Shown: positions 1 through 64,000 of the stretch, one piece after another
How the letters are laid out: each line of letters starts with the position of its first letter
Numbering within the stretch: position 1 is the stretch's first letter
Sequence record: OR545507.1
DNA length: 64,000 bases
Direction: 5' to 3' (one strand)
Notes under the pieces: model-generated
What the model was told of the DNA's origin: nothing
The model's input: the letters and a program-made list of their open reading frames with translations, nothing else
The model's database searches: none
Translations under genes and position numbers: made by a program

Positions 1-112
1 CTGTATACAGCCTCTGTATCTGTATCCATAATCAAATCACCTTTGTTTAAATTACAAAAGTACTGATAACTGTGCTTAAAAGAATGTACTGATATTAAAA
101 AATCAAATTCCA

Positions 113-490
113 TCACACTTCCCCTAGATTGAAATGATTACAAAAATCATCTTCACCAGTACTGCACCAGATATCTATACATTCCCTGTGAATACATTTA
201 ATTCTACGCTGTAATTCAATCATCTCTTCTAATGTACAGATGTACTTCTTATCAAATACTAATGCCGCCTGAAACAGTGCAGCATCATCAAGTACTGTAT
301 AGTCCAACATCTCGGTTGCTTTACCCCTAAACCCAGTACTAAAATCCATCAAATAAAAGTCAGCATTCCAGTACTTTAAAATCTTGTCCCTAGCGTAGTT
401 TAAATCACCCTTGTATAAGTTAGAGTGCGTAACTAACTCACCAGTGTACATCCATGTCCTTGCACAAAATTCATTATATTTTATTTCCAT
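113..490 (-). CDS. hypothetical protein, FQxSLV-motif family
   Basis: ORF; likely start MEIKYNEF at 490 (track start is a TTG); motif DDAALFQAALVFD. Confidence 0.7.
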   Translation of the reverse strand: MEIKYNEFCARTWMYTGELVTHSNLYKGDLNYARDKILKYWNADFYLMDFSTGFRGKATEMLDYTVLDDAALFQAALVFDKKYICTLEEMIELQRRIKCIHRECIDIWCSTGEDDFCNHFNLGEV

Positions 491-688
491 CTTAATCTCT
501 ACTATAATTAATAAGGTAAACTCCAATATAAGGAGAACGTTCGGCGGCGGGGTATTTTTTGTTTCAAGAAACATGAACTGTACTCTGAAAAACACAATAT
601 AAAACTTTATATTAAACATATACCTTAGCATGTTTTTCAGCGGAAATTTTTTTGACCCCCCCCTGCGGCCTGTCAAAATGAAACGTCT

Positions 689-913
689 CTATTTATTCAG
701 CCTAGAAACCTTGATTTCTTCAATCCTTTTCATTGCACAAAGCCTTCGACTCGTCCTCTCGTATATATTCAATACTCGCTGTAATGCATTATCTGTATTA
801 TCTGCAACTGCAATCTGAACCAAATATGTATCCTTCAAAATAGAATCCATCATGAATTCAAAACCTTTCACACTAAAGCAATATGCCACTTCCGGCTCTT
901 CAAACGTAATCAT
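689..913 (-). CDS. hypothetical protein
   Basis: ORF in co-directional packed run. Confidence 0.65.
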   Translation of the reverse strand: MITFEEPEVAYCFSVKGFEFMMDSILKDTYLVQIAVADNTDNALQRVLNIYERTSRRLCAMKRIEEIKVSRLNK

Positions 914-1109
914 AATTCCAATCCCCTATTCCCTCTAACCTTCTAAGATATCTTGCGTAAATTATTTCGAAATATCTGTGCAACGAAATTACGGATTGCT
1001 CATAATCATCATTCCTGTACATTGTGCATGTCAGAAAATCATTTAACCCAAAATCTAAACTGCACTTGAACTTCTCCTTTGCAATATCACTATTACTTGC
1101 ACTTTTCAT
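900..1109 (-). CDS. hypothetical protein
   Basis: ORF overlapping neighbour; likely start MKSASN. Confidence 0.6.
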   Translation of the reverse strand: MKSASNSDIAKEKFKCSLDFGLNDFLTCTMYRNDDYEQSVISLHRYFEIIYARYLRRLEGIGDWNYDYV

Positions 1110-1269
1110 AATAAACCCTTTGTACCGCATTGGTGTACTGTGAACTCAGCACCACTAATAGGTAATCTATATTGTAAGCACGATTTCCTCGTTGACTAGC
1201 ACGGCTGGAATAAAGAATATTATCCACATATGTATTGAACTGATCTTCAAATAACTCTTTCATCAGCAT
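1093..1269 (-). CDS. small hypothetical protein (58 aa, not in ORF track)
   Basis: hand translation MLMKELFEDQFNTYVDN...YYEKCK fills the gap. Confidence 0.5.
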   Translation of the reverse strand: MLMKELFEDQFNTYVDNILYSSRASQRGNRAYNIDYLLVVLSSQYTNAVQRVYYEKCK

Positions 1270-1291
1270 TATACCATCACATAATCATACA

Positions 1292-1843
1292 TCATACATT
1301 AACAACTTTATCGATGTAATCTTCTAACATATCAATATATCTGGTATTGGTTCTAACTAAAAGGTATGCAAATCCAGAAAACTCCTGTGTATAATGCTTT
1401 ACAGCGTACATACAACGAAGCTTATCATTGTCATACATTGTACTGTACTGAAACAAACTCTCGTCTGATAGCTCTAATAACGCTTGGGCTTCACTTCTCG
1501 TGAACTTCATAGGGTCATGTACTGCATCACAAAAACAAACCTGTGTCTCGCTATTGAAACCCTGTGATAGATATATACCTTCACACTCTGAACGCACCGA
1601 TACTGCATTATAACTATGTGTTGCCCCCATCATATCTGAACTCAAAACTAAAATCAACCCATTTTTATTTTTAATCAACAAATCTGACTTAAGGGATTTG
1701 ATCTCCGTATGGGAAATATCACCAAATCTTCCTGGGACTTCAAACTTATCAACGTTGTATACAATCTTTTGTACTTGCTCTTTTAAACGCTTAATTGCAC
1801 TTCTGTCTTTTTCTAATGTATCTAATAAACTCATTGAACTCAT
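1292..1843 (-). CDS. hypothetical protein, FQxSLV-motif family
   Basis: motif DESLFQYSTMYD; likely start MSSMSLL. Confidence 0.75.
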   Translation of the reverse strand: MSSMSLLDTLEKDRSAIKRLKEQVQKIVYNVDKFEVPGRFGDISHTEIKSLKSDLLIKNKNGLILVLSSDMMGATHSYNAVSVRSECEGIYLSQGFNSETQVCFCDAVHDPMKFTRSEAQALLELSDESLFQYSTMYDNDKLRCMYAVKHYTQEFSGFAYLLVRTNTRYIDMLEDYIDKVVNV

Positions 1844-1853
1844 TGTACTTTCC

Positions 1854-2198
1854 TTACATATTTGTACCGAACAAAACGGAACTTTGAATGCCATTAATCG
1901 ACACTTCATGTACATATATATTTTGTCTGAACAAAGGAACTAATTGAACTAAACTCGTTTGCATAATAATATGCATATGTACATTGTCATATGCCGTTTC
2001 GTATTGGAATCGTGCAGCTTCATCTTCTATGAAATTCGGAACTTGGACTGGATTCTCAAAATTTGTCCTTGTACTGAACTGTACATCATTGTCCTGTACC
2101 TTAATACCATATGAATTATCATTGTTATCAACTACATCAAATTCAATTAAACTACCATCTTTACTGACGTTTACTATATAAACCGAAAATCGACTCAT
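1854..2198 (-). CDS. hypothetical protein, FQxSLV-motif family
   Basis: motif DEAARFQYETAYD. Confidence 0.7.
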   Translation of the reverse strand: MSRFSVYIVNVSKDGSLIEFDVVDNNDNSYGIKVQDNDVQFSTRTNFENPVQVPNFIEDEAARFQYETAYDNVHMHIIMQTSLVQLVPLFRQNIYVHEVSINGIQSSVLFGTNM

Positions 2199-2710
2199 AA
2201 ACCTATTTCCTCTAAATCTTTGACAAATGTATCATAATCCGATAATGACAAAAATATGTCTGTACTGATGTTTTGACGTAATGTATTAAACAAATTATGT
2301 ACCTGTAATAAATCAGGTGCATAAATCAGGGATTGCTGGAAATACGATTCTTCTGTATCTAATATATCCCTGCACTCAATTTCACGAACTCGTTGGTATA
2401 TTGAATTTAATAATACATTTTCATCTTTGAGCATTGGAAGGTATCGGATGTACATGTGCTCCATCAACTCATCCTGGATTGAACCCCTGAACTGCAACAC
2501 GTATTCAAAACACATCACTACATCTTGTAGGTAATTGGCACTGTAATTATTGCTGTAAACAATCTTATGACTTCTGAACTCATCATCATTTCTGAACCAA
2601 TTGTCACCTACTTTGGTGTACTTATGACTAAGCTTCCCATCCTCCAACGCTCGAATGAACTTCATAATGTTAATTGCAAAATCATATGAATGATGCTTGT
2701 GTTGATGCAT
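2195..2710 (-). CDS. hypothetical protein, FQxSLV-motif family
   Basis: motif EESYFQQSLIY; ATGA overlap. Confidence 0.75.
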   Translation of the reverse strand: MHQHKHHSYDFAINIMKFIRALEDGKLSHKYTKVGDNWFRNDDEFRSHKIVYSNNYSANYLQDVVMCFEYVLQFRGSIQDELMEHMYIRYLPMLKDENVLLNSIYQRVREIECRDILDTEESYFQQSLIYAPDLLQVHNLFNTLRQNISTDIFLSLSDYDTFVKDLEEIGL

Positions 2711-2718
2711 TTTTTACC

Positions 2719-2913
2719 TCAATTCTGTCCGAAAAAATAACCAAAATGTTTAAAGCAAGAAAGCATTACTATGTTCATCACTCTATCATCAAATTCATCT
2801 TGTGTTTCTGCACATAATGTTTCACAGATATTCAAATGTAATAATTCAAGCTGGAAACTGTCGGTGAACCAATCAAACTTACGGTATTTTTGTTTAACAT
2901 CAACTGTAAGCAT
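2719..2913 (-). CDS. hypothetical protein
   Basis: ORF in packed run. Confidence 0.6.
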   Translation of the reverse strand: MLTVDVKQKYRKFDWFTDSFQLELLHLNICETLCAETQDEFDDRVMNIVMLSCFKHFGYFFGQN

Positions 2914-2914
2914 A

Positions 2915-3538
2915 CTATATATCCAACCCTTTTACAACATCTACGAAATGTTCAAACACTTCTTTTGAAAAATAACCACCTTCACAAAAAAGCATACTAA
3001 ACGGTGGCAGCATGTCCGATAACTCTTTAGCTAAATTGATTTCTGCTCTTAACTCTTGAACATCAATGATATCATGTACTAAAGATAATTGAAACATGAA
3101 TGCATCTACATCTTCATTCATTTCTGAATTGTAATATAACTCTTCAGGGAATTTGTCGGTTTCGTAATAATAAAAAACTTTATTGTTGAACACACCACTA
3201 ATAGGAACATCATTTTCATCTTTCTTTGAAATGTTTGTTTCCCATGACTCTATATTATTAGGAACAAAAAAATCATAGGCTGATTTTGAACCCTGTACTG
3301 AATCCAACTTTATTCCATAATATTCCGTATCCATGTATTTCTGCTGTAATGTAATACCACGTGTACTGACATTCACTTGGAATATATCATCTTTATCTGG
3401 AACACTAAATGGAATACATAACACTGAATTCTCAGGGTATTTGGCAATGAATGCATCCAGCACTTTATTAAGCACCGGAATGGCAATTTTACTGTACTGC
3501 ATCAAATCATACATTTTAATTCTGGTCATATCATTCAC
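2915..3538 (-). CDS. hypothetical protein, FQxSLV-motif family
   Basis: motif DAFMFQLSLVHD. Confidence 0.75.
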   Translation of the reverse strand: MNDMTRIKMYDLMQYSKIAIPVLNKVLDAFIAKYPENSVLCIPFSVPDKDDIFQVNVSTRGITLQQKYMDTEYYGIKLDSVQGSKSAYDFFVPNNIESWETNISKKDENDVPISGVFNNKVFYYYETDKFPEELYYNSEMNEDVDAFMFQLSLVHDIIDVQELRAEINLAKELSDMLPPFSMLFCEGGYFSKEVFEHFVDVVKGLDI

Positions 3539-4070
3539 CTGTGTATGTTTTCACCCTTAGCGATTCAAAATCCCATACATCACTGATTGTACCATTGTGC
3601 CTGTAATCATAATATTCTACTAATACATTATACAATAACTTCAACGATACAAATTCATGATTCCACGGAGCTTTATTGTCATGAACACATTTGGTGATAT
3701 AAGGTATAATATATAAACTAAACAACACTAATGGTGAATGTATACATTGCATTTGAAAATATTCTTCTTCTTGCATACAATGTTCAGGAATAATTAGATC
3801 ATAATGTGTCTCAAATAAATGTAAACCTATTGTGGTTTTTTTCGTATCACATGCGTACCATATTGTACTATCCGAAATAAATGGAATGATACCATTATTG
3901 TTTGCAATGTACATCATATGGTAAGAGCGATTTGTCTTGTTAAATATCTCGATACTTTCGATATTACTACAAATCATGTATTCAAGGCAATCAATGATCT
4001 TATCTTTAAATGTACCAATTTCATTGAATGACATTGCTTTCTGTACTTTTGATACTGTTGTACTGCTCAT
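3531..4070 (-). CDS. hypothetical protein, FQxSLV-motif family
   Basis: motif EEEYFQMQCIH. Confidence 0.75.
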   Translation of the reverse strand: MSSTTVSKVQKAMSFNEIGTFKDKIIDCLEYMICSNIESIEIFNKTNRSYHMMYIANNNGIIPFISDSTIWYACDTKKTTIGLHLFETHYDLIIPEHCMQEEEYFQMQCIHSPLVLFSLYIIPYITKCVHDNKAPWNHEFVSLKLLYNVLVEYYDYRHNGTISDVWDFESLRVKTYTGE

Positions 4071-4579
4071 ATGTTCTCCTTAAAAAAATCCAAATACTCT
4101 TCATTGAAAGCATATGTATCATCTTTTATGTTATGCACCACATAATCATAAAGAGCTATGAATGCAGGGATTATGATCTTACATGATTTATTATTGTATT
4201 TGTACTGCTCCAAATCAACGGTGTTCAATTTAGCAATAAGCATAGCAGCAAAGATATCTTCATGGCGGTGTACTGTGCTGTACTGAAAATACTCATCCTC
4301 TCCAATATCGGGATGATATAACGGTATAACCAAATTATTACGAATTGACATTTTATATTTTTGTAATGCAGCTAAATGCATGAACCACAATCTATCTTCA
4401 TGGAAAGATGGAAAAATAATTTTGTCTGTGCTAATAAAAATTTCTTCATTTCGATTATTTGTCACAAGAGGTGCATACATTTTAATTTTTGCAGATTTAA
4501 TAATTAAATTAAAAATATAATGAATCTTATGAACTGCACTTGATGCATCTTCGTATGTACTTGGGATTATGAAACTCAC
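4067..4579 (-). CDS. hypothetical protein, FQxSLV-motif family
   Basis: AAGGAG RBS then GTG at 4579; motif EDEYFQYSTVH. Confidence 0.75.
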   Translation of the reverse strand: MSFIIPSTYEDASSAVHKIHYIFNLIIKSAKIKMYAPLVTNNRNEEIFISTDKIIFPSFHEDRLWFMHLAALQKYKMSIRNNLVIPLYHPDIGEDEYFQYSTVHRHEDIFAAMLIAKLNTVDLEQYKYNNKSCKIIIPAFIALYDYVVHNIKDDTYAFNEEYLDFFKENI

Positions 4580-4606
4580 TATATGTTCTCCTTTAAAATG
4601 AATACA

Positions 4607-4636
4607 CATGATAACAGCTTTGGTCTTCTATGTCAA
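4607..4636 (-). promoter_or_regulatory. sigma70-type promoter
   Basis: TTGACA-N17-TATCAT on minus strand upstream of the 4067 gene. Confidence 0.55.
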
Positions 4637-4661
4637 TACCAAAACGAAAAAAGCCCATATC

Positions 4662-5168
4662 TTACGATACAGGCGTTATGGGCATGTTGATTTGAATTTC
4701 ATTGTACAAATCATCAATATATAGACATGAAAAAAACACACTATCTTGTACTATATTGTTGTGATAAAGCATTTTAAATACTACATAAAAAAATAAATCA
4801 ATATCATCGTGGACTAAATTCTGCTGGAACCACCACTCGTCTGTTAAATCTTGTGCATTAAAATCATCAGGAACTTCAATGAACGACATATCACAATCTT
4901 CTTTGTACTCAAACCACATGTCGTCATTCGGATAACGTTCATGCTTCTCTGGGTAACAATTGCTGGGATTAAATGTTAAAATATTAAACCCCGTAGAGCA
5001 ACGTTCTTTATTTAAAAATGTATTATTCCATACCTGATATTTTTCACCAACATCAAGCTCTTCTGTTACTGATTTTATTGCACATAATGTACTGTATATT
5101 GTTTCTATCTTGTGAACATATTTAAATGCAGCATCTAAGCTGAACTCTAAATCATACATGTACTGCAT
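4662..5168 (-). CDS. hypothetical protein, FQxSLV-motif family
   Basis: motif DEWWFQQNLVHD. Confidence 0.75.
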   Translation of the reverse strand: MQYMYDLEFSLDAAFKYVHKIETIYSTLCAIKSVTEELDVGEKYQVWNNTFLNKERCSTGFNILTFNPSNCYPEKHERYPNDDMWFEYKEDCDMSFIEVPDDFNAQDLTDEWWFQQNLVHDDIDLFFYVVFKMLYHNNIVQDSVFFSCLYIDDLYNEIQINMPITPVS

Positions 5169-5488
5169 AAAATTACCTCAACTAAAGCAAGAACTGTATT
5201 AAATTCAACTATACTTGTAATTCCTTGAAGGTACATGTACTTTGCTACTACATATTTCTGTACTAAATTATAATTATTAAATTCCTCAAAATTGTAATTT
5301 AGAACAAAATCTGTACTCAAAAATATCTTATGCATCTCTAATGCACTTTGATAATACGCGTACAACTCACGGATATCAATACTGGTTAAATTATATTGTT
5401 CATATCTATGATACGGGATGGCTTCAATTTCAATACTATAAAACCATTCTCTTAACTTATTAATATCAAATGTATTATTCAGCTTCAT
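5147..5488 (-). CDS. hypothetical protein
   Basis: ORF overlapping neighbours. Confidence 0.65.
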   Translation of the reverse strand: MKLNNTFDINKLREWFYSIEIEAIPYHRYEQYNLTSIDIRELYAYYQSALEMHKIFLSTDFVLNYNFEEFNNYNLVQKYVVAKYMYLQGITSIVEFNTVLALVEVILCSTCMI

Positions 5489-6041
5489 AACTCAATACCT
5501 CCATTAAACACTCATACACACCATCAATCGCATAAGCACAAAAATTGAAATTAATTTTGTGATTCTTGTGTAATGGACTATTGTGTACTGTACTCATTAT
5601 GACATTATAAAATAACAAACGCACTGGTACAAGCATTGAACCTTGGAAAAATTCTTCCTCTGATTTATATGTATTGTACTCTATTGTTTTGTTCGTTTCT
5701 TTATCATATGTTACCATTACTAATGGGGAATTTTTATTATACCATGCGTACTCTAAATCATTCTTTCCAATAACAGCACCAGGTGCGAAATCCAAAAGAC
5801 CAATAACACTACGGGCATTTGGTATATCTGGTGTATTGAATCGTTTATCAAAATGACTCGTGCACGCAATATATGTATTGTACTTCGATGGAATAATACC
5901 AATACATTTGTGGAAATGACGCTTGTGATATTTCTGGGCATTATATAAGGATGCAACAATACAAGCTAACTTTTGTCCCATAAGGATTGCATTAGCGTAG
6001 GTGTACTGAATTTCATTGCTGGTACGGTACTTCGAGGTCAT
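5475..6041 (-). CDS. hypothetical protein, FQxSLV-motif family
   Basis: motif EEEFFQGSMLV. Confidence 0.75.
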   Translation of the reverse strand: MTSKYRTSNEIQYTYANAILMGQKLACIVASLYNAQKYHKRHFHKCIGIIPSKYNTYIACTSHFDKRFNTPDIPNARSVIGLLDFAPGAVIGKNDLEYAWYNKNSPLVMVTYDKETNKTIEYNTYKSEEEFFQGSMLVPVRLLFYNVIMSTVHNSPLHKNHKINFNFCAYAIDGVYECLMEVLSYEAE

Positions 6042-6324
6042 AATATTTCCTTTGCCATATCATGGGCTTAAAATCAATAACAGCTTTCTGTATCTTTTTT
6101 AATAATAAGACATCATAACCACCCGTGTCAATCACTAATTGCTGTTGGAACAATTCTTCATCGGATAATGTATTGAAATCTACAAAATAATCTGTAACTA
6201 TCGAATCATTTAAATGTGCCATGTACCAACCTGAACTTCTTGAATAAATCAAATTCCACCCATCGTCATCATCTTCTAATTCAACATAAATCATATCTGG
6301 GGTATACATCATTTTATACTTCAT
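6013..6324 (-). CDS. hypothetical protein, FQxSLV-motif family
   Basis: motif DEELFQQQLVID. Confidence 0.75.
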   Translation of the reverse strand: MKYKMMYTPDMIYVELEDDDDGWNLIYSRSSGWYMAHLNDSIVTDYFVDFNTLSDEELFQQQLVIDTGGYDVLLLKKIQKAVIDFKPMIWQRKYYDLEVPYQQ

Positions 6325-6862
6325 AACTATATCCTTGCATTAATAAATCATAAACTACATGGACTAAATTTAATTGAATATAAAATTTTAAACCTTTAAT
6401 TAATGAATTCAAATGCATTGTACTGAATAACATTAGATACATCATCTCATGCGGTTTTGTGATTAATGATTTTTGAAATACGCCAGCTTCATCATAAGGG
6501 TCTATGAACTGAAATTTGTCTTCATCATAATTTGTATTGGAATGCTGATATATAAAATAATCATCATTGGTATTGTACCACAAATATCCTTCGAATCCTG
6601 TACTAACATCTTTGGTCAATGGGGATGCTGATACTGGATTTGAACTGATTAATGCACCTACATCAACAATCCCCGTTGTATCATATTCGATTTCAACATC
6701 AATATCAATGTATTTCCTTGCGATATCTGCGTTTATGGACAAATATAAACTACCACCTGTCCTCTGACTCAGGATTCCATCTATATGCGATATAGGATGG
6801 TTGTTATTGAGGATAAGCATTATTGTACTTATCTTGTGTGCTAATAACTCTATCTCATTCAT
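6314..6862 (-). CDS. hypothetical protein, FQxSLV-motif family
   Basis: motif EAGVFQKSLIT. Confidence 0.75.
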   Translation of the reverse strand: MNEIELLAHKISTIMLILNNNHPISHIDGILSQRTGGSLYLSINADIARKYIDIDVEIEYDTTGIVDVGALISSNPVSASPLTKDVSTGFEGYLWYNTNDDYFIYQHSNTNYDEDKFQFIDPYDEAGVFQKSLITKPHEMMYLMLFSTMHLNSLIKGLKFYIQLNLVHVVYDLLMQGYSYEV

Positions 6863-7062
6863 AATTTACCTATCGATGGATACCTAGGATTTGTAGGATG
6901 TAAAATCCTGTCCTGTACTGAAAGGTGCTCAAATGTAATTAAACTCAAATAATAATCGTAATTATCAATACCACCCTTCAAATGTATATTGTAATACATC
7001 TTAATACTATCTAATAATGAATCCTGTAATGCATTTAATGTTATCGTATTAATCTTTTGCAT
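6859..7062 (-). CDS. hypothetical protein
   Basis: ORF, ATGA overlap. Confidence 0.6.
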   Translation of the reverse strand: MQKINTITLNALQDSLLDSIKMYYNIHLKGGIDNYDYYLSLITFEHLSVQDRILHPTNPRYPSIGKL

Positions 7063-7210
7063 TAATGTTCTTCTCTTAAAAATCGTTTGATAGCATAATC
7101 TAAATAAAATTCATAACACATGCTATCTCTGTTCTTTATCCATATTTTGTAATCGGATTTTATATTACGCAACAAATAATTTGTATTAATTGTGTAATAA
7201 TCTAATCGCC

Positions 7211-7603
7211 CTAATCTTTCCATTTAATAGGATACTCCTTTCCTTGTACTATATATGACAAAATCCATCCGTAATGAATAGGATGATTTTTGTCTGAATC
7301 AGGAATAAAATATAAAGCTGTACTTGGATTATGACTGAATAAATCTTTATTGTCAAATGTAAAATGTGATAATATAATTTTCCTTGCACTTGGACGAATA
7401 ACATTCTTAACACTGAACTCTGAACCTTTGTATTTCTCCGATAATTCAAATAATGCATCTGTAATTAAATCACTGATCTCTTGGATTACAAAATTCTGAT
7501 AAAATGCATTAATCTCTTTTAACTCTGTATACAATTCACTTCTGGTATTCAAAAGAAATATTACTTTTTTAAGATCCTGAACTATTTCTGGATTCATATT
7601 CAT
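7211..7603 (-). CDS. hypothetical protein
   Basis: ORF in packed run. Confidence 0.7.
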   Translation of the reverse strand: MNMNPEIVQDLKKVIFLLNTRSELYTELKEINAFYQNFVIQEISDLITDALFELSEKYKGSEFSVKNVIRPSARKIILSHFTFDNKDLFSHNPSTALYFIPDSDKNHPIHYGWILSYIVQGKEYPIKWKD

Positions 7604-7835
7604 TTATCTCATTCTGTAACTTAAGCATCAAAATTTGCATATTAATTTTTTGTAAAAGGTGCTTGATAAATTTCTGTGCCATTTCTTCTTGTTCTTTTGT
7701 ACCAAGATAAAATAACAGATTAAATTCTGATAATCGCAAAGAAAAATCTTCATCACCACCCTTTAAACAAAAATCCCTGTACTTTGTAGCGTACAAATAT
7801 TGGTTTACCTTTTTATAATACCCTGTGTTTTGCAT
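7569..7835 (-). CDS. GTxxQE-family small protein (outlier copy)
   Basis: LFYLGTKEQEE. Confidence 0.7.
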   Translation of the reverse strand: MQNTGYYKKVNQYLYATKYRDFCLKGGDEDFSLRLSEFNLLFYLGTKEQEEMAQKFIKHLLQKINMQILMLKLQNEINEYESRNSSGS

Positions 7836-8023
7836 ACTATCTCCGTTCGCAACGAATTTATATAATAATGAACAAATTGTTCTTGTGAACGTGTTCCAAG
7901 AAAAATAAACATATCAAACTCTGTTGTTTTTAAATTCAATGCATCTTTTGTAAAATTCCTGTTGAATTCCCTGTACTTTTGGGTCTTCCATTCTTGATTA
8001 ATTGTCTTGTATATCGATTTCAA
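7805..8023 (-). CDS. GTxxQE-family small protein (outlier copy)
   Basis: FIFLGTRSQEQ. Confidence 0.7.
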   Translation of the reverse strand: MKSIYKTINQEWKTQKYREFNRNFTKDALNLKTTEFDMFIFLGTRSQEQFVHYYINSLRTEIVCKTQGIIKR

Positions 8024-8324
8024 TGATTCTCCCTGATGTACCTTGTATTAGCTTATCATACATATCGAGCATCACTTTTTGAATACTAATTAGTACTGGC
8101 ATCGTGCAAATATCAATGTCGTATACTAAGCTGTACTGGAATAATTCATCTTCCTGCATTTGTACTAAATTAGGTAAAGGATAATTGTCTGCCTCTTCAT
8201 CCTGGTACTTGAAATGCATAACACCATCCTTTTTGTACAAAAGAATGTCAATATCACCTAACTCATCAGCATAACCAAAAATACATATACTCGATGTTTT
8301 TGCTATATTAAATTTCATCTCCAC
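7998..8324 (-). CDS. hypothetical protein, FQxSLV-motif family
   Basis: motif EDELFQYSLVYD. Confidence 0.75.
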   Translation of the reverse strand: MEMKFNIAKTSSICIFGYADELGDIDILLYKKDGVMHFKYQDEEADNYPLPNLVQMQEDELFQYSLVYDIDICTMPVLISIQKVMLDMYDKLIQGTSGRIIEIDIQDN

Positions 8325-8560
8325 CTCTCTCCGTCAGCACAAGAGTACTGGTACGTTGTCGTTAGGGTAGGGACCATGTTTGTAATGGGCATATTATTAA
8401 CAATAACGGTAACAGGCATAAGAATCGTCTCTACTCTACTCTGTCCTGTCCTTGTACAATTCATCTTCTGCATTTCATCTGAATCCATGAAATACAATAC
8501 AAATGGTGCAATCCCAAGAACAATACACAAGACGATAAGGAAATTTAAAAAATTTAACAT
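8315..8560 (-). CDS. small membrane-anchored protein
   Basis: hydrophobic N-terminus FLIVLCIVLGIAPFVLYF. Confidence 0.65.
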   Translation of the reverse strand: MLNFLNFLIVLCIVLGIAPFVLYFMDSDEMQKMNCTRTGQSRVETILMPVTVIVNNMPITNMVPTLTTTYQYSCADGERWR

Positions 8561-8586
8561 AATTTTTACCCTATGATTAACGTTAG

Positions 8587-8617
8587 TGTACTATATCAGT
8601 AATGAAAAGTACTGTCA
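8587..8617 (-). promoter_or_regulatory. sigma70-type promoter
   Basis: TTGACA-N17-TATAGT with AGTACT next to the -35; coordinates approximate. Confidence 0.65.
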
Positions 8618-8619
8618 AG

Positions 8620-9024
8620 CTAGTATTGCACTGTTCTAATGAAAGTACCTTTACTCATGGATTTAAGCTTATGAACCTCTTCCTGCATACCCTTAATTAA
8701 CCCTAAAGGTATAGGTAAATCATGTACTAAGCTGTACTGAAAGTATTCTTCTTCAGATAAAGTACTAACATCTGGAACGCCAATTTTAGTTATATAATCT
8801 TGATGTGTTGACCAATAAATTATATCTTCAGTACTATTGTACTCCCCATATACTGAACAATATTGATGAATATCTTTCCTGTACCCTTGAGCAATAAAGA
8901 ACTTATCTAATGCATTACCAGCATTAATAGAATTTACTTCGATTGTCACAGTACTTGAGCTTGTATAACTCTTAATATTATCAGTACTCTTAATACTCAA
9001 CGATGTGTTCTTCATAATCACCAT
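8620..9024 (-). CDS. hypothetical protein, FQxSLV-motif family
   Basis: motif EEEYFQYSLVHD. Confidence 0.75.
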   Translation of the reverse strand: MVIMKNTSLSIKSTDNIKSYTSSSTVTIEVNSINAGNALDKFFIAQGYRKDIHQYCSVYGEYNSTEDIIYWSTHQDYITKIGVPDVSTLSEEEYFQYSLVHDLPIPLGLIKGMQEEVHKLKSMSKGTFIRTVQY

Positions 9025-9334
9025 TAGGCTCCTGTTTAGATTCTTTCATTAGTACTATCATCTTATGTACTAATGGCATAGGGAACTCTAAATCCCATAC
9101 TAATGATTCCTGGAAGTATTCCTCTGGTGATAAAGTACTTAAATCTTTAATATCAACGTGCTTGTATATTTTATTTTCGTAATTAACAAATGATATATAT
9201 AAATCACTAACATAAGAATCATAGGTAATTGTGAATGGCTTACCCTTGTAATCCATTACATCTCTACATAGACTACTTTTGATATATGTATGTTCAAATG
9301 ATTTATATACCTTGAGTTGTATATTAGTTTTCAT
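8990..9334 (-). CDS. hypothetical protein, FQxSLV-motif family
   Basis: motif PEEYFQESLVWD; C-terminal part similar to 8620 gene. Confidence 0.75.
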   Translation of the reverse strand: MKTNIQLKVYKSFEHTYIKSSLCRDVMDYKGKPFTITYDSYVSDLYISFVNYENKIYKHVDIKDLSTLSPEEYFQESLVWDLEFPMPLVHKMIVLMKESKQEPNGDYEEHIVEY

Positions 9335-9599
9335 ATTTCTCTTTATTAGCTTGTTTGGTTTTATAGTGAATTAAATCTATTAATGTAATCAAGTACAACG
9401 TCAAATAGTACTCTTGTTGATCTGTACCTAATGATACAAAGAACTTGTGCTCATAGATTAAAACCTGTTTCTCTTCAAATGGACATTTAATCCTCTGTAT
9501 AGGCTTAAGTAAATGATAGTACTTATTAAATCTATGATACATTTCTAGTTCTGTCAGTACTTTCATATTAAACACATACTCCATTAGCTGTAGCATCAC
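9324..9599 (-). CDS. GTxxQE-family small protein
   Basis: SLGTDQQE. Confidence 0.75.
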   Translation of the reverse strand: MMLQLMEYVFNMKVLTELEMYHRFNKYYHLLKPIQRIKCPFEEKQVLIYEHKFFVSLGTDQQEYYLTLYLITLIDLIHYKTKQANKEKYEN

Positions 9600-9789
9600 G
9601 TAAAGCTGTCAAATACTTCTGTACGGCTTGCTCTTGCTTATTTGTACCTAAAAGTATATACATCCATAATTCACTGTAATGTACATCTTGTGTATAAGGG
9701 TCATTGTAACTTTTTGATAATATAGCATCAAATTCAGATGCATGAACCCTTGTGAACTTAAGAATATCTTGTTGTGTTATGATTCTCAT
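9568..9789 (-). CDS. GTxxQE-family small protein
   Basis: LLGTNKQE. Confidence 0.8.
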   Translation of the reverse strand: MRIITQQDILKFTRVHASEFDAILSKSYNDPYTQDVHYSELWMYILLGTNKQEQAVQKYLTALRDATANGVCV

Positions 9790-10001
9790 ATCTTTTCCTG
9801 TACAATCTGTATAAGAATACCTATGTGTGAATTAACAGTTCTCTCTTGATGCTGTGTTCCTAAGAGTGTCAGTACTATCATATCTGAACGCAAAAGATTT
9901 TTTTCAAGTTCACTTATATCAGTTCTTGAATCAAGTGCCATATATTTGTGATTATTCTTCCTGAATAGTGCCAAGTACTCTTGGTTTGATATTATCTTCA
10001 T
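9786..10001 (-). CDS. GTxxQE-family small protein
   Basis: LLGTQHQE. Confidence 0.8.
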   Translation of the reverse strand: MKIISNQEYLALFRKNNHKYMALDSRTDISELEKNLLRSDMIVLTLLGTQHQERTVNSHIGILIQIVQEKI

Positions 10002-10213
10002 AGTTTACTTTTAATTTCCATTAAAAGTGCTCTAATATGCTCATTGACAAATCGCTCTTGGGAATCTGTGTCTAGGGTGAGAAGCATTCTTAAATCGGAA
10101 CCTCTGATGGTATATTCTAAATCATTCTTTGATTCTCGCATAAGTTTCTGAAAGGATGAGAAGTGTAATCCCATGAGTTCAATGTATTCTGCTGTTCCTA
10201 GTGGTTTTGGCAT
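9998..10213 (-). CDS. GTxxQE-family small protein
   Basis: TLDTDSQE. Confidence 0.8.
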   Translation of the reverse strand: MPKPLGTAEYIELMGLHFSSFQKLMRESKNDLEYTIRGSDLRMLLTLDTDSQERFVNEHIRALLMEIKSKL

Positions 10214-10431
10214 TTTAGTTCAATAGCTCGTTTAAGTGTATTAATATAATCTTTAATGTCGTGTTCTTGATAGTTCGTTCCAAGGGTAGCTAGAACATAG
10301 ACTTCATTTCTCTTAATAATTTTATCCATATCTGGTATATCTGATGTGTTAATGACGAAGAGCTTCAAAAACAGTCCATTTATGATTGTTAGGTATTCTA
10401 CATCGGTAATGATTTTCATTTGCATTTGCAT
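10198..10431 (-). CDS. GTxxQE-family small protein
   Basis: TLGTNYQE. Confidence 0.8.
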   Translation of the reverse strand: MQMQMKIITDVEYLTIINGLFLKLFVINTSDIPDMDKIIKRNEVYVLATLGTNYQEHDIKDYINTLKRAIELKCQNH

Positions 10432-10637
10432 TTTCTCAGTACTGATTCTTTAAGTTCATTGATGTAGCACTCTACATATTCTTCTTGTAGGTTTGTTCCG
10501 ATATGTAACAGTACTCTTAAATCTGCTCTCAGTACTTCTTTGTCATCTTCATCTATATCAGACAGTGTTATGTTTAAGAATTTACTTGAACTCTCTATAA
10601 GTAATATTACTGAATCACCTTTGCTTAAAATTTTCAT
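10416..10637 (-). CDS. GTxxQE-family small protein
   Basis: HIGTNLQE. Confidence 0.8.
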   Translation of the reverse strand: MKILSKGDSVILLIESSSKFLNITLSDIDEDDKEVLRADLRVLLHIGTNLQEEYVECYINELKESVLRKCKCK

Positions 10638-10845
10638 AATCTCTTTTTGCTTTCCTCGCCAAAAGGTACATATACGATTCTTCGTATTGTGCTTGGTAGT
10701 TTGTGTTTAAGAGTCGAAACAACTTCTGTTCTGCTAGAACTAGTTGCTTATCTTCATAACAACGGTAGCGTATCAACTTTTTGTATTCGATGTTGATTAC
10801 ATCCATTACTATAAGCCCATGTTCATCATCTGTCAAGTGTTTCAT
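10615..10845 (-). CDS. GTxxQE-family small protein
   Basis: LLNTNYQA. Confidence 0.8.
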   Translation of the reverse strand: MKHLTDDEHGLIVMDVINIEYKKLIRYRCYEDKQLVLAEQKLFRLLNTNYQAQYEESYMYLLARKAKRDYENFKQR

Positions 10846-11084
10846 GCATTTTTTCTTTTTCTTATATGTTTAGTTAAAAGGTATATTAGTTTTCTGATGT
10901 ATTCTTCTTGATAGTTTGTTCCTAAGAGTGCAAGAAGTTTTGCTTCAACTAAAGCTAGTTGTCGTTCTTCGAATGTGTGTTCCAGTATGTACTTGGGGTT
11001 TGATTTTTTAGCGTAAGCACTATTAGTCTTCATTACAATCTTATGATATTCATTAGCTGTTAGGATTTTTAAATACTTGATCAT
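10842..11084 (-). CDS. GTxxQE-family small protein
   Basis: LLGTNYQE. Confidence 0.8.
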   Translation of the reverse strand: MIKYLKILTANEYHKIVMKTNSAYAKKSNPKYILEHTFEERQLALVEAKLLALLGTNYQEEYIRKLIYLLTKHIRKRKNA

Positions 11085-11304
11085 GTATCTTTTCCTTTAT
11101 AGAGAATTTAAGATATCGAAGCATACTTTCAATGTAATACTCTTGTCTGTCAGTGCCAAGAAAGTACATGAGTTGAATGTATAAAACTTCTGCACTCCTT
11201 TCCGCTGGAGACTTGTTTGTGTCGTTTGGAAGTTGATTTGTATGTTTTCTTGATTTAATTAGTCGTTCTTTTAACTCATCGTCTGTTAAGTATTTCATTT
11301 TCAT
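11053..11304 (-). CDS. GTxxQE-family small protein
   Basis: FLGTDRQE. Confidence 0.8.
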   Translation of the reverse strand: MKMKYLTDDELKERLIKSRKHTNQLPNDTNKSPAERSAEVLYIQLMYFLGTDRQEYYIESMLRYLKFSIKEKIHDQVFKNPNS

Positions 11305-11530
11305 TTACTTTTTCCTTAATAGTGATTTTAAGATATCTAATCATACGTGCAACATATTCCTCTTGTCTATCAGTTCCCAGAAGATATGGTAGTGATTGGA
11401 ATAATACTTCTGCACTCCTTTCTGCTGGGGTTTGGTTTAGGTCAATTGGACGTTTATTGGTATATCTCTTGGCACGAACTAATCTCTCGACGTATTCATT
11501 ATAGGTTAAGTATATCATTTCATTTTGCAT
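11276..11530 (-). CDS. GTxxQE-family small protein
   Basis: LLGTDRQE; close to 11053 and 11520 copies. Confidence 0.8.
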   Translation of the reverse strand: MQNEMIYLTYNEYVERLVRAKRYTNKRPIDLNQTPAERSAEVLFQSLPYLLGTDRQEEYVARMIRYLKITIKEKVNENEILNRR

Positions 11531-11750
11531 TTACTTTTTCCTTAATACTCATTATAAGATGTTCAATCATATTTTGAACCATAAATTCTTGTTTATCAGT
11601 TCCAAGAACGTATGGTAGCTTCTGAAACAATACATTTGCAGATACTTCAGATATTGATTGATTTGGAACGAACTTAAGAGTAATGTTTTTGGTTTTTAAC
11701 ATCTTCTCTTGAAATTCTTCATTCGTTAAGTATATCATTTCATTTTGCAT
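11520..11750 (-). CDS. GTxxQE-family small protein
   Basis: VLGTDKQE. Confidence 0.8.
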   Translation of the reverse strand: MQNEMIYLTNEEFQEKMLKTKNITLKFVPNQSISEVSANVLFQKLPYVLGTDKQEFMVQNMIEHLIMSIKEKVNAK

Positions 11751-11966
11751 TTACATTCTCTCATATATATTTTGGGTTAAAAGGTCAATCCAGATTTCCA
11801 CATATCGTTGTTGGTGTTGCGTCCCTAACAGTACACCCAACTTAGCTTCACACTCTAATAACAATCTGGTTTTGTATGGTAGACTTTGGAATCCTATAGT
11901 AGCATCTAATTTGGTAATTGCATAGTTGATTCGGATGAATCTTTCTTGCAATGTGATGTTGTTCAT
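11751..11966 (-). CDS. GTxxQE-family small protein
   Basis: LLGTQHQQ. Confidence 0.8.
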   Translation of the reverse strand: MNNITLQERFIRINYAITKLDATIGFQSLPYKTRLLLECEAKLGVLLGTQHQQRYVEIWIDLLTQNIYERM

Positions 11967-12253
11967 TTCTTAGTACACCTCAGTGGTTGGGTCATTTGAT
12001 AAAAGTACAGCTTACCTTTGATTTCCAGTAGTAACTCCGCGATTAAGCGATTTACTTCTGTATCTTGATAGTTTGTTCCTAAGAATACACCCATCTTTAA
12101 CTCACGCATCATAATCATTTTCTTACTGTGTTGAATTTCTGGGTTGTGATAGATTGTATTACGTTTGTGCGTAATTTTTGTCATACGCTCGGTATATTCA
12201 TCTTTACTTAAATTGATCATTTGCATGTTCATCAACCTCACATTTATTTTCAA
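11963..12253 (-). CDS. GTxxQE-family small protein
   Basis: FLGTNYQD. Confidence 0.8.
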   Translation of the reverse strand: MKINVRLMNMQMINLSKDEYTERMTKITHKRNTIYHNPEIQHSKKMIMMRELKMGVFLGTNYQDTEVNRLIAELLLEIKGKLYFYQMTQPLRCTKK

Positions 12254-12255
12254 TA

Positions 12256-12522
12256 CTATTCTTTAGTTTGTAGATATAGTTTTCTTCCAATGTATCTCTT
12301 AAGTGCGATTATGTATTCATCTACATAATACTCCTGATAGTTTGTTCCTATGAATGCACCCACCTTTAACTCAAGTTTCATAATCATCTTATTTCCGTGT
12401 TTAATGACTTCTCCGTGATGGATTTCATTAAGTCCAGGTGCAATTTTCACCAGGCGTTCTTTATATTTTGCTTGAGATAATTTAATCATTTTCATGTTAA
12501 TTACCCTTACATTTATTTTCAA
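12256..12522 (-). CDS. GTxxQE-family small protein
   Basis: FIGTNYQE. Confidence 0.8.
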   Translation of the reverse strand: MKINVRVINMKMIKLSQAKYKERLVKIAPGLNEIHHGEVIKHGNKMIMKLELKVGAFIGTNYQEYYVDEYIIALKRYIGRKLYLQTKE

Positions 12523-12727
12523 TACTATTCATGAGTTCTATAAGATAGTTTTCTACCTTACCTTCCTGATAGTTAGTCCCTAGGAAGTTGCACAACACGG
12601 CTTCTATGATTTTGATTTTCCTGATATCAGGCTTCAATCTTTTGTTATTGAATATTTGAATCCTTATATCTCTGGATGCATTTAAACGTTTTTGATATTC
12701 ATGGTAAGTTAAATGAATCATTTTCAT
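12497..12727 (-). CDS. GTxxQE-family small protein
   Basis: FLGTNYQE. Confidence 0.8.
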   Translation of the reverse strand: MKMIHLTYHEYQKRLNASRDIRIQIFNNKRLKPDIRKIKIIEAVLCNFLGTNYQEGKVENYLIELMNSIENKCKGN

Positions 12728-12942
12728 TTACGTTTAACCTCTCGCTGGAGGGCATCAATTAACATCAGTACAGCATTCTCTTGATAGTTTGTTCCTAAGA
12801 CTGAAAGCATCTTTATCTCATTTACTAAAATCAACTTCTTTGAGGGTTCAATAATGTGACTATCATAAACGGCCTTACGTGCTGGATAAGTTTTCGCCAG
12901 TATAACATAAAATTCGTCTTTACTTAAATTAATCATTTGCAT
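12724..12942 (-). CDS. GTxxQE-family small protein
   Basis: VLGTNYQE. Confidence 0.8.
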   Translation of the reverse strand: MQMINLSKDEFYVILAKTYPARKAVYDSHIIEPSKKLILVNEIKMLSVLGTNYQENAVLMLIDALQREVKRK

Positions 12943-13151
12943 TTACTTTTAACCTCTTTCTGTAGAGCGTCAATCCATAGATCTACATACATTTGTTGAT
13001 AGTTTGTGCCTAAGAGTGCACCTACATAGAGTTCAGTTACTAGTGCGTGCTTAAGGTTAGCTTGGATGCTCTTATCGCTTGATATCATTCTCCTTCTGCT
13101 TCCACATGTTTTCAGGAGTCTGATGTATTCAAAGCCTTGTAAATTTCTCAT
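12933..13151 (-). CDS. GTxxQE-family small protein
   Basis: LLGTNYQQ. Confidence 0.8.
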   Translation of the reverse strand: MRNLQGFEYIRLLKTCGSRRRMISSDKSIQANLKHALVTELYVGALLGTNYQQMYVDLWIDALQKEVKSKCK

Positions 13152-13363
13152 ATTTTGGATACCACCTTGTTACGTAAGGAACTTAATAATACGTCAGTGT
13201 AGATGTTTTGATAGTTTGTCCCTACGAATACACCCAACTTCATTTCAGCTATTATAACACATTTGTCCTCTTGTGCAATAGATTTGTTTAACACAATACT
13301 ATACACTTTTGATTTGATAGTTTGTAACCTCCAATGATACTGATACTCATTAAGGATTATCAT
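13148..13363 (-). CDS. GTxxQE-family small protein
   Basis: FVGTNYQN. Confidence 0.8.
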   Translation of the reverse strand: MIILNEYQYHWRLQTIKSKVYSIVLNKSIAQEDKCVIIAEMKLGVFVGTNYQNIYTDVLLSSLRNKVVSKI

Positions 13364-13598
13364 TCTCTTTCCTCCAGATTTCGGTTCTCATGTGTTGGCA
13401 GTGTGCATCAATATATTGCTCTATCGATCTGGCGATTGCTGTTTTATCAGTGCCTGTCATCAGTACAAGCATCTCGGCCTCACAGTGAAGTAAACGCATG
13501 ATATCATAGGGTAATATTTCAGATACCGTGTCATAGTGTTTCTGTGCCAGTGTCTGCAATAGTTTACAATACATTTTGTGATTTAGTCTTTGTCGCAT
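13350..13598 (-). CDS. GTxxQE-family small protein (divergent)
   Basis: EAEMLVLMTGTDK...IEQYIDA; motif has an insertion. Confidence 0.7.
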   Translation of the reverse strand: MRQRLNHKMYCKLLQTLAQKHYDTVSEILPYDIMRLLHCEAEMLVLMTGTDKTAIARSIEQYIDAHCQHMRTEIWRKENDNP

Positions 13599-13834
13599 TG
13601 TTTCTTCCATTCTCTTCTGGCTTGGCGGGTTTTATCTGATATTTCGTTTCTCAATGCAGAGATATATCGTAGAGTGAACAGTTCTTGATAGTTAGTCCCT
13701 ATGAATTTATTAAGATATACATCAGCGTTGACGATATCAGCTTCACGGGAATTATAAAGTTTATTGTTAGTGCGAAGGGTGTTTAGAAGAGAGAAGAGGG
13801 CAGTCTGATACTCAGTGCTTGATAAAGTTTTCAT
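13583..13834 (-). CDS. GTxxQE-family small protein
   Basis: FIGTNYQE. Confidence 0.8.
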   Translation of the reverse strand: MKTLSSTEYQTALFSLLNTLRTNNKLYNSREADIVNADVYLNKFIGTNYQELFTLRYISALRNEISDKTRQARREWKKQCDKD

Positions 13835-14069
13835 ATTTTTCCACAATTCGTTCATTTAGTTTTATCTGTATAAGATCCATTAGTTGTTCAAGATAATCGG
13901 TACAATATTTCTCTTGATATTGGGTTCCCACAAAGTACAGCAACCATAGCTCATGAACTTTAACTTTCATCTCGTTCCATGAAAGTGCATCGTCATCGTA
14001 GATTACTCTTGCTTCTGGGGTGAGCTTTCGAATTCTAAGTGAATATTCATCGTCCGTCAAGTGTTTCAT
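13812..14069 (-). CDS. GTxxQE-family small protein
   Basis: FVGTQYQE. Confidence 0.8.
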   Translation of the reverse strand: MKHLTDDEYSLRIRKLTPEARVIYDDDALSWNEMKVKVHELWLLYFVGTQYQEKYCTDYLEQLMDLIQIKLNERIVEKYENFIKH

Positions 14070-14224
14070 TTACATTTATCCCTTATTAGATTTGTGAGTG
14101 CAACTATGTGTTCATGGATATAAAAATTTTGATGAGAAGTTCCAAGAAAGTACAGCATCCATCCCTCACTCTGCTCGACTTCTAGTTTAGTATCGAGTTG
14201 GTCAGATATGTTAATGAAAACCAT
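14066..14224 (-). CDS. GTxxQE-family small protein (52 aa, not in ORF track)
   Basis: hand translation MVFINISDQLDTKLEVEQSEGWMLYFLGTSHQNFYIHEHIVALTNLIRDKCK; ATGA overlap. Confidence 0.75.
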   Translation of the reverse strand: MVFINISDQLDTKLEVEQSEGWMLYFLGTSHQNFYIHEHIVALTNLIRDKCK

Positions 14225-14448
14225 TAGTTCTTTTCCTTTCTTTCTATTTGTTTCATAAGAACATCGATATACTCACCCGCAAACCTATTCTGATACTGCG
14301 TCCCCATGAATTCCAACATCCATACTTCAGCAACCTTTTCTTCAATTTCAGTCCATTGTAAGTACATCATAGTGAAGTAAATGGTGTTCTCTTTTTTTCT
14401 GGCACTCTTAGCACGGGCCTCGTATTCAAAGTTATTAATGATGTTCAT
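14224..14448 (-). CDS. GTxxQE-family small protein
   Basis: FMGTQYQN. Confidence 0.8.
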   Translation of the reverse strand: MNIINNFEYEARAKSARKKENTIYFTMMYLQWTEIEEKVAEVWMLEFMGTQYQNRFAGEYIDVLMKQIERKEKN

Positions 14449-14662
14449 TACATTTGTCCATAATGTAATTCTTGAGTGCAACTATGTGTGCAATAACATA
14501 CTCTTCCTGGAAGTTCGTCCCCAGTACAGCCAACATGCGTACATCGGTGGTGTTTATCTTGTGTTCCAATCGAGTTAAACCTTTTATTTGTAAAAGGGTA
14601 TCGTATTTGTTTAATGCATCAATGATAATTCTCATCTTCTCAATATTACTTAAATGTTTCAT
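14435..14662 (-). CDS. GTxxQE-family small protein
   Basis: VLGTNFQE. Confidence 0.8.
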   Translation of the reverse strand: MKHLSNIEKMRIIIDALNKYDTLLQIKGLTRLEHKINTTDVRMLAVLGTNFQEEYVIAHIVALKNYIMDKCNEHH

Positions 14663-14871
14663 AGTTTACTCTTAATGTAGTTCTGAAGTTCAATTAAGTA
14701 TTTCCCTACATAATACTCCTGAAAGTCTGTATCCAAAAATGCACCCAAAAGTAAATCCTTCTCCATTGCCCTTGATAAGTTAAGGTCTGCATTTGAAAGG
14801 TATATAAGTAATATTTCAGTCTGGACAGAATTAAAACGTTTCTTATATTCTTCAGGTGTTAATATAATCAT
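14659..14871 (-). CDS. GTxxQE-family small protein
   Basis: FLDTDFQE. Confidence 0.8.
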   Translation of the reverse strand: MIILTPEEYKKRFNSVQTEILLIYLSNADLNLSRAMEKDLLLGAFLDTDFQEYYVGKYLIELQNYIKSKL

Positions 14872-15083
14872 AATTTGCTCCTGATGTATTTCTCAAGAGA
14901 TGACAAATACTTTTCCTCATAATACTCCTGATAGTCTGTTCCCAAGAATGCACCCATAAGTATTTCATTTTCCAATACCTCGGCTAAGTTTAAATCAGAC
15001 GTCTCTTCGTATATTATGAGGATTTCAAGTTGTCTGGCAGCGATGCGTTCAGTATATTGATATGAGTTTTCTATAATAATCAT
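14868..15083 (-). CDS. GTxxQE-family small protein
   Basis: FLGTDYQE. Confidence 0.8.
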   Translation of the reverse strand: MIIIENSYQYTERIAARQLEILIIYEETSDLNLAEVLENEILMGAFLGTDYQEYYEEKYLSSLEKYIRSKL

Positions 15084-15289
15084 ATTTTACTCTTAATATC
15101 TTCTATTAAAAATCGAATCCATTCTTCAACATAATCTTCCTGATGGTTTGTGTTCAGTACAGCCAACATGCGGATCTCTGCTCTTGCAACTTCAATTTCA
15201 GTTTTAGGCAGGTCTTTGCTGATATCCACCATTAAGTCCATGTATTTCAAGATAAGACCGTATGATTGGGTTCGTGTTATAGTTTTCAT
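15080..15289 (-). CDS. GTxxQE-family small protein
   Basis: VLNTNHQE. Confidence 0.8.
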   Translation of the reverse strand: MKTITRTQSYGLILKYMDLMVDISKDLPKTEIEVARAEIRMLAVLNTNHQEDYVEEWIRFLIEDIKSKI

Positions 15290-15486
15290 TGTTTCCTCGT
15301 GGACAATATTTTATTTTTCAATGTATCCATATATTGCCACACCCATCTACCCTGATAGTTTGTTCCCAATGTAATCAAAAGGTATAACTCCATTCGTTCT
15401 ACGTGTGTGTCTGTGTTGTAAATCTTTACGTAGTTTTTACGTAACAGTGATTGATATTCTTCTTTATTTAAAATACGCATTTTCAT
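15286..15486 (-). CDS. GTxxQE-family small protein
   Basis: TLGTNYQG. Confidence 0.8.
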   Translation of the reverse strand: MKMRILNKEEYQSLLRKNYVKIYNTDTHVERMELYLLITLGTNYQGRWVWQYMDTLKNKILSTRKQ

Positions 15487-15680
15487 AGTTTACTCGTTAT
15501 ATCTTCAATTAAATACCAAATCCAATCGTTGACATACCTTTCCTGAAAGTTAGTTCCAATGAATAGTGCCATAATTAATTCACGCTTATAGGCAATACCA
15601 CGGTCATGGGACTTATACATTATCATAGCCATGTTATTGATAAGTCTTTCGTGGTGCTGTTCTTTAGTTAAAATACGCAT
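15483..15680 (-). CDS. GTxxQE-family small protein (first of array)
   Basis: FIGTNFQE; AAGGGAG RBS before MRILTKE. Confidence 0.8.
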   Translation of the reverse strand: MRILTKEQHHERLINNMAMIMYKSHDRGIAYKRELIMALFIGTNFQERYVNDWIWYLIEDITSKL

Positions 15681-15710
15681 AGGGACTCCCTTAAAATTAA
15701 TATCAATCAT

Positions 15711-15739
15711 ATTTTATACGATTCATATAAAAAGTCAAT
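15711..15739 (-). promoter_or_regulatory. sigma70-type promoter for GTxxQE array
   Basis: TTGACT-N16-TAAAAT on minus strand. Confidence 0.55.
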
Positions 15740-15929
15740 AACATTTTATTCGTAATACCCCTTTATCGAAGTCGCTAAGGTTACCCGCCCTTTAGCCCCC
15801 TACGCATTTTGCCATAGTCCAATCCCTTTTATTTCAAAAAAGTCAAGGGATTACCTATGCATTTTTTTAACGCATAATTTTAAAAACGCCTTGACTTTTT
15901 TCTGAATCAGTACTAGATCCCTTTACGCA

Positions 15930-16139
15930 TTAATCCTTCGTTACGCTAACGATTATCTGTGTATCCCCGTAGTCCTGCCATACTTCCACGCCATCGGTCG
16001 CCCTGGTTAGTCGTGCTGTCATCTGCTTAATGGTCTTAGGCTTTAGTGGAACCTGTTGCAGTACTGTACGCATAGCATCATTGACGTTATCATGTACGCC
16101 TGCAATAGTACCTAGAACGCTGTATACTGTATAGAACAT
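15930..16139 (-). CDS. hypothetical early protein
   Basis: ORF with GGAGGG RBS. Confidence 0.7.
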   Translation of the reverse strand: MFYTVYSVLGTIAGVHDNVNDAMRTVLQQVPLKPKTIKQMTARLTRATDGVEVWQDYGDTQIIVSVTKD

Positions 16140-16162
16140 ATGTATGCCCTCCTGATATAGTT

Positions 16163-16183
16163 AAGGCCGCTACAAGGCGGCCT
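16163..16183. terminator. GC hairpin
   Basis: AGGCCGC-N-GCGGCCT stem. Confidence 0.5.
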
Positions 16184-16207
16184 ATGATGTTTGGTGATGT
16201 GTAACGC

Positions 16208-16609
16208 TTACAGTCCTAAGATAGTGCGTGCTTCGTTACGTTCCGTACACAGCTGCATGATGTGAGCAAGTAAGTCCTTGCTAATGTATCCGGTGTTCAT
16301 AGCTTCACGAATAGATACATCATACGCACCGAACCCCGTGCGAACGATACGCACATCATTCAGGTTAGTATTATAGATACCGCCGAGATCAACGGCTTCG
16401 AATACTACATCAACAGAATATTCATTGTTGCCATCGTGGAAGTTTTCCAGTGCAATAGTATTGGATACCGCCCAACGTTTGCAGTTTCCAATGATGCGGC
16501 ACTGTTCCGGTTGGATAGTACCATTACTTACAGCGTACTCCAGTGCATCTTTACCAAAAGTCCGAGCCAGTACTAAAACGTCAGCGAAGGAATTGATTGA
16601 GAAGGTCAT
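16208..16609 (-). CDS. hypothetical early protein
   Basis: ORF behind promoter-stem-loop; start MTFSINS. Confidence 0.75.
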   Translation of the reverse strand: MTFSINSFADVLVLARTFGKDALEYAVSNGTIQPEQCRIIGNCKRWAVSNTIALENFHDGNNEYSVDVVFEAVDLGGIYNTNLNDVRIVRTGFGAYDVSIREAMNTGYISKDLLAHIMQLCTERNEARTILGL

Positions 16610-16698
16610 GATAAAACTCCTTAATTTAGGAGGGAGAACCATTTCCCCCTCTCTATGTAAAACATTATACTTGATTCTAAGTACTATGCAAGTACTTT

Positions 16699-17031
16699 TT
16701 ACATTTTAATACCTGGATTCAGGTAGCGGTGAGATCCATATTCTGGATCGGTTTCGGTCCAGTACTGTAAATCGATAGTACCTTTCGCGTTAATCTTGTC
16801 TACCAGCTTATTCATCTTAGTGTATACTACGTCAGCATCGATGCGTTTAAAGCCAGTAGCTTTAGTGAAGTAGTAGTGATTTGCTTCACTATCATTAAGG
16901 ATATACCGAGCACCGTTTGCAGTCTGTGCGATAATGATTGAGTATTCTACTTCCCGATCCAGACCGTCGATGAATACAGATGAAACATTGGTACGGATGA
17001 AAGCTTTAACGATAGCGATTGAAGTACTCAT
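16699..17031 (-). CDS. hypothetical early protein
   Basis: ORF with own promoter and AGGAG RBS. Confidence 0.75.
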   Translation of the reverse strand: MSTSIAIVKAFIRTNVSSVFIDGLDREVEYSIIIAQTANGARYILNDSEANHYYFTKATGFKRIDADVVYTKMNKLVDKINAKGTIDLQYWTETDPEYGSHRYLNPGIKM

Positions 17032-17181
17032 TTTGAATCTCCTAACTTTGTGGGCCGTCGCACCATTGCCGCCCTACGAGATACATTATTGCAGTACTGA
17101 TATACTTTGTCAATACTTTTTTTATTAATAGTTTTCACCCCACCAGCAGATAGTTACTCACCGTTATTAACTATATATTTT

Positions 17182-17262
17182 AGATACACTCCTGCACCCA
17201 GTGGGCTAGTTTTTGTCTATGCGTATATAATAGCAAAGGGACTGACCGGAGTCAATCCCTTT
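17182..17262 (-). repeat. promoter-CCCANNGGGTGC element A (with terminator/promoter hairpin)
   Basis: GGGATTGAC-TCCG-GTCAGTCCC; TTGACT-N17-TATTAT; then GCCCACTGGGTGCAGGAGTGTATCT; no ORF. Confidence 0.8.
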
Positions 17263-17277
17263 TTTTATTCTTTTTTG

Positions 17278-17478
17278 TTAGATGATTCTCCAATCTTCTA
17301 CGATCATGGTAAGATAACGGACCATCGATTCAAGTGATTCGAATTCCCGATAGTCTGCCGCTCCACCAGCGGTACAAGTACAGCCGATTAAACCATTTTG
17401 TAATTCCTTAATCTGTACATCGATAAGGTTGGCTTTAGCTTCTTTCAGTACTTCAACCAGGGCGATAGCGATAGACAT
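17278..17478 (-). CDS. hypothetical early protein
   Basis: ORF behind promoter-stem-loop. Confidence 0.7.
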   Translation of the reverse strand: MSIAIALVEVLKEAKANLIDVQIKELQNGLIGCTCTAGGAADYREFESLESMVRYLTMIVEDWRII

Positions 17479-17567
17479 AATGTTTTACTCCAAACTATTG
17501 ACGGGAGAACTATTCCCCCGCTCTATGTAAAACATTATACATTACTGGTTAGTACTGTCAAATAGTT

Positions 17568-17825
17568 TTATGAAATATCTTCGATGTAGTCGGCCCATTT
17601 CATTTTTTCAGTACTGTCAATGGCTACCGGATTATTTGGATCAAACCATTCACCATTCCCGCAATACATACCCACGGCAACGGTTTTATATCCATCCTGT
17701 GCAGTACTCCACGACATAGCACGATAGATATGGCCTTTAACTGGTTGCAATACTGGTAATGTTTTATGGTCTTCTACGTAGGCCATAGCTTGAGGATTTA
17801 CCCGATATTGTGTGAACTGTTCCAT
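17568..17825 (-). CDS. hypothetical early protein
   Basis: ORF with own promoter and RBS. Confidence 0.7.
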   Translation of the reverse strand: MEQFTQYRVNPQAMAYVEDHKTLPVLQPVKGHIYRAMSWSTAQDGYKTVAVGMYCGNGEWFDPNNPVAIDSTEKMKWADYIEDIS

Positions 17826-17901
17826 TATGTTTCCCCTTGTAGTTAGTAAAGTTATTACATCAGTACTATCAAGCTATGTCAATAGTACTGAAATAAAACT
17901 T

Positions 17902-18126
17902 TTAGATTAGATTATTGATGCCGTTGATGGTAGACTCGCTTTCTTCTTTCTCCCATTGGCGGTAGTACTTCCATGCTTCATGATATGTGGCGATTAGTTC
18001 ATCTTTTTGATCCTGAGTACATGCCAGTACTGAATCACGGTGAGCGGTTTTATAGATAGAATCGAATGATTTCTTCTCTTCTGCCAGGTTAGCTACTTCC
18101 CGCATCAGTTCATCAAAGTTAGCCAT
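17902..18126 (-). CDS. hypothetical early protein
   Basis: ORF with GGAG RBS. Confidence 0.7.
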   Translation of the reverse strand: MANFDELMREVANLAEEKKSFDSIYKTAHRDSVLACTQDQKDELIATYHEAWKYYRQWEKEESESTINGINNLI

Positions 18127-18193
18127 TTTATTACTCCTTTTAGTGGGGGAGGATATCTCCCCCTATGCAAAACATTATACTTTGTTTTAGTTA

Positions 18194-18457
18194 TTATGCA
18201 AGTACTTTTTTCATATAAAGATTATATTCTACACCGCCGTAACCTTCTACGATGATATGTTTTGCGTTATCACGTTTGCACATAGTGAAACCGTTGTTGA
18301 TGTGTTCTGCATTTTCCAGGGCGACATCACCGATAGCGGCACATACGGCACTAATAACAGTATTCCGCAAAGTACTGGTATCATTAGCGGTCATAGTAGT
18401 TTGCAGTACTACGTTGTCGTATACGTGTGCATTGATAGTGATTTCGATAGTGTTCAT
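18194..18457 (-). CDS. hypothetical early protein
   Basis: ORF behind promoter-stem-loop. Confidence 0.7.
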   Translation of the reverse strand: MNTIEITINAHVYDNVVLQTTMTANDTSTLRNTVISAVCAAIGDVALENAEHINNGFTMCKRDNAKHIIVEGYGGVEYNLYMKKVLA

Positions 18458-18543
18458 GGTGTATCTCCTGGACTGGCGGGAGAACTATTCCCCCGCTCTA
18501 TGTAAAACATTATACGTTAATCTAACTACAATGCAAGTACTTT

Positions 18544-18735
18544 TTAAATTTTATTTCCGATATAGTCCGGTCTATTCTTTTCGGTCATACGCTTTGCTAA
18601 TGTTTGCATATGGCTTATTGCGTTTAATGTGTCTTCCTCCAGGGATGAATCAACATAATCAGGATCATTCTTCACCTTGCAATGATTATGATAGCGTAGT
18701 ACTGCCAGTACTTTTTTAACTTCTTCTACTGTCAT
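18544..18735 (-). CDS. hypothetical early protein
   Basis: ORF, ATGA overlap. Confidence 0.65.
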   Translation of the reverse strand: MTVEEVKKVLAVLRYHNHCKVKNDPDYVDSSLEEDTLNAISHMQTLAKRMTEKNRPDYIGNKI

Positions 18736-19004
18736 AATAAGTACCCCACTTCGTTAGCTTTCAGGTTAGTATCAATCATCAGTGGATTTTTGTAGTTCAC
18801 AAAACGATTAGTTTTCTCGATAGCGAATCCCATATAATCCAGCTTACTAACAGTACATTCATTCTTAAAAACTTCTTTCGCTGCATCGATGGCTGATTGC
18901 ATGGATAACCGACCATCTAAATTAATGTTTCCAAATGATCCACCAGCAGAAGTAGGATTACCGTTCATATCTTTAATGATCATAGTAGCGGAGTAGCTGG
19001 ACAT
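18732..19004 (-). CDS. hypothetical early protein
   Basis: ORF behind promoter-stem-loop. Confidence 0.7.
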   Translation of the reverse strand: MSSYSATMIIKDMNGNPTSAGGSFGNINLDGRLSMQSAIDAAKEVFKNECTVSKLDYMGFAIEKTNRFVNYKNPLMIDTNLKANEVGYLL

Positions 19005-19091
19005 AATTTTGTTTCCTTTTAGTATCGGGGAGAACTATTCTCCCCTTGATGTAAACTATTATACAGTACTGATATACTTTGTCAAATACTT

Positions 19092-19499
19092 TTATTCGCC
19101 CATATAGATTAAGTTATCATCGCCTACATAGGGATCGCAAACGTTGATTTCTTCGCAGTACTTCGTGAATACATCGCCATAGTGACCTAAACCACGATCC
19201 CAAAAACCAGTTCCGTGACCTTCGCGGGTAAGGAACAGATCATGACCAGCTTGCTCATAACCGTAATCAATAAACATACCGCGAACTACTTCCAGATCAT
19301 TACCGTGTTTCTCAATGAAGCGAGAACATGCAATCACCGCCGCTTGACGTGCTTCATCAGATAACTCATAATCTTCCAGGTAATCGCCGTTATCATTATG
19401 TACAGTACTGAATTGCATAGCTTCAATGTAAGCTACAACCATTGCAGCATGATTTTTATCGTTAGTGATGTTCCGAGCGAGATTAGTAGTAGTAGACAT
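19092..19499 (-). CDS. conserved phage hypothetical protein (GHD-F-LTR-GHG-GFWDRG motif)
   Basis: AGHDLFLTREGHGTGFWDRG; motif recalled from other phage early proteins, function unknown. Confidence 0.75.
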   Translation of the reverse strand: MSTTTNLARNITNDKNHAAMVVAYIEAMQFSTVHNDNGDYLEDYELSDEARQAAVIACSRFIEKHGNDLEVVRGMFIDYGYEQAGHDLFLTREGHGTGFWDRGLGHYGDVFTKYCEEINVCDPYVGDDNLIYMGE

Positions 19500-19582
19500 G
19501 ATTTTATTCCTTATTGTATTGGGGAGAACTATTCTCCCCTTGATGTAAACTATTATACAGTACTGATATACTTTGTCAATAC

Positions 19583-19804
19583 TTAATTACGTTTAAAATG
19601 ATATGTGCCTTTATCATCCTGTACGCCCCACACTGATTTACCATCAACACCAGTGAAACCGGATTGTAATTCAATATGGAAACCATTATTATCAACTACA
19701 AAAACTTTTTTATTTTCATCCCGATAACATTGATATTCTGAATCAACATTAAAGGCCGCATCATTCAGAAGATTGGAAGCGTAAATGCAAGTCATTGTAG
19801 TCAT
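19583..19804 (-). CDS. hypothetical early protein
   Basis: start MTTMTC after promoter-stem-loop. Confidence 0.7.
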   Translation of the reverse strand: MTTMTCIYASNLLNDAAFNVDSEYQCYRDENKKVFVVDNNGFHIELQSGFTGVDGKSVWGVQDDKGTYHFKRN

Positions 19805-19928
19805 GATTTTATTCCTTATTACCAGGGAGAACCATTTCCCCCTCTCTATGTAAAACATTATACTTGATTCTAAGTACAATGCAAGTACTTTTTATCAAAT
19901 AGTTTTCAGTACTGAATACTTATATAAT

Positions 19929-20012
19929 AGATACACTTCCGCACCCTATGGGTCAGTGAGTTATCTCTCAATGAATATATAATAGCAAAGGGACTGACCG
20001 GAGTCAATCCCT
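19929..20012 (-). repeat. promoter-CCCANNGGGTGC element B
   Basis: same terminator/promoter; GAG-AGATAA-CTC hairpin; ACCCATAGGGTGCGGAAGTGTATCT. Confidence 0.8.
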
Positions 20013-20025
20013 TTTTTAATCTTTT

Positions 20026-20610
20026 TTATCGTGTTACCTTACTTGCTTCTACATCACGCTTTTTATAGTACTGATTCCAGATATTGCGGGTTAAACCGTA
20101 ATCAAGTACTTTAATAAGGCCATTACGATCCTGGCCGATATTCTGTTTTCTGATATCTCTTATCGTTAGTGTTGATAATGTATCATCAACGTGTTGTAGT
20201 GCATCAGCAAAGCGGTGCTGGCGTTCAATGGCATTACGTTTAATATTGTACTTTAATTCATTGCACGCGTTTACGTGCTTTACACTGCCTTTACTTGCAG
20301 TACTCAACCGATCCATAACGATAAACATATTATCAGGATCGCATAAATGCATATGCACCTTTGCAAAGTACTGTTTCAATTGAGGGCGGTCATAATCTAA
20401 AAAATTCCATACCTTACATTCAGTTTCATTTTGTTCTACACCCGCATCACAATTCGCGACCTTGATCACTAACCGATCATTTAAAGCGAATACAATACGG
20501 GAAGAACCCGCACCGATGATCTCCAGACCAGCTAACCGACAAGCTGAAAGGATCTCTTTGTTGGTTTCCATTTCTGACAGGGTACGGATGAATTTAGTAT
20601 AATTACGCAT
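20026..20610 (-). CDS. minimal protein-kinase-like protein
   Basis: IGAGSSRIVF (Gly loop), LVIKVA, QNETE, RDIRKQN, VLDYG. Confidence 0.75.
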   Translation of the reverse strand: MRNYTKFIRTLSEMETNKEILSACRLAGLEIIGAGSSRIVFALNDRLVIKVANCDAGVEQNETECKVWNFLDYDRPQLKQYFAKVHMHLCDPDNMFIVMDRLSTASKGSVKHVNACNELKYNIKRNAIERQHRFADALQHVDDTLSTLTIRDIRKQNIGQDRNGLIKVLDYGLTRNIWNQYYKKRDVEASKVTR

Positions 20611-20641
20611 TGCATGTTCTCCTTGAGTTAATGAAACTATC

Positions 20642-20884
20642 TTACAGTACTTTACTATCAATGGCAACTACTTTTTTAACATTAACGGCGTGGATCACCT
20701 CCTTAGTGTTTTTAGTACTGAATACTTTCGCCGCCCCATTCACGACCGTGATACGATAGCGACCATTAACATCAACCATATTAATAAAGTCCGGCGTGCT
20801 GAATGGTGTTGTTTTACATTTGAGTACTGTTAACAATTCCACCAGCGATGTAGTTTCTTTGATACGTTTTTCTAAAGTAATCAT
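20642..20884 (-). CDS. hypothetical early protein
   Basis: ORF with TTGACA-N17-TACTAT promoter. Confidence 0.7.
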   Translation of the reverse strand: MITLEKRIKETTSLVELLTVLKCKTTPFSTPDFINMVDVNGRYRITVVNGAAKVFSTKNTKEVIHAVNVKKVVAIDSKVL

Positions 20885-20942
20885 TTTGTTTTTCCCCGTG
20901 TTGGTATGTACATATAGTACTAAAACATTTGAGTACTGTCAA

Positions 20943-21161
20943 TTAGATAATATTATATTTCTTAAAATAAAATGCGTCCTGTGTTGGTTGATACTCAATG
21001 CCATTGCCGTTATTGACTTCAACTAATAAACCTTTGTCAATAAGTTTTTTAATAGTACGATACCCTTGTTGAAAATTGGTAAAATGTGAATCATTACGAA
21101 AGGTATAACCGTGCTTAACTGCTTCATCAATAGTTTTCTTTTCGATTTTAGATAATTTCAT
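20943..21161 (-). CDS. hypothetical early protein
   Basis: start MKLSKIE; promoter duplicated from 20885 region. Confidence 0.7.
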   Translation of the reverse strand: MKLSKIEKKTIDEAVKHGYTFRNDSHFTNFQQGYRTIKKLIDKGLLVEVNNGNGIEYQPTQDAFYFKKYNII

Positions 21162-21214
21162 TTTGTTTCTCCCGTGTTGGTATATGTACATAGTACTAAA
21201 ACATTTGAGTACTG

Positions 21215-21469
21215 TCAACGTGATATTAGTTTTATTTTCTTATTATATTGTTGGTGTTCATATAGGTTTATCTTTCCTGTGTTCTCAATTACTATTCTGT
21301 TGTTAGTGTCCACATCGATTACACGCAGTTTCCCGTTGCTTAACTTCCTTGGTAATAGGTTACCATTAATAAACTCATTAGCAAGCTGTACGGCCTTTGT
21401 GATGATTCTCTTCGGTGCTTTATAGTGTACCCGTAAGATGTTATCTTTATATAGTTGAACCTTAATCAT
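21215..21469 (-). CDS. hypothetical early protein
   Basis: ORF. Confidence 0.65.
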   Translation of the reverse strand: MIKVQLYKDNILRVHYKAPKRIITKAVQLANEFINGNLLPRKLSNGKLRVIDVDTNNRIVIENTGKINLYEHQQYNKKIKLISR

Positions 21470-21486
21470 TTTGTTTGTCCTATAAA

Positions 21487-21509
21487 AAAGGCGGGAACTG
21501 ATCCCGCCG
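21487..21509 (-). terminator. rho-independent terminator
   Basis: GGCGGGA-N-TCCCGCC followed by TTTTT on minus strand. Confidence 0.65.
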
Positions 21510-21530
21510 TGTTGTTAGTACTGCAAGTTA

Positions 21531-21935
21531 TTAGATAACCTGGCGGCGTTTACTGAATACTGTTACACGATTACCCTTACGGTCGTGTCGGATCTCTTTC
21601 TGGTTGCGAATCAGTTCACTTGGACGCTTAAGGTTTGCCAGGTGATCCGCGTGAGTCCATGCGGTGTGGTTTACCTGTACTTTGATATCAGAATCAGCGA
21701 TAAACTCATCTTGTGCGTCAAGTATTGCCGCCAGCATATCCGCTCGTTTTAGTTCTGCTGCTGTCAGTACTGGCTCAGGTGAATTCACAATATCAGAGAT
21801 TTCTTTGAACTGTACGGCCCAGCGTTGACCTTTCGGTGCATCTTTGCCCATGTCTTTAAATGCTGCTCCTTCCTCGCGTGCAACAATACGGGCAGCTTCA
21901 CGGGTAGCGTAGAATTTAGTAATCATGGTATACAT
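21531..21935 (-). CDS. hypothetical early protein (paralogue of 33713)
   Basis: FYATREAARIVAR..FKDMG..RWA..DRKGNRVTV. Confidence 0.75.
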   Translation of the reverse strand: MYTMITKFYATREAARIVAREEGAAFKDMGKDAPKGQRWAVQFKEISDIVNSPEPVLTAAELKRADMLAAILDAQDEFIADSDIKVQVNHTAWTHADHLANLKRPSELIRNQKEIRHDRKGNRVTVFSKRRQVI

Positions 21936-22021
21936 CCTATTAGTTGAGATAGTACTACAAGTTAGAGTCTATTATAAAGTACTATCTGGGCAATGTCAAA
22001 TAGTACTTTAAATGGATTCTA

Positions 22022-22345
22022 TTACATGTCTTTCTTACGTTTTACATCGTAGTATCGAACTGTAATTTCTTTGTTGATCTCTTCCTCGATGCGGTGAATA
22101 ACTTTTTCTTTCGGGTTGAAACCTATAACGGTTTCTTTAATGATCTCCAAGCCCGTGTATTCGCCTTGTGTACCGTAACCGTATGTAAAGGTTTCGTGTC
22201 CCAGGTCTTCCCAGCGGTCGCCAATTAACGCTGACACGTAGCAAGAGTGGTAAGTATTGCCGTTCCGATCAGTCCAGCGATTAACTTTAATGTCAAAGGA
22301 GGTTACAATTTTCAGTTCTACTTTCTGGGTAAGGATCATAGCCAT
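22022..22345 (-). CDS. hypothetical early protein (paralogue of 28140)
   Basis: RWTDRNGNTYHSC..FTYGY..VKRKKDM. Confidence 0.75.
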   Translation of the reverse strand: MAMILTQKVELKIVTSFDIKVNRWTDRNGNTYHSCYVSALIGDRWEDLGHETFTYGYGTQGEYTGLEIIKETVIGFNPKEKVIHRIEEEINKEITVRYYDVKRKKDM

Positions 22346-22432
22346 TTTTATTTCTCTCTCTTTGTTAGGAGGGGAACCATTCCCCTCGCTTGATGTAAAC
22401 TATTATACAGTACTAAGATACTTTGTCAATAC

Positions 22433-22615
22433 TTATTTTTTGGAAAGTTTACGCATTAATTCTACGCTTTCTTGTGAACGTTTTGCTACCTGGCAAGCTG
22501 TATGGGCAGTAAACATTTTTGTATAGTCTGACGCTTTGCCACCAAACCGAGCGGCACGTTCACGGGCACTTGGAACTAATACTATTTCTTTCTTGCAGAT
22601 AGTGCACTTAGCCAT
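22433..22615 (-). CDS. small Cys/His-containing protein
   Basis: CxxC...HxxC; start MAKC. Confidence 0.7.
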   Translation of the reverse strand: MAKCTICKKEIVLVPSARERAARFGGKASDYTKMFTAHTACQVAKRSQESVELMRKLSKK

Positions 22616-22703
22616 TTTTATTTCTCTCTCTTTGTTAGGAGGGGAACCGTTTCCCCTCACTTGATGTAAACTATTATACAGTACTAAGATACTTTATCAA
22701 TAC

Positions 22704-22979
22704 TTAAGTATTGTAAATGTCGTGAATAGTGATAAAGTTTTTACGACCGTAAACCTGCAAATCAATATCAATGTAGTGCTTATCTAGTACATCCTCGACG
22801 CTTAACGCGGTGTCGTGGATATCTTCGTAGAATTGAGGATCTACAATCTTGCTTAAGTCATCCGGCGTTAACTTATCGTTAAGCCATTGAACCGCCTGGA
22901 TATCTGCTTCACGTTTCCAGTCTTCCAGGTTAGTAGTCAGTACTTGTTCGATTTCGTTAGCTGTCAGTAGAATCCGCAT
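22704..22979 (-). CDS. hypothetical early protein
   Basis: ORF with own promoter. Confidence 0.7.
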   Translation of the reverse strand: MRILLTANEIEQVLTTNLEDWKREADIQAVQWLNDKLTPDDLSKIVDPQFYEDIHDTALSVEDVLDKHYIDIDLQVYGRKNFITIHDIYNT

Positions 22980-23048
22980 TTTTATGTTTCCTTATCAGTG
23001 GTTGATGTAAGTATTATACTCGTTTACTTTCTATTGTCAAACTATTTT

Positions 23049-23126
23049 ATCAGGGGAGTTTTTCGTATGTCTTACTCCTGGACTACTTAACAGGGTTACT
23101 TATTTCGTTCCCCGTCCTGATGTAAA
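23049..23126 (-). ncRNA. candidate structured small RNA, copy 1
   Basis: consensus promoter, no ATG, near-identical copy at 33037, hairpins. Confidence 0.5.
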
Positions 23127-23202
23127 ACATTATACTTGATTCTAAGTACAATGCAAGTACTTTTTTAAAAATAGTTTTCAGTACTAGCCACCAGCAAACA
23201 AT

Positions 23203-23283
23203 AGATACATTTATGCACCCTGTGGGCTGATTTGTTTCTATGCGTATATAATAGCAAAGGGACTGACCGGAGTCAATCCCTTT
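23203..23283 (-). repeat. promoter-CCCANNGGGTGC element C
   Basis: same terminator/promoter; GCCCACAGGGTGCATAAATGTATCT. Confidence 0.8.
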
Positions 23284-23720
23284 TTCAAATATTTTTAAAC
23301 TTCTTTCGGGTTGCGATAGGTGATAGCGTTCGGGTACATTTGTTTAATGTTATTCCATGCCTGGTTAACATTATAACCACTTGAGCGAATCAGTTGGTTA
23401 CTACCGACACCTTGAAACACTACTTCGAATAAGAATTCTTTCATGCTTTCACCTCGCTATCTGCTTTACCTTTACGCCAGGACATTACTAATTGTTCGCG
23501 TTGCCATAAGTCGAGTGATACAAAAAGTTTTGCGGTATCACTTTTAGGATACTCGCCAGTAGTACCTAACCGATAAAACAGATCTTTCAGTACTGATAAT
23601 TCTACTTGAATCATTTTATTACTCCTGATTGCGTTAATACTTCTACTATTGCATGAATGATCATAAGTACAGCTAACACAATAATCATCGGATTCATTTG
23701 CATAAGCTGTACTCCTTATA

Positions 23721-23933
23721 TTAATCTTTCAGCCAATGATCTTGAATGAATTTTTCACCGTATCCCTGTTTCATGGATTCTAACAGGCGTTCGCGGTGAG
23801 CGGCGGCATATTGCTCAGTACTATGCGTTACGCCAGGCTGATAACGTGATACCCCATCCGGTCCGATGTATTGTACATCCCACGGTTTTTCGTTAGTATC
23901 AGACCATTTACGAACGATTAGTTGACCTTGCAT
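23721..23933 (-). CDS. hypothetical early protein
   Basis: ORF behind promoter-stem-loop. Confidence 0.7.
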   Translation of the reverse strand: MQGQLIVRKWSDTNEKPWDVQYIGPDGVSRYQPGVTHSTEQYAAAHRERLLESMKQGYGEKFIQDHWLKD

Positions 23934-24016
23934 TTTTCTTTCCTCTCAGTGGGGAGAATCATTTCTCCCCTTCATGTAACTTATTATACAGTACTAGATT
24001 ATCTTGTCAATAGTTT

Positions 24017-24340
24017 TTATTCACCTTGTTTGAATTTAGTTTTCTCCATTGATTCCATGATTGCAACCAATACGCTGTGGATCTCGCTTAACGCGGAATC
24101 ACTGAAAGCATTAATGAATAGTCGATCATTCTCGCGAATATTTTTAATGTACTTTTCAGCAGTAGTTGCGAATTCATTCAACGGTAGATCAAATGCTTTA
24201 TCCCATGATGGATGGCGTAATTGTAACAGTACTGGATTATCACGATCACCAGGGGAAAACGTACCAGTGATGAAACATACGCCCGGAATACTTTCGAACT
24301 GGCAACGGACTTCCTTTGTGATAGTAGTATGAATGTACAT
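24017..24340 (-). CDS. hypothetical early protein
   Basis: ORF with GAGG RBS. Confidence 0.7.
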   Translation of the reverse strand: MYIHTTITKEVRCQFESIPGVCFITGTFSPGDRDNPVLLQLRHPSWDKAFDLPLNEFATTAEKYIKNIRENDRLFINAFSDSALSEIHSVLVAIMESMEKTKFKQGE

Positions 24341-24367
24341 TTATTGTTATCCTCTATTAAATTAATA

Positions 24368-24562
24368 TTACAGTTTATGAATCAATTCTTTATCTAAGCG
24401 ATAGCGTACATTATTAATAGTAACGGCATTGTTTTTAATGCTACGCTGTACAGGTCCACCAGCAATAACAAATGTTGCTTTATTACCCCGAACAATGATA
24501 GCACTTCCAGGATTACCGAAATCATCTTGTACTAAAATACTTGATAAGTTTTCCATTTTCAT
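24368..24562 (-). CDS. hypothetical early protein
   Basis: ORF behind promoter-stem-loop. Confidence 0.7.
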   Translation of the reverse strand: MKMENLSSILVQDDFGNPGSAIIVRGNKATFVIAGGPVQRSIKNNAVTINNVRYRLDKELIHKL

Positions 24563-24637
24563 TTCCTCTTAGTAGGGGAAGATGTTTCCCCTTGATGTAA
24601 GTACTATAACACTACTGGATAGTACTGTCAATACTTT

Positions 24638-24895
24638 TTATCTCATAGATCTATGCCAACAATTACGCGGGGGACGTTTAAAAGTACTATCATGATCCTC
24701 CTGGCAAGTTATGCAGTACTTACATCCCTTAACAGCCTGGCGGCGATTCTCAGGGATTTTATCGCCACAGTCGAGGCAATGTATCAGTGATTCTATTTGT
24801 GCGTTAATTTGCTTTCTAGCGTGGTTTACGGCGGCCTGAATCACTGCGTTAATCTCGTCTTGTTCGGCCCCGTCTTTCGCGAATCCTACAGCCAT
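24638..24895 (-). CDS. TraR/DksA C4-type zinc finger protein (YbiI-like)
   Basis: MAVGFAKDGAEQDEI...CLDCGDKIPENRRQAVKGCKYCITCQE. Confidence 0.9.
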   Translation of the reverse strand: MAVGFAKDGAEQDEINAVIQAAVNHARKQINAQIESLIHCLDCGDKIPENRRQAVKGCKYCITCQEDHDSTFKRPPRNCWHRSMR

Positions 24896-25092
24896 TATTT
24901 TAACCTTTTTCTATCATTAATTAATGCTTTCAGTACTATACTAATAACTTGCAATGATTCATCAATGACTATAAAATTATTTTCTTTCATTAGATGATAG
25001 TTACCATTGATATTATATTCTAACGAGTACTGTTTACGTTTAATTTTTGATAATGTTTCTATTTGTTTTTGTACTGATTTCATGCTAATCAT
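24895..25092 (-). CDS. hypothetical protein
   Basis: ORF abutting TraR gene. Confidence 0.6.
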   Translation of the reverse strand: MISMKSVQKQIETLSKIKRKQYSLEYNINGNYHLMKENNFIVIDESLQVISIVLKALINDRKRLK

Positions 25093-25713
25093 TGTTAAAC
25101 GTCCTGTAACGCATTCTAACGAGATAAACGGTTTAGTACTGGCATTGTATAGGGTAATGAATTAAAGCCCACCAGCGTTAACCAGTGGGCTATAATCTTA
25201 CATCTTGCGGATAATCTTAACAGTATCTTTCACCGATTTACCGTCTTGCTGGCATTGCTCGATCATTGCGTATTGTTCTGCGGTCAGATCCTCGCCAGTT
25301 TTTGCCAGTACTGCGTCGATGAATGAATCCAGTGCGATCATTTTATTTCTCTCTTAGGTTAAGTTAACTACTGTTTATAAAACTTATTATACAGTACTAT
25401 CAAACGTTGTCAATATATTTAATAGTACTGGTAATATATTTTAGCGGTAATCGTCGTATGCTTTATTCACCTGGCGAATGTAACTTTCAAAGGCTTCGTC
25501 TACCGTTTCATACTCCCGAACATAATCACCATAGGAAACTACATACATACCTTTTTGATCTTCAAACGTCATGATGATAGAATCCAGACCAACGATTTCA
25601 GTTTTTGCGATGATAGCCATTTTTTTAATTCCTTAGTAGTGTAGTTGATAAAACTTATTATGCCAGTACTATCAATCATTGTCAATAGCTTTGATAGTAC
25701 TGTGATAATATTT

Positions 25714-25926
25714 TTAGTTAATGATAGTCAGTGTAAAATTGTAATCACCACAGCGATATAGCACGTTATTCCCAAATGTTCCAACTAATCGCACATCACA
25801 CAAAACGCCGGTTTTTTCTTTTACTTCCTTGATACTTGTAACTCCTGTAATATCTTTATTAAAGTATTCATGATCTGAAAATAAAACTTGTTTTGCATTT
25901 TTTAATTTCGACCGGATATTAGCCAT
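25714..25926 (-). CDS. hypothetical early protein
   Basis: ORF behind promoter-stem-loop. Confidence 0.7.
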   Translation of the reverse strand: MANIRSKLKNAKQVLFSDHEYFNKDITGVTSIKEVKEKTGVLCDVRLVGTFGNNVLYRCGDYNFTLTIIN

Positions 25927-26021
25927 TTTGTTTTCTCTCTGTTAGTGGGGAGAAGTTTTTCTCCCCTTGATGTAAACTATTATACAGTACTATAATCTAT
26001 TGTCAAACTATTTTTTTTATA

Positions 26022-26363
26022 TTATTCGAAATCTTCTGGACCGGACTGATAATCATCTTCACCGTATGCACTTTCTAACTTCTCGCCAGTGTGGTCATCA
26101 GTTAGTGAGTCATCCTCATAGTTCACGTCTACGCCAGTGATGTAAAACTGGCTATCGTCTGGATCATTGAAATTAATTTTCTGTATGTTTACAATAACTG
26201 TATTGATGCCCAGGACACCGCCATCAGCCGTTACAAAGTACTGATATTTTTCACAACCGCCTGAATTGAAACCGTAATTAATTTCGGCCCGACCATCATT
26301 TAAACGCAGTGCCTGAGCGATGATTTCATTTTCAAAGTTAGATTGAGCAATTGAGATAGTCAT
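26022..26363 (-). CDS. conserved acidic phage hypothetical protein
   Basis: YFVTADGGVL...VDVNYED...ESAYGE; motif recalled from other phages. Confidence 0.75.
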   Translation of the reverse strand: MTISIAQSNFENEIIAQALRLNDGRAEINYGFNSGGCEKYQYFVTADGGVLGINTVIVNIQKINFNDPDDSQFYITGVDVNYEDDSLTDDHTGEKLESAYGEDDYQSGPEDFE

Positions 26364-26485
26364 GATTTGTTTCCTTATTACCAGGGGAAACCGTTTCCCC
26401 TTTCGATGTAAAACATTATACGCTTATTGAGATAGTTTGCAAGTACTTTTTAAAAATAGTTTTCAGTACTCAAACATTATACAAT

Positions 26486-26572
26486 AGATACACTCCTGCA
26501 CCCTGTGGGCTAGTGAGCTATCTCTCAATGAATATATAATAGCAAAATGGCTGACCGAAGTCAACCACTTTT
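26486..26572 (-). repeat. promoter-CCCANNGGGTGC element D
   Basis: GTGGTTGAC-TTCG-GTCAGCCAT hairpin/promoter; GAG-AGATAG-CTC; GCCCACAGGGTGCAGGAGTGTATCT. Confidence 0.8.
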
Positions 26573-27250
26573 TTCATTTATTTTTAGCTTTTAGAATCGC
26601 CGCCTTTCGTGTCATTCCTTGTTTGATGTACTCCTTTACTTTCGCTTTTTTAGCGTTTACCTTGTCTGCTTTCGTTTTAGGAGTACTGTAAATTATACCG
26701 TTAGGATTCATTTAAATCACCATAAAGAATAGATAGGTTACTAACAACGCCGCGATCAATGCACCGACCAGGGCCGAACTATAGTAAGCTAATGTTTTCA
26801 TTTTTTAGCCTGAAAATAATGTTTAATTTGTGCGGCGGTCAATGCACAATTACGCAGGAAGTTTTCTGTATAACTGCGGCGAGTACTGAAAGAGAATTGA
26901 CCTTTGCCGTTGCCGATAGTAACATCAAACCGAGCGTTGTATTGTTTCATTTTGATTCTCCTTGTATCAGGGGAGAACCATTTCCCCCCCCTCTATGTAA
27001 ACAATTATACAGTACTGGAAACTAATTGCAAGTACTATTTTTTAGATTTACGCAAACTTTCTACCATCTCAGGAGTAAGGCCCGGCGGGTAGGAAACCAC
27101 TTCATCCACAAAACGCAAAGGGAATACCCCAGCGAAAGGTGAACGTGCTTTCTTGTTAGTACTCTTTTTTGATGCTTTCATTTCATATTCCTTAATTAGT
27201 GGGGAGAATCATTTCTCCCCTTCATGTAAAACATTATACAGTACTGAAAA

Positions 27251-27460
27251 CTAATTGCAAGTACTATTTGAAAGTAAATGCTCATACGCTGCATTAACTA
27301 CGTTTTCAATAACCGACTGTACAGAAAGATCCCCCACGTCCCGGCTATAGTAGAAATCGCTTACAGTGGTGTCATCGTATGCAAATACTTTACCAGGTAC
27401 GGCATCAATCACATACATATTAACCTTTAAGATGTCGATCTTATCCTGTACAGTAAGCAT
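27251..27460 (-). CDS. hypothetical early protein
   Basis: ORF. Confidence 0.65.
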   Translation of the reverse strand: MLTVQDKIDILKVNMYVIDAVPGKVFAYDDTTVSDFYYSRDVGDLSVQSVIENVVNAAYEHLLSNSTCN

Positions 27461-27465
27461 ATTAA

Positions 27466-27738
27466 TTAACCTTTTAAGTACTGGCTTAAGTAGTCTTGTT
27501 GATCTTCGGTGATTGCAGCCATCTTCCCTAGTACTGGATTGATGATATAATCCCCTGTAACGTCCTGTAACGCATTCTCAGGCGGTTTAACGGCTGGGGT
27601 AGCCATAGCCATTGCCTGGACTTGTTCGACGCTGTAACGCTCATAAAGGCGGCATTCTTCCGGTGTTAACATAGCATCAGTACGCTTCATCGGTTTAATG
27701 ATGCTTTCGATCTCATTCAGTACTTGATTAACGTTCAT
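27466..27738 (-). CDS. hypothetical early protein
   Basis: ORF. Confidence 0.7.
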   Translation of the reverse strand: MNVNQVLNEIESIIKPMKRTDAMLTPEECRLYERYSVEQVQAMAMATPAVKPPENALQDVTGDYIINPVLGKMAAITEDQQDYLSQYLKG

Positions 27739-27789
27739 GGTATAATCCCCAATATAAGCGGCCTGAATCGACCGCTAACGATGTTTTGA

Positions 27790-28059
27790 TTAATAGGTGT
27801 ATGGTTGACGTTCAAACAATGATTGCACGTTGTACGCCCCACTAATGGGCTTTGCTGGTAAATCAATTTTATATTGTTCACGCTTAAAGATAATAAAACG
27901 GCAATTGTTTTTTACATCAAAATTGATTGAACGTTCCAGGAGTTTTCCATCGTGTACAAATACAAGATAACCGCTTGCTACTTGTTTTGTAGTACTGGTT
28001 GCAACCATAGACCGACGAACATGCGTACCTGCATCGATTAAAGTACTGATATTTTTCAT
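27790..28059 (-). CDS. hypothetical early protein
   Basis: ORF with GAGG RBS. Confidence 0.7.
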   Translation of the reverse strand: MKNISTLIDAGTHVRRSMVATSTTKQVASGYLVFVHDGKLLERSINFDVKNNCRFIIFKREQYKIDLPAKPISGAYNVQSLFERQPYTY

Positions 28060-28139
28060 TATACGATCCTCTTAAGTTAATTTAATTTCTTTCCCCTATG
28101 CAGACACTATATCAAAGTATCTGCATAAAGTAAAGCTAA

Positions 28140-28463
28140 TTAAAGATCTTTTTTGCGTTTAACATTCTGTACAGTACAATGCAACGGGATATTAAGATCA
28201 TTGCACACACGAGTAAGGGAGGTTTCATCAGTATTAAGCCCGTCTACTGATTCCTTTAAGAGAGATAACGCCGTTTGTTGATATGCATCTTCATAGCCAT
28301 AAGTAAATGATTCAACCGCCAGATCATTCAAACCGTTATCCAGTTCAACGCTTACATGACAAGAATGATAAGTATTGCCATATGAATCAGTCCAACGTTT
28401 ACCGTCAACATTGATTGCACGGATTGCAGCCAGGGAAACGGTGTTAATGATAGTTTTAGCCAT
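28140..28463 (-). CDS. hypothetical early protein (paralogue of 22022)
   Basis: RWTDSYGNTYHSC..FTYGY..VKRKKDL. Confidence 0.75.
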   Translation of the reverse strand: MAKTIINTVSLAAIRAINVDGKRWTDSYGNTYHSCHVSVELDNGLNDLAVESFTYGYEDAYQQTALSLLKESVDGLNTDETSLTRVCNDLNIPLHCTVQNVKRKKDL

Positions 28464-28782
28464 TTTTGTATTCCTTAAATTAATATGTTGTCTTGATAAA
28501 ATCTATTATGCCAGTACTATCAAACTATGTCAATAGTACTGTGATAATATTTTTACTTACTTTTTGCTTTCTTTGCTGCTTCCACCTGGTCGGCCCATTC
28601 TTTACCCCATACTTGTAAATTATAATGGTACTGGCAAAGAGCAACGCCCCGCTTTAAACCCGTAATAGATTTCTGACCACATTGACAAGTTTTCATTTTA
28701 GTTTCCTTGTAGTGGGGAGAACCATTTCTCCCCTTGATGTAATGTATTATACTTTATTCGATTTACTTTGCAAGTACTTTTT

Positions 28783-29010
28783 TTAATTTAATTCATCCAG
28801 GCAAAGGATACGCTCAACGCCCAAATCAGTTAAACTAATCGACGGCACTTGATAGGTTTCAATGTATGCTACACTTGCCCACTGACCGAACTCATTAACG
28901 GCCCAGGTATTCATTGCATTTTGCAATTCCGCACCTTCCTTGTTGGTAATTACAGCAACAGTAGAAGAATTACCAGTAGTACCAGATACGCGAGTGATTA
29001 CGATAGCCAT
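28783..29010 (-). CDS. hypothetical early protein
   Basis: ORF with own promoter. Confidence 0.7.
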   Translation of the reverse strand: MAIVITRVSGTTGNSSTVAVITNKEGAELQNAMNTWAVNEFGQWASVAYIETYQVPSISLTDLGVERILCLDELN

Positions 29011-29445
29011 TTTTTAATTCCTATTCAGTAGTTGATGTATGTATTATGTCAGTACTTAAAACTATTGTCAAACTATTTTTTAAAGTTTATCAATGATTGA
29101 TGCCGTTTCATTGATAGTCTTGCCGTGTTTTGCACACGCGATAACTGCTTTAAATTCCTTTGATGACCAATCTTTCTTGCTGCATACTGACATTACTTGT
29201 AAAGTAAAACAATCCAGTTCATAAGTATTCATCTTTAAATCCTCAGTTAGTTAAGGTGTCTCGCCTTGATGTAATTAATTATACGCTAATCTCTTAATCG
29301 TGCAAGTACTTTTTATTACTTTTTGCAAAATACTTTAAACGCTCTCAATCGCATTCTAACGACCTTAACTCCACCAGCTAGGGCGATGTATCAGATAATC
29401 AGTTTAATGCGTTAGGCGGTGCTAGTGGACTGGAATACTATAGAC

Positions 29446-29488
29446 ACAAAAAAGCCCACTGTTTAAGGTGGGCTAGTGATTCAGTACT
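29446..29488 (-). terminator. terminator, 43-bp direct repeat copy 1
   Basis: AGCCCAC-CTTAAACA-GTGGGCT-TTTTT; identical copy at 30182. Confidence 0.75.
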
Positions 29489-29495
29489 TTAATTT

Positions 29496-29978
29496 TTATG
29501 CTTCAACTTTGCGATGAGCTTCGATCCATTCCTCGCGAGTCATACCGCTTTCTTTGATAGCGTCCAGTACTACCGCAATGCAGTTACCGCGTACAGGAAT
29601 CAAATGTTCTTCCCCGTTATCAAGTACTACCGCTACACGTTCCTGAATCCATTTTTTAGGCTTAGATTCCGGCTTATCTTCACCATACTTAACCGCCAGG
29701 GCTTTATGTGCCATTTCCACAACCACTTCCAGATCCAATCCAGACACTGCCGCCTGAATACTTTCAATTGTTGCTTGTAGTTCTGCTTCACGGGCTTTTT
29801 TCTGTTCTTCCAGTTCTGCTACCTTTTTGGCTTGCAGTTCTTTCGCAGTACTGTACGCAATGTTAAAATTGTTGCGTACCGCTTTCATGGTATCGCTATC
29901 CAGTTCAGCCAGGATTTCTGCCGCTACGTTAGTTTCATTTGCTACCAGTGCTTTGATGAATGATTTTACATTAGCCAT
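29496..29978 (-). CDS. H-NS/StpA-like protein (divergent)
   Basis: coiled-coil N-half; C-terminal VLDNGEEHLIPVRGNCIAVVLDAIKESGMTREEW aligns by eye with H-NS [34 protein letters not shown]. Confidence 0.55.
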   Translation of the reverse strand: MANVKSFIKALVANETNVAAEILAELDSDTMKAVRNNFNIAYSTAKELQAKKVAELEEQKKAREAELQATIESIQAAVSGLDLEVVVEMAHKALAVKYGEDKPESKPKKWIQERVAVVLDNGEEHLIPVRGNCIAVVLDAIKESGMTREEWIEAHRKVEA

Positions 29979-30181
29979 TTTATAAATCCTCAATTAAAGT
30001 TTAGTTTACGTTAGATAGTGTATCAAAGTTTTCTCGACGTGTCCAGTTTTTCGTTCGACTTACTGGCGGTCTACTTAGTGCTCCCCGTCTTGATGTAATA
30101 CATTCTACGCTTTTCTGTGGTAATGTCAACTACTTTTTTAAAACTATTTTTAAAGTATCTCAGTACTACGATACTACAAAA

Positions 30182-30224
30182 ACAAAAAAGCCCACTGTTT
30201 AAGGTGGGCTAGTGATTCAGTACT
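30182..30224 (-). terminator. terminator, 43-bp direct repeat copy 2
   Basis: identical to 29446-29488. Confidence 0.75.
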
Positions 30225-30227
30225 AGA

Positions 30228-30527
30228 TTATAAACAGTTAATTACTCCGGTGTGCGTTACTTTCTCAGTATCCATAACCGTGACCGATCCACGCTTAGTA
30301 CTGGCATCATAATAAATTGTGGTGCTACCGTTTTCGTCTTCTTCATGGAACGGGCCGTTTTTAAATGCTTCCGGCTGGATCTCTAAATCCTTTAATACAA
30401 TCTCGCCAGTTCTTTCATCGGTCATTGCAACAGTGCACTGAATGAATTTTTCATTACTTACATCTAATGACGCATTAACAGCGAAAGAGGAAACAGATAA
30501 AGCCAGGGCGATGATTGCAATTTTCAT
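30228..30527 (-). CDS. predicted exported protein
   Basis: Sec-type signal MKIAIIALALSVSSFAVNA. Confidence 0.7.
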   Translation of the reverse strand: MKIAIIALALSVSSFAVNASLDVSNEKFIQCTVAMTDERTGEIVLKDLEIQPEAFKNGPFHEEDENGSTTIYYDASTKRGSVTVMDTEKVTHTGVINCL

Positions 30528-30611
30528 TTGATTATCCTTAGTTACCAGGGGGAACCGCTCCCCCTTGCTATGTAAAATATTATACAGTACTAAAAACTAA
30601 TTGCAAGTACT

Positions 30612-30848
30612 TTATGATTTTTTATAAAACATTTCGGCAGTGATATTTTTACCCGTTGGCTGTACTTTATCCAGAATTTTTTGATGCCCTGGCCGTCCAA
30701 ATGAATATGATCCGTAAACCGTAAACCAGTAGTTACCCTCAGTGTTTACATGTACAGCACAATAGGGAACGCCCCGCGATTCATCACTAGTAAAGTGTGC
30801 TACCGTTCCCGTTACATTCGAAGTCGTTGATTTGATTTGTTCAAGCAT
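30612..30848 (-). CDS. hypothetical early protein
   Basis: ORF behind promoter-stem-loop. Confidence 0.7.
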   Translation of the reverse strand: MLEQIKSTTSNVTGTVAHFTSDESRGVPYCAVHVNTEGNYWFTVYGSYSFGRPGHQKILDKVQPTGKNITAEMFYKKS

Positions 30849-30955
30849 TTTCTTATTCCTTAGTTACCAGGGGAACCGCTCCCCTATGCAAAACATTATA
30901 CGCGTTTAAAAACTAATAGCAAGTATTTTAATAAAAAGTATTTGGAAAATAATTG

Positions 30956-31030
30956 TTGACAAGTGCATCCAGTACTGGCATAATTACTACATCAAGACGA
31001 AACAGTCACTAACCCACCGGGTGCATAGAT
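30956..31030 (+). repeat. promoter-CCCANNGGGTGC element F
   Basis: TTGACA-N17-CATAAT; GAC-GAAACA-GTC hairpin; ACCCACCGGGTGCA. Confidence 0.8.
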
Positions 31031-31062
31031 CCGTCTATTAAATGATTCAGTACTGAAAAAGT

Positions 31063-31090
31063 AACGGGGAGTTATTATCTCCCCGCGTTG
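31063..31090. terminator. hairpin between convergent transcripts
   Basis: CGGGGAG-TTATTAT-CTCCCCG. Confidence 0.65.
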
Positions 31091-31312
31091 TTATTTTGTA
31101 AGGTATAAACAGAAGTCACCTTTATTTGCTACGCCGCCAGTGTAACGCGATGAATAGTTAGAAATATCTTGTACTTCTGCTATTACCAGTGTATCATCAT
31201 TCATTTCGTCGCAGAAGCAAACGGCTGGATCTTTTACGCCGATATTGTCGGCATGTTCCCGCATAGATTTAACCAGTGCTTCCAGTTGAGAAAGAGTAGT
31301 GATATTAGCCAT
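31091..31312 (-). CDS. hypothetical early protein
   Basis: start MANITT after promoter-stem-loop. Confidence 0.7.
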   Translation of the reverse strand: MANITTLSQLEALVKSMREHADNIGVKDPAVCFCDEMNDDTLVIAEVQDISNYSSRYTGGVANKGDFCLYLTK

Positions 31313-31398
31313 TGTATTTTCCTCATTACCAGGGAGAACCATTTCTCCCCTCTATGTAAACTATTATACAGTACTGAAAACTAATTGCAAGTACTTTT

Positions 31399-31602
31399 TT
31401 AATTTAATTGCTTTAAAACATACTCAAAGACACCACGCACATCATTGATCATCGCCTGGCGGTTAGCAGGTAACGCATCAGGATCGCCACTATCCCAGGC
31501 ATTGATAAAACTCCCCAAATCATGATAGATTTTATTCTGTAAGCCGATTAACTGTAATTCTTTTTCTTCAAGCTCTTTGATGCGGTCGATTAAATCACTC
31601 AT
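31399..31602 (-). CDS. hypothetical early protein
   Basis: start MSDLIDR. Confidence 0.65.
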   Translation of the reverse strand: MSDLIDRIKELEEKELQLIGLQNKIYHDLGSFINAWDSGDPDALPANRQAMINDVRGVFEYVLKQLN

Positions 31603-31619
31603 TAGATAATCCTCAGTAC

Positions 31620-31904
31620 TTAACTGTAAGATCCGCAACGGTCGCAGTAGTGCCCGTCCTCGTCATCGTCAACGAATTGACCGACGAAATGATCTACTTT
31701 CGCTTTCAGGTTATTATAATCGTTTTCTACTTCATTTAAACGCTTCTGGTAGTATTCCAGTGCTTTAAGATATGCCGCATCAGCAGTTTTCTCCTGCATA
31801 GCTAAATTCATGCCACGCGTTTCATCGTACAGCCAAAAACCATCGGTGCACTGGCTAATAGATAATGACTTGCTTAGTACTGTATAGTTAATTACTTTAC
31901 CCAT
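31620..31904 (-). CDS. hypothetical early protein
   Basis: ORF; C-terminal CxxC. Confidence 0.7.
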   Translation of the reverse strand: MGKVINYTVLSKSLSISQCTDGFWLYDETRGMNLAMQEKTADAAYLKALEYYQKRLNEVENDYNNLKAKVDHFVGQFVDDDEDGHYCDRCGSYS

Positions 31905-31996
31905 TAGATAATCCTCAGTAAAGGCGGGAACTATTCCCCGCCTCGATATAAAGTATTATACGTTAATCTAACTACAATGCAAGTACTTTTTAAATT

Positions 31997-32263
31997 TTAT
32001 AATCCTTTTACTGCATCAGGTGCGACTACTCCATCAATGTATTGAACATCGTTTTCAACTTCACGGGCGGCATCATTCAGCAGATCAAAATTAAATTCCA
32101 TTTCTTCCAGATCATCGAAATCAGGCTCATAACCATTAATTGTTGAATAAGTCCAAGTACCTTTTTCATAAGTTACGACACTTACATCAGGGAAGAAATC
32201 TTGCACATGATCCATCGCATCCCGAACCAATTGATGTGCAGTTGTGATATTTAAAGTTTTCAT
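31997..32263 (-). CDS. acidic hypothetical early protein
   Basis: ORF behind promoter-stem-loop. Confidence 0.7.
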   Translation of the reverse strand: MKTLNITTAHQLVRDAMDHVQDFFPDVSVVTYEKGTWTYSTINGYEPDFDDLEEMEFNFDLLNDAAREVENDVQYIDGVVAPDAVKGL

Positions 32264-32356
32264 TTTGTTGCCCTTTTAGTGTGAGCGGGGAACCACTCCC
32301 CGCCTCGATGTAAAGTATTATACGCTTTTAAACTTAGTTTGCAAGTACTTTTTAAA

Positions 32357-32968
32357 TTAATATGCGATTGATTCTACTACGTCATCAATAACATTGAATT
32401 GATATTCGTTACCCTCAATCAGTGCCGTAATGTTTTCAGTAGTGAATTGATCCTCATATGCATTCTCTAAATCACGGTACAACTTGCGGGATAATTCACG
32501 AATAGTTTCAGTGAGTAGTTCCTCAAGCTCATTAACTAACGTTTCTTGTTTTGCGGTTAAATCAGTGTAAGCCGATTCAATGTACCCGCTTACAGTATTC
32601 TCATGCGAGTAGTGGGAGTGAGAACGCTTTACACTCATCGCCAAATCATCTTCATTCAGCAGGTGACGGATTGAGCGATACTTAGTTAATGCTCTTACCT
32701 TGCGTAAAAACTTCACTGCGTCAACGTGGTCAGTACTGATTGATGCACCGTCACCCTGGGACCAAAAACCACTGAATTGTATTTCAGCTTCATTAATGCC
32801 ATATTCCGGTAGTACTGTTTCTTTATAGTATTCAATTTCACTTTCAGAAAAATAATTGTCGTTTGAGTTTTTTTCACGTTCCCGAACCAGTTCGATAGCT
32901 GACGTTTTTTGTTCTGCGTTCAATTCAGAAAAATCCATAACGAAAGTAGTAGTAGTGATAGTTTTCAT
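32357..32968 (-). CDS. SGFWSQGDG-motif protein (family often labelled antitoxin-like in mobile elements)
   Basis: DFSELNAEQK...IQFSGFWSQGDGAS; family label recalled, not verified. Confidence 0.6.
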   Translation of the reverse strand: MKTITTTTFVMDFSELNAEQKTSAIELVREREKNSNDNYFSESEIEYYKETVLPEYGINEAEIQFSGFWSQGDGASISTDHVDAVKFLRKVRALTKYRSIRHLLNEDDLAMSVKRSHSHYSHENTVSGYIESAYTDLTAKQETLVNELEELLTETIRELSRKLYRDLENAYEDQFTTENITALIEGNEYQFNVIDDVVESIAY

Positions 32969-33036
32969 TTTGTAACCCTCATTCAGTAGTTGATGTAAGT
33001 ATTATACGCTTTTAAAAACATTTGTCAAACTATTTT

Positions 33037-33116
33037 ATCAGGGGAGTTTTTCGTGTGCCTTACTCCTGGGCTACTTAACGGGAAGTTACTTATTTCGTTC
33101 CCCGTCCTGATGTAAA
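33037..33116 (-). ncRNA. candidate structured small RNA, copy 2
   Basis: as 23049; stem variants keep pairing. Confidence 0.5.
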
Positions 33117-33191
33117 ACATTATACGCCTTTAAACATAGTTTGCAAGTACTTTTTAAAAATAGTTTTCAGTACTGAATATTTAAAAAAGTA

Positions 33192-33255
33192 TTGACAGCA
33201 TTATCAAGTACTGGCATAATATACCCCATGACAACAGCTAACCCACCGGGTGCAC
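33192..33255 (+). repeat. promoter-CCCANNGGGTGC element G
   Basis: TTGACA-N17-CATAAT; ACCCACCGGGTGCA; converges on E. Confidence 0.8.
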
Positions 33256-33286
33256 AATTGTAACTATACTAAACTACTTTTTCTAT

Positions 33287-33364
33287 AGATACACTCCCGC
33301 ACCCTATGGGCTACGGCTTATCTGCCAATGAATACATTATGCCAGTACTGACAAAATAAGTCAA
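33287..33364 (-). repeat. promoter-CCCANNGGGTGC element E
   Basis: TTGACT-N17-CATAAT; GGC-AGATAA-GCC; GCCCATAGGGTGCGGGAGTGTATCT. Confidence 0.8.
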
Positions 33365-33394
33365 TACCGGCAATTGTAAAGATTTGTAAACTGC

Positions 33395-33625
33395 TTATAC
33401 TGCAATCGCGTCCAGGCTATAATAATAATAAGTGCCGTATTGGTGTACTTTATTACCTTTTATTTCAGTACTGAATGAATCCGAACGGTTTGCATATGAT
33501 GTTAATTTAAAGTACTTTGATTTGCTGATACGTTGCCATACACCGCAGATCCGCTGTAAGTAAGTAGTTTTATTCGTGGTAGTATCTTTTACAGTTTTAA
33601 CTTCAGTCATATACATATTAGTCAT
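33395..33625 (-). CDS. hypothetical early protein
   Basis: ORF behind promoter-stem-loop. Confidence 0.7.
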   Translation of the reverse strand: MTNMYMTEVKTVKDTTTNKTTYLQRICGVWQRISKSKYFKLTSYANRSDSFSTEIKGNKVHQYGTYYYYSLDAIAV

Positions 33626-33712
33626 TTTTATTACTCCAGGTTATAGGCGGGAAGAGTTCCCGCTCTCGATGTAAAACATTATACGCCATTAAACATAGTT
33701 TGCAAGTACTTT

Positions 33713-33979
33713 TTATTCAAGTACTGCAATCTTTTTAGTACGGTACACGGTCACGCGGTTGCCCTTTCGGTCGAGCTTTATTTCTACCACTCGACGCGAT
33801 ACACTATCAGGACTTTTCAACGCCGCTAACCAGTACTGTAATGATCTGGCGGTACTACGCTTTATAATGGCCCAACGTTTACCACGTTCCGATTGTACGC
33901 CCATATCTTTAAACGTTGCCCCGTCCTGGCGTGCGGCGATCCGAGCTTGTTCACGCGTCGCAAAATACTTAATATTCAT
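33713..33979 (-). CDS. hypothetical early protein (paralogue of 21531)
   Basis: YFATREQARIAAR..FKDMG..RWA..DRKGNRVTV. Confidence 0.75.
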   Translation of the reverse strand: MNIKYFATREQARIAARQDGATFKDMGVQSERGKRWAIIKRSTARSLQYWLAALKSPDSVSRRVVEIKLDRKGNRVTVYRTKKIAVLE

Positions 33980-34064
33980 GCTGTTGCCCTTATCGTTGGT
34001 GTATGAATAAAACACTATTATAAAGTACTATCGCAAAAAATGATAGTACTTTAAATAAATTCTA

Positions 34065-34304
34065 TTACATTCCAACCATTGCAGCACGGATCGCAGTAGT
34101 GCTATATTTGAATCCGTCCGGCGTTTTATCTTGTCCAGTCTGTTCTAAAAATAACATCATATGACGGGCCGCATCATTACGATTAGTATTGGCGGCAATA
34201 AAGTCCTGGGCCAACCGGTATAATGATTCATCGTTATTAATCCAAAGGCTTACATTCCAATGAGTTTTGTTTTTGTGACCTAAGAACATTTTTGATTTAG
34301 CCAT
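34065..34304 (-). CDS. conserved phage hypothetical protein
   Basis: GHKNKTHWNVSLWINNDE...TPDG..YS...IRAAM; motif recalled from other phages. Confidence 0.75.
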   Translation of the reverse strand: MAKSKMFLGHKNKTHWNVSLWINNDESLYRLAQDFIAANTNRNDAARHMMLFLEQTGQDKTPDGFKYSTTAIRAAMVGM

Positions 34305-34397
34305 TTTTTTAATCCTCTTATATAGTGGGGAACTATTCCCCACCTGATGTAAAACATTATACGCTTTTAAACATAGTTTGCAAGTACTTTATTAAAC

Positions 34398-34760
34398 TTA
34401 TTCGTAAATTTTGCCACTGTCAGCCCATACCAGGAAACGAGGCATATTATCCCATGCATCTTGTTTTAAATTTAAACCGTGTAATACTTCTGTACTTTCC
34501 ATTCCTGGTACTGGTTTACTATACACCGCGAAATTTTCGCCCATATACTGATAAACCATCGTCAAATCACTGGCGATCATCTTATGGATCATCGCATCAA
34601 GCATCACGGTAGCGGCGTATTGTTCACGCTTAAGCGGCAACATTGTAATAAGTTCCCGATAAGCTGAAATGTGAATTTTTACCGTTTCAGCCGGAAGACC
34701 TTTCATCTCTTCACGGAAGTTGACCAGGTTAGAAATAATTTTATTGATTTGGGTCGCCAT
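34398..34760 (-). CDS. hypothetical early protein (first gene of the early run)
   Basis: start MATQINK after promoter-stem-loop. Confidence 0.7.
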   Translation of the reverse strand: MATQINKIISNLVNFREEMKGLPAETVKIHISAYRELITMLPLKREQYAATVMLDAMIHKMIASDLTMVYQYMGENFAVYSKPVPGMESTEVLHGLNLKQDAWDNMPRFLVWADSGKIYE

Positions 34761-35079
34761 CGTATTAATCTCTTTTAAAGTGTAGCGGGAAGTGTTCCCG
34801 CTCTCGATGTAAAACATTATACGCCTTTAAACATAGTTTGCAAGTACTTTCTACATGTACTTTTAAAATAGTTTTCTTTCTATATAGGGGAACTATCATT
34901 CAGTACTATTATTCAGTACTGAATCAACCAAATCACTACTACACCCCATAAAACGGCCTCAGACGCATTCTAACGCATTAATACACCTAAGCTATACATT
35001 TGCACCATTCCAATCATTCCAGGGCTTTACGGGCCGTTTAAACGCGTTAAATTATTTTCAATTATTTTGTTTTTAGCTA

Positions 35080-35167
35080 TTGACTCAGTACAGAAAAAGC
35101 GTATAATTACTACATAGACGCGAGAAAGCGGAAACCCCAGAGGGTGCGGAATTACGCCCAAAATTCA
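35080..35167 (+). repeat. promoter-CCCANNGGGTGC element H
   Basis: TTGACT-N16-TATAAT; CGC-GAGAAA-GCG; CCCCAGAGGGTGCGG. Confidence 0.8.
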
Positions 35168-35180
35168 AGATATAAAAAAA

Positions 35181-35262
35181 GGATACACTCCCGCACCCTA
35201 GCAGGTAAACGCACTTTCTCAGTACTGAAATATAGTACCATAGTCCGGCCCAGGATAGCAAG
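35181..35262 (-). repeat. promoter-GGGTGC element I (degenerate left arm)
   Basis: CTAGGGTGCGGGAGTGTATCC; TACTAT -10 upstream; converges on H. Confidence 0.7.
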
Positions 35263-35295
35263 CAAATTAATTAAAACTTTTTTGCTTCCAGGGTA

Positions 35296-35382
35296 TTGCT
35301 TTATTTTTTCAGTACTGTATAATAGTTCCATCAAGTCGAGAAAGACTCAAGCCCACCGGGTGCATAGTTACGCCCAAAATTC
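35296..35382 (+). repeat. promoter-CCCANNGGGTGC element J
   Basis: TTGCTT-N16-TATAAT; GTC-GAGAAA-GAC; GCCCACCGGGTGCA. Confidence 0.8.
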
Positions 35383-36710
35383 AGTACTGAAAAAATTTTT
35401 AAAAATATCCGTCCAGGCCGTTGACATTGCCCCCAGTTTATAAGATAATGATTCCAGATTCAGAAAAATCTAACTCCAGATACTGCGGGGAAACTATCCC
35501 CACGCGGTAGGGGAACTATTGGAAAAAACAAAATAAAATTTTGATTTAGCCGTCTATACTTCCAGACGTGTAACCATCTAGCCGTTTAGCCGTCCAAACG
35601 TCTAGCCATCCAGAAATCTAGCCGTCTAGATGGATAGCCATCTTTACTTCCAGACTTCTGGAGGGCTAGACATATCTACGCCCAAAATCCATCCAGGGTA
35701 ACTACACCCAAAATCCGTCAGTACTATACCATAGATCTATCTTTTGAAAGGGAGTATTCAGTACTGCCATCATAGCCCTCACTATGTTACCCTAGGAGGA
35801 TGAAGACCATCATGTAGTACTGAATACTGTTAGAGGGAATCCACCAGCACAAGCTGGTGGTATAATGCTTTAGATTAAAATCAGTACTGACACCATTCTG
35901 TTAATATCAGTACTGTTATTACGATTTTCATATGAGGTTCAAAAAGATGTACCACCACAGGAGGAACTATCTTTTCTGTACTGTCTCACGACAGGAGGTA
36001 GAGTAAATGAATTGTTCGCAGCAACTCATCACCCCTTGAAGCTATGTAGAACATTATACAGTACTGAATCATAATGTCAATAGCTTTCTTTCATTATTCA
36101 GTACTGATATTCTTGAGAACTACCCGACTACAAACATCATTATATCCCACAAATCATAAACGTCCCAACGTAAATTTCAACTTTCGAAGATCCAACTTTT
36201 ATTTCATAGGTACTCCAAAATTTTTAGGATCGAGATTTAGGATGGAGTACTAACCAACTTTTTGCTGGAGCCTCAAGGGGTAATTGAATTTTACCCCGAA
36301 GGGTAAAAGGGTAATTGTAATTAAGGTGAAAGTAATAATTCAGTACTAATCATTGCGTGATTACTTTTGATTACATTTGATGTAATTTGCAAAATGGAAA
36401 AGGAGCTTGGAAACTACAAAGTACGGCAGACTTCCTCTGCCTACTTAGTGGCATATCAGTACTGAATCATTCACACACATTTCCGTGCATTCTTGTCTAT
36501 ACTAATCAGTACTGAATCATATATAATCATTCTGTGATTCTACGGTGCTCATATAAATGTTTATATATGATTACTTATGACTACCTATGATTACGGGGTT
36601 TAGCCTGGGGAGAATCCTAGTGATCGCATTTGTCCAGGCTGAATTTTAACATATGCAACATATGTTAAAGCCTGTATAATGCTTCCACTACGGAGCTTCC
36701 CCTAGCTATA

Positions 36711-36902
36711 TTACTTCCTATATATAATCATTAAGATATAGTAGTACTGATTATACTGTACATTCTCTTTAATATTATAAGGGTCTATAGCAATCTCGGT
36801 ACATCTATTAAATGCATATCTATTAAATGCCAGTGGAATTATAGATCTAATCCATACTTGTTCATTTTCTTTTAGTTTACTTATATAGAAGTTTTTATAC
36901 AT
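36711..36902 (-). CDS. MHKEYY-family small protein
   Basis: MYKNFY...YYYILMIIYRK. Confidence 0.75.
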   Translation of the reverse strand: MYKNFYISKLKENEQVWIRSIIPLAFNRYAFNRCTEIAIDPYNIKENVQYNQYYYILMIIYRK

Positions 36903-36917
36903 AGTATTCTCTATTAA

Positions 36918-37100
36918 TTAATATGATAGTACTAGTGTTAGTACTGAGCACAATTGTTCTTTGTAGTTCTTAGGGTATATAGAATCTTTTATGCACTCAT
37001 TGAAGTGCCATAGGTATAATCTTGGGTCGCATTCTTTATATATTCTTACGGGGACGAATGTTAGTTTTCTTATATAGAATTCTTTATGTTCTTTATTCAT
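36918..37100 (-). CDS. MHKEYY-family small protein
   Basis: HKEFYI...VLTLVLSY. Confidence 0.75.
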   Translation of the reverse strand: MNKEHKEFYIRKLTFVPVRIYKECDPRLYLWHFNECIKDSIYPKNYKEQLCSVLTLVLSY

Positions 37101-37105
37101 ATTAG

Positions 37106-37291
37106 TTAGTGTCTGTATATAAGTAATAGTAAGAATACGTACTGCACATCTTCATCTTTAGTATTGAGTACTGTACGTATTGCGTCATGGAACAAGAATA
37201 TAGTACTTGGGTCATGAAAATTTAAAGGGGTTCTGGGTACGGCATGTTTGTAGTTCCCTTTAACAAATTGTGTGTAGTATTCTCTATGCAT
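37106..37291 (-). CDS. MHKEYY-family small protein
   Basis: MHREYY...YVFLLLIYRH. Confidence 0.75.
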   Translation of the reverse strand: MHREYYTQFVKGNYKHAVPRTPLNFHDPSTIFLFHDAIRTVLNTKDEDVQYVFLLLLIYRH

Positions 37292-37292
37292 A

Positions 37293-37478
37293 TTAGTACC
37301 TATATATTAGGGCGAGAATGTAGTACAATTCATATGGAATGTAATTTGGGGTGATCGCACACTGTGTATGGTAAATGAATTGTTCGGTATTTTTCTTATC
37401 CTTGATATCTATTGGGATTAGTGGTATAAGCATTTGGGAGTTTAGATCCAGATGGCTTAAGTAGAATTCTTTATGCAT
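37293..37478 (-). CDS. MHKEYY-family small protein
   Basis: MHKEFY...YYILALIYRY. Confidence 0.75.
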   Translation of the reverse strand: MHKEFYLSHLDLNSQMLIPLIPIDIKDKKNTEQFIYHTQCAITPNYIPYELYYILALIYRY

Positions 37479-37487
37479 ATTGTTCTC

Positions 37488-37676
37488 TTAGAATACGAAA
37501 GCTAGGTACAGGGTATGATACAGTACTCGATGGTAGCTGTCAAAATCTAGTATACATGCTTTAGTGCACATAGTAAAATACACTTTATCATTTTGTGCAT
37601 TGATACCGCGAGGTTTATCTAATAGATTAGTTCTGAGGTACATTGGGAAATATTTTGTGTAGTATTCTTTATGCAT
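37488..37676 (-). CDS. MHKEYY-family small protein
   Basis: MHKEYY...YHTLYLAFVF. Confidence 0.75.
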   Translation of the reverse strand: MHKEYYTKYFPMYLRTNLLDKPRGINAQNDKVYFTMCTKACILDFDSYHRVLYHTLYLAFVF

Positions 37677-37677
37677 G

Positions 37678-37860
37678 TTAGTACCTGAATATAAGTAGGA
37701 TAGTGTTATATAGCTGGTCATAACTACTACTATTTTCTATACTTCGTTCTATGCAGTTATTGAATCCCAGTACTGCCAAATCGTTATCCAGAGGGACTTT
37801 ATATCTGGCGTAGTGTACAAAAATGCTGGGGAGAAATTGTGTGTAGTATTCTTTGTGCAT
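37678..37860 (-). CDS. MHKEYY-family small protein
   Basis: MHKEYY...YNTILLIFRY. Confidence 0.75.
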   Translation of the reverse strand: MHKEYYTQFLPSIFVHYARYKVPLDNDLAVLGFNNCIERSIENSSSYDQLYNTILLIFRY

Positions 37861-37861
37861 A

Positions 37862-38053
37862 TTAGTACCTATATATTAGTAAAAGGATGTGATACAGTAC
37901 TCGATTATAGTCTTCAATATATATCGAGGATTTAGTGCACTGAATGAAGTAGTCTTTTTCGTAGTTTTTTTCTATACCCAATGGTTCTGTTGGTACAAGG
38001 TGTTGGAGATACATTGGGAGTTTCTCTATGTAGTATTCTTTGTGGTTATTCAT
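37862..38053 (-). CDS. MHKEYY-family small protein
   Basis: HKEYYI...YHILLLIYRY. Confidence 0.75.
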   Translation of the reverse strand: MNNHKEYYIEKLPMYLQHLVPTEPLGIEKNYEKDYFIQCTKSSIYIEDYNRVLYHILLLIYRY

Positions 38054-38054
38054 A

Positions 38055-38237
38055 TTAGTACCTGAATGTTAGCATTACTACGTAGTACAGCATATATGGA
38101 TTATCATCGTATATGAGCGTGTACTTAGTACATTGTTGGAACATTATCTTTGCGTGATCTTTTATTCCTATTGGTTCTGTTGGTATATGGTGCTGGAGAT
38201 GCATAGGGATTTTATCCCTGTAGTATTCTTTGTGCAT
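38055..38237 (-). CDS. MHKEYY-family small protein
   Basis: MHKEYY...YYVVMLTFRY. Confidence 0.75.
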   Translation of the reverse strand: MHKEYYRDKIPMHLQHHIPTEPIGIKDHAKIMFQQCTKYTLIYDDNPYMLYYVVMLTFRY

Positions 38238-38247
38238 GTTGTTCTCT

Positions 38248-38430
38248 TTAGTACTTATATATTAGGAGTAAAATGTTATAGTACTGGTTCATTGCGTCAT
38301 CATTTTCTATAGCACGTTTTACGCTATTCATGTAGTTAGATCGAGCGGCACGAGTTATGAGAAGAACTTTGTATGCAGCAAAGTATTTTTGCTGCACGGG
38401 TAGTTTAGAGATATAGTATTCTTTATACAT
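38248..38430 (-). CDS. MHKEYY-family small protein
   Basis: MYKEYY...YNILLLIYKY. Confidence 0.75.
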   Translation of the reverse strand: MYKEYYISKLPVQQKYFAAYKVLLITRAARSNYMNSVKRAIENDDAMNQYYNILLLIYKY

Positions 38431-39094
38431 AGTTTGTAATATACGTAATGAGGTGATGCATTTTCTTATTAGTACTGATAATTTCCTGTACATGTTTTGT
38501 CAGATTGTACGCGTTTTTATAGAGTACTGGATTATCGATTACAGTACTGTACATGAATAGTTCTTCTTCCTGTAGTTCTTTGTGTTCTAGTTCTTTGAGG
38601 AAATCTACAATTGATTTAGTTTCTTCTGAACGTTGTGCTTGCCAGAAGTGCATATTCTCGTGTACTTTTTCTGCATCAGTAGAGTATATGCCACCCATTT
38701 GGAATTGTGCTGTATTGACATCGTGGGAGGTGTTACAATTCCCGAAGAAGTATGTATTCCCGAAGTATAGCATTAAAGTGCACGGGGTATTATCCAACTG
38801 CATATTGATGATGAAGGATGCGTTCTTTAGTACCTTTGTGCTCGTATTAGTACTCAATACTTTTAAATCAGTATTATAGATATTCATATAATGAACAGCT
38901 ATATTATTTTTCTTCATGTACAATTCAAGGTTCTTTGATACGTTAACTCCATTTGTACTGGATTTTTCCTTTTTATTTCGTTTCTTTAGTACATTCGGGT
39001 GATACGTATATGCAGATGTAACTGATTCTGCCTGAATACTATTGAGGTACTTAAAGTGCTTAAGGTATTGTTTGCTGTGTGCATTAAGTTTCAT
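38423..39094 (-). CDS. hypothetical protein, FQxSLV-motif family
   Basis: EEELFMYSTVID; interrupts MHKEYY array. Confidence 0.75.
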   Translation of the reverse strand: MKLNAHSKQYLKHFKYLNSIQAESVTSAYTYHPNVLKKRNKKEKSSTNGVNVSKNLELYMKKNNIAVHYMNIYNTDLKVLSTNTSTKVLKNASFIINMQLDNTPCTLMLYFGNTYFFGNCNTSHDVNTAQFQMGGIYSTDAEKVHENMHFWQAQRSEETKSIVDFLKELEHKELQEEELFMYSTVIDNPVLYKNAYNLTKHVQEIISTNKKMHHLITYITNYV

Positions 39095-39104
39095 TTGGTT
39101 TCCT

Positions 39105-39284
39105 TTATATAGATGCCAGGGCGAGGATTTCCCTGTAGGGATTATCTTGTGTTAGTACAGCATAAATGCAGCTATTGAGATTAATATTTTTAGTACTTTT
39201 TGTTCCTAGTTTGTAGTACTTCACGAAGGTGTCGTACATGAAACGGTCTTTTATGGTTATACGTTCTCTATAGAATTGTTGCAT
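39105..39284 (-). CDS. MHKEYY-family small protein (59 aa, not in ORF track)
   Basis: hand translation MQQFYRERI...PYREILALASI. Confidence 0.7.
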   Translation of the reverse strand: MQQFYRERITIKDRFMYDTFVKYYKLGTKSTKNINLNSCIYAVLTQDNPYREILALASI

Positions 39285-39292
39285 AGTATTCC

Positions 39293-39475
39293 TTAAATAG
39301 CGATTAGTTTCATTACTTCTCTGTATGTGTACTTTTCGTTTTGTGCATCTCTTGTGACGACATATAGGAAGGTGTGTTTATCTTTTTTGTTCCCGCAATT
39401 GTAGAAAATATTGAACTTATTGAAGTTGAATCTTTCGGCGTGTTGTAGTTTAGTTAAATAGAATTCTATGTTCAT
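39293..39475 (-). CDS. MHKEYY-family small protein
   Basis: MNIEFY...YREVMKLIAI. Confidence 0.75.
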   Translation of the reverse strand: MNIEFYLTKLQHAERFNFNKFNIFYNCGNKKDKHTFLYVVTRDAQNEKYTYREVMKLIAI

Positions 39476-39483
39476 TTTCTTCC

Positions 39484-39669
39484 TTACATTTCAATAAGTT
39501 TAAGTACTGCTCGGTACGTGTACTTAGTTGTTAGTGCTTCTTTAATAGAAATGCAGAAGTAATGTTGTTTGTCTCTTATACTGCCGCGTTTGTAGTACCA
39601 CACATGGGAGTTGTGACTGTACTTGTCTCTGTCGGATAGTTGTTGGTAGTAGTAGCTTATATGATTCAT
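39484..39669 (-). CDS. MHKEYY-family small protein
   Basis: HISYYY...YRAVLKLIEM. Confidence 0.75.
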   Translation of the reverse strand: MNHISYYYQQLSDRDKYSHNSHVWYYKRGSIRDKQHYFCISIKEALTTKYTYRAVLKLIEM

Positions 39670-39878
39670 TATAATGTAATTAGCCTTACTATATTAAAGT
39701 ACTCGGTCCCTGGTGTACCTTGTAGTATATTACGCACGACATTTTTTTGGTGCTGGATGATTGCTGAAGGTGCGGTTCTTTTTAGTTTTTTTAAAGTACT
39801 GAATTCTTGTTTAAGTATGAACTGTACATCTTTAGGGAGAATATCTATGTAGTACTGATGAATGTTTGTAGTTTTCAT
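39669..39878 (-). CDS. MHKEYY-family small protein
   Basis: IHQYYI...YFNIVRLITL. Confidence 0.75.
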   Translation of the reverse strand: MKTTNIHQYYIDILPKDVQFILKQEFSTLKKLKRTAPSAIIQHQKNVVRNILQGTPGTEYFNIVRLITL

Positions 39879-39888
39879 ATAGCACCTT

Positions 39889-40083
39889 TTAGAACTTAAA
39901 GATGAGGTTCAGGATAGAGCGGTACTTAGTTTCAGGGAACTGATGTTCTATTGCATAACGTGTCGCCATCCTGAAATCGTAATTGTAATATAGATTATCC
40001 TTTCTCATAGGTGGTGCTAAAGAGAATGATAGCTGGTCTTGCTTGTGTAGTTTACTACCATAGAAATCTTTATGATTATTCAT
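39889..40083 (-). CDS. MHKEYY-family small protein
   Basis: HKDFY...YRSILNLIFKF. Confidence 0.75.
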   Translation of the reverse strand: MNNHKDFYGSKLHKQDQLSFSLAPPMRKDNLYYNYDFRMATRYAIEHQFPETKYRSILNLIFKF

Positions 40084-40285
40084 AGAAGTAGATTAGTCCT
40101 ATTAAACCTGAGTACATAATATTTTTGTTATTGCATTCGATTGCTTCTAGAGTACTACGTATACAATTATTAAAGCAATCTCTACCGAAGTGAGTATTGG
40201 TACTTACAGGTGATACACTCCTTAGAAACAATTGTTCTTCGTTGCTAAGGTATTTGGTGTAGAATTCTTTATGTTCAGTATTCAT
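40076..40285 (-). CDS. MHKEYY-family small protein
   Basis: HKEFY...YSGLIGLIYFYE. Confidence 0.75.
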   Translation of the reverse strand: MNTEHKEFYTKYLSNEEQLFLRSVSPVSTNTHFGRDCFNNCIRSTLEAIECNNKNIMYSGLIGLIYFYE

Positions 40286-40286
40286 A

Positions 40287-40490
40287 TTAGTACTCGATTA
40301 AAAGGGCAAGGATATAATAGTATTGCATACTTTCTGCCCCTTGTAAAGCATTTCTTATGATATTACTCCTGTACGAGTTCAGGAGTTTAGGACAACGTTT
40401 GTAGTGTATAAAAGTATTTTGTGTATACAGTAGGCTTTCTCGTAGACCTTTTGTTGGTAGTGCATCGATGTAGTACTGTTCAATGTTCAT
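40287..40490 (-). CDS. MHKEYY-family small protein
   Basis: MNIEQYY...YYYILALLIEY. Confidence 0.75.
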   Translation of the reverse strand: MNIEQYYIDALPTKGLRESLLYTQNTFIHYKRCPKLLNSYRSNIIRNALQGAESMQYYYILALLIEY

Positions 40491-40714
40491 ATAGATAGCA
40501 GTACTAAGATTTTTGATAATTGTTTATTGCTATCCCCGCAGATGTTGCTGTGTAAAATACTCACAATGAGGGTATCAATTGCATTGTTCATCATAAGGGT
40601 GCATCTTGGACTATTATAATTTTTTAGCTCAATTAGCCACGAACTATCCGAGAGAAATTCCCCGTACTCTAGTTCATTTAGAGTATTGAGGTAGTACTTA
40701 AGAGTATTTGTCAT
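40487..40714 (-). CDS. MHKEYY-family small protein (first of array)
   Basis: LKYYLN...KILVLLSI; GGAG RBS. Confidence 0.7.
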   Translation of the reverse strand: MTNTLKYYLNTLNELEYGEFLSDSSWLIELKNYNSPRCTLMMNNAIDTLIVSILHSNICGDSNKQLSKILVLLSI

Positions 40715-40739
40715 GTGTAGTTCTCCTTATATTCCTTCT

Positions 40740-40770
40740 ATAGTACACCAGTACTGAAAGGATGTCAAGG
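40740..40770 (-). promoter_or_regulatory. sigma70-type promoter for MHKEYY array
   Basis: TTGACA-N17-TACTAT with AGTACT in spacer. Confidence 0.7.
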
Positions 40771-40816
40771 GTTTTCTTTATGGGGTAAATATGATATAAT
40801 GAATAAGGAGGGATTT

Positions 40817-41953
40817 ATGTTACCTTTTGTTAGAATGTTAAATTATGGGAACGTAGCACCAGAAAAACTAAAAGTTCGTGATATTGTTGCAGGTGCTAAT
40901 TCATTATTACTAATAACCGAGGATAATGAATTATGGGTGCGTGGTAATAATTCGTATGGCAAATTAGGTATAGGAACTGATACTATAGTGAATGTAACCG
41001 AGTGGACTAAAGTTAGAGATGATGTTAAGTTTGCTTGTGCTAGTAATTTAGTATGCGTTGTATTAACTGTAGATAATAAAATTTTCTACTGTGGTGATGA
41101 ATGGTTTGAATCTGGTGGTTCGACAAGTTCTAAAGTTGTTACATGGAAAGATGTTACGACACAATTTAGTGCAGTGAATCTAAGCACAGTACGTGAAATG
41201 AAAATGACTTCTTATTGTGTAGGATTACTTACAAATGATAATAGATTATATGCTAAAGGATATGATAATAACCAATCATTTGGTGGTTCAACAAGCAAAG
41301 TTAATGCTGTATTAGTTGCGTCAAATGTTTCAAAATTCTACACTTCTCTATCTGGTACTATATATTCTAGTACTACTGGTGGTTACTACCGCTGTGGTAT
41401 AAGCAATACTGGAGCATTGGGTACTAGCACAAATTTAACTTCTTATAATTTGTACTCTGCTCCCGAATTTGCATCCGAATGTGCAGTTGGTATGTCAACA
41501 TTAAACTCTGGTATATTATATTATGATACTAATGGTAGCACTAGATATGTTATAGCAGGTCAAAATAGATATTATCAACTAGGTAATTCTTCTTCAAATA
41601 CCACAAACGTATATTCGTATACAGAATTAACCGGATATAGAGGCAGGTTTAGGGATTTGTGGAGTGATATGAATAACTCTGTTCTTTCTTTTGCTATAAG
41701 CACAGATGGCAATACTTTATATTATGCTGGTACTAACACTACACTATCTTCTGGTGACCCTGGTGTTGAATATTCATCTACATTTAAAGAAGTACCACAC
41801 GGGTTTAATGATATAACAAAGGCGGCATCGTTAGCCTATCTATCTATAGTGCAAGATTCAACGGGATGGTATTATTCTGGAAATGCAACTACGTTATATG
41901 GTTTGCCATCGAGTGATGAATTTATACCATTACCATTACCAACAATAATTTAA
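40817..41953 (+). CDS. MLPF-leader RCC1/BLIP-II-like beta-propeller protein 1 (putative virion fibre/appendage protein)
   Basis: MLPFVRMLNYGNVAP; G-N-YGKLG-G repeats. Confidence 0.8.
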   Translation: MLPFVRMLNYGNVAPEKLKVRDIVAGANSLLLITEDNELWVRGNNSYGKLGIGTDTIVNVTEWTKVRDDVKFACASNLVCVVLTVDNKIFYCGDEWFESGGSTSSKVVTWKDVTTQFSAVNLSTVREMKMTSYCVGLLTNDNRLYAKGYDNNQSFGGSTSKVNAVLVASNVSKFYTSLSGTIYSSTTGGYYRCGISNTGALGTSTNLTSYNLYSAPEFASECAVGMSTLNSGILYYDTNGSTRYVIAGQNRYYQLGNSSSNTTNVYSYTELTGYRGRFRDLWSDMNNSVLSFAISTDGNTLYYAGTNTTLSSGDPGVEYSSTFKEVPHGFNDITKAASLAYLSIVQDSTGWYYSGNATTLYGLPSSDEFIPLPLPTII

Positions 41954-42024
41954 ATACAGGCCAGTACTTGATACTGGCTTTTCTTTTTTGTATTAAATAT
42001 AGTATAATGAATAAGGAGGGAAAT

Positions 42025-43227
42025 ATGTTACCTTTTGGAAGAATGGTTAAGTACGCAAATATTGCACCAGGTCCAGAACCTGTAGAGTTCTCAGATGTTT
42101 TACAACAACATTATACAAACTGTATGTATCTCCATAACCCAACTAATACTTTATATGGTTATGGTAGTAATAACTTTTACCAATTTGGTCTTGGGAATTC
42201 AGCAGCAGTTTCGTCATTTACAGTACTTGCAAGGAACTGTGCAGCCTTTTGGCTTGGTGTTCAAGGTTCATTGATGATTGATTTGGATAATAAAATATAC
42301 TACACTGGGTCGGTTGGTGCATTTTCTGATTATGGAGATGCAACACCTGTTAATGGTTATTTGACAACATGGACTGATGTTACTGTTGCATTTAATAAAA
42401 TAGGTGTTATGGCTAATATGATCAAGAGTGTATATATAGGTGAAAGTACTAGAATATTATTAACCGATGGTAGAGTAATTGCGTGTGGAAGAAATACTAA
42501 TGGTGAATGTGGCTCTGGTAATAAAAATTCCATCCCTACACTCACAGTTATGACTAATATGGGTGAAGTTACACATATGGCATGTTCATTACAAGGAACG
42601 CACTATATCAAATCAAATAAAGATGCATGGTTTTGTGGTAAGGATAACTTTGGTGAAAGTGGATGTGGTGGTAGTTTTGTTGTATATTTGAACAAATTCG
42701 TGATTAGTAATGTAGAACATATTAGTACTACATACGATGTTACTTGGTGGTTTACTACTGGTGGGCCTGTATATTATAGCGGGGCTAACAGTTCTGGACA
42801 AGCTGGTAATGGTACGACTACATCGGTAAATCAGCTAACACCAATTAGGAACACATCGGTCACGGTTGATGTAAGTAAGTACAGTACTTTTATTTGTCCA
42901 AGTAATATGGGAAATGCATCAATTGGTGCACCTATGGCACAATACGCACCATATGTTAGAAGTAGTGGTGCTAACTCATATGGTCAAGAAGGTAATGGAA
43001 CTAATACATTAGTTAGAACTTGGAATATTTTTAATCTTAGTGCAATAAGTGGTGGTTATGACAATGTTCTTATGGCATCTAAAGATTGGAGCAGAACCAT
43101 AATAATTACTAAAGATTATAAATTATATGCATGTGGTGGCTGGAATGGTAGTGGTGGTAGATTACCTGATGGCACTTATAGTATTACTACACTAACATTA
43201 ATGCCAACGCAGTTATGGCAACAATAG
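42025..43227 (+). CDS. MLPF-leader beta-propeller protein 2
   Basis: MLPFGRMVKYANIAP; GRNTNGECG, GANSYGQEG repeats. Confidence 0.8.
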   Translation: MLPFGRMVKYANIAPGPEPVEFSDVLQQHYTNCMYLHNPTNTLYGYGSNNFYQFGLGNSAAVSSFTVLARNCAAFWLGVQGSLMIDLDNKIYYTGSVGAFSDYGDATPVNGYLTTWTDVTVAFNKIGVMANMIKSVYIGESTRILLTDGRVIACGRNTNGECGSGNKNSIPTLTVMTNMGEVTHMACSLQGTHYIKSNKDAWFCGKDNFGESGCGGSFVVYLNKFVISNVEHISTTYDVTWWFTTGGPVYYSGANSSGQAGNGTTTSVNQLTPIRNTSVTVDVSKYSTFICPSNMGNASIGAPMAQYAPYVRSSGANSYGQEGNGTNTLVRTWNIFNLSAISGGYDNVLMASKDWSRTIIITKDYKLYACGGWNGSGGRLPDGTYSITTLTLMPTQLWQQ

Positions 43228-43235
43228 GAGGGAAT

Positions 43236-44345
43236 ATGTTACCTTTTGGAAGAATGATTAGGTATGGAAATATTGTCCCTGGTCCTAAAAAAATAATTAA
43301 AGTTGGTGCTTCTACCCAAGGCCAATTCTTATTGACTGATTCACATGATTTATATTACATAGGTAGAAATCAAGGTGGTGAATCTGGAAATGGTAATACC
43401 AACACGGTGTCTTCGTGGACATTAGTAAGTGCAGATGTTTCTAATTTTTTCGTGGGTGATCGTACACTTGTTATTATTAAAAATGATAATACGATATGGA
43501 CATCAGGTCAAACGTACTGGTTCTCATCTTCTACAACTACTTCTTACAGTACTGTATTAGTTGAAAGAACTAATTGGTTTACCAATGCTATACCAGTAAG
43601 TGAAATTGCTAATATTGTATGCACAAATGGTTTAATATTTGTACTTAGCACTAATTCAGTACTCTATGGTGCAGGAGATAATGGATATCGTGGTTCTTTG
43701 GGTATTGGTTCATCATCAATTTACACATTAACTCAATGTGCTACGAACGTTCGTAAAGTAATGACCAATGCGAATGATAGTATGTATCTTACATTAGATA
43801 ATAAGCTATATAGTTCTGGATGGAATAGTAGTGGGCAGCATGGTACGGGGAACCAAACACAAATTAACACTTGGGGATTGCGTAGTTCTGGTGTAATCGA
43901 TGCAGCCATTGGTGGTAATGCATTAAATTACTATAATGGTACATCATATTTCGTATGTGGTCAAACTCCAAACTTTCTTAGTTCAGGTACGACTACATTC
44001 CGTGCAGTTCCTTTAAGTACTTTGCCTAATAGTTCTCCATTGTTTATGACGAATTCACCTGCCTTAAATACTGCTACACAAATGGTAATTACTAGTACAT
44101 ATCAGAAGGGTGTTGGGGCGAACCGTGGTTTGGGATTAAACAATTCTCAAACTGGTGCTATATATAGTGCTACCAATTTACAATTACCCGTTGAAGTTAG
44201 TGAGATTAGGGATGTTCTTTTTAGTGATGGTTTGACATCGATATTAACCAAAAATGGAGACGTGTATAGTACTGGATCGTATTACGCCATTCCAGGTGCA
44301 ATCGAGGATGTTGCAGTCTTTACTAAAATTGATTTACCAAAATAA
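43236..44345 (+). CDS. MLPF-leader beta-propeller protein 3
   Basis: MLPFGRMIRYGNIVP; GWNSSGQHG repeats. Confidence 0.8.
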   Translation: MLPFGRMIRYGNIVPGPKKIIKVGASTQGQFLLTDSHDLYYIGRNQGGESGNGNTNTVSSWTLVSADVSNFFVGDRTLVIIKNDNTIWTSGQTYWFSSSTTTSYSTVLVERTNWFTNAIPVSEIANIVCTNGLIFVLSTNSVLYGAGDNGYRGSLGIGSSSIYTLTQCATNVRKVMTNANDSMYLTLDNKLYSSGWNSSGQHGTGNQTQINTWGLRSSGVIDAAIGGNALNYYNGTSYFVCGQTPNFLSSGTTTFRAVPLSTLPNSSPLFMTNSPALNTATQMVITSTYQKGVGANRGLGLNNSQTGAIYSATNLQLPVEVSEIRDVLFSDGLTSILTKNGDVYSTGSYYAIPGAIEDVAVFTKIDLPK

Positions 44346-44415
44346 CATAATGCCAGTACTCTGTACTGGCTTTCTTATTTGTATTAAATATAGTATAATG
44401 AATAAAGGAGGGAAT

Positions 44416-45585
44416 ATGTTACCTTTTGGAAGAATGATTAAGTACGGAAATATTGCACCTGCTAAACCAAATATTAAAAAAATACTTGCTAACAACTATA
44501 ATGTTGCTGTTTTAACAAACAGTGGTGATTTATATGTGCGTGGTGAGAATGCAAATGGTCTTTTGGGTTTAGGTCACAAAAATACTGTTACTACATGGAC
44601 TTATAGTACTTCTGGTGTTCAAGATTTTTGGATGGGAGCCACGACGATAGTTCTTAAGAAAAGCAATGATGAAATATGGTACAGTGGAAGTTCAACAACT
44701 GTTGGTATGAAAGGGGCAGCAGTATCAATATGGACTTCTGCTATGCCAACATTCGATACATTAACATTACCAATATTAGATATAGCAGTTAGTTATCAGA
44801 CTACAAGTGTGTTACTGTCAGACCAAACAATATGGAGTACTGGAGTGGGGTCAGATGGTCAGTTGGGTGATGGGACAACAACTAACAATATTGCTGGTAA
44901 ATTCGTCAAAAGTACTGTTCCGGCCGCAGCAAATCAATTACCTGTTAAATTGTTTGCAAGTAATTTAATGCACGGTTATGTTACAAACCAAGGATGGCTA
45001 TTTTATACAGGAAGAGTAAATGCAGTTACAAGTTCAGGAAGTAAGTTATATACTATATATTATGGTGCTCCTACCAGCTTAAGAAATACAATTAATATCA
45101 AGTACTACACGGAGAATGGTACTTCAATGGCAATGGCAATTGGTACTGATCCAAATGGAAAAACCATCATCGCAAATGGCGGTTCGAGAATATTTGGTGC
45201 ACAAGCAGATGGGACAAATGGTTCTCTCAATGATTATAGAGCATTTGAGGTTCAAACTGCTTCACTAATGCCACCCGGTGATGTAGTAAGCATTGCTAAC
45301 AATACTTCATATTATAACCAAGTTATTGCTACAACAGATGGTATATATTGTTGCGGCTACAATCAATCTTCAGAAGCTGGTATGTTAGGTATTGGTACAT
45401 CTACCAATGCATTGGTATATACCAAAGCAATCGTGCCTGATGGGTTTGATTATAGTAAGTCGCAGATGGCAGGTGGGTATAACCGAACTTATATAACTGA
45501 TGGTAATTTTGTATATAGCACAGGGACAAATGTCACATATGGTGGCGTTAGTAGCTTAGAATTTGTATTAGATTCACCAGTTTAA
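44416..45585 (+). CDS. MLPF-leader beta-propeller protein 4
   Basis: MLPFGRMIKYGNIAP; GENANGLLG, GSDGQLG. Confidence 0.8.
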   Translation: MLPFGRMIKYGNIAPAKPNIKKILANNYNVAVLTNSGDLYVRGENANGLLGLGHKNTVTTWTYSTSGVQDFWMGATTIVLKKSNDEIWYSGSSTTVGMKGAAVSIWTSAMPTFDTLTLPILDIAVSYQTTSVLLSDQTIWSTGVGSDGQLGDGTTTNNIAGKFVKSTVPAAANQLPVKLFASNLMHGYVTNQGWLFYTGRVNAVTSSGSKLYTIYYGAPTSLRNTINIKYYTENGTSMAMAIGTDPNGKTIIANGGSRIFGAQADGTNGSLNDYRAFEVQTASLMPPGDVVSIANNTSYYNQVIATTDGIYCCGYNQSSEAGMLGIGTSTNALVYTKAIVPDGFDYSKSQMAGGYNRTYITDGNFVYSTGTNVTYGGVSSLEFVLDSPV

Positions 45586-45656
45586 ATATATGCCAGTACT
45601 CTGTACTGGCATTCTTATTTGTATTAAATATAGTATAATGAATAAAGGAGGGAAAT

Positions 45657-46805
45657 ATGTTACCTTTTGCAAGAATGATGAATTATGGGAATATTGCCCC
45701 TGGTAAGGATAGGCGTTTTAAAATATATTCAAGTGATTCTATGTATCTTCATGATACTTATACTAATAAGTTGTATGCATCTTCTGCGACGAATTGGGGT
45801 ACTGGAACAGGTGTAGCATCGAGTAAATTTATTCTTTGTGCAGAGAATGTTAAACGAGTTCTATTGGAAGATAACAGTAGTAGTTGTCAATTGTATGAAG
45901 AGAAAGGTACTGGAAAAGTTTTTATCACTGGTAACACGAAGGCATTCACTGGTGTAACTGATACAAAAACTTTGTGGACGGACTGTACTACGTGGATAAC
46001 ATCAGGTGGTATTAATGTTTCTGATATAAAATACATGAGTAGTTTTAATGATATGAAGGTGAATTTGATAACAAACGATGGTACGTTGTATTGTTGTGGA
46101 GTTAACAATAACTCGAACCTATCATCATTTGGTGATGGTACAAACATTAATTCTTTTAACACATTCAAAAGGGTAGATACTATAACTTCGGTTAAAAAGG
46201 CAGTTGGTAACATATACCTAAAAGAAGATAATACTTTATGGGGTTGTGGTTTTAACTATTACTATCAGTTAGGTACAGGTAATCAAACTTCTATTACTGG
46301 GGTGACGATGATTGCTTCGGATGTTATAGATTTTGATGTAAGTTATCAAAGTACATTTTTTATTAAATCGGATAATAATTTGTACGCTTGTGGTAAACAG
46401 TTCGGTGCACAATACGGGAACGAATTTGGCACAGGTGGTACTTCTTCATCTACCGATATACAATACAAAACTCCGACATTATTGAGTTCAGGAGTTTATA
46501 CTCTATATACTTGTGTTAGTAACATGGCATCACATATAGCTAAAGGTGATGAAGTTCTATACGCATCTGGGTCGAATGGATTTGGTCAATTAGGTGTTGG
46601 TAATAATATTAATCAGTACTCATATACTCCTTCGTATACTTCGTTTAATAGTTCGTGTAATTTGGTACGCACTCCATCTGGTTCACTTATACTTACGGAC
46701 ACTGAGCAATTATATTATTGTGGGTATGCTATGGTAGTAATGGGGGGAATTGCTGGACAAAACATTCTTAGTTATACAGAAGTTGATATGTCATTTATAC
46801 AATGA
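45657..46805 (+). CDS. MLPF-leader beta-propeller protein 5
   Basis: MLPFARMMNYGNIAP; GFNYYYQLG, GSNGFGQLG. Confidence 0.8.
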   Translation: MLPFARMMNYGNIAPGKDRRFKIYSSDSMYLHDTYTNKLYASSATNWGTGTGVASSKFILCAENVKRVLLEDNSSSCQLYEEKGTGKVFITGNTKAFTGVTDTKTLWTDCTTWITSGGINVSDIKYMSSFNDMKVNLITNDGTLYCCGVNNNSNLSSFGDGTNINSFNTFKRVDTITSVKKAVGNIYLKEDNTLWGCGFNYYYQLGTGNQTSITGVTMIASDVIDFDVSYQSTFFIKSDNNLYACGKQFGAQYGNEFGTGGTSSSTDIQYKTPTLLSSGVYTLYTCVSNMASHIAKGDEVLYASGSNGFGQLGVGNNINQYSYTPSYTSFNSSCNLVRTPSGSLILTDTEQLYYCGYAMVVMGGIAGQNILSYTEVDMSFIQ

Positions 46806-46876
46806 TTTAATGCCAGTACACTGTACTGGCTTTCTTATTTGTATTAAATATAGTATAATGAATAAAGGAGGAATTT

Positions 46877-48019
46877 ATGTTACCTTTTGCAAGAATGATG
46901 AATTATGGGAATATTGCACCAGAACCAAAACCTCTATTTAAAAATAGATTACAAGCAAATTATAATACTCGTTTTTATTTGCATGTTAATGGTGACTTGT
47001 ACTGGTATGGTTCATCTTCATTTGGACAAGGTGGTAATGGTTCATTACAATCATCCACCGTATGGACCCGTGTGAATAATAATATTGAACGTTACTGGGG
47101 TGGTGTTCTTGGTTCCATTGCCATTAAGAATGATGGAACTATTTGGTTCACAGGTGCTAGTATAGTAATGCCACAAATCGGAACAAATACAAATGGGGTT
47201 TGGATTGATGTAACCCAGTACTTCACTGATTTTGGTGTCAGTGCTGATGATATTGATGGTATTGCTGTTGGGCAGAATTTGCGTGTATTTTTAAAAAATG
47301 GAAAATGGTTCTACTGTGGTACTGGCGAAGCTGGTGTATTTGGTAACGCGTCAACAGCTAATGTCACATCGTTCAGATACAGCACTATAGAAAATGTTAA
47401 AAGTTATGGCTGTTCTTTGCTCAGTACTGGGTTAGTACTTGATGATGGCTCCTATTGGTATGCAGGAAATACTGTTGCTCCTGGTAGTACAAAAACATCA
47501 AATATATTAAGTTTTACAAAAGACAATACGATCACCAATGCTATACAAGCTGTAAATACATACCGTACTTCATATATATTTCTTAATGATGGTTCAGTGA
47601 AGGTTGCTTCACCAAATGCATATGGTCAAGCTGGTGTAGGTACAGTATCAGCAGTACCAATGAGTACATTAATTCCCAATTTATCATTCCAAGGTGAAAT
47701 AGAGTTGGTGGGTGGTTTATCCAACAACGAAGGGAATGGATGTGTTGTTAAAAATAATAATAAGTTATATACTTGTGGTCGAAATACCTATGGTCTATGT
47801 GGTGTTAATCAAACATCCGAAAATATACTAACTTTCACCGAAATGGTTCTTGATGCATTAGAAGGAAGACGAATTTCAGGCTTCGTAAATGATAATTTCT
47901 ATTCAATGATAATTGATGAAAATAACAATTTGTATATGTGTGGTTTGGCTGAACTTGGAAATGTTCCAGTCAATAGAGTTCCAACAAGGGTTCCTGATTC
48001 ACTTCTACCGTGGAAATAA
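46877..48019 (+). CDS. MLPF-leader beta-propeller protein 6
   Basis: MLPFARMMNYGNIAP; GRNTYGLCG. Confidence 0.8.
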   Translation: MLPFARMMNYGNIAPEPKPLFKNRLQANYNTRFYLHVNGDLYWYGSSSFGQGGNGSLQSSTVWTRVNNNIERYWGGVLGSIAIKNDGTIWFTGASIVMPQIGTNTNGVWIDVTQYFTDFGVSADDIDGIAVGQNLRVFLKNGKWFYCGTGEAGVFGNASTANVTSFRYSTIENVKSYGCSLLSTGLVLDDGSYWYAGNTVAPGSTKTSNILSFTKDNTITNAIQAVNTYRTSYIFLNDGSVKVASPNAYGQAGVGTVSAVPMSTLIPNLSFQGEIELVGGLSNNEGNGCVVKNNNKLYTCGRNTYGLCGVNQTSENILTFTEMVLDALEGRRISGFVNDNFYSMIIDENNNLYMCGLAELGNVPVNRVPTRVPDSLLPWK

Positions 48020-48089
48020 TATAATGCCAGTATCAAGTACTGGCATTTCTTTTTGATTAAATATAGTATAACAAATAAAGGAGGGAATT

Positions 48090-49277
48090 ATGTTACCTTT
48101 TGCAAGAATGATGAATTATGGGAATATTGCCCCAGTACCACTTCAAATTAAGAAAATAATCCCAACTGATTTAGATGTTGTGGTTCTGTATACGGATGGT
48201 CAACTATATGCACGTGGGAATAATAGTTTTGGGAAATTCGGTAGAGGAAACAACACTGCATTAAAATCATGGACATTAATTAGAGAAAACGTTAACGATT
48301 GCTGGCTTACACAAGGAACTTTATTAGTAAAAGACAATGACTCAAATTATTATTACTGTGGATATGGTAGTCATATTGGTTTATCAACTAGTACTACTAC
48401 GTTTTTAAGTTATAACCAATATATTCAAAATTTGTACACACAAAGTTCAAGTACTTCAATTAAACAGATGTATGGAGGTACTACGTGGTTTACTTTCTTA
48501 ATGGACAATAATACAATATGGAGTACAGGGTGGAACAGTGCTAGACAATTCGCCGATGGAACGGGAACTACTTATGAAATAACCGATGGTTCATTTGTAA
48601 AAGCGGTCACACCTAATGTTGATATTGCACAAATACAGTCAACAAATAACTGTGTATTGTTGTTTGATAAACAAAATAATTTATATATTGGTGGTGTTAC
48701 ATCCGGTATAAGTTCCGCGACTACATGGACTTCATATAATCAATATACTTTATATCAACCAAATACAACATACACAAAAACGTTACAATACACAGGATGC
48801 TCAACTGGTGCAGTAAGTGCTTTAGTTGAAAATCCAAATACAGGAGCACGTCAGTTCCTTGTCGGTGGGTTAGCTAATAATGGGGCATGGGGAAATAACA
48901 CTACATCTAGCTCTGTTAATGGAGTTTTAGGAAATAACAGTACGACGTTACCACCCGGTACTTTGTATTCAATTCATACTGGATACCCACCACAATCTAG
49001 TATACTAATTACGAGTACTGGTGTATATGCAACTGGTTTAAATGCCAGTAGTTATGCTGGTTCATTGGGTATTGGTACTAGTGCAACTGTTGGTAAGTTT
49101 ACTGCATGTCCAATGCCTACACAAATAACATATTCTATGTATGATAAAATAAAAATATATAGAGGTTCATATCGTACATTTCTAACTGATATGAAAAATA
49201 TATATTCAACCGGAACTTATGATGATGGTGGTCCTAGTACAACTAGATATGTACTAGATACACCCCGACAATTATAA
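48090..49277 (+). CDS. MLPF-leader beta-propeller protein 7
   Basis: MLPFARMMNYGNIAP; GNNSFGKFG. Confidence 0.8.
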   Translation: MLPFARMMNYGNIAPVPLQIKKIIPTDLDVVVLYTDGQLYARGNNSFGKFGRGNNTALKSWTLIRENVNDCWLTQGTLLVKDNDSNYYYCGYGSHIGLSTSTTTFLSYNQYIQNLYTQSSSTSIKQMYGGTTWFTFLMDNNTIWSTGWNSARQFADGTGTTYEITDGSFVKAVTPNVDIAQIQSTNNCVLLFDKQNNLYIGGVTSGISSATTWTSYNQYTLYQPNTTYTKTLQYTGCSTGAVSALVENPNTGARQFLVGGLANNGAWGNNTTSSSVNGVLGNNSTTLPPGTLYSIHTGYPPQSSILITSTGVYATGLNASSYAGSLGIGTSATVGKFTACPMPTQITYSMYDKIKIYRGSYRTFLTDMKNIYSTGTYDDGGPSTTRYVLDTPRQL

Positions 49278-49349
49278 TATAATAGCCAGTACTCAGTACT
49301 GGCTTTTCTTTTTGTATTAAATATATTATAATGAATAAAGGAGGGAATT

Positions 49350-50087
49350 ATGTTACCTTTTGGAAGAATGATTAAGTACGGGAATGAAATTGAATATAAG
49401 CCACATGGTGAACAATTAATCACGACAATAGGAACAACACAATTTACAGTTCCTGCTGGCGTTACCGAAATATCAGTATGTGTTATTTCGCCGGGTGGTC
49501 AACGTGGTGCTGGCGGCGGCTTATCGTGGCGTAATAATATTCCGGTTACTAGTGGTGAGTACTTAAGTGTTTCTCTTACGCATACCAACACTACTACACC
49601 AGTTGAAAACGGTTTATATCGTGGAACTGAAAAACTATGTGTTAGCTTCACTGGTGCATATACGGTTGGTGGACTAGGTGGAAAAGCTGCTAACGCTATT
49701 AATGATGGTGGTGGTAATGGTGGCAATACTGGTGTAAGTGGTGGTGCAGTCATTGGTGGTGGTGCTGGTGGCTACACAGGTAAAGGTGGTAACGGAGATG
49801 CAATCACTGGTGAAAATGGTGCTGGCGGCGGCGGGGGCGGTGGTACATTCTATAATACCTCGTTCATTGGTACGGGTGGTGGTACTGGTATCATTGTTCA
49901 AGGTGCTAATGGTATTGGTGGTAGCTACGGTGGTTCATATAATGGTGGTGCTGGTAGTGGTGGTGCTGGTAAGATGTATGGTGGTGGTGGTAGTATATGG
50001 GATAATTCTTCTTATACGGCTGCTGGTGGTGGTGCTGTGCGAATAATATGGGGAAATGGGAGATATTATCCTAACAATTCAGTATAA
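49350..50087 (+). CDS. MLPF-leader glycine-rich protein (fibre-like)
   Basis: same leader followed by FTVPAGVTEISV and GGGAGG-rich domain, no RCC1 repeats. Confidence 0.75.
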   Translation: MLPFGRMIKYGNEIEYKPHGEQLITTIGTTQFTVPAGVTEISVCVISPGGQRGAGGGLSWRNNIPVTSGEYLSVSLTHTNTTTPVENGLYRGTEKLCVSFTGAYTVGGLGGKAANAINDGGGNGGNTGVSGGAVIGGGAGGYTGKGGNGDAITGENGAGGGGGGGTFYNTSFIGTGGGTGIIVQGANGIGGSYGGSYNGGAGSGGAGKMYGGGGSIWDNSSYTAAGGGAVRIIWGNGRYYPNNSV

Positions 50088-50157
50088 AATATAGGCCAGT
50101 ACAGAGTACTGGCTTTTCTTTTTGATTAAATATAGTATAATGAATAAAGGAGGAAAT

Positions 50158-51333
50158 ATGTTACCTTTTGCAAGAATGGTTAAGTATGGAAATATTAAAC
50201 CTGCACCTTCTGGTGTATTAAAGATTAGTACATCGTCATCACATATGGGTATGTTATTTGATAGTGGTAACTTATATCTACGTGGAAGTGGTGCACATTA
50301 TAGGCTAGGAAATAATAGTACGGAGTATGTACAAAATGGGTGGGTACAGTGTCCATATAAAGTTTCTAATGTTTGGTGTTTATTCGCAGGGACAATTATA
50401 CTTACGACTGACGGAGAATTTTACTTAGCAGGGCAAATGAACTATGTCGGTGTATCTGCATCACCTGTTCCCGGATGGACTAATATTACATCTATATTGT
50501 CTACAATTCCAAGCCTTACTACAGTTCAAGATATAGCTTCTACCGAAACTACCGCATCCAATGGTTCTTTGTTAATTCTGTTAAGTGATGGTAACTTATA
50601 TGGGATAGGCCGTAATGCTGGGGGTGAATTGGGTGTTACTGGAATAAAATCAACACCTATTTTGATTAACACGGGTGTTACTTTAATCGCAGGAACACAG
50701 TCGGGTGGTGCTTTCCATTTTGTAAAAAATGGACAATATTACAGATGTGGTAATAATGCAAGTTATAACCTAGGTTCAAGTTCATCTAAACTATCCACAT
50801 TTACAGTAAGTACTGATATATCTGGAACAGTTATTGGTATTTCATGTACTCCTGAAACCACTTCAGTACTTACATCCAATAGAAATAAGATTAATGTATA
50901 TACTGCTGGAAAAAACACTGATTATTGTTTAGGAATAGGGTATGGCGACACTACTATTATCATGAGTCCATTTAGTACCACTCCTGTAATTAGTGGTATT
51001 ATACCAGATGCTGGGTCGATGAACAATCACAGTTTGAATTATTTTATAATGGCAATGACACAGAATGGTAAACTTTATACATGTGGTAGTGGTGTTCCTC
51101 TTGGTTGGCCTGTTACTACTGCATCAGAAAGATCTTATTACCACCAGGTACAATATGAGGATATGGATGTTGCACCAGATGTTAATGCATTTTCAGTACA
51201 AGGTGGTTCTGGTGTGTTATACGCGTTAGTAGGGACTAATGAGGTGTACTGGTGTGGTAACGGGTCTATGTTTCAGGAACAGAGTCCAGGTACACAACAA
51301 GTTAAAATGAAGAAAATGATTTTACCAGAATAG
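50158..51333 (+). CDS. MLPF-leader beta-propeller protein 9
   Basis: MLPFARMVKYGNIKP; GRNAGGELG. Confidence 0.8.
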   Translation: MLPFARMVKYGNIKPAPSGVLKISTSSSHMGMLFDSGNLYLRGSGAHYRLGNNSTEYVQNGWVQCPYKVSNVWCLFAGTIILTTDGEFYLAGQMNYVGVSASPVPGWTNITSILSTIPSLTTVQDIASTETTASNGSLLILLSDGNLYGIGRNAGGELGVTGIKSTPILINTGVTLIAGTQSGGAFHFVKNGQYYRCGNNASYNLGSSSSKLSTFTVSTDISGTVIGISCTPETTSVLTSNRNKINVYTAGKNTDYCLGIGYGDTTIIMSPFSTTPVISGIIPDAGSMNNHSLNYFIMAMTQNGKLYTCGSGVPLGWPVTTASERSYYHQVQYEDMDVAPDVNAFSVQGGSGVLYALVGTNEVYWCGNGSMFQEQSPGTQQVKMKKMILPE

Positions 51334-51341
51334 GAGTGAAT

Positions 51342-52484
51342 ATGTTACCTTTTGGAAGAATGGTTAAGTACGGGAATATTATAATCCCACTTGATATAAA
51401 AAAAGTGGATTTAACAATAAATGGTTGTATAATACTTACAAGTGATGGTAAATTATATGCAAGTGGGACTCAATCAGCAGGTCAATTTGGATTAGGAAAT
51501 AGAACAACACTTACAGTACGTACATTAATAGCCGAAAATGTGGTTAATTTTTGGTTTAGTCAGTCTGGATTAACTATTTTAAAAAATGATAGTTCATATT
51601 GGTTTAGTGGAGCAGCATATGCCTATGGAGATAGTGGTAATGTTTTTATTAACATTGATAGTTTAATCAAAGACAAATTTGACAATGCGAGTGAAATATA
51701 TGTTGCACGTGATCATGCAACTATTATTGTAAACTCAGATGGTTCAGTTTGGGTTTTAGGTTCTAATTTATATAGTATGATTGGGTTAGCAAGTACTACA
51801 ACAAACGCCCCTACATGGACACAAAATACAAACCTTACTGGTGTTTCTAAAATGCAATTTGGTCATCTGAACGCATGTGGAATAAGATCGAATGGCGACG
51901 TTGTTGCGTGGGGTGAGAACAGATTCAACTGCTTCACAACTGTGGGCGGTACTGGTTACCTGACACCAAGAGTAGTTAAGTCAAATGTGATTGATTTTTA
52001 TTTAACTGCAACATCTTGTTTTATGTGGAGTGATGCTACTTCTGTTTATTTTAGTGGCTATACTGGGGACACTGGATTATTAAATTCTGCGGCTGGTACT
52101 ACCTTTCAGTCATACAATATATACAGTGTAGCTCAACCGGAAACATATGTAAGTTCAGAGTTTCGTTTTATAAAGCATACAAACTACAACTATGGTAATG
52201 CTGTTAACTTACCAGTATACGTTAAATTTAGAATTAATGGTGAAGTTTATAGTAGTGGATATAACTTAAGTAGTAGTTTGGGGGTAAATTCCGTTTCCAC
52301 CAGCGTAAAAAATACAACTTTAGTTCCAGGTGCATCAAAAATGACATCGTGGGTGGCTGGTGATACTAATGTTAAATTAGCTACTATTGATGGTAGTTTA
52401 TATGGTGCAGGTAACGTACAATATATTTTAGATAAACCAAGTCAAGAAATTTATCCCACATATCAAAATTTAAATATAATATAA
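51342..52484 (+). CDS. MLPF-leader beta-propeller protein 10
   Basis: MLPFGRMVKYGNII; GTQSAGQFG. Confidence 0.8.
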   Translation: MLPFGRMVKYGNIIIPLDIKKVDLTINGCIILTSDGKLYASGTQSAGQFGLGNRTTLTVRTLIAENVVNFWFSQSGLTILKNDSSYWFSGAAYAYGDSGNVFINIDSLIKDKFDNASEIYVARDHATIIVNSDGSVWVLGSNLYSMIGLASTTTNAPTWTQNTNLTGVSKMQFGHLNACGIRSNGDVVAWGENRFNCFTTVGGTGYLTPRVVKSNVIDFYLTATSCFMWSDATSVYFSGYTGDTGLLNSAAGTTFQSYNIYSVAQPETYVSSEFRFIKHTNYNYGNAVNLPVYVKFRINGEVYSSGYNLSSSLGVNSVSTSVKNTTLVPGASKMTSWVAGDTNVKLATIDGSLYGAGNVQYILDKPSQEIYPTYQNLNII

Positions 52485-52494
52485 AGGAGGGAAT

Positions 52495-53674
52495 ATGTTA
52501 CCTTTTTCTAGAATGGTTAAGTACGGGAATATAGCACCTGTATATGAATCTAGTGTGATTAAAATGCAAGCACCATCAGCTTTTACCAACAACACATTGA
52601 TGATTCTGTATAAGAACGGTGATTTGTGGGGTATTGGCGGTAACAATGCTGGTATATTCGGTCTTGGAAATACAACGACACAGACCAAATGGGGTCGCTT
52701 AATGCAAAATGTGAAAAATTTTTGGTGCACAAGGAATGCTTCATATAGCTTAGTTCAGACCAATGATAATAAATTTTATTATGCAGGTTGGAACCTTTGG
52801 ACTGGTACATCTAGTGCAGTTCAAAGTACTACATTTGTTGATTGTACGTCTTATTTTTCAGGTTTTAATGTGGATAATATCAAGGAGATATATCCAAATG
52901 TTCGTAATATGTTTTTACTAACAAATGATAGTGTTCTTTACGCAATAGGTGATAATTCGACCTATGAGTTGGGTAGTAGTTCATCTACACTTACATCATT
53001 TACACAGGTTAATATTAATGTTAAAAAGGTTAGTTCATTTTTCAATAGTCCGACTTGGATAATTAAAAATGATAATTCAGTATGGCGATGTGGTAAAACT
53101 AGTACTGGTACATTGTTAACTGGTTCTGCTACTGATACGTTGACGATTTGGACAAAGTATAGTTTTCCTACAGGACAGTACCCCGTTGATATAATTTCAT
53201 ATAACAATATGTTGGGTATAGTTCTTAATGTAGATAATACTTATCCGCTATATGGTGTAGGGTCACAAAATTCACGGACAATTAGGAAATGGTGTTCTAT
53301 CTAATACTAATAAGATATCTTTAACGCCACAAAGTACTTATTTACAATTAACTAATGTTTCCGATTTTGAATTTATACAAACATATTCACAAAATCCTAG
53401 GGGATTATTATATAGAAATGGAAGTCGTATTTTTGGAACAGGGTATAATAATTATGGACAGCTTGGTAACAATTCATCTAATAATGCTTCAATTTTCGTC
53501 CAAGCACAATTTCCAAATTCTGTAGTTTATGATCCGTCAACATCGTTGGTTGCTGCGAATGACAATGCATTATTTGCATATGTGAATGGGAAATTATACT
53601 ACACTGGTATGTCTCCAGTAGGGACAGTTGTTGGTACATGGACTTTAACTGAATACCAATTGCCACAAATTTAA
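52495..53674 (+). pseudogene. MLPF-leader beta-propeller protein 11, frameshifted near 53275
   Basis: ORF stops at 53304, but the shifted frame continues GQLGNG...GYNNYGQLGNN...EYQLPQI to a stop at 53674. Confidence 0.75.
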
Positions 53675-53684
53675 GGAGAAAATT

Positions 53685-54854
53685 ATGTTACCTTTTGGAA
53701 GAATGTTAAAGTACGGAAATATTAAACCAACTCTTCCTGAAATAAAGAAATTGGATGGTAGTCAATTACATGTCGGATTACTTTATAGTACAGGGAATAT
53801 GTACATGCGTGGTTCTGGTTCGAACTATAAATTAGGTACAGGGGATGCTAGTGATGTATTAGGTGGTTGGGTACATGTACCCTATGAAGTTGATGATTTT
53901 TGGGCGTGTGTATCCGGTACATTAATAAAGACTGTTGATAATAAATTATATTGTGCAGGTCTATACATGGGTGGATATTTTGGGGCTAGTGGTTCATATG
54001 TTAACTGGACTGAAGTAACTTCATTATTTGTAGGTATTGACGTGTCGCAAATAAAGAATATAGAATTTACGTCAGCGGGTACTTCCGGTAGTACACTAAT
54101 ATTGATGTTAGATGGTCGTTTATATGGGTTCGGTATGAACAGTAGATCTGAGTTAGGTGTTAATAACAAAGTTGTATCTCCCATTCTTATAGATACTGGG
54201 GTAAGTGCAATAGGAGCACATAAGTTAGGCGGTTCATCGTTCCATTATATAAAAGGCGGTAAGTACTACAGATGTGGAACATCGGTTGGTAGTAATATTG
54301 GAAGTTCTTCTTTAACTACTTTTACGGTATTGAGTATTCCTGATAACGTTATATCTATGCAAATATTATATGACAACGTACAGTTATTATGTTTAGGAAG
54401 TTCTGGATATAGTATCTATATGGCTGGTTCTAATGATTATGGTGGAAGAGGTGTTGGCGGTTCTACGGTTTATACTACATTCAGGAAAATAGATCTTACA
54501 GGATTTGGTGTTGTTCCCAGTGAAATACTATTTGAAAATGCTGGAAATGGTTATGTTAATATATCAACTGATAGTACTGGAGTATATACATGTGGTGGTG
54601 GAGCGGGTGTTAACGGTTTAGGTAGACCAACTAATGTAATACCAAGTTCACAGTTGGGAGTAGTTCAGTTCAGTACTGGAGTAGAACAATCAAATATAAG
54701 TCGTGTGTATTCACAGAGTTCGAGTTCTGTTATATATTGTATAGTCAATAATGAATTGTACTGGGCTGGTAGTAATTCATATTTTACTGATCAAACCACA
54801 AATACTGGTACACAATTTTCATTTATTAAGATGAAGGATATGCCTTCTGCTTAG
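53685..54854 (+). CDS. MLPF-leader beta-propeller protein 12
   Basis: MLPFGRMLKYGNIKP; similar to copy 9. Confidence 0.8.
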   Translation: MLPFGRMLKYGNIKPTLPEIKKLDGSQLHVGLLYSTGNMYMRGSGSNYKLGTGDASDVLGGWVHVPYEVDDFWACVSGTLIKTVDNKLYCAGLYMGGYFGASGSYVNWTEVTSLFVGIDVSQIKNIEFTSAGTSGSTLILMLDGRLYGFGMNSRSELGVNNKVVSPILIDTGVSAIGAHKLGGSSFHYIKGGKYYRCGTSVGSNIGSSSLTTFTVLSIPDNVISMQILYDNVQLLCLGSSGYSIYMAGSNDYGGRGVGGSTVYTTFRKIDLTGFGVVPSEILFENAGNGYVNISTDSTGVYTCGGGAGVNGLGRPTNVIPSSQLGVVQFSTGVEQSNISRVYSQSSSSVIYCIVNNELYWAGSNSYFTDQTTNTGTQFSFIKMKDMPSA

Positions 54855-54925
54855 ATTTTATGCCAGTGCCTTGTACTGGCATTTTTTGTCCTAAATATAA
54901 TAACGATTTACATTTGGAGGATACA

Positions 54926-55331
54926 ATGCTACCCTTTCGAAGAATTATCACATCATCAAAAAAGAACATACAACCTTCTGTTACAAAAATAGCTTCATCT
55001 GATAAGACAGTTTTTGCCCTTATGTCAGATGGTACGTTGTACAGTAGAGGTTCTCAATAGTTTGGGTTATTAATATTTTTCTAATCATATTATAACTTTA
55101 TTAGGTGTTTACTCAACTGGTTATAACACAAGACAATTAGGTATAGGTACACAAACCGATGCGTCGGCCTATACCAAATGTGTACTACCAATAGAGATGA
55201 ATAACGTATATGTTACAGCAACTTTATACAGAACTTACTTAACCGATGGTATACAAATTTACAGTACTGGACAAAATATTACAGACGGTGGAGTTGCCAG
55301 TACTGTATTTGTCAAAGATTCACCATTTTAG
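54926..55331 (+). pseudogene. MLPF-family remnant (N- and C-termini only)
   Basis: MLPFRRI...YSRGSQ* then TGYNTRQLGIG...YRTYLTDGIQIYSTG...KDSPF, like the C-termini of copies 4 and 7. Confidence 0.7.
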
Positions 55332-55974
55332 GAATATTGTACAGAGTGTATGCAGTTATTTTAGAACTCTTTTTAAATTCATCATAGAGAAAATTCAAAA
55401 TTCTGGAGCATTCAATATACTTTTCAATATCTTTATGGATTAATGAGTACTGAAACATTAAATCAGATGATATATTGTAGGTACTACCTTTTAAACTGTT
55501 TAAAATATCACAGATTTCAGGGTTTACGGGTACTTCGTCAAAATTATCATCTAAAACATTTATTTCAAAATCAAAGCCATCTTTGTTTTTGATTAATTTG
55601 ATAATAGAATCACCATAAACATTATATTGTTTTAATGGATTTACTACAATGTTAAAAAGATTGGATGTATTACAATCAATATCCATAAAGTATGTATTAT
55701 CATTGTACTTAATATTGAAACATCCGTACTCAATAAAATCACCAGGAGTTATTGATGAGTTTCTTCTCGTTTCAACATAAGAAGCTTTAATTTTGTTTTT
55801 ATGTAAAAGAGTAATAAATTTCTTAGACTGTTTAGCACCAGCTAAGTAAGTATTATAACTTGGTCTTTTAAAGATTATAGGACTAGACTTCTCGCCAGAG
55901 AAATATTTTTTTATAAATTTACGTTGTTTAAAAAAATAGTTTTTATAAAACAAACCTAATTTTGATTTCATCAT
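55312..55974 (-). CDS. hypothetical protein, FQxSLV-motif family
   Basis: SDLMFQYSLIH. Confidence 0.75.
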   Translation of the reverse strand: MMKSKLGLFYKNYFFKQRKFIKKYFSGEKSSPIIFKRPSYNTYLAGAKQSKKFITLLHKNKIKASYVETRRNSSITPGDFIEYGCFNIKYNDNTYFMDIDCNTSNLFNIVVNPLKQYNVYGDSIIKLIKNKDGFDFEINVLDDNFDEVPVNPEICDILNSLKGSTYNISSDLMFQYSLIHKDIEKYIECSRILNFLYDEFKKSSKITAYTLYNIPKMVNL

Positions 55975-55986
55975 AACTCCTTATAC

Positions 55987-56014
55987 ATCCAGTACTTAAT
56001 AGTACTGGATTTTT
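55987..56014. terminator. AGTACT-containing hairpin
   Basis: ATCCAGTACT-TAAT-AGTACTGGAT-TTTT. Confidence 0.6.
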
Positions 56015-56015
56015 A

Positions 56016-56387
56016 TTATGACATACGCTTATTATGAATGGAATTATGAATGGATTTTAAATAATTATATAATTTTATCAATCCACTACCAGTAGCTACA
56101 AACAGTAGTGCTGTTGGTATCATACATCCAAACATGGTTATTAATTCATGTATTTCCATACCATCACTATTTGGTCCCACATCAAATATAACAACCAAAA
56201 CAACACCTAAAATGCTTAGACAATAATATCCCATAAAGACCATAAAAGTGATATATCCGGCACTTGATTTAATATTACATAACATATTATACACTGGATT
56301 AATACAGAAGAAGTATAATAACCATACCAGTGTTCCAGTACTGAACATAATAATTGAAATAATGGAAAATATCTCACGGTAACTCAT
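56016..56387 (-). CDS. small multi-pass membrane protein
   Basis: three hydrophobic segments, basic C-terminus. Confidence 0.75.
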   Translation of the reverse strand: MSYREIFSIISIIMFSTGTLVWLLYFFCINPVYNMLCNIKSSAGYITFMVFMGYYCLSILGVVLVVIFDVGPNSDGMEIHELITMFGCMIPTALLFVATGSGLIKLYNYLKSIHNSIHNKRMS

Positions 56388-56388
56388 A

Positions 56389-56751
56389 TTATTTCCTCAT
56401 ACCCAAACGTTGGTGGATTTCAGAGATCTTTATATACAATAGTACCACAAGGTGCAGTACTAAACAACATATAATTACGGCTAATACCAATGAACATATC
56501 ATAAGACCGAAGGTTATTGTATTCAAAGAGGATGTGAACAGTCCAATTATTAATACAATAAAACCAAAATTGAATACTGTACCCAACACAGTATATGCTG
56601 GACTATATCTCTTTTGGATTACATCATATATATTTGATAATGGTCGCTTATGGAAGTACTTCCCAATGCACACGAATGCATTCAGTGAGAAGATAAATGT
56701 ATACGCCATTACTAGTAATTGACCAACGAAAGATAATTCTATCCCGTTCAT
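56389..56751 (-). CDS. small multi-pass membrane protein
   Basis: three hydrophobic segments; start MNGIEL. Confidence 0.75.
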   Translation of the reverse strand: MNGIELSFVGQLLVMAYTFIFSLNAFVCIGKYFHKRPLSNIYDVIQKRYSPAYTVLGTVFNFGFIVLIIGLFTSSLNTITFGLMICSLVLAVIICCLVLHLVVLLYIKISEIHQRLGMRK

Positions 56752-56752
56752 A

Positions 56753-57121
56753 CTAACCTCGTTTACGTTTTTTAATTGTACTGTGCATCTTTTCGAAATA
56801 GGGAACCAAAACATATTGAACAGTTTGCCAGATAACCATTAGATTATGCACTGCACCACCAAGGATACCAAACACTAGAACAATAATTGCCATAATAGGA
56901 TCACCGTCTACCATACCCCATTTAAAGATATGTAAAATCCAAGCAATGACTAGACAAAATAAACTAAGCCAATACGTAATGAAAAATCCGGCTTGTAATT
57001 CATAATCATCAGCAATTTCATCGTATACCGTTTCTAAAAATGATACACAAAAGAATTTACCAATTATAACCACAGTACTAATAAACAGCATAGCAGTTAA
57101 GATAATAAGAGCAATTTCCAT
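56753..57121 (-). CDS. small multi-pass membrane protein
   Basis: three hydrophobic segments, ends KKRKRG. Confidence 0.75.
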   Translation of the reverse strand: MEIALIILTAMLFISTVVIIGKFFCVSFLETVYDEIADDYELQAGFFITYWLSLFCLVIAWILHIFKWGMVDGDPIMAIIVLVFGILGGAVHNLMVIWQTVQYVLVPYFEKMHSTIKKRKRG

Positions 57122-57435
57122 TACATCCCTCGTTTACGCTTTTGATTGCGTCTAAATTCTGTTAGTCCACGGCTAATCGGCGGCATCAGACTACATAAAA
57201 AAGTAACAGTTGTTGGTAGTAACATCAAGTCAATCATTGCTGTATTATCAGGTGGATCACATACCAAATAATACAAACAAGTAATACTAATAATGGTTGA
57301 CCCAATAAAAGGAATACAAAATTCTTTTATCTGTTTTTCAACATAATCAAACATCTTCAGTACAAATAAAAATCCAACCCAACACATAATGAAATAGAAT
57401 GAATACAACGTGTAAATCAATGTTACGATATCCAT
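57121..57435 (-). CDS. small multi-pass membrane protein
   Basis: three hydrophobic segments, ends KRKRGM. Confidence 0.75.
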   Translation of the reverse strand: MDIVTLIYTLYSFYFIMCWVGFLFVLKMFDYVEKQIKEFCIPFIGSTIISITCLYYLVCDPPDNTAMIDLMLLPTTVTFLCSLMPPISRGLTEFRRNQKRKRGM

Positions 57436-57773
57436 TAGTACCTCGCATCAGGAACTTTAGCACGTAATTTATGAACGACTGGGAACAACAACAAACTTAC
57501 ATATGCAATAGTTGAACCCCAATAGAATACTAATACAATTGGTTCACCATTAGAACGGAAACCTCTACTAATCATTGAGTAGTGAATAATAGGCATAATC
57601 ATCGCCATACCAAACCATGCGTGTAATTTTAATTGCAGCATGTTATCAGCGATGAATACTGAAATTGGTCGTTTGAAGAACCACATCAGAAAGTAGAATC
57701 CAGCACTAATAATATAGTACAAAGTACTAACTTTCATATACCACGGCAGTAAATCAATAAAGTACTCCATCAT
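57435..57773 (-). CDS. small multi-pass membrane protein
   Basis: WFFKR after first segment. Confidence 0.75.
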   Translation of the reverse strand: MMEYFIDLLPWYMKVSTLYYIISAGFYFLMWFFKRPISVFIADNMLQLKLHAWFGMAMIMPIIHYSMISRGFRSNGEPIVLVFYWGSTIAYVSLLLFPVVHKLRAKVPDARY

Positions 57774-58117
57774 TCCTCCGGTATCTTATTTCGAAGTTCA
57801 ATCATAACACAACAAATTTTAATGGTCAATATAAAAGTTAAACATATCATCCCAAGTGTGCCGTAAACTGCGGAAAAAGCTGGTAGTACCTTTCCTGTGA
57901 GTGTTGCTACAATACATGCAATCAATGTTGATGCAAACAACGATTGATTAATGACAGAATTCATAAAATCTTCACCATTACGTTTATAGAATTGTCGTTT
58001 AAAATACCATCCTAGAAACATAACTACCCAAAATGATACATAAGTTGTTAGAATAATCCCTGCAAGTGAATGTGCAACTGGACTACTCCTTAAAAACTCA
58101 AGATAAGCTTCAAACAT
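57770..58117 (-). CDS. small multi-pass membrane protein
   Basis: WYFKR after first segment. Confidence 0.75.
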   Translation of the reverse strand: MFEAYLEFLRSSPVAHSLAGIILTTYVSFWVVMFLGWYFKRQFYKRNGEDFMNSVINQSLFASTLIACIVATLTGKVLPAFSAVYGTLGMICLTFILTIKICCVMIELRNKIPEE

Positions 58118-58455
58118 TAGAAGTCTCCGCGAATTTTATCTCTACCATGAATAATGAGATGGATTAAGTATACAACTAACCAAATGAACAACCCAAAGAA
58201 TACAATATATTGTGAGATTGAGTTCAAGTGAGGATTAGCACAATAAATTAAGTGTGCCATAAGACCAACAATTGCAAACAAACCTTGAACAAGTGTGTAA
58301 AGAACTAGTGATGAATTCCTCACTGGATACAGTTTAAAAACAATTTTCTTTTTAAAATACCATAGTACTACAACTAGTGCATGATAAAAGAAAAAACCAA
58401 ACAGATAAATCAAAGTAATACTAATCATTGTATCTGATTTAAAAAATTCTAACAT
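58117..58455 (-). CDS. small multi-pass membrane protein
   Basis: WYFKK; close paralogue of 58455. Confidence 0.75.
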   Translation of the reverse strand: MLEFFKSDTMISITLIYLFGFFFYHALVVVLWYFKKKIVFKLYPVRNSSLVLYTLVQGLFAIVGLMAHLIYCANPHLNSISQYIVFFGLFIWLVVYLIHLIIHGRDKIRGDF

Positions 58456-58796
58456 TAGAATCCCCATTTAAAGTTATTACGAGCTTTAATAATAAAGTAC
58501 ATAGTACACACCAATAACCAGACGATTAGTCCTGAAAACACAACATATTGTGTAATGTGTGGTGTGTTATCAATTTGTAACATGTAAATCACATATGTCA
58601 TCACACCAAATAAAATAAACCCACCTTGTATAATGCTATATACAACTAAGAATACATTATCATACGAATACAATTTAAAAACAACTTTCCTTTTAAAATA
58701 CCAAAGACTAATTACAATTGAATGATAAAACAAGAATACAAACATGTATATCAGTGTAATACCAAGCATTATATTAGATTCAAAAAACTCACGCAT
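58455..58796 (-). CDS. small multi-pass membrane protein
   Basis: WYFKR; close paralogue of 58117. Confidence 0.75.
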   Translation of the reverse strand: MREFFESNIMLGITLIYMFVFLFYHSIVISLWYFKRKVVFKLYSYDNVFLVVYSIIQGGFILFGVMTYVIYMLQIDNTPHITQYVVFSGLIVWLLVCTMYFIIKARNNFKWGF

Positions 58797-58824
58797 TGGG
58801 TGTCTCCAGTGATTAAACTTTTGT

Positions 58825-58855
58825 TATAGTACTACACATTGTTAGTACTGTCAAT
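58825..58855 (-). promoter_or_regulatory. sigma70-type promoter
   Basis: TTGACA-N17-TACTAT with two AGTACT. Confidence 0.7.
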
Positions 58856-58861
58856 ATTGAA

Positions 58862-59632
58862 TTAAATTTTCTCAAGGAACAAGTTTTCGCACTGTTCTTC
58901 CCAATCGTATGGGTTGTTGTTATATACTGCCGAAATCAACAGTGGCATACGCAGTGAAGGTGAACGAAGAGAATCTTCATGTTTTAACATCCAGTTCAGA
59001 ATTGCTTTACTACCGTTACTGTTAACACCTTTAGATGCAAGGATATTAGTCTTAGTCATTACATTTTCAATATGAATCATGATATCACTTTTAGTCTGAA
59101 TCTGTAAATCCACGTACACAGAACGAGACATAAGAGCAGCATAATGAGCAGACATTTTAGTTTTAGCTTTAGCATCTAACGCTAAATCTTTGTTAGTAAT
59201 GAATACGATGCGACCATTAAAATCAAAGCTATTAGGAATTCCGTTAGTGCTCAAGTACTTAGAGCTAGTCATATAAGACACGGTACGCTTACCACTATCC
59301 AGTACTGCTTTGAGCAGGTTCATACCGTCTTCAGAATCAAAAATACTGTCCATATCGTCCAGTACTAACACGTTGGTGCTGTGACGATTCTTGTACAGAA
59401 CTTCGTACAGAGCCAGTGTAGTCATCTTACCACTGATAGTAGCTACGTTCCATTCTGCTGCGTCATGAGCCTTCTGGAGACGTTGGGACAAGGTGTAAGT
59501 CTTACCAACACCAGGAGCACCACTGACAACCATACTTTTTACAGTACTGCTATCATCGAGCAAACACTCAAGAGCAACCATCATGGAGTTGAAGTTTTTC
59601 TGAATTTGAATGCTGCGTGCTTCTCTGGTCAT
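58862..59632 (-). CDS. AAA+ family P-loop ATPase
   Basis: Walker A GAPGVGKT, Walker B VLVLDD, sensor-like VFITN, SRS. Confidence 0.85.
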   Translation of the reverse strand: MTREARSIQIQKNFNSMMVALECLLDDSSTVKSMVVSGAPGVGKTYTLSQRLQKAHDAAEWNVATISGKMTTLALYEVLYKNRHSTNVLVLDDMDSIFDSEDGMNLLKAVLDSGKRTVSYMTSSKYLSTNGIPNSFDFNGRIVFITNKDLALDAKAKTKMSAHYAALMSRSVYVDLQIQTKSDIMIHIENVMTKTNILASKGVNSNGSKAILNWMLKHEDSLRSPSLRMPLLISAVYNNNPYDWEEQCENLFLEKI

Positions 59633-59649
59633 TTCTTTACCCTCTTCAG

Positions 59650-59697
59650 TTGATGAAATGATTATAGCAAAAAGGGCTGACCGAAGTCAACCCTTTT
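59650..59697 (-). promoter_or_regulatory. fused UUCG terminator / sigma70 promoter
   Basis: GGGTTGAC-TTCG-GTCAGCCC-TTTTT; TTGACT-N18-TATAAT. Confidence 0.75.
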
Positions 59698-59700
59698 GTT

Positions 59701-60819
59701 TTAGATAATTTGTACTTCACCATAGATCTGCACGATTTGCTTTCCTGGATTCTCTTCAATGAGTTTAAGGAAAGATTTCAATGCTCCAATATGGTCTTCA
59801 TAATACGCAATACGAATGAAGTTATATCCATTTTTTATTGCGTATTCTGTTTTGATTTTATCGTGTTTTTTCCTCATAAGTCCGTTTCCCCATCCTGATT
59901 CACGTTCTTCAAAGTGATTACTACCATCATATTCAAATAACGTATTAATATCACGAATATAAAAATCATATGGAAGTTTTGATTTATTTTTTAAATCAGG
60001 AAATGTTTTCTCTCTTTCAGTAACAAACATTCCTCTCAAAAACTCTTTACAATCATTATGACCAAATGAGTGTGTTTCTAATTGGGAACAACATCCACAC
60101 TTTTGTGCTTGTTTACTAGTAAACGCATAATAGTCTTGATTACACTCGTGTCCTTTATCACATATATATTTTACATAATAACGACCATTTGATTTCTTGT
60201 AAACTTCTTTTAATGTATATCCTAGTTCATTACAGCGTGTGTTAGCAATTGTTTCACGCATTTCAGGTGTTATAAAATATCTAACGTTCATTGATGTTTT
60301 TGTAATTATATCATTTATTCTTCGTGGTTGTGTAAATCCATCGGAATATGTGAATTTAATATATGACATTATCCCATTGTCTAAATGTTCATTTTCATAT
60401 ATATAGCATCCTCTTTCCTCAAGAGAACCCAATTTGGTTACATAGTAATAATAATTTTCATCTGTATAGGTAAATGATGGCTTGAATTTATTGTTTGTTA
60501 TTTTTTCAAGCTTTGTTTTTAAACCAGTTATTTTATAATTATCATACAATACCCCATTATACATAATCAGTAAATTGTTATTACTATTTCCGTTTTTACC
60601 AAACTCACGTGATGATTTAACTGATAATCCAATAATAGTAATATTGTCAATATCTTTGTTTTTTAATTTTGCTTCTATGTCATCAACATGATCCTTAGCA
60701 GTGAGTCCTTTTGAAACCCTTTTTATATCTTCAGGCTTCATCCATTCAAAACGCATACCAAGTTCTTCATGAAAATAAACTTTTTCACCATCTTCATTTA
60801 AATAATACTGTTCAAACAT
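59701..60819 (-). CDS. putative homing-endonuclease-like protein (PD-(D/E)xK/DUF559-like C-terminus, Zn-binding motif)
   Basis: CDKGH...KCGCC; EKTFPDLKNKSKLPYDFYI...FEYDGSNH...KTEYAIKNGYNFIRI. Confidence 0.7.
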   Translation of the reverse strand: MFEQYYLNEDGEKVYFHEELGMRFEWMKPEDIKRVSKGLTAKDHVDDIEAKLKNKDIDNITIIGLSVKSSREFGKNGNSNNNLLIMYNGVLYDNYKITGLKTKLEKITNNKFKPSFTYTDENYYYYVTKLGSLEERGCYIYENEHLDNGIMSYIKFTYSDGFTQPRRINDIITKTSMNVRYFITPEMRETIANTRCNELGYTLKEVYKKSNGRYYVKYICDKGHECNQDYYAFTSKQAQKCGCCSQLETHSFGHNDCKEFLRGMFVTEREKTFPDLKNKSKLPYDFYIRDINTLFEYDGSNHFEERESGWGNGLMRKKHDKIKTEYAIKNGYNFIRIAYYEDHIGALKSFLKLIEENPGKQIVQIYGEVQII

Positions 60820-61048
60820 TACTTAATACTCCTTTCCAGTACTGAACCCGTCCAGCACCATTAATCTTAGCTTTAATCTTATCTTTTTCGACAAGACCTT
60901 CTTTGAAATCGATGGAAGTATTATCGCACTGAATTACATCTAAGTCAAGTACTTCTTGTGTACTTAATGAAGTATTATCTGCAATTTGTTGTAAAGTAAT
61001 TACATCAGTACCGAAGAATTCAGCTAATCGTATAAAAGATAGTTTCAT
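60812..61048 (-). CDS. hypothetical protein
   Basis: ORF with GAGG RBS and promoter. Confidence 0.7.
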   Translation of the reverse strand: MKLSFIRLAEFFGTDVITLQQIADNTSLSTQEVLDLDVIQCDNTSIDFKEGLVEKDKIKAKINGAGRVQYWKGVLSNV

Positions 61049-61065
61049 TTGTTACCTCTTGTGTT

Positions 61066-61110
61066 GATGAAATAATTATAGCAAAAAGGGCTGACCGAAG
61101 TCAACCCTTT
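61066..61110 (-). promoter_or_regulatory. fused UUCG terminator / sigma70 promoter
   Basis: near-identical to 59650-59697. Confidence 0.75.
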
Positions 61111-61113
61111 ATG

Positions 61114-61473
61114 TTATTCTAATTCACTCATAGTACTAATAGTTAATCCCATTTCTTCTGCAATGTTGCATAACATACCAACTGCATTACGAAGAATATC
61201 AGTGTTGTCCACCGATAATGATGAGTTTTCATTTACAGTTGAAGACTCAATGTAGTACTCAAAATAACGAGAAGTTGAACGCACAACTTTAACACCTTCA
61301 TAGTTCTGTAGTTCAGAGTTGATACGCTCGATGAGCGAATCTTCCAGTACTCGATAGTCACCATTCATTCCACGTTTCCATCCATCAGCAGGACGGAAAT
61401 AAAAAGTTTTTGTACGTTGAATTGTTGAGATTGTTAGTGGGTTGTATTCTGCGATTTCACTTAAAGATGCCAT
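61114..61473 (-). CDS. hypothetical protein
   Basis: ORF with GAGG RBS. Confidence 0.7.
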   Translation of the reverse strand: MASLSEIAEYNPLTISTIQRTKTFYFRPADGWKRGMNGDYRVLEDSLIERINSELQNYEGVKVVRSTSRYFEYYIESSTVNENSSLSVDNTDILRNAVGMLCNIAEEMGLTISTMSELE

Positions 61474-61579
61474 GTTGTATTCCTCATTTGGTGATGTACA
61501 TAATACAGAAAGATAGAACAGGTGTCAATGTTTATATATCAAATATCCAAATACTTTGGTGTATCACATACTACATCAA

Positions 61580-61774
61580 CTAATCCTCGCTGAAGACAAC
61601 AAGAAGGAATGACACGAACAATGCCGCATAACAAGGAGCTATCTTCATGTACCACGGGACTTCATAATACCATGTACCTAATTCATCCCACGAAAAGAGT
61701 ATACTCAAACCGAAGCCGATTAGCGATAGTACAATAAAAGAAATCCAGAAACGCGTTGAATATACTAATAACAT
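61580..61774 (-). CDS. small membrane protein
   Basis: two hydrophobic segments. Confidence 0.6.
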   Translation of the reverse strand: MLLVYSTRFWISFIVLSLIGFGLSILFSWDELGTWYYEVPWYMKIAPCYAALFVSFLLVVFSED

Positions 61775-61812
61775 GTTATGTTCCTTTGTGTAACCGAAGT
61801 CAACCCTTTCCT

Positions 61813-62328
61813 TTAATAATTATTCATTTCATCTTTGATTTGTTCTTCAATTTCGTCGAACATATCAGTACTAGATTCGTTCTTACTACTTACGTTCTGC
61901 ATATCTTTAACGTACTGTGGACATTCAACATCAGTAAACTTATACCACGTAGGCTTCATCTGGAGCTTCTCAATCAAACGATCACGAGACATTTTAATCT
62001 CTGACTCCGTTGGTACGTAGTCATTACAAAACTCAGTAGGGAAGCCGCTAATGTCGTTTACTTCAGTGTTTTGAATCTTCATACCACGACGCAGACATTC
62101 GTTGACAATATCAATATGACGCTTCTGTAAGTACAATAACTTGTCGTAAAAGAATGTCACATGACCTGAACCTAACAGATAAGTACTATTAATTTTGAAA
62201 TCACGTACACGCTTACGTGCTTGAACGTGTTTTTGTACAGCACCAAATACACGTGGGAGTTCACGATATTCAGCCATCAGATGTTGGTCAGCAAGTTCTT
62301 TAACGTGTACTAAGTTAATGCGTGTCAT
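61813..62328 (-). CDS. denV: pyrimidine-dimer DNA glycosylase / endonuclease V
   Basis: [25 protein letters not shown]...[16 protein letters not shown]...KP.WY matches T4 endonuclease V. Confidence 0.95.
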
Positions 62329-62347
62329 GTATTCATCCTCTCGTCTT

Positions 62348-62394
62348 GATGAAATAATTATAGCAAAAAGGGCTGACCGAAGTCAACCCTTTTC
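62348..62394 (-). promoter_or_regulatory. fused UUCG terminator / sigma70 promoter
   Basis: near-identical to 59650-59697. Confidence 0.75.
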
Positions 62395-62395
62395 T

Positions 62396-62665
62396 TTATT
62401 CAATGATCCCCAACTTCACAATCTCATACCCGTCCAGATAGCCGTAGGAACACTCAGGTGTTTCATAAGATGAACCATCATGGATGCCCTGGCATTGACT
62501 TTTGGAATTCTCAAGCAATCGTTGCAGTACTGATACGTCATCAAGAACGTAATACAAGTTAGCATATAGGTCAGTTACAATACAGTACTCCAACATATCA
62601 AATGTATCAATCGAAATTTCAACCTTAGCAAATCGTTTCTTTTCTTTATTATACAGTGCGTACAT
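62396..62665 (-). CDS. hypothetical protein
   Basis: ORF with GGAG RBS. Confidence 0.7.
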   Translation of the reverse strand: MYALYNKEKKRFAKVEISIDTFDMLEYCIVTDLYANLYYVLDDVSVLQRLLENSKSQCQGIHDGSSYETPECSYGYLDGYEIVKLGIIE

Positions 62666-62666
62666 A

Positions 62667-63038
62667 TTAATCTCCATAATCAAGTTTAACTAACTTACCA
62701 CCCAGATACCCAAAGTTTTCTGGCTTCGCATCTGAATAGAAGAAGTCAGTACTTAACTCTGAATTCAATGCTAAAGCACACAACTCCACCCAAAATAAAC
62801 CCCTATGTTGAACTGGCTTACAACGTTTCTGTACAGTTACTAGTCCAGTACATGATGACCACAACGTAGGACAGATACTACTATCACTACGATTGGAGTA
62901 CTGCATCCACGAACGTTCATTGAGGTTAGCTATCATCCCTGTTAAGAATAGCTTCCAACTTTTAAAGGTTGGAATCTTGATAGCATATTCCCCAATGAGG
63001 ATAACAGTTCGTGTTGCACCTTTCAAATCTATATTCAT
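62667..63038 (-). CDS. minimal protein-kinase-like protein
   Basis: GATRTV, YAIKIP, NLNE, SDAKPENFG, KLDYG at the C-terminus. Confidence 0.65.
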   Translation of the reverse strand: MNIDLKGATRTVILIGEYAIKIPTFKSWKLFLTGMIANLNERSWMQYSNRSDSSICPTLWSSCTGLVTVQKRCKPVQHRGLFWVELCALALNSELSTDFFYSDAKPENFGYLGGKLVKLDYGD

Positions 63039-63046
63039 ATTTTTAA

Positions 63047-63298
63047 TTAGAAGAACACAAACCAAGTCCAGAACAAATTCCACATTACAAATAAAGACAT
63101 AGTGGTTTTATGTACAATATCAGCAGTACTGGTCCATCCTCCACCGTGTCCTATTCCATTTATGAATAGAACTAAGAACAAGATACCATTTACTACAATA
63201 GTACATACTAAGTACACAAATACATTCCATGCAAGTCCAGGGGATACTAAAGTAAATGGTAAAACTATTAGTAGTATTAGAACTAATAATATTTTCAT
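63047..63298 (-). CDS. small membrane protein
   Basis: three hydrophobic segments. Confidence 0.65.
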   Translation of the reverse strand: MKILLVLILLIVLPFTLVSPGLAWNVFVYLVCTIVVNGILFLVLFINGIGHGGGWTSTADIVHKTTMSLFVMWNLFWTWFVFF

Positions 63299-63337
63299 TT
63301 ATCGCCTCACTTAATTAACGTGACATATCACGTAATA

Positions 63338-63514
63338 TTAGTACGAATCAGATTCCCAGTACTCGATTGCTTCTTTCAGCAATTCTTTAGCACGTTGTTT
63401 TGCAATGCGAGCGGGGAACTGATATGTGTACATTAACTGACGCTTCACTTCATTCAGTGAAAGCTGTTCATGGTACAGTGCATCCATCAGTCGATTACGA
63501 GTACGTAGTTTCAT
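63338..63514 (-). CDS. small hypothetical protein (58 aa, not in ORF track)
   Basis: hand translation MKLRTRNRLMDALYHEQ...EYWESDSY; AAGGA RBS. Confidence 0.6.
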   Translation of the reverse strand: MKLRTRNRLMDALYHEQLSLNEVKRQLMYTYQFPARIAKQRAKELLKEAIEYWESDSY

Positions 63515-63525
63515 ATAAGTTATCC

Positions 63526-64000
63526 TTATTTCAAAGAATCATAGTAAGCAGTGTCAAAGATTGGAGTCATAATAACATAGTCAATACGGTCAATGTAAGT
63601 TGAACTCCACATTTCTGGTTTGTCATATAACTGACGCTCGCGTTCATTCATACGAGTCAGTACTTCTTCCAATTTACTACGTGAATCCATCAATGTATTA
63701 CTCGAACCATAAGTGAAGTACTCAGTCCAATGATATTCATATTCAGTACTGATAGATTGAATAGTACCATCTTTGAAATGAGCTAAGGCATAACCTTTCT
63801 CTACAAAGTTATCAGGTGGAAGAACACCATCTGGATTAGTTTTCAATGCTTGTGCTAACTTTTCTTTAATTTCATTTAACGTGCATACTGAACGAATGTT
63901 CTTCAGGTTTGATACTTGAAAATCACTGTACTTTCCAAAGAAAAAGACACGCCAATCTTTAGGTTCATTATCAGATACGGTAGCATCAGGGTGATGGGCG
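63526..64000 (-). CDS. hypothetical protein, 5' end outside window
   Basis: frame of 63526-63846 stays open to the window edge. Confidence 0.65.
   Translation of the reverse strand, partial: AHHPDATVSDNEPKDWRVFFFGKYSDFQVSNLKNIRSVCTLNEIKEKLAQALKTNPDGVLPPDNFVEKGYALAHFKDGTIQSISTEYEYHWTEYFTYGSSNTLMDSRSKLEEVLTRMNERERQLYDKPEMWSSTYIDRIDYVIMTPIFDTAYYDSLK

Follow-up and report, generated by a model that had tools for sequence, protein, structure and literature searches.

Avoidance of palindromes is textbook behaviour for phages. The DNA analysed here (the window; bases 1–64,000 of the 350-kb genome of Escherichia phage Sharanji, a giant E. coli phage of the genus Asteriusvirus) raises the question of why a clade that purges palindromes beyond most phages has nevertheless multiplied one ScaI-type site, AGTACT, to about 900 conserved copies. 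Copies in such numbers imply a dedicated system for protecting and reading the site. The iteration of AGTACT is not mentioned in the papers on Sharanji, G17, CBB, RaK2 and PA5oct, nor did full-text literature searches reveal any mention.

Abundance of AGTACT in the window and the genome

The window contains 253 copies of AGTACT, against 21.5 ± 4.5 (maximum 34) in dinucleotide-preserving shuffles, which makes it the most frequent hexamer, followed by GTACTG (155), CAGTAC (140) and TTTTTA (104). Against a chance density of 0.34/kb, coding DNA holds 154 copies (2.88/kb) and non-coding DNA 99 (9.39/kb), the latter count being inflated if 14 small unannotated ORFs that begin with ATG (59–81 aa) and form an AGTACT-rich array on the minus strand (36918–40490) are scored as intergenic. 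The coding copies are distributed 61/40/53 over the three frames, in line with an earlier sequence-only reading of this DNA. AGTACT also ranks first in the whole genome (903 copies, about one per 390 bp), ahead of TTCTTT (633), and its excess is 8-fold in Sharanji and 16–20-fold in CBB. The roughly 28 copies that had been counted manually in 15.9–20.0 kb are exactly 28 in the position list (about 1.4 expected); the excess is confirmed, and is stronger than had been stated. Its description as common window-wide agrees with the 253 sites, but not with the stretches 376–8091 and 10537–15908, which have none.

Codon usage, base composition or copying of promoter repeats might produce such an excess, and about 36–50 of the 253 sites indeed lie in promoter-like windows belonging to a 24-copy cassette family. 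Markov models of increasing order also raise the genome-wide expectation, from 100.5 (order 1), 183.7 (order 2) and 346.7 (order 3) to 737.2 (order 4), so that most of the 903 copies are taken up at order 4; that null, however, takes the counts of AGTAC and GTACT as given, both of which the motif itself generates. Synonymous-codon shuffling of long ORFs yields 118 copies where 422 are observed (z = 31; 3–4-fold above the null), with long ORFs distant from the early block also enriched, and AGT-ACT encodes 236 of the 429 Ser-Thr dipeptides in long ORFs, compared with 71 predicted from codon usage. The promoter repeats account for about 15–20% of the window's copies; roughly 80% in the window, and almost all elsewhere in the genome, lie outside promoter-like windows. 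Because the plus-strand array of ~380-aa paralogues gp106–gp118 (40817–55060) holds 29 coding sites (2.2/kb), the excess is independent of strand and of early promoters. The enrichment thus persists under both the codon-aware and the Markov-aware null that had been suggested as checks, and promoter repeats do not explain it. An artefact, already refuted by the synonymous shuffling and by the conservation tests within and across genera described below, has a probability close to nil. A dispersed repeat (REP, MITE or promoter cassette) was likewise rejected: the 63-nt cassette, with at least one AGTACT in 23 of 24 copies, covers a minority of sites, and the flanks of the others are near background rather than conserved.

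Symmetry, spacing and conservation of the sites

Two thirds of GTACT pentamers (66%) are preceded by A, which argues that the palindrome itself is the selected unit. The flanks are only weakly constrained, and alike on the two strands (C at −1 in 46%, G at +6 in 44–47%), even though one strand carries more than 85% of the genes, and recognition is therefore likely to take place on duplex DNA, not on RNA. The spacing is more regular than random, with a coefficient of variation of the gaps of 0.87 (0.997 ± 0.041 for random placement) and a longest gap of 2103 (3165 ± 559).

AGTACT is the most conserved hexamer in a comparison with TH47, a relative of about 85% identity: 76.0% of sites are kept, whereas the figure is 45.9% for hexamers overall and 46.7% for those of the same composition. 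Across genera, 28–32% of sites hold their position (15% for all hexamers), and where the amino acids are conserved the motif is kept in 81% and 60% of cases, against 35–37%. Purifying selection acts on these sites. The excess, with AGTACT as the leading hexamer, is found in the enterobacterial RaK2-like jumbo phages of the genera Asteriusvirus, Alcyoneusvirus, Mimasvirus and Eneladusvirus, and is missing from the Pseudomonas, Vibrio and Agrobacterium relatives compared. The unrelated coliphage C3 has no AGTACT in 50 kb (16.7 expected), and 70 other phage contigs together have 87 (237 expected); the motif is therefore normally selected against. The nulls, the conservation and the spacing give good support to its positive maintenance at the DNA level, and to this extent the earlier proposal of positive selection stands; its three suggested functions (methyltransferase mark, site for a nucleoid or regulatory protein, recombination or repair signal) are not separable by sequence data alone.

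The trait follows enterobacterial hosts, as a Vibrio phage with a capsid protein as near as that of RaK2 is without it, which could point to a host protein of the Enterobacterales as the reader, for example the nucleoid-occlusion factor SlmA (consensus GTGAGTACTCAC). Vibrio also has SlmA, however, and the same Vibrio phage bears 7-deazaguanine genes, a different anti-restriction strategy. AGTACT forms the core of the SlmA-binding site, GT(R)AG(Y)(R)CT(Y)AC, in which G1, T2, A4 and G5 are required (PMC3020112). Nevertheless, GTRAGYRCTYAC has no match in the 350-kb genome, and G is the least frequent base at −1 (6%), opposite to the preferences of that site. SlmA binding was rejected on these grounds, and we consider a host reader very improbable.

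Elhai's model for HIP1 (PMC4390886) invokes biased mismatch repair linked to methylation; a neutral drive of this kind could also generate and restore AGTACT, with the abundance as a by-product. Among the one-letter variants of AGTACT, those altered at an outer position exceed expectation most (TGTACT 2.08, GGTACT 1.99, AGTACC 2.08 and AGTACA 1.74, compared with an inner-position mean of about 1.2), as has been reported for HIP1. The C-to-T deamination neighbours, however, show no depletion, with observed-to-expected ratios of 0.98 for AGTATT (codon-null z +0.2) and 1.21 for AATACT (z −2.1), for which reason a footprint of very-short-patch-type repair was rejected, and C-to-T changes are neither over- nor under-represented among the site differences with TH47. 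Neutral drive also fits poorly with the even spacing, with the fixed promoter positions and with the cytosine methyltransferase, both described below, and is in our view improbable.

Early promoters and the terminal repeat

The part of the genome densest in AGTACT is the putative direct terminal repeat with its early-gene block (15778–36445, minus strand; 132 sites, 6.4/kb, about one per 156 bp), where small minus-strand genes each have their own sigma-70-type promoter and 5'-UTR hairpin. The left edge is placed where the G17 record begins (about 15778), and the right boundary probably lies in an ORF-poor stretch (34818–36710; 17 sites, 9/kb). The direct terminal repeat measures about 20 kb in G17 (PMC6563267) and 20,668 bp in Sharanji (PMC11895373). 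Genome-wide, the density of AGTACT climbs toward the ends.

AGTACT starts at about −39/−41 or −19/−20 in 28 of 38 early promoters of Sharanji and in 18 of 31 in the terminal repeat of CBB. These two fixed positions, the same in two genera, abut the −35 and −10 hexamers and lie 20 bp apart, on the same helix face. Both are occupied in an early promoter at 27004–27036 (minus strand; AGTAC-TTGCAA-N10-AGTACT-G-TATAAT), with the sites abutting the upstream edges of −35 and −10, whereas a TTGACA-type early promoter at 19552–19579 (minus strand; TTGACA-N9-AGTACT-G-TATAAT) has one site, at about −19 to −14, and in a promoter at 20914–20942 (minus strand; TTGAC-AGTACT ... AG-TACTAT) the sites overlap both hexamers. 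The adjacency to −35 or −10 noted in the sequence-only reading is borne out by the counts in the window, where the promoter-adjacent strings AGTACTTGCA and TTGACAGTACT have 18 and 7 copies, and AGTACT-N1-2-(T/C/G)ATAAT has 20 on the minus strand. Judged by position, the placement appears operator-like. The companion claim of a concentration in terminators was mostly wrong: a scan of 15.8–35.8 kb gave 22 terminator-like hairpins, not one of which has AGTACT in its stem, and the sole clear hairpin made of the motif (GCCAGTACT-C-AGTACTGGC, with a T run after it; plus strand, 49285–49303) lies downstream of gp112. A role as an intrinsic terminator stem element was rejected accordingly.

A dimeric phage DNA-binding protein, possibly delivered with the virion, could use such sites without any methylation, acting on early promoters as repressor or activator and covering the genome like a nucleoid protein or a protective coat. 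The strand symmetry of the palindrome, its conserved pair of promoter positions, the even spacing and the peak density in the terminal repeat are all consistent with this explanation. On the other hand, no candidate protein was found, and 903 unmodified ScaI-type sites would be a liability, because the phage purges almost all other G+C-containing palindromes, unless the protein occludes them on entry. We regard it as unlikely, albeit with an appreciable chance of being correct.

AGTACT-free blocks and a polar variant

The first block devoid of AGTACT (376–8091, plus strand; gp002–gp019) has 41 copies of TGTACT on the plus strand (5.3/kb), in all three frames and in one orientation only (41 against 0–1 in the opposite one), with AGTACA on the coding strand; AGTACN was not found in the block. 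The pattern recurs in TH47, an independent isolate. An AGTACT-rich island (8092–10536; 17 sites, 7/kb) separates it from the second block (10537–15908, minus strand), the tandem array gp030–gp051, whose products are members of a 27-member family of ~75-aa proteins. It contains no AGTACT and 15 GTAC, 11 of which are AGTACA at a position conserved among the paralogues. The two empty blocks and the polar TGTACT are not predicted by a methylation-mark model.

Replacement of the palindrome by one-orientation TGTACT in the first block would be expected of a strand-read signal. Like Chi, such a signal might control a nuclease, nicking or recombination activity of the phage or serve as its point of entry, and the palindrome would present it in both orientations. 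The rise in density toward the genome ends is compatible with such a signal, as are the RecA, RecD-like, SbcCD and Cas4-like nucleases encoded by the phage and the E. coli Chi octamer, which is enriched about 10-fold and clustered in one orientation in the same terminal repeat. The Chi-type signals known so far, however, are asymmetric, whereas here the palindrome itself is selected, and no enzyme is tied to AGTACT. We give this explanation a slim chance; a Chi-type polar signal proper was rejected for AGTACT given its symmetric flanks, with TGTACT in 376–8091 as the exception.

Candidate methyltransferases

GCGC does not occur in the 350 kb (292 expected), about 22 G+C-rich 6-bp palindromes are also at zero, and CGATCG is absent or nearly so. 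Because GGTACC and CGTACG are fully purged as well, any methylation must be specific for the hexamer, not for GTAC. Sharanji encodes two DNA methyltransferases, one an m5C enzyme and the other a PF05869 adenine enzyme. The former is unlikely to write AGTACT, because it is patchy, being missing from part of the clade, and because a CpG context has been reported for the cytosine methyltransferase of RaK2. The latter, gp542, is a predicted N6-adenine methyltransferase and the only ORF of the genome with an (N/D/S)PP(Y/F/W) motif; its homologues (E ≤ 1e-35; 69 records) all come from AGTACT-rich host genera. On these features gp542 is the best candidate for the writer. Several remote PF05869 homologues, however, occur in contigs rich in GATC, so that gp542 may be no more than a GATC enzyme of the Dam type, and its correlation with the trait rests on one evolutionary origin, a profile shared by many clade-specific genes. 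The search for a dedicated methyltransferase or binding protein, suggested earlier, has thus provided a candidate only for the former, with a specificity that we infer.

A probable selected signal of phage DNA

AGTACT has the appearance of a ‘self’ signal under selection in the enterobacterial RaK2-like jumbo phages. We tentatively favour, with somewhat less than even confidence, a mechanism in which a lineage-specific phage factor, two-fold symmetric or palindrome-specific, reads the motif as methyl mark and operator. A phage DNA methyltransferase, with the clade-restricted gp542 as the candidate, would write AGTACT; methylation would protect this restriction-prone ScaI/Eco255I-type site and thereby turn it into a mark that labels phage DNA densely and at regular intervals; and AGTACT upstream of −35 and/or −10 would serve as the operator of host-type early promoters, with its methylation state or a binding protein gating early transcription. 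Protection by methylation does not by itself account for an advantage of having more sites.

With one motif and two candidate methyltransferases, the question is directly testable in plaque assays and with early-promoter reporters. The jumbo phages concerned are widely isolated and are candidates for therapy; they could be typed by ScaI/RsaI digestion and methylome data, and loss of the writer should leave them open to AGTACT-specific restriction, as the motif predicts.

Comparison with known systems

Virulent phages avoid restriction-site palindromes (PMC6286503). This avoidance is extreme in these phage genomes, and AGTACT shows the opposite, though coliphage C3 purges it. Chi (GCTGGTGG), DNA uptake sequences and KOPS are, like AGTACT, dense, selected genome-wide ‘self’ words for DNA-processing machines, but they are asymmetric and orientation-biased, whereas AGTACT is palindromic with symmetric flanks, and only the TGTACT block is polar. 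Dam methylation of GATC, with SeqA, MutH and Dam-sensitive promoters (IS10, Mu mom), shows that a methylated palindrome can be both a genome-wide mark and a promoter switch, the switch working when the palindrome overlaps −35 or −10. GATC is not over-represented in E. coli, in contrast to AGTACT, for which methylation is the conjectural part of the parallel. The ‘promoter early stem-loop’ cassettes of T4 and the pre-early terminal-repeat genes of T5 resemble the early block in their arrays of tiny early genes, repeated cassettes of strong sigma-70 promoter and hairpin, and long terminal repeat; this likeness explains the cassette and not the hexamer, most copies of which lie outside cassettes.

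The closest analogue is HIP1 (GCGATCGC), with the alternate highly iterated palindromes of cyanobacteria (PMC5861425, PMC4390886, PMC13756078), and the sequence-only reading was apt in naming it as the precedent. Both are short palindromes, hyper-abundant relative to Markov expectation, found in non-coding DNA and in all coding frames, conserved between genomes above background, non-randomly spaced and accompanied by favoured outer-position variants; AGTACT is also the top-ranked word and belongs to no longer repeat. HIP1 is an octamer of cells with a 15–300-fold excess and is associated with orphan DNA methyltransferases, whereas AGTACT is an A+T-rich hexamer of a virus, with a smaller excess in Sharanji and a candidate methyltransferase only. 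HIP1 proper was rejected, as the motif differs and GCGC and CGATCG are (nearly) absent. Unlike HIP1, AGTACT holds fixed early-promoter positions amid near-total purging of other palindromes. The polar TGTACT would hint at a step in which one strand is read, for example in nicking, recombination or replication. We put at little short of even the chance that AGTACT is the first viral counterpart of HIP-type palindromes, a selected self mark with its own writer and/or reader that gates early promoters and includes such a step; the system offers a small and tractable model for the 30-year-old HIP1 problem.

Abundance of AGTACT

The iteration of AGTACT is real and robust and, as far as our searches reach, has not been reported. 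The window, which is identical to bases 1-64000 of the jumbo myovirus Escherichia phage Sharanji (OR545507.1; Asteriusvirus, 350,079 bp, RaK2/121Q/PBECO4/G17 type), holds 253 copies, against 21.5 ± 4.5 in dinucleotide shuffles. The sequence-only reading had counted about 28 by hand in 15.9-20.0 kb, and exactly 28 are present there. AGTACT tops all hexamers in the window and in the genome, with 903 genomic copies followed by TTCTTT with 633 (genome-wide counts leave out 79 bases, 300,001-300,079). Markov models of orders 1-4 predict 100.5, 183.7, 346.7 and 737.2 genomic copies; the hexamer ranks first at orders 2 and 3, and the excess persists even at order 4, where AGTAC and GTACT are already built into the model.

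With 14 tightly packed minus-strand ATG ORFs (59-81 aa, window 36918-40490) added that are absent from the GenBank annotation, 154 sites in the window are coding (2.88/kb) and 99 non-coding (9.39/kb); chance gives 0.34/kb. The coding sites are spread over the frames as 61/40/53, as had been claimed from inspection. When synonymous codons are shuffled within genes, the window CDS yield 48.9 ± 5.7 sites compared with 139 observed, and 210 long ORFs outside the window yield 117.7 ± 9.7 compared with 422 (z = 31). Ser-Thr dipeptides in the latter set are encoded AGT-ACT in 236 of 429 cases, while codon usage predicts 71. The enrichment therefore survives codon- and Markov-aware nulls; its disappearance under them was what the sequence-only reading had named as fatal to its proposal. 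Together with the promoter-cassette counts, these nulls rule out that the excess stems from codon usage, composition or repeats. Sharanji encodes a tRNA-Ser with anticodon ACT, which reads AGT (genome 95470-95561, confirmed by ARAGORN), and has genes for tRNA-Thr and for a tRNA adenosine deaminase as well. Among its Ser codons the share of AGT is 34%, partly owing to the motif itself.

The terminal repeat and its promoters

Up to window position 40,714 every gene is on the minus strand. A plus-strand stretch at 40.8-55.1 kb holds an array of 12 paralogous ~380-aa genes (gp106-gp118, window 40817-55060, mean identity ~30%), one of which is annotated as an RCC1-repeat protein, and minus-strand genes resume from 55.3 kb. 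The start of the G17 record matches window position ~15,778. Terminal redundancies are ~20 kb in G17 (PMC6563267), the direct terminal repeat of Sharanji is 20,668 bp by PhageTerm (PMC11895373), and a relative has 'Direct Terminal Repeats' annotated under its match to window 16-22 kb. On these grounds we infer that the Sharanji terminal repeat lies at about window 15,778-36,445. An ORF-poor stretch at 34818-36710 may be non-coding; an Rfam search of the window returned zero families.

In the inferred repeat, hereafter the early block, tiny genes are strung together, each with a repeated cassette upstream that comprises TTGACA or TTGCAA, a 16-17-bp spacer, (G)TATAAT, gTTTTACAT, a GGGGAGA...TCTCCCC hairpin, the ribosome-binding site and ATG. 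One cassette family counts 24 members, each 63 nt long, and 23 of them contain at least one AGTACT. Numbered by promoter coordinates, AGTACT begins at about -39 (AGTAC/TTGCAA) or at -19/-20 (AGTACT-G-TATAAT), two positions 20 bp apart, and in a few promoters it overlaps the hexamers (TTGAC/AGTACT; AG/TACTAT). AGTACT accompanies 28 of 38 promoter-like sites in the early block, 18 of 31 in the terminal repeat of phage CBB, at the same two positions, and 12 of 109 in the remainder of the Sharanji genome. Promoters account for no more than about 36-50 of the window's 253 sites. Of the proposed concentration in promoters and terminators, the adjacency to promoters is borne out; terminator stems are ruled out as a main location, since they almost never contain the site, the exception being the hairpin at window 49285-49303. 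A binding protein acting alone would be one explanation of AGTACT, which we consider rather unlikely. SlmA was rejected as a reader upon comparison of its site consensus with the genome and the flanks.

The E. coli Chi octamer is ~10-fold over-represented in the Sharanji genome (29 copies where about 2 are expected). In the inferred terminal repeat, a cluster of nine shares the orientation CCACCAGC (window 17140, 17363, 18940, 20839, 23188, 24456, 25169, 29371 and 35841), which would be the active one if RecBCD enters via the left terminus. A copy reading GCTGGTGG, at 35853, completes a back-to-back pair near the right boundary of the repeat. A hairpin with a 12-bp stem, AAAGGGATTGACTCCGGTCAGTCCCTTT, followed by GCTATTATAT, occurs at window 17235-17262, 19987-20014, 23256-23283 and 26544-26571, and can be read as a promoter with its -35 (TTGACT) within the stem and TATTAT as -10. 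Each of the four starts an ORF-free module of 150-250 nt that also has a Chi octamer; these modules may be small RNA genes, and the Rfam search of the window gave nothing for them. That AGTACT itself serves as a Chi-like or nicking signal seems improbable to us.

Context, spacing and conservation of the sites

The flanks of AGTACT are low in information, with C at -1 in 46% and G at +6 in 44-47% of cases. They are reverse-complement symmetric through three positions despite more than 85% of genes lying on one strand, which points to recognition on duplex DNA by something two-fold symmetric, and speaks against a signal carried by RNA or peptide. Outside the early block the density is ~2.5/kb and flat along genes, the sole dip being at ribosome-binding sites. 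Spacing is more regular than random (gap CV 0.87 versus 0.997 ± 0.041 over 64-335 kb; 0.76 in the early block): gaps below 50 bp are rarer than expected, and the largest gap is 2,103 bp versus 3,165 ± 559 expected.

Between Sharanji and the independent Asteriusvirus isolate TH47 (157 kb aligned, 84.6% column identity), 76.0% of AGTACT sites are identical, the highest value among all frequent hexamers; all hexamers taken together reach 45.9%, those of the same composition 46.7%. Biased repair would account for AGTACT with only a slim probability in our estimate; neighbour-hexamer counts, the codon null and the TH47 differences showed no footprint of VSP-type deamination repair at the site.

Two blocks without AGTACT

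Two blocks directly outside the terminal repeat have no AGTACT. The first (window 376-8091) also lacks any AGTACN, and its commonest hexamer is TGTACT, with 41 copies on the plus strand (5.3/kb) in a single orientation, in all three frames and with variable flanks, so that TGTACT stands in for AGTACT across 18 small genes. TH47 has the same pattern, with TGTACT conserved. A sequencing artefact is ruled out, as Sharanji was sequenced by Illumina and the independent isolate agrees, and so is decay of AGTACT, which in one frame would demand a Leu-to-Gln/His change at every site. The second block (10537-15908), with few GTAC, belongs to a run of 27 tandem paralogues of ~75 aa each (gp024-gp051, window 9324-15710, mean identity ~37%), of which the first six members (9.3-10.6 kb) contain AGTACT and the others none. 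None of the models considered predicts these blocks.

Distribution among phages

We found the excess in six sampled groups, and GCGC is absent from all RaK2-like samples counted. AGTACT is enriched 5.5-fold in the Klebsiella phage KP13-7 (Alcyoneusvirus), 6.2-fold in the Cronobacter phage GAP32 (Mimasvirus), 16-fold in CBB (Mimasvirus; 19.5-fold within its terminal repeat) and 6.2-fold in Erwinia pEa_SNUABM_12 (Eneladusvirus), and reaches 77 and 70 copies per 20.5 kb in Yersinia fHe-Yen9-04 and an uncultivated 358-kb contig. Relatives without the excess are Pseudomonas PA5oct (4 observed, 17 expected), Agrobacterium Atu_ph07 (3 and 10.3) and Vibrio phage 2.275.O (8 and 13.7). The capsid protein of this Vibrio phage is as close to that of GAP32 (81%) as is that of RaK2 (79%). 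Vibrio phage 2.275.O appears to use another anti-restriction strategy, because it has a 7-deazaguanine (queuosine-type) synthesis cluster (36966-40999) and its palindromes are unpurged.

The palindrome purge in Sharanji is extreme. GCGC has 0 copies in 350 kb (292 expected), as do ~22 G+C-rich 6-bp palindromes, including GGTACC and CGTACG; those with four G/C are expected 31.6 times apiece. GTGCAC (2.3-fold) and CACGTG (1.6-fold) are spared. Relatives from Klebsiella, Cronobacter, Pectobacterium and Erwinia show the same purge; those from Pseudomonas or Vibrio do not. In Justusliebigvirus C3, a large and unrelated coliphage, AGTACT is one of 28 purged palindromes, with 0 copies in 50 kb where 16.7 are expected, and 70 other viral contigs pooled have 87 versus 237 expected, which indicates that selection normally acts against AGTACT in phages. 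The RaK2-like clade, we infer, must neutralise whatever exerts this selection.

Candidate writers

Methylation at the level of the GTAC tetramer is unlikely, as GGTACC and CGTACG are wholly purged and TGTACA is enriched only 1.6-fold. Two DNA methyltransferases can be recognised in Sharanji. One of them, the m5C enzyme gp251, is improbable as the writer: close orthologues are missing from most AGTACT-rich Erwinia, Yersinia and Serratia relatives, the methylation detected by bisulfite in RaK2 is in CpG context (PMC3622015), a 51% identical homologue occurs in a phage that purges AGTACT, and C-to-T changes at the site are nothing unusual. A dcm-vsr-like pair with the overlapping downstream gp250 was considered and set aside; gp250 has no Pfam match and only 4 homologue clusters, all of close relatives. 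In some Asteriusviruses the m5C gene has an in-frame 342-codon insertion, probably an intein, exactly at the catalytic Pro-Cys motif (..GGFP/CFTEGT..); it lies in a continuous 633-aa ORF in TH47 (175441-177327) and was found by tblastn in JNE01, UE-S1, A4 and ph0011.

The best candidate writer, judged from sequence, is gp542, a PF05869 N6-adenine enzyme with an NPPY motif. At E<=1e-35 its homologues occur in 69 records (Escherichia 33, Klebsiella 10, Erwinia 8, Salmonella 6, Yersinia 4, and 2 each in Serratia, Pectobacterium, Cronobacter and 'Xanthomonas') and in none of the Pseudomonas, Vibrio or Agrobacterium relatives. A few Escherichia, Klebsiella and Salmonella records among the ~92 related by capsid protein give no gp542 hit. 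The distribution matches the split in the trait, albeit as a single-origin correlation; an IMG/VR survey of PF05869 homologues gave zero independent lineages with the trait. As to specificity gp542 is a candidate only, because distant PF05869 members are found in GATC-rich contigs. We tentatively suggest that AGTACT may serve as a methyl mark whose writer is gp542, whether or not a binding protein also takes part.

Comparison with HIP1

In codon-aligned structural genes of KP13-7 and GAP32 (~63% amino-acid identity), AGTACT is at the identical position across genera in 28-32% of cases, versus 15% for all hexamers, and at conserved amino acids it is kept in 81% and 60%, versus 35-37%. The description that fits AGTACT best is that of a HIP-type iterated palindrome which selection maintains in a phage clade and which is placed like an operator in early promoters. 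Its closest analogue is HIP1, the highly iterated palindrome of cyanobacteria: ~70% of AGTACT sites turn over between genera while their density is nonetheless maintained, as described for HIP1 (PMC5861425).

Follow-up and report, generated by a model that had tools for sequence, protein, structure and literature searches.

A 13-residue segment with the consensus [ST]-E-E-E-x-F-Q-x-S-[LT]-[VIL]-x-D is probably the mark of a lineage-specific multigene family in RaK2-like jumbo phages. We find it in 16 proteins encoded within nucleotides 1–64000 (the window, 64,000 nt in length) of Escherichia phage Sharanji, a jumbo coliphage of 350 kb (Asteriusvirus; OR545507.1). An earlier note on this DNA had listed 14 ORFs with the motif between positions 113 and 9334, plus two distant ones at 38423 and 55312, and each of these was recovered here, with product lengths of 103–223 aa. 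All 14 + 2 are annotated as CDS in GenBank OR545507.1, in every case as "hypothetical protein". An HMM scan of the whole Sharanji genome brings the count to about 71 members, all on the minus strand (0 in shuffles). The cluster at 113–9334 is only one end of a far larger expansion: 14 members lie at 0–10 kb and 32 at 330–350 kb, in the record's final 20 kb, and these two blocks form one contiguous array across the record junction. In a further block, HMM hits number 22 at 70–112 kb by one count and 21 at 70–120 kb by another.

Syntenic expansions that differ in copy content are seen in related genomes. Klebsiella phage RaK2 carries at least 32 members at 245.6–279.6 kb, in a syntenic place beside dam, as in Sharanji; Erwinia phage Hallingskeid carries 28 within the one 19.3-kb region scanned; and the orthologue of the Sharanji gene at 8620–9024 is absent from L006. 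Two metagenomic contigs (L002 and L004) also bear family arrays. Orthologues in related genomes are 57% to 99% identical, and their pooled dN/dS of 0.41, versus 0.33 for neighbouring genes, indicates purifying selection. The member proteins are acidic, with a median pI of 4.8 versus 7.75 for other genes of the window. The family is rare, a representative-protein search covering 1.84 billion proteins having returned 33 hits, and no cellular homologue of it was found.

About one-eighth of the genes of a 350-kb phage (roughly 12%), with comparable blocks in RaK2 and the Erwinia phage, form a single family. Databases do not treat it as one: neither Pfam nor NCBIfam offers a model for it, and its copies are scattered among at least 15 different PHROGs, all of unknown function. 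No description of the family or the motif was found in the searchable literature. Once the family is recognised, dozens of "hypothetical proteins" in each genome become a single problem that experiments can address; the 13-residue segment provides a handle for finding members, and its F and Q are obvious residues to mutate.

Member genes and their setting

All member genes in the window are on the minus strand. The first in coordinate order is gp001 (113..574; 153 aa), whose motif, DDAALFQAALVFD, lies at nt 251–289 and whose flank-only HMM score of 13.3 tops that of every non-member. Next come gp004 (1292..1894; 200 aa, long class; motif at nt 1430–1468), which ranks first in a leave-one-out HMM search (E 2e-7), the short-class gp005 (1854..2198; 114 aa; motif at nt 1986–2024), and gp006 (2195..2710; 171 aa; motif at nt 2318–2356), which matches PHROGs 9317 and 12674 over ~150 residues. 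Then follow gp008 (2915..3529; 204 aa; motif at nt 3071–3109), gp009 (3531..4070; 179 aa; motif at nt 3735–3773), gp010 (4067..4609; 180 aa; motif at nt 4265–4303) and gp011 (4662..5168; 168 aa; motif at nt 4806–4844). Two members that share a PHROG, gp013 (5475..6041; 188 aa; motif at nt 5625–5663) and gp015 (6314..6862; 182 aa; motif at nt 6455–6493), bracket the short-class gp014 (6013..6324; 103 aa; motif at nt 6127–6165). Three more short-class genes follow in this cluster: gp020 (7998..8318; 106 aa; motif at nt 8118–8156), the protein used for structure modeling, gp022 (8620..9024; 134 aa; motif at nt 8719–8757) and gp023 (8990..9334; 114 aa; motif at nt 9092–9130). The two outliers flank an RCC1-like tandem array: gp103 (38423..39094; 223 aa), whose motif (nt 38534–38572) is an FM variant, lies ~1.7 kb from its start, and gp119 (55312..55971; 219 aa; motif at nt 55432–55470), the lowest-scoring member by HMM, lies just beyond its end. 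A 17th candidate, at 2719–2913 (64 aa, FQLELLH), was left out; the family HMM gives it just 0.9 bits.

The main array is placed immediately inward of the long terminal repeat, and its genes and those of the repeat point the same way. Sigma-70-like promoters, identified as consensus matches only, sit in its few intergenic gaps. One, at 4608..4636 on the minus strand (TTGACA, 17-nt spacer, TATCAT, with TG), is in the gap upstream of gp010, beside a terminator-like hairpin at 4653–4674; the other, at 8590..8618 on the minus strand (TTGACA, 17-nt spacer, TATAGT, with TG), is in the gap 8561–8619. Promoter-like sites overall are not enriched (75, versus 88 in shuffles). Because the array adjoins the terminal repeat and is co-directional with its genes, and because promoter-like sites occupy its gaps, the family proteins are probably made early. 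We infer that they work inside the infected cell. Two virion proteomes were compared for members from mapped arrays only (orthologous or syntenic genes). In that of phAPEC6 (62 proteins), the array orthologues gp444c–gp467c are all absent, as are the orthologues at gp039c, gp054c and in the gp082c–gp148 block. In that of RaK2 (54 proteins), which did detect proteins of 12–15 kDa, ORF363–445 are all absent.

The motif and its predicted fold

Comparison with shuffled proteomes, which the earlier note had proposed, confirms that the motif is enriched. In 1000 residue shuffles of the 155-protein gene set, a loose pattern is expected in 1.3 proteins and is seen in 15; [DE]xxFQx[SNQ][LTM][VMI] is expected in 0.02 and is seen in 9; and the strictest form, expected in none, is seen in 4. 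Information content is 2.3–4.3 bits at positions -4, -3, 0, +1, +3, +4 and +5, and below 1.3 bits at nearly all other positions from -14 to +33. Judged from the sequences of more than 120 diverged copies, conservation is confined to the motif helix. The motif had been said to lie usually in the C-terminal half; in fact, it always does. Its F lies at residues 59–180, and the distance from this F to the C-terminus is 39–74 residues in all 16 ORFs (median 52 residues family-wide, interquartile range 44–61).

AlphaFold models gp020 as five beta strands followed by a helix at residues 56–65, corresponding to the motif, and a second helix at residues 73–91. Confidence in the model is medium (pLDDT 77, pTM 0.68), with a value of 96 for the motif helix. 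An independent BFVD model of gp020 agrees (TM 0.84), and Foldseek matches RaK2 and other paralogues to the gp020 model with TM 0.6–0.76. In the short members, the motif is predicted to form an N-capped helix; this helix and then a second one come after a four- to five-stranded antiparallel beta-sheet. Hence, as to whether the motif is a free helix or part of a shared small domain, the models favor the latter for these members, and no domain of known function was matched. Neither lack of enrichment nor an ordinary domain of known function, the outcomes that the earlier note had named as fatal to its proposal, was found.

Searches of members against Pfam and NCBIfam profiles gave no match at the curated threshold. 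DUF2283, the Pfam name that a database attaches to member P0047, gives that protein 13.9 bits, short of the gathering cut-off of 23, and it matches none of 42 family members tried. A convincing structural relative was likewise not found with Foldseek in the PDB and AFDB (TM <0.4) or in the ESM Atlas (TM at most 0.50). VIA-align gives Z scores of 4.5–6.3 against polo-box-like folds and p32/gC1qR/Mam33 (Polo-box 4.6–5.9), values that are all under the ~8 given by the tool as its noise level and fall in the range that its notes assign to a common arrangement. Like the predicted family fold, these folds pack one or more helices on one face of an antiparallel sheet, and p32, like the family members, is strongly acidic; we claim no relationship to either on the basis of the model.

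On a helical wheel, the conserved positions form a single arc of ~200 degrees, which includes the polar residues E, E, Q, S and D. Burial versus exposure of this face we infer from helical periodicity alone. At the variable positions -1, +2 and +6, most residues are aromatic or aliphatic, which is what one would expect of the helix side that packs on each protein's own variable sheet.

Relatedness of the carriers and alternative readings

Beyond the motif, the carriers had been described as looking unrelated. This holds for ordinary comparison: most BLASTP matches among members have E>0.01, single-linkage clustering at 1e-4 leaves the family unassembled, and in most pairs the 13-residue segment is the only similarity that such methods pick up. 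It does not hold for the short members at the level of profiles and structure. With the motif removed from model and targets alike, 11 of the 35 members not used for training continue to outscore every non-member, and an HMM of the C-terminal flank built from other phages places 12 of the 17 short Sharanji members above all background. For the long class (150–335 aa, the majority of members in the window), C-terminal flank-only tests put 7/31 and 4/31 above the background 99th percentile, and the short-class N-terminal flank model puts none there. Outside the motif, long members thus appear to share faint C-terminal similarity only, barely detectable in the sequences. For this reason, common descent of the long class rests on the tandem layout, the fixed place of the motif and the PHROG cross-matches among members, which extend up to 150 residues.

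The idea that the motif was grafted onto otherwise dissimilar proteins, as a portable tag spread by recombination or convergence, would explain why paralogue-built HMMs fail to align the flanks of long members and why BLAST clustering does not join the family. Several observations contradict it. The genes are clustered, adjacent and co-oriented, as tandem paralogues are (71/71 on one strand), the distance from motif to C-terminus is constant, the short members have a predicted fold in common and flanks that can be aligned, and the PHROG cross-matches reach well past the motif. We regard such a tag as quite unlikely in general, and for the short class it is largely refuted. Nor do the copies share a DNA cassette, since the motif codons are fully scrambled: F is encoded by TTT 8 times and TTC 8 times, Q by CAG 9 times and CAA 6 times, and the motif Ser by both the TCN and the AGY families. 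Such synonymous variation at conserved residues implies that the motif is under protein-level selection. It also refutes a nucleic-acid element, such as a recombination site or RNA motif, that merely resembles a peptide motif; recurrence itself is all that this reading has in its favor, and with every conserved residue free to vary synonymously, and serine swapping codon families, it is next to impossible.

Of the functions that might be assigned to the motif, a capsid-targeting or packaging signal akin to that of the T4 internal proteins had been suggested. The T4 signal, an N-terminal leader that the prohead protease cuts off, is carried by proteins of the virion. In both cases, a short sequence is common to otherwise different small phage proteins, and the inner body of phAPEC6 capsids, described in PMC7247149, indicates that packaged proteins occur in this phage group. 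However, unlike the leader of ~10 residues in T4, the motif lies 39–74 residues from the C-terminus and is predicted to be a well-folded, integral helix, and carriers from the mapped arrays are in neither virion proteome. These three points contradict a packaging signal, which we consider very unlikely. Cleavage by a protease fares worse still. Sites of the 3C/TEV type follow the pattern E-x-x-[YF]-x-Q and then S or G, and one member (5475–6041) reads EEEFFQGS. Yet various residues follow Q (Y, L, E and Q being commonest) and the conserved S is two positions past Q; the segment is predicted to be helical at the protein's highest confidence, whereas protease sites are extended; and the annotated prohead protease is T4 gp21-like, a type that cleaves after Glu. 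A cleavage site is therefore extremely unlikely. A possibility that we take more seriously, while leaning against it, is that the helix is the interface through which ~70 diversified proteins, as exchangeable adaptors, dock onto one phage or host machine. The concentration of information at seven positions with little elsewhere, the polar residues in the conserved arc and the lack of a second conserved element against which the helix could pack all speak for docking, and a phage-encoded ClpA-like ATPase, ClpS-like adaptor and ClpP are candidate shared machines. On the other hand, the S/T-x-x-E capping box, the acidic N-terminus of the helix and the hydrophobic F/L/V also have an ordinary structural explanation, and the co-occurrence of ClpA is uninformative because the homologue is a core component throughout the RaK2-like group and beyond. 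A short linear docking motif on unrelated carriers is a different proposal; such a motif would be sought at variable positions in flexible or disordered regions, whereas the motif helix has the top pLDDT of its domain (95–96) and a narrow range of distances to the C-terminus. Docking is compatible with shared ancestry, and departs from a lineage-specific family with a structural helix only in the cause of the helix's constancy.

A working model and comparable viral families

In the likeliest working model, the members of this multigene family would be diversified binders for host take-over or counter-defence. Each copy would combine an invariant helical surface, with F and L/T at its centre surrounded by E, E, Q, S and D, and a freely diverging beta-rich part that would confer specificity. 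The role of the conserved helix would be that of a structural keystone, and it may also touch a common partner or another family member. These phages could thus possess a diversified repertoire of binders directed at host take-over or counter-defence. The more specific proposal, that the FQ helix serves as an unchanging dock linking ~70 target-binders to one machine (for example, ClpA-like/ClpS-like/ClpP or a conserved enterobacterial protein), we hold to be quite unlikely. If it were true, RaK2-like phages would carry a large, evolvable adaptor repertoire to remove or neutralise host proteins, a bacterial-virus counterpart to the F-box/PRANC adaptor expansions in large eukaryotic viruses. If the helix is only structural, a useful annotation remains, together with a striking phage paralogue expansion.

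Terminal multigene families of large DNA viruses include MGF110/360/505 of ASFV and the ankyrin/PRANC and Bcl-2-like families of poxviruses. Like the Sharanji family, these consist of dozens of tandem, co-oriented paralogues near a genome end, by the terminal repeats; they are extremely diverged with one recognisable element kept, differ in copy number from one isolate to another, and do not occur in the virion. PRANC proteins pair a variable binding part with a constant C-terminal docking element. Unlike those families, the present one belongs to a bacterial virus, has no sequence or fold relation to them, and keeps as its constant element a helix inside a small folded domain. Among phages, phage G provides an example of one small domain multiplied within a jumbo phage, as here; with ~71 copies, the Sharanji family is roughly double that size.

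Conservation and predicted structure of the motif

The motif that defines the FQ family, [ST]-E-E-E-x-F-Q-x-S-[LT]-[VIL]-x-D, was originally noticed in 14 ORFs at 113-9334 and in two distant ORFs at 38423 and 55312, and is present in all of them exactly as quoted. Each of these ORFs is an annotated CDS in GenBank ('hypothetical protein'). The first 9.5 kb of the window are 100% identical to positions 1-9500 of Escherichia phage Sharanji (OR545507.1), and Asteriusvirus relatives (G17, phAPEC6, PBECO4 and others) are 95-100% identical to this segment. Enrichment over shuffled proteomes is borne out. In 1000 residue shuffles of the 155-protein gene set, a loose pattern found in 15 proteins is expected in 1.3, and the stricter [DE]xxFQx[SNQ][LTM][VMI], found in 9, is expected in 0.02. 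When each member is omitted in turn from the family HMM, it still ranks first among all window ORFs (E 1e-12 to 0.02). A 64-aa ORF at 2719-2913 with a weak look-alike of the motif gives no score with the family HMM and was excluded. The codons beneath the motif are scrambled: F is encoded by 8 TTT and 8 TTC, Q by 9 CAG and 6 CAA, and Ser by both TCN and AGY. This indicates that the constraint acts on protein, not on DNA or RNA, and rules out a DNA-level explanation of the motif.

Residue frequencies were taken from 124 members from five loci. Numbering from the F (position 0), we find S or T at -5 (59%), E at -4 (77%), -3 (70%) and -2 (44%), and a hydrophobic or aromatic residue at -1; F at 0 and Q at +1 (95%, otherwise M) were both required by the collecting pattern itself, although all HMM-detected members whose motif was displayed likewise have Q or M after the F. 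Position +2 is variable, +3 is S (71%), +4 is L (48%) or T (27%), +5 is V, I or L (90%), +6 is variable but often W, H or Y, and +7 is D (44%). Beyond -5 to +7, information content is less than about 1 bit. S or T at -5 together with E at -2 makes up an N-capping box for a helix, and the run of acidic residues fits a helix N-terminus. On a helical wheel, the conserved positions form a single arc of about 200 degrees, with F and L/T as its hydrophobic center, V beside them, and E, E, Q, S and D as a polar rim. Positions -1, +2 and +6, which are variable and mostly aromatic or aliphatic, lie opposite. We infer from this pattern that the variable side of the helix packs against the sheet of its own protein, which is just as variable, and that the conserved side is held constant by something not co-conserved within the same polypeptide. 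Candidates are a common partner, a second member of the family, or a local structure that is very demanding. The first of these, one shared surface for one common partner, is a live hypothesis, which we regard as possible rather than probable.

Grafted tag or shared domain

The earlier note described the carriers as otherwise dissimilar and the motif as grafted onto them. By BLASTP, members are indeed dissimilar, rarely reaching E<0.01 with one another, and clustering at 1e-4 leaves them unjoined; the short members, however, are related by flank HMMs and by predicted structure. Four lines of evidence argue against grafting. One is the position of the motif. In window members its F is 39-74 residues away from the C-terminus, compared with 59-180 for the N-terminus; across the 124 members from five loci, the median distance to the C-terminus is 52 residues (interquartile range 44-61). 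Another is the predicted fold. The AlphaFold model of gp020 (106 aa; 7998-8318, minus strand), built from a 42-sequence alignment of short members, has five antiparallel strands followed by a helix at 56-65, which contains the motif, and a second helix at 73-91 (mean pLDDT 77, pTM 0.68; pLDDT 96 over the motif). The first model of gp022 (8620-9024, minus strand) has the same layout. In the modeled short members gp020 and gp022, the motif is thus predicted to be not a free helix but one helix of a small domain, a sheet plus two helices. Foldseek against BFVD matches gp020 to that database's own, independent model of the protein (TM 0.84), and to other paralogues and proteins of Klebsiella phage RaK2 at TM 0.6-0.76.

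The flanking sequences provide the third line. With the 12 motif columns cut from the HMM and the motif cut from the targets, every non-member ORF is still outscored by 11 of the 35 members not used in training. An HMM of the C-terminal flank, trained solely on short members of other phages, places 12 of the 17 short Sharanji members above all background. Leave-one-out analysis with the motif deleted gave no flank signal when confined to within-window sequences; the signal emerged once sequences of other phages were added, revising that result. Fourth, there are cross-matches between the PHROG profiles of different members, one of them spanning about 150 residues. The flank signal is faint in the long members (150-335 aa), the class to which most window members belong: for the C-terminal flank, 7/31 and 4/31 exceed the 99th percentile of background, and with the short-class N-terminal flank model none of the 31 does so. 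Grafting onto unrelated proteins is therefore wrong for the short members, on the basis of predicted fold and flank HMMs, and unlikely for the long ones.

It had also been proposed that the motif may be, for example, a capsid-packaging signal, analogous to the targeting sequence of T4 internal proteins. Virion proteomes contradict this. The orthologues of window 1-9.5 kb in phAPEC6, whose sequence is 98.5% identical here, are gp444c-gp467c; none is among the 62 virion proteins, though proteins of 4.7-15 kDa were detected. The phAPEC6 virion proteins that map to the family's 70-120 kb block (gp035c, gp037c, gp077, gp078c) are products of non-family genes. Likewise, none of RaK2 ORF363-445 is among its 54 virion proteins. 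Together with the internal position of the motif and its predicted helical structure, these data make a T4-like capsid-targeting role very unlikely.

Size and distribution of the family

The family is much larger than first reported, and the window array is one edge of it. Two family HMMs were run against the whole Sharanji genome, as 951 six-frame ORFs no shorter than 60 aa. They give 71 matches at E<=0.01, every one on the minus strand and 69 containing the F[QM] core, compared with none in three shuffled sets. Most matches fall in blocks at 0-10 kb (14), 70-120 kb (21) and 330-350 kb (32), with a few others scattered, and the family accounts for about 12% of Sharanji's 593 genes. The 32 further motif-bearing genes in the last 20 kb of the record (330,638-349,957) share the strand of the window array, and this segment adjoins the window start in the collapsed assembly.

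FQ arrays are also found on two metagenomic contigs (L002, L004), in Erwinia phage Hallingskeid (28 members within the 19.3-kb region examined) and in RaK2 (32 HMM matches in 245.6-279.6 kb). The RaK2 array adjoins dam, as does the Sharanji array, at 325 kb. By tblastn, single members reach only Asteriusvirus and Hallingskeid; RaK2 members were found only by HMM and structure. An IMG/VR search for related loci with a narrower alignment returned one Asteriusvirus contig. Searching 1.84 billion representative proteins with a profile yielded 33 matches, of which 32 carry the motif and appear phage-derived; the other, P0022 (966 aa, seven matched stretches), lacks the motif and is an unrelated repeat protein. 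The names and contigs of 56 matches from a second search point to Asteriusvirus-like genomes. By these sequence searches, the family is essentially absent outside the RaK2-like phage group. P0047, an 87-aa near-copy of gp023 (8990-9334, minus strand) on a 1,057-bp contig, is filed under Actinomadura adrarensis as a 'DUF2283 domain-containing protein'; the contig probably entered that assembly as phage contamination. The DUF2283 identity was rejected: one member scores below the threshold, and 42 others show no match.

Pfam and NCBIfam contain no match for the family. Structure searches with Foldseek (PDB, AFDB clusters, ESM Atlas) and VIA-align wide, as well as a sequence-profile search of PDB, all stayed at background, and an ESM Atlas feature search gave a top score of 0.70 and no family. 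Likenesses of the model to polo-box and p32 (Z 4.5-6) are within the tool's stated noise. We found no description of the family in the literature searched; the RaK2 paper states that about 10% of gene products are paralogues, and nothing further.

The proteins are acidic (median pI 4.8, versus 7.75 for other window genes). Orthologues compared with a diverged Asteriusvirus contig have a pooled dN/dS of 0.41 (0.33 in neighboring genes), indicating that the genes are real and that purifying selection acts on them, though not tightly. They diverge as a mosaic: within a single array, amino acid identity can be as low as 57% or as high as 99%, and one gene is missing. Contigs of public run X1, which probably sampled DNA from related phages in a population, show, at window 8990-9335, 4703-5110 and 6355-6792, two joints that fit gain and loss of family members. 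At one, gene 8990-9334 is repeated in tandem (88-letter side); at the other, 406 nt are skipped inside 4662-5168, although deletion joints are short-sided and constitute weak evidence.

The best-supported reading is that RaK2-like jumbo phages carry a previously unrecognised, massively expanded family whose proteins are small, acidic and intracellular and whose defining feature is one N-capped F-Q helix within a C-terminal module. The proteins plausibly act in host take-over or counter-defence, and the variable part of each protein would be the source of specificity. Sharanji also encodes a ClpA-like ATPase, a ClpS-like adaptor and ClpP, all outside the window (record 217,594-219,882, 135,529-136,074 and 304,750-305,445), and the ClpA homologue is 60-75% identical across RaK2, SE_PL, CBB and Erwinia jumbo phages. 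Specific co-occurrence of ClpA with the FQ family was ruled out, since ClpA is a core gene throughout the RaK2-like group and is also present in jumbo phages unrelated to it.

Genome layout and other tandem gene sets

The direct terminal repeat, 20,668 bp according to the Sharanji paper, can be placed at about 15,778-36,445 from the start of the G17 record, which falls at window position 15,778. This region has a G+C of 0.38-0.41, versus 0.30-0.35 to its left, and contains small genes with unusually large gaps. Inward from the right genome end lie the repeat, a 28-member family (7569-15710) and then the 29-kb FQ array, all transcribed inward. This layout resembles the early regions of long-terminal-repeat phages. 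The 28 genes (7569-8023 and 9324-15710, minus strand; 52-96 aa) are joined by BLAST at 1e-4, and 22 carry an LGTxxQ[EQ] motif; they interleave with the last FQ members and end at the terminal-repeat boundary. There is no overall enrichment of promoter-like sites. Of the five best sigma-70-like sites on the minus strand, three lie in the few intergenic gaps (10836-10808, 8618-8590, 4636-4608). The last of these is strong and follows a terminator-like hairpin (4653-4674, minus strand; 9 pairs then a T run) directly after the gp011 stop, suggesting a transcription-unit boundary inside the FQ array. RNA-labeled public runs gave short, low-depth contigs, or were probably DNA in one case, and are uninformative on transcription.

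Other tandem or apparently tandem sets lie in the window. Eight adjacent minus-strand genes, gp120-gp127 (56,016-58,796; about 105-140 aa), have abutting or overlapping ends and look like a tandem set, yet are unclustered by BLAST at 1e-4. An eight-member family of 60-77-aa ORFs occupies 36,711-40,285 on the minus strand; six of these lack GenBank annotation (37106-37291, 37293-37478, 37488-37721, 37678-37860, 37862-38053, 38055-38237). Finally, the outlying FQ members at 38423 and 55312 flank twelve tandem plus-strand paralogues (40,799-55,060), mostly of about 380 aa, one of which is annotated as an RCC1-repeat protein. The position of this array in the circular phAPEC6 record, from about 348 kb via the origin to about 10 kb, suggests that it corresponds to the phAPEC6 virion 'DNA condensation proteins' gp549, gp551 and gp003-gp010.

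Follow-up and report, generated by a model that had tools for sequence, protein, structure and literature searches.

An old tandem expansion of small four-helix PHROG 4148 proteins beside the terminal repeat of Escherichia phage Sharanji

What is the role, and what the history, of 29 small related genes standing in one unbroken series in a phage genome? Escherichia phage Sharanji is a giant phage of E. coli (genus Asteriusvirus), and the window analysed here (64,000 nucleotides, sequence record OR545507.1) covers its first 64 kb. The ORF listing and an HMM scan both place 29 paralogues of 52-90 aa on the minus strand at 9324-15710, and two diverged stray copies at 7569-8023 (7805-8023, E = 4e-11; 7569-7835, E = 2e-6). 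Run over all 977 stop-to-stop segments of the whole 64 kb in six frames, the HMM returned nothing further below 1e-3 bar one short out-of-frame fragment. All ten copies tested match phrog_4148, a PHROGs family of unknown function, with E values of 1e-18 to 1e-26 for array copies and of 7e-9 and 1.6e-3 for the outliers. The count of 29 tandem paralogues and two outliers in the preliminary description, which was made from the letters alone, is borne out by the ORF listing and the HMM scan, with the PHROGs matches as independent support for the family. That description called 14066-14224 missing from the ORF track, whereas the public record annotates it as gp044; the copies absent from the public Sharanji record are 10615-10845 and 7805-8023.

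Numbered from the right-hand end, all on the minus strand and with HMM E values unless stated otherwise, the series opens with copy 1 (15483-15680, 65 aa, 2.5e-21; phrog_4148 1.2e-19), followed by copies 2 (15286-15486, 66 aa, 1.2e-20) and 3 (15080-15289, 69 aa, 3.5e-23), both in 9/9 relatives, copy 4, the most acidic (net -8; 14868-15083, 71 aa, 1.6e-20; phrog_4148 8.8e-19), and copy 5 (14659-14871, 70 aa, 1.2e-22), which shares 50% identity with copy 4 and, like copy 6 (14435-14662, 75 aa, 8.2e-24), is absent from 1/9 relatives. Copy 7 (14224-14448, 74 aa, 4.3e-23) is absent from 4/9 relatives and copy 8 (14066-14224, 52 aa, 6e-18) from 6/9, the latter having a short N-terminus and a profile match covering its C-terminal two thirds only. 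Copies 9 (13812-14069, 85 aa, 1.1e-26; 58-99% identity) and 11 (13350-13598, 82 aa, 4.6e-20; divergent, with a short insertion past the motif) are found in 9/9 relatives and flank copy 10 (13583-13855, 90 aa, 1.8e-20; phrog_4148 1.7e-18). Next come copies 12 (13148-13363, 71 aa, 4.6e-24), 13 (12933-13151, 72 aa, 8.5e-26), 14 (12724-12942, 72 aa; phrog_4148 3e-21) and 15 (12497-12727, 76 aa, 4e-27), then copy 16 (12256-12495, 79 aa, 3.8e-27; phrog_4148 1.3e-26; absent from 3/9 relatives), which shares 49% identity and a DNA repeat (D5) with copy 17 (11963-12226, 87 aa, 6.8e-26). Copy 18 (11751-11966, 71 aa, 1.8e-21) precedes copy 19 (11520-11750, 76 aa, 1.1e-21; absent from 5/9 relatives), with copy 20 (11276-11530, 84 aa, 6.5e-24; phrog_4148 8.7e-18) being 55% identical to copy 19 and 51% to copy 21 (11053-11304, 83 aa, 5.4e-26; DNA repeat D6). 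Copy 22 (10842-11084, 80 aa, 4.9e-21) is the most basic (net +9), and copy 23 (10615-10845, 76 aa, 2e-19) is annotated in G17 but not in the Sharanji record; a promoter-like 11/12 match in copy 23, at 10836-10808, consists of coding sequence. The array continues with copies 24 (10416-10637, 73 aa, 2.7e-23; phrog_4148 6.3e-23), 25 (10198-10425, 75 aa, 4e-25; two copies at this position in 7/9 relatives), 26 (9998-10213, 71 aa, 9.2e-21), 27 (9786-10001, 71 aa, 2.3e-22) and 28 (9568-9789, 73 aa, 1.5e-22; phrog_4148 5.9e-22), the last having the highest per-copy pN/pS (0.86, followed by copy 6 at 0.71), and ends with copy 29 (9324-9584, 86 aa, 6.2e-23), which overlaps an unrelated gene at 8990-9334. 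Outlier copy 30 (7805-8023, 72 aa, TTG start, 4.2e-11; phrog_4148 7.2e-9) is present in 9/9 relatives and annotated in neither Sharanji nor G17, whilst the divergent outlier copy 31 (7569-7835, 88 aa, 2.3e-6; phrog_4148 1.6e-3) has only the helix 3-turn-helix 4 core in common with the family, its AF2 model (pLDDT 86.9) showing helices at residues 4-25, 28-42 and 49-86.

The 29 + 2 copies are read as one long polycistronic unit, with genes overlapping by 1-44 nt at 25/28 junctions, ATGA overlaps at 12/28, and a Shine-Dalgarno (SD) core upstream of 13/29 genes compared with 8% at random. At 11/28 junctions the ribosome-binding site of the next gene lies within the tail of the preceding one, and the conservation of the short basic C-terminal tail, with its Lys retained in 82% of array copies, may partly serve that site rather than the protein. 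The candidate promoter previously placed at 15711 was found as a sigma70-type match on the minus strand at 15738-15711 (TTGACT, 16-nt spacer, TAAAAT), within a 67-bp gap separating the array from the direct terminal repeat (DTR), whose inner edge is 40 bp away. Promoter, SD and start codon are conserved in 7/9 relatives, the -10 element being TAAAAT or TATTAT; the array's own promoter scores 10/12 only. The most likely start codon of the first gene is the ATG at 15680, which is preceded 5 nt upstream by GGGAG (GGAG core) and yields an N-terminus typical of the family, and not the ATG at 15710 used in the public record, which JP4 and Ecwhy_1 do not preserve. The DTR (20,668 bp, 15778-36445) is the array's neighbour and lies outside it, with the two copies in the G17 record, which have 0 mismatches to each other, mapping to these positions, a PhageTerm repeat length of the same value (PMC11895373), and the vB_Ec-M-J annotation placing the terminal repeat in the same way. 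The window's 11 perfect sigma70 promoters all lie inside the DTR on the minus (coding) strand. Array and terminal repeat are separated by an additional gene in PBECO4 and BF17, which, like the 10/12 promoter score, weighs against the early reading put forward below.

The common G-T-x-x-Q-E core noticed at the outset is real, with the motif Thr present in 31/31 copies. Of the 29 copies in the array itself, 96% have the Gln, 86% the Gly, 72% the post-motif Glu and 96% a Leu further downstream. The AF2 model of copy 14 (pLDDT 97.2, pTM 0.83) has four helices (residues 8-17, 19-27, 33-47 and 54-71) and a beta-bridge joining residues 4 and 51, with the invariant Thr placed in this bridge directly ahead of helix 4; in the model G-T-x-x-Q-E forms a turn and helix cap, and so is a structural motif. 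The N-terminal half had been called hypervariable, which is true of helix 2 and the loop after it, the most variable part, but not of the first ~11 residues, which make up the beta-bridge and the beginning of helix 1 and show conservation (Met 85%, Leu 75%, Glu 71%, Tyr 60%). Conservation among paralogues runs opposite to variability among orthologues (Spearman -0.66, p 6e-11), with 4.5% of ortholog pairs differing in the turn, the least variable element, compared with 13-14% in helices 1, 2 and 4. As the residues conserved family-wide make up the hydrophobic helix face and the Gly-Thr turn with its helix cap, they build the fold, and residues outside this set diverge strongly from copy to copy, with net charges from -8 to +9 and pI values of 4.3-9.9. 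Model confidence, correlation and pI range together uphold the early picture of a constant scaffold with variable surfaces.

No characterised family was matched by sequence or fold in Pfam, NCBIfam, PHROGs, PDB or BFVD, an orphan status that is a weak negative as regards the fold because fold searches have difficulty in matching small helical proteins. None of the 62 proteins of the phAPEC6 virion proteome maps to gp459c-gp497c, the array being gp467c-gp489c, and the searchable literature yielded expression data for no Asteriusvirus. We tentatively regard the array as an ancient PHROG 4148 expansion that supplies an early, non-virion panel of putative small binders, a reading that comes near to an even chance without reaching it. 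Host RNA polymerase would transcribe the array early, either from the promoter of the array itself or by transcripts running on out of the promoter-dense upstream repeat, with the shared orientation of array and repeat genes fitting transcription that tracks DNA entry from the right-hand end; the label "early" derives from promoter type and position only. Each paralogue would serve as a small binding module, with a surface of its own that contacts a different macromolecule of the host (or of a competitor), the paralogues jointly forming a host-takeover or counter-defence panel, and new members would arise by unequal crossing-over between neighbours, followed by fixation and divergence. The only pointers to the putative defence-inhibitor or decoy role suggested in the preliminary description are circumstantial: early-type position and promoter, absence from the virion proteome and diversified surfaces.

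Alternatively, the paralogues may be small nucleic-acid-binding or regulatory proteins, such as modulators of transcription or translation or proteins that coat DNA, that differ in sequence target or timing. This is unlikely, albeit the strongest of the alternatives: 15/31 copies are basic (pI above 8), the conserved tail Lys would suit such a role, and the domains are predicted to be small and all-helical, however ten copies are acidic, to net -8, the tail conservation is partly explicable by the ribosome-binding-site overlap, and neither a helix-turn-helix or other nucleic-acid-binding fold in PDB and BFVD nor a nucleic-acid-binding family in Pfam and NCBIfam was matched. Less likely again are antidotes or exclusion factors, each countering a different toxin or nuclease of the phage itself or of a competitor, as might be supposed by analogy from tandem, small, helical genes with diversified surfaces and copies retained one by one. 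Cognate toxin genes are however neither interleaved with nor adjacent to the array, the neighbouring genes having no recognisable domains, the fold search returned no colicin-type or other immunity protein, and no PADLOC model was matched by more than one member.

The history of the array bears on the remaining alternatives. Adjacent copies share a mean identity of 30.5% compared with 25.0% overall, a value reached in 0/10,000 permutations, and the best pairs (49-55%) are those already named as most alike. This adjacency signal, together with the DNA repeats that do persist between copies at 11494/11714 (47 nt, 87%), 12063/12332 (226 nt, 74%) and 11081/11301 (220 nt, 70%), supports the proposed serial tandem duplication. 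Among the relatives, which carry 25-32 copies per phage, 20/31 copies occur in all nine and eleven positions are lost in at least one phage. Co-assembly of the paralogues into a hetero-oligomer in the infected cell, their diversity reflecting assembly positions rather than targets, is doubtful to a slightly greater degree than the antidotes. Tight translational coupling within one operon would favour making the proteins together and in similar amounts, copies of opposite charge could be drawn into pairs, and 20 copies are co-retained in every relative, but the eleven dispensable positions, the 25 copies of 121Q, the ~5 dispersed members of RaK2 (behind a similar promoter-rich block) and the failure to detect the proteins in virions speak against it.

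The preliminary description spoke of a gene accordion, and a currently active one, with recent amplification, ongoing selection and rapid gain and loss, is a shade more doubtful still. Copy number varies, DNA-level repeats remain between neighbours, and the youngest duplicates (copies 16, 19, 20 and 21, plus the additional copy at position 25) are among the polymorphic positions, but paralogues are only ~25% identical on average (maximum 55%), their own colinear orthologues are far more alike (47-100%), 20/31 copies are universally retained, and no alignment column has an excess of nonsynonymous change (maximum 0.91), so that no arms-race signature is evident at the pooled level, a point that tells against the panel reading too. 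Taken strictly, the accordion is largely refuted by paralogue identity, colinearity and retention. Array dN/dS is ~0.37 (0.35-0.39 in eight genome comparisons), about twice that of neighbouring genes (repeat genes 0.13-0.21; downstream genes 0.17-0.36), which could be merely relaxed constraint, with nonsynonymous against synonymous changes of 0/18 at the invariant Thr, 2/13 at Gly and 2/13 at Leu65; purifying selection is clear. Functionless, slowly decaying filler tolerated by a very large genome is the least credible reading, for although the raised dN/dS, the truncation and frequent absence of copy 8, and a single break that splits copy 27 of BF17 into two reading-frame segments would fit it, dN/dS is well under 1 in every comparison, the Thr is unchanged, ten genomes show every reading frame but one at full length, the model has very high confidence, and the family has relatives in other genera.

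Across the genus most copies have been kept one by one, with moderate purifying selection acting on them, and the array is an old tandem expansion, specific to this lineage, of an orphan four-helix family of ~8 kDa, for which the panel of putative binders remains our preferred role. Family members elsewhere include at least 11 on one metagenomic contig. The antidote reading is modelled on the tandem orphan immunity genes of bacterial polymorphic-toxin loci, whilst the nucleic-acid-binding reading draws on jumbo phage G, which has ~35 copies of a small zinc-ribbon protein, these being proposed transcription factors or DNA-binding proteins (PMC7824862).

The 29 consecutive minus-strand ORFs at 9324-15710 make up an old multigene family, most of it fixed and its youngest members showing some turnover, rather than a fast gene accordion. 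A profile HMM made from these ORFs was run over the whole window, as 977 stop-to-stop segments in six frames. It recovers the 29 array copies and two outliers, at 7805-8023 (E = 4e-11) and 7569-7835 (E = 2e-6), plus a single short fragment that is out of frame, with nothing else below 1e-3. The copy count of the preliminary description is thus borne out by both the ORF listing and the scan, as is its shared G-T-x-x-Q-E core, the Thr of which is present in 31 of 31 copies, with the Gln, Gly, and a downstream Leu found in 96%, 86%, and 96% of the 29 array copies respectively. The N-terminal half, described as hypervariable, is not uniformly so, its first ~11 residues being conserved, and the copy at 14066-14224, noted as missing from the ORF track, is present in the public annotation; the copies absent from the public Sharanji record are 10615-10845, which is annotated in vB_EcoM_G17, and 7805-8023. 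Escherichia phage Sharanji (OR545507.1, same coordinates) and vB_EcoM_G17 both show 100% identity over the array region, which matches 36 phage records; these come without exception from Asteriusvirus jumbo phages (PBECO4/121Q group) of E. coli or Salmonella, with every gene under the matches annotated as “hypothetical protein”. The array, some 1.8% of a 350-kb genome, has stood in public records since 2013 under that name only. All ten copies tested match phrog_4148 across nearly the whole 74-position profile (E values of 8.7e-18 to 1.3e-26 for eight array copies, and 7.2e-9 and 1.6e-3 for the two outliers), and on these profile matches the array proteins are assigned to PHROG 4148, a phage cluster of unknown function. 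The PHROG entry covers the same family, but is a product of sequence clustering alone and is silent on the tandem array, its position, fold, and selection.

Both terminal-repeat copies are present in the G17 record; they agree without a mismatch over 20,668 bp and map to 15778-36445 of the window, with the published PhageTerm repeat length for Sharanji also being 20,668 bp (PMC11895373). This places the array 67 bp beyond the edge of the repeat and hence at one copy per genome. The same layout is seen in the vB_Ec-M-J record, in which the repeat is annotated at 1-21525 and the first array gene at 21624. Our first thought, that the array lies inside the terminal repeat, as the Sharanji record starts at coordinate 1, was disproved by comparing both G17 repeat copies; the start of the public Sharanji record is not a physical genome end. 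The right repeat boundary (36445) falls near a sign change in GC skew between 36 and 38 kb.

The window contains 35 near-consensus sigma70 promoters, compared with 4.7 ± 2.5 in shuffled sequences. Of the 29 on the minus strand, 19 fall in the repeat, as do all 11 perfect promoters, likewise on the minus strand and consensus matches only. Almost all small genes of the repeat have a promoter of their own, often with a terminator. The array is preceded by one sigma70-type site (10/12 consensus match; 15738-15711, minus strand), in keeping with the promoter previously placed at 15711, with the first gene most likely starting at 15680, judging by its sequence context, and not at 15710. Seven of nine relatives retain this promoter, the Shine-Dalgarno site (GGGAG) that follows it, and the 15680 ATG. 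In PBECO4 (10445-10810 of its locus) and BF17 (10580-10945 of its locus), an extra 366-nt gene, absent from Sharanji, lies between array and repeat and displaces the array promoter context. An 11/12 promoter-like site inside copy 23 (10615-10845) is made up of conserved N-terminus codons, recurs at copy 9 (13812-14069), and was not counted as a promoter.

No strong terminator is predicted within the array, and ATGA overlaps occur at 12 of its 28 junctions. Shine-Dalgarno cores precede 13 array genes, compared with 8% at random positions, and 11 of these cores lie inside the C-terminal codons of the previous gene, such that the “basic tail” may owe some of its conservation to the translation of the gene that follows. 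Tightly packed minus-strand genes run on downstream of the array to the window start. The repeat-array junction (15700-15935, minus strand) carries repeated TTGACTTTTT elements and its RNA folds unusually well (-59.8 kcal/mol, z -4.35), and could be a terminator, packaging site, or regulatory element. A 28-nt GC-rich hairpin, whose stem includes a -35 box (TTGAC) and which precedes a TATTAT resembling a -10 box, occurs in three identical minus-strand copies in the terminal repeat (17227-17262, 19979-20014, and 23248-23283), with three minus-strand variants near 60 kb (59674-59694, 61088-61108, and 62370-62390) and similar hairpins at 5639, 8285, and 10161 of a 24-kb locus of Klebsiella phage RaK2. 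The G17 record annotates the 28-nt hairpins as terminators, and, judged by sequence, they resemble cassettes between early genes that unite a terminator with a promoter. Even without any function for the array, the exact position of the terminal repeat in the window, the corrected start of the first gene, and the two unannotated copies are usable results.

AlphaFold2 modelling of copy 14 (12724-12942) from an alignment of the 31 paralogues gives a confident small helical fold (pLDDT 97.2, pTM 0.83), with helices at residues 8-17, 19-27, 33-47, and 54-71, and an isolated beta-bridge from residue 4 to residue 51, the invariant Thr. In this model the G-T-x-x-Q-E motif thus forms a turn that fastens the N-terminus to the last helix at its start and also caps this helix, and is read as structural, rather than catalytic. 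The conserved positions of helix 4 (58, 62, 65, 69, and 72) are spaced by three or four residues, as expected of a buried face, which this helical periodicity suggests. The model of the weaker outlier, copy 31 (7569-7835; pLDDT 86.9), has only the helix 3-turn-helix 4 core in common, and its last helix is much longer. When the HMM was used to align 247 paralogues and orthologues taken from nine genomes, columns with strong paralogue conservation proved to be those with least variation between orthologues (Spearman -0.66, p = 6e-11), with only 4.5% of ortholog pairs differing in the turn, compared with 13-14% in helices 1, 2, and 4. The copies span pI values of 4.3-9.9 and net charges between -8 and +9. 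These values support the earlier proposal of a constant scaffold with variable surfaces.

Based on the promoter motifs and position, host RNA polymerase would transcribe the array early. The array products would form a panel of small binding proteins with different targets in host takeover or counter-defence. All genes from the right-hand repeat through the array point one way, an orientation that would be compatible with genes being transcribed as the DNA enters from that end, in the manner of T7. We tentatively propose, at well below an even chance, a combinatorial early-infection panel of ~30 orphan mini-fold variants, each neutralising or redirecting a different host defence or housekeeping factor; such an array would be for phages what terminal multigene families are for poxviruses and African swine fever virus, and would offer a new small binder scaffold diversified by nature. 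If the products are early binders of distinct targets, the locus would supply about thirty natural probes for studying E. coli physiology or defence, all sharing a single very small, confidently predicted fold.

Foldseek comparison of the two models with the PDB gave no significant match, the top match being a segment of the PnuC membrane transporter (E = 0.8), and that of one model with BFVD gave same-family phage proteins or insignificant helical fragments only, negatives to be read with the insensitivity of fold searches for 70-residue helical proteins. A sequence-profile search of the PDB returned nothing below E = 1.5, and Pfam, NCBIfam, and PADLOC scans of all members returned single-member chance matches only. 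Pfam, NCBIfam, PADLOC, and the PDB therefore link the family to no characterised one, and, with Foldseek searches of the PDB and BFVD included, no consistent match to a described anti-defence or defence-associated family was found. Nucleic-acid-binding proteins are an unlikely alternative; the basic copies, with pI values up to 9.9, are compatible with such a role, but neither model matched a helix-turn-helix or other small DNA-binding fold in the Foldseek search of the PDB. That the copies act as antidotes or exclusion factors is more doubtful, with the predicted small helical fold being of a compatible kind, no four-helix nuclease-toxin immunity proteins among the Foldseek matches, and toxin and nuclease domains absent, by Pfam, from the ten downstream and ten upstream neighbours of the array. 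Co-assembly of the paralogues with one another, to which the tight overlap of their genes and the opposite charges among copies would lend themselves, is given a slimmer chance again. In phAPEC6, in which the array corresponds to gp467c-gp489c, the published ESI-MS/MS list of 62 virion proteins includes none within gp459c-gp497c, although a 4.7-kDa protein was detected elsewhere; on these data, from one phage only, the array products are not structural and were not detected as virion or internal head proteins.

The only Pfam match among the twenty neighbours is a weak one in the repeat, where the gene at 20026-20610 (minus strand) matches Pkinase with E = 0.0024, below the Pfam cut-off; its product, WNN14351.1, is described in the Sharanji paper as a second kinase of unknown function. 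Directly downstream of the array is a second small paralogous family (7998-8324, 8620-9024, and 8990-9334, minus strand), whose three proteins of 106-134 aa have a common C-terminal acidic/aromatic motif, none with a Pfam match. Further downstream, 1292-6862 holds a run of ~170-200-aa genes without a Pfam match, and a 40.8-kb metagenomic contig carries about 20 similar-sized, weakly paralogous tandem genes (10243-20246), with one weak link to 4662-5168 of the window. BLASTP paralogy is weak among the ~170-200-aa genes downstream of the array, and by sequence these and the contig genes may be another expanded family.

Serial tandem duplication is supported by the array sequences. Mean pairwise paralogue identity is 25.0% (maximum 55%), while neighbouring copies average 30.5%, higher than in any of 10,000 permutations, and the closest pairs are copies 19/20 (55%), 20/21 (51%), 4/5 (14868-15083 and 14659-14871; 50%), and 16/17 (49%). 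The top pairs are those picked out in the preliminary description, and the short DNA repeats it noted do persist between the closest neighbours. The array is nevertheless colinear across all relatives, with orthologues 47-100% identical, compared with ~25% between paralogues. The copy-number comparison gives totals from 25 (121Q) to 32 (slurp01) among nine relatives, one genome each, with 20 of 31 copies present in all nine, 11 positions polymorphic (copies 5, 6, 7, 8, 14, 16, 19, 20, 21, 22, and 27 each absent from at least one relative), a second copy at position 25 (10198-10425) in seven of nine, and one array copy split once in BF17. Identity across the array is a mosaic between otherwise near-identical genomes, with Sharanji and slurp01 94-100% identical at 27 positions and only 47-80% identical at four, which suggests that allelic blocks are exchanged by recombination. 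In K3L-type accordions the arrayed copies are recent and near-identical, and are gained and lost over a few passages. The poxvirus K3L accordion resembles the array in tandem duplication by unequal recombination in a large DNA virus, and in that some copy-number polymorphism exists among the array relatives; however, the array copies are far from near-identical, and each has conserved orthologues. An active accordion, as first suggested for this array, is accordingly one of the two weakest rivals on these data, and very unlikely.

The Nei-Gojobori dN/dS of the array between Sharanji and eight relatives is 0.35-0.39, compared with 0.13-0.21 for nine terminal-repeat genes and 0.17-0.36 for eight non-family downstream genes in the same calculation, comparisons which share a phylogeny. 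A per-column count robust to shared ancestry, in which minimum changes within each ortholog group were pooled over 29 groups, gives an overall ratio of 0.40 with no column above 0.91, and nonsynonymous versus synonymous changes of 0/18 at the invariant Thr, 2/13 at the Gly, and 2/13 at Leu65. These values mark the array genes as protein-coding and subject to purifying selection, which is about two times more relaxed than on their neighbours, with no sign of positive selection at the pooled level of 29 ortholog groups. Functionless filler, the other weakest rival, fits this relaxation but hardly the constraint, and is the least credible reading.

An exhaustive profile search through 1.84 billion representative proteins found 93 clusters only. 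Outside the genus, one of these clusters, RaK2_00362 of Klebsiella phage RaK2 and its relatives, has the same core followed by a ~50-aa extension. The 24-kb RaK2 locus holds five members, arranged as pair, single, and pair, downstream of a gene block with individual sigma70 promoters, as in Sharanji; one member (11710-11868 of the locus) is unannotated. The 40.8-kb metagenomic contig has 11 members in the 20 kb read, and copy number thus runs from ~5 to at least 11 to ~30 in different lineages. One 1771-aa match with ten matched stretches (P0153) is a eukaryotic repeat protein and was rejected as spurious. The array is found in no complete RefSeq E. coli genome; many family proteins in databases are labelled “Escherichia coli”, on ~350-kb contigs that are probably phage DNA in draft assemblies.

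Neither a description of the array family nor Asteriusvirus expression data were found in the searchable literature. Large families of small paralogues have been reported in other jumbo phages, with about 35 zinc-ribbon proteins in Bacillus phage G (PMC7824862), about 10% paralogues in RaK2 (PMC3622015), and 22 paralogous ORFs in CBB (PMC5259590), the latter two papers mentioning paralogues in general terms only. These expansions resemble the array in being sets of small jumbo-phage paralogues with no known role, and none of the papers describes the array family, the fold of which, in contrast to the zinc ribbons, is all-helical without zinc ligands, with its copies forming one uninterrupted tandem array.

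The terminal-redundancy module of SPO1 and the pre-early genes of T5 likewise encode many small proteins of unknown fold from host-type promoters at a genome end with a long direct repeat. The array shares with them small proteins, the terminal-repeat end, and host-type promoters, the latter as consensus matches only (10/12 for the array, with 11 perfect promoters upstream). Whilst the SPO1 and T5 modules lie inside the repeat and are made of unrelated genes, the array ends at 15710, outside the repeat, and consists of 29 copies of a single family; neither its sequence nor its fold showed a relationship to these modules. In the Bcl-2-like helical family of poxviruses and the MGF families of African swine fever virus, terminal paralogues each bind a different host factor. 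The likeness of the array to these families is in mode of working only, comprising a position near genome ends, low identity, a conserved small fold, and diversified surfaces, whereas the viruses, hosts, and sequences are unrelated, no homology is claimed or found, and binding by the phage family is putative. Should the proposed panel of early binders prove true, the series of increasing copy number would be a clear bacterial-virus case of the multigene-family strategy of large eukaryotic DNA viruses.
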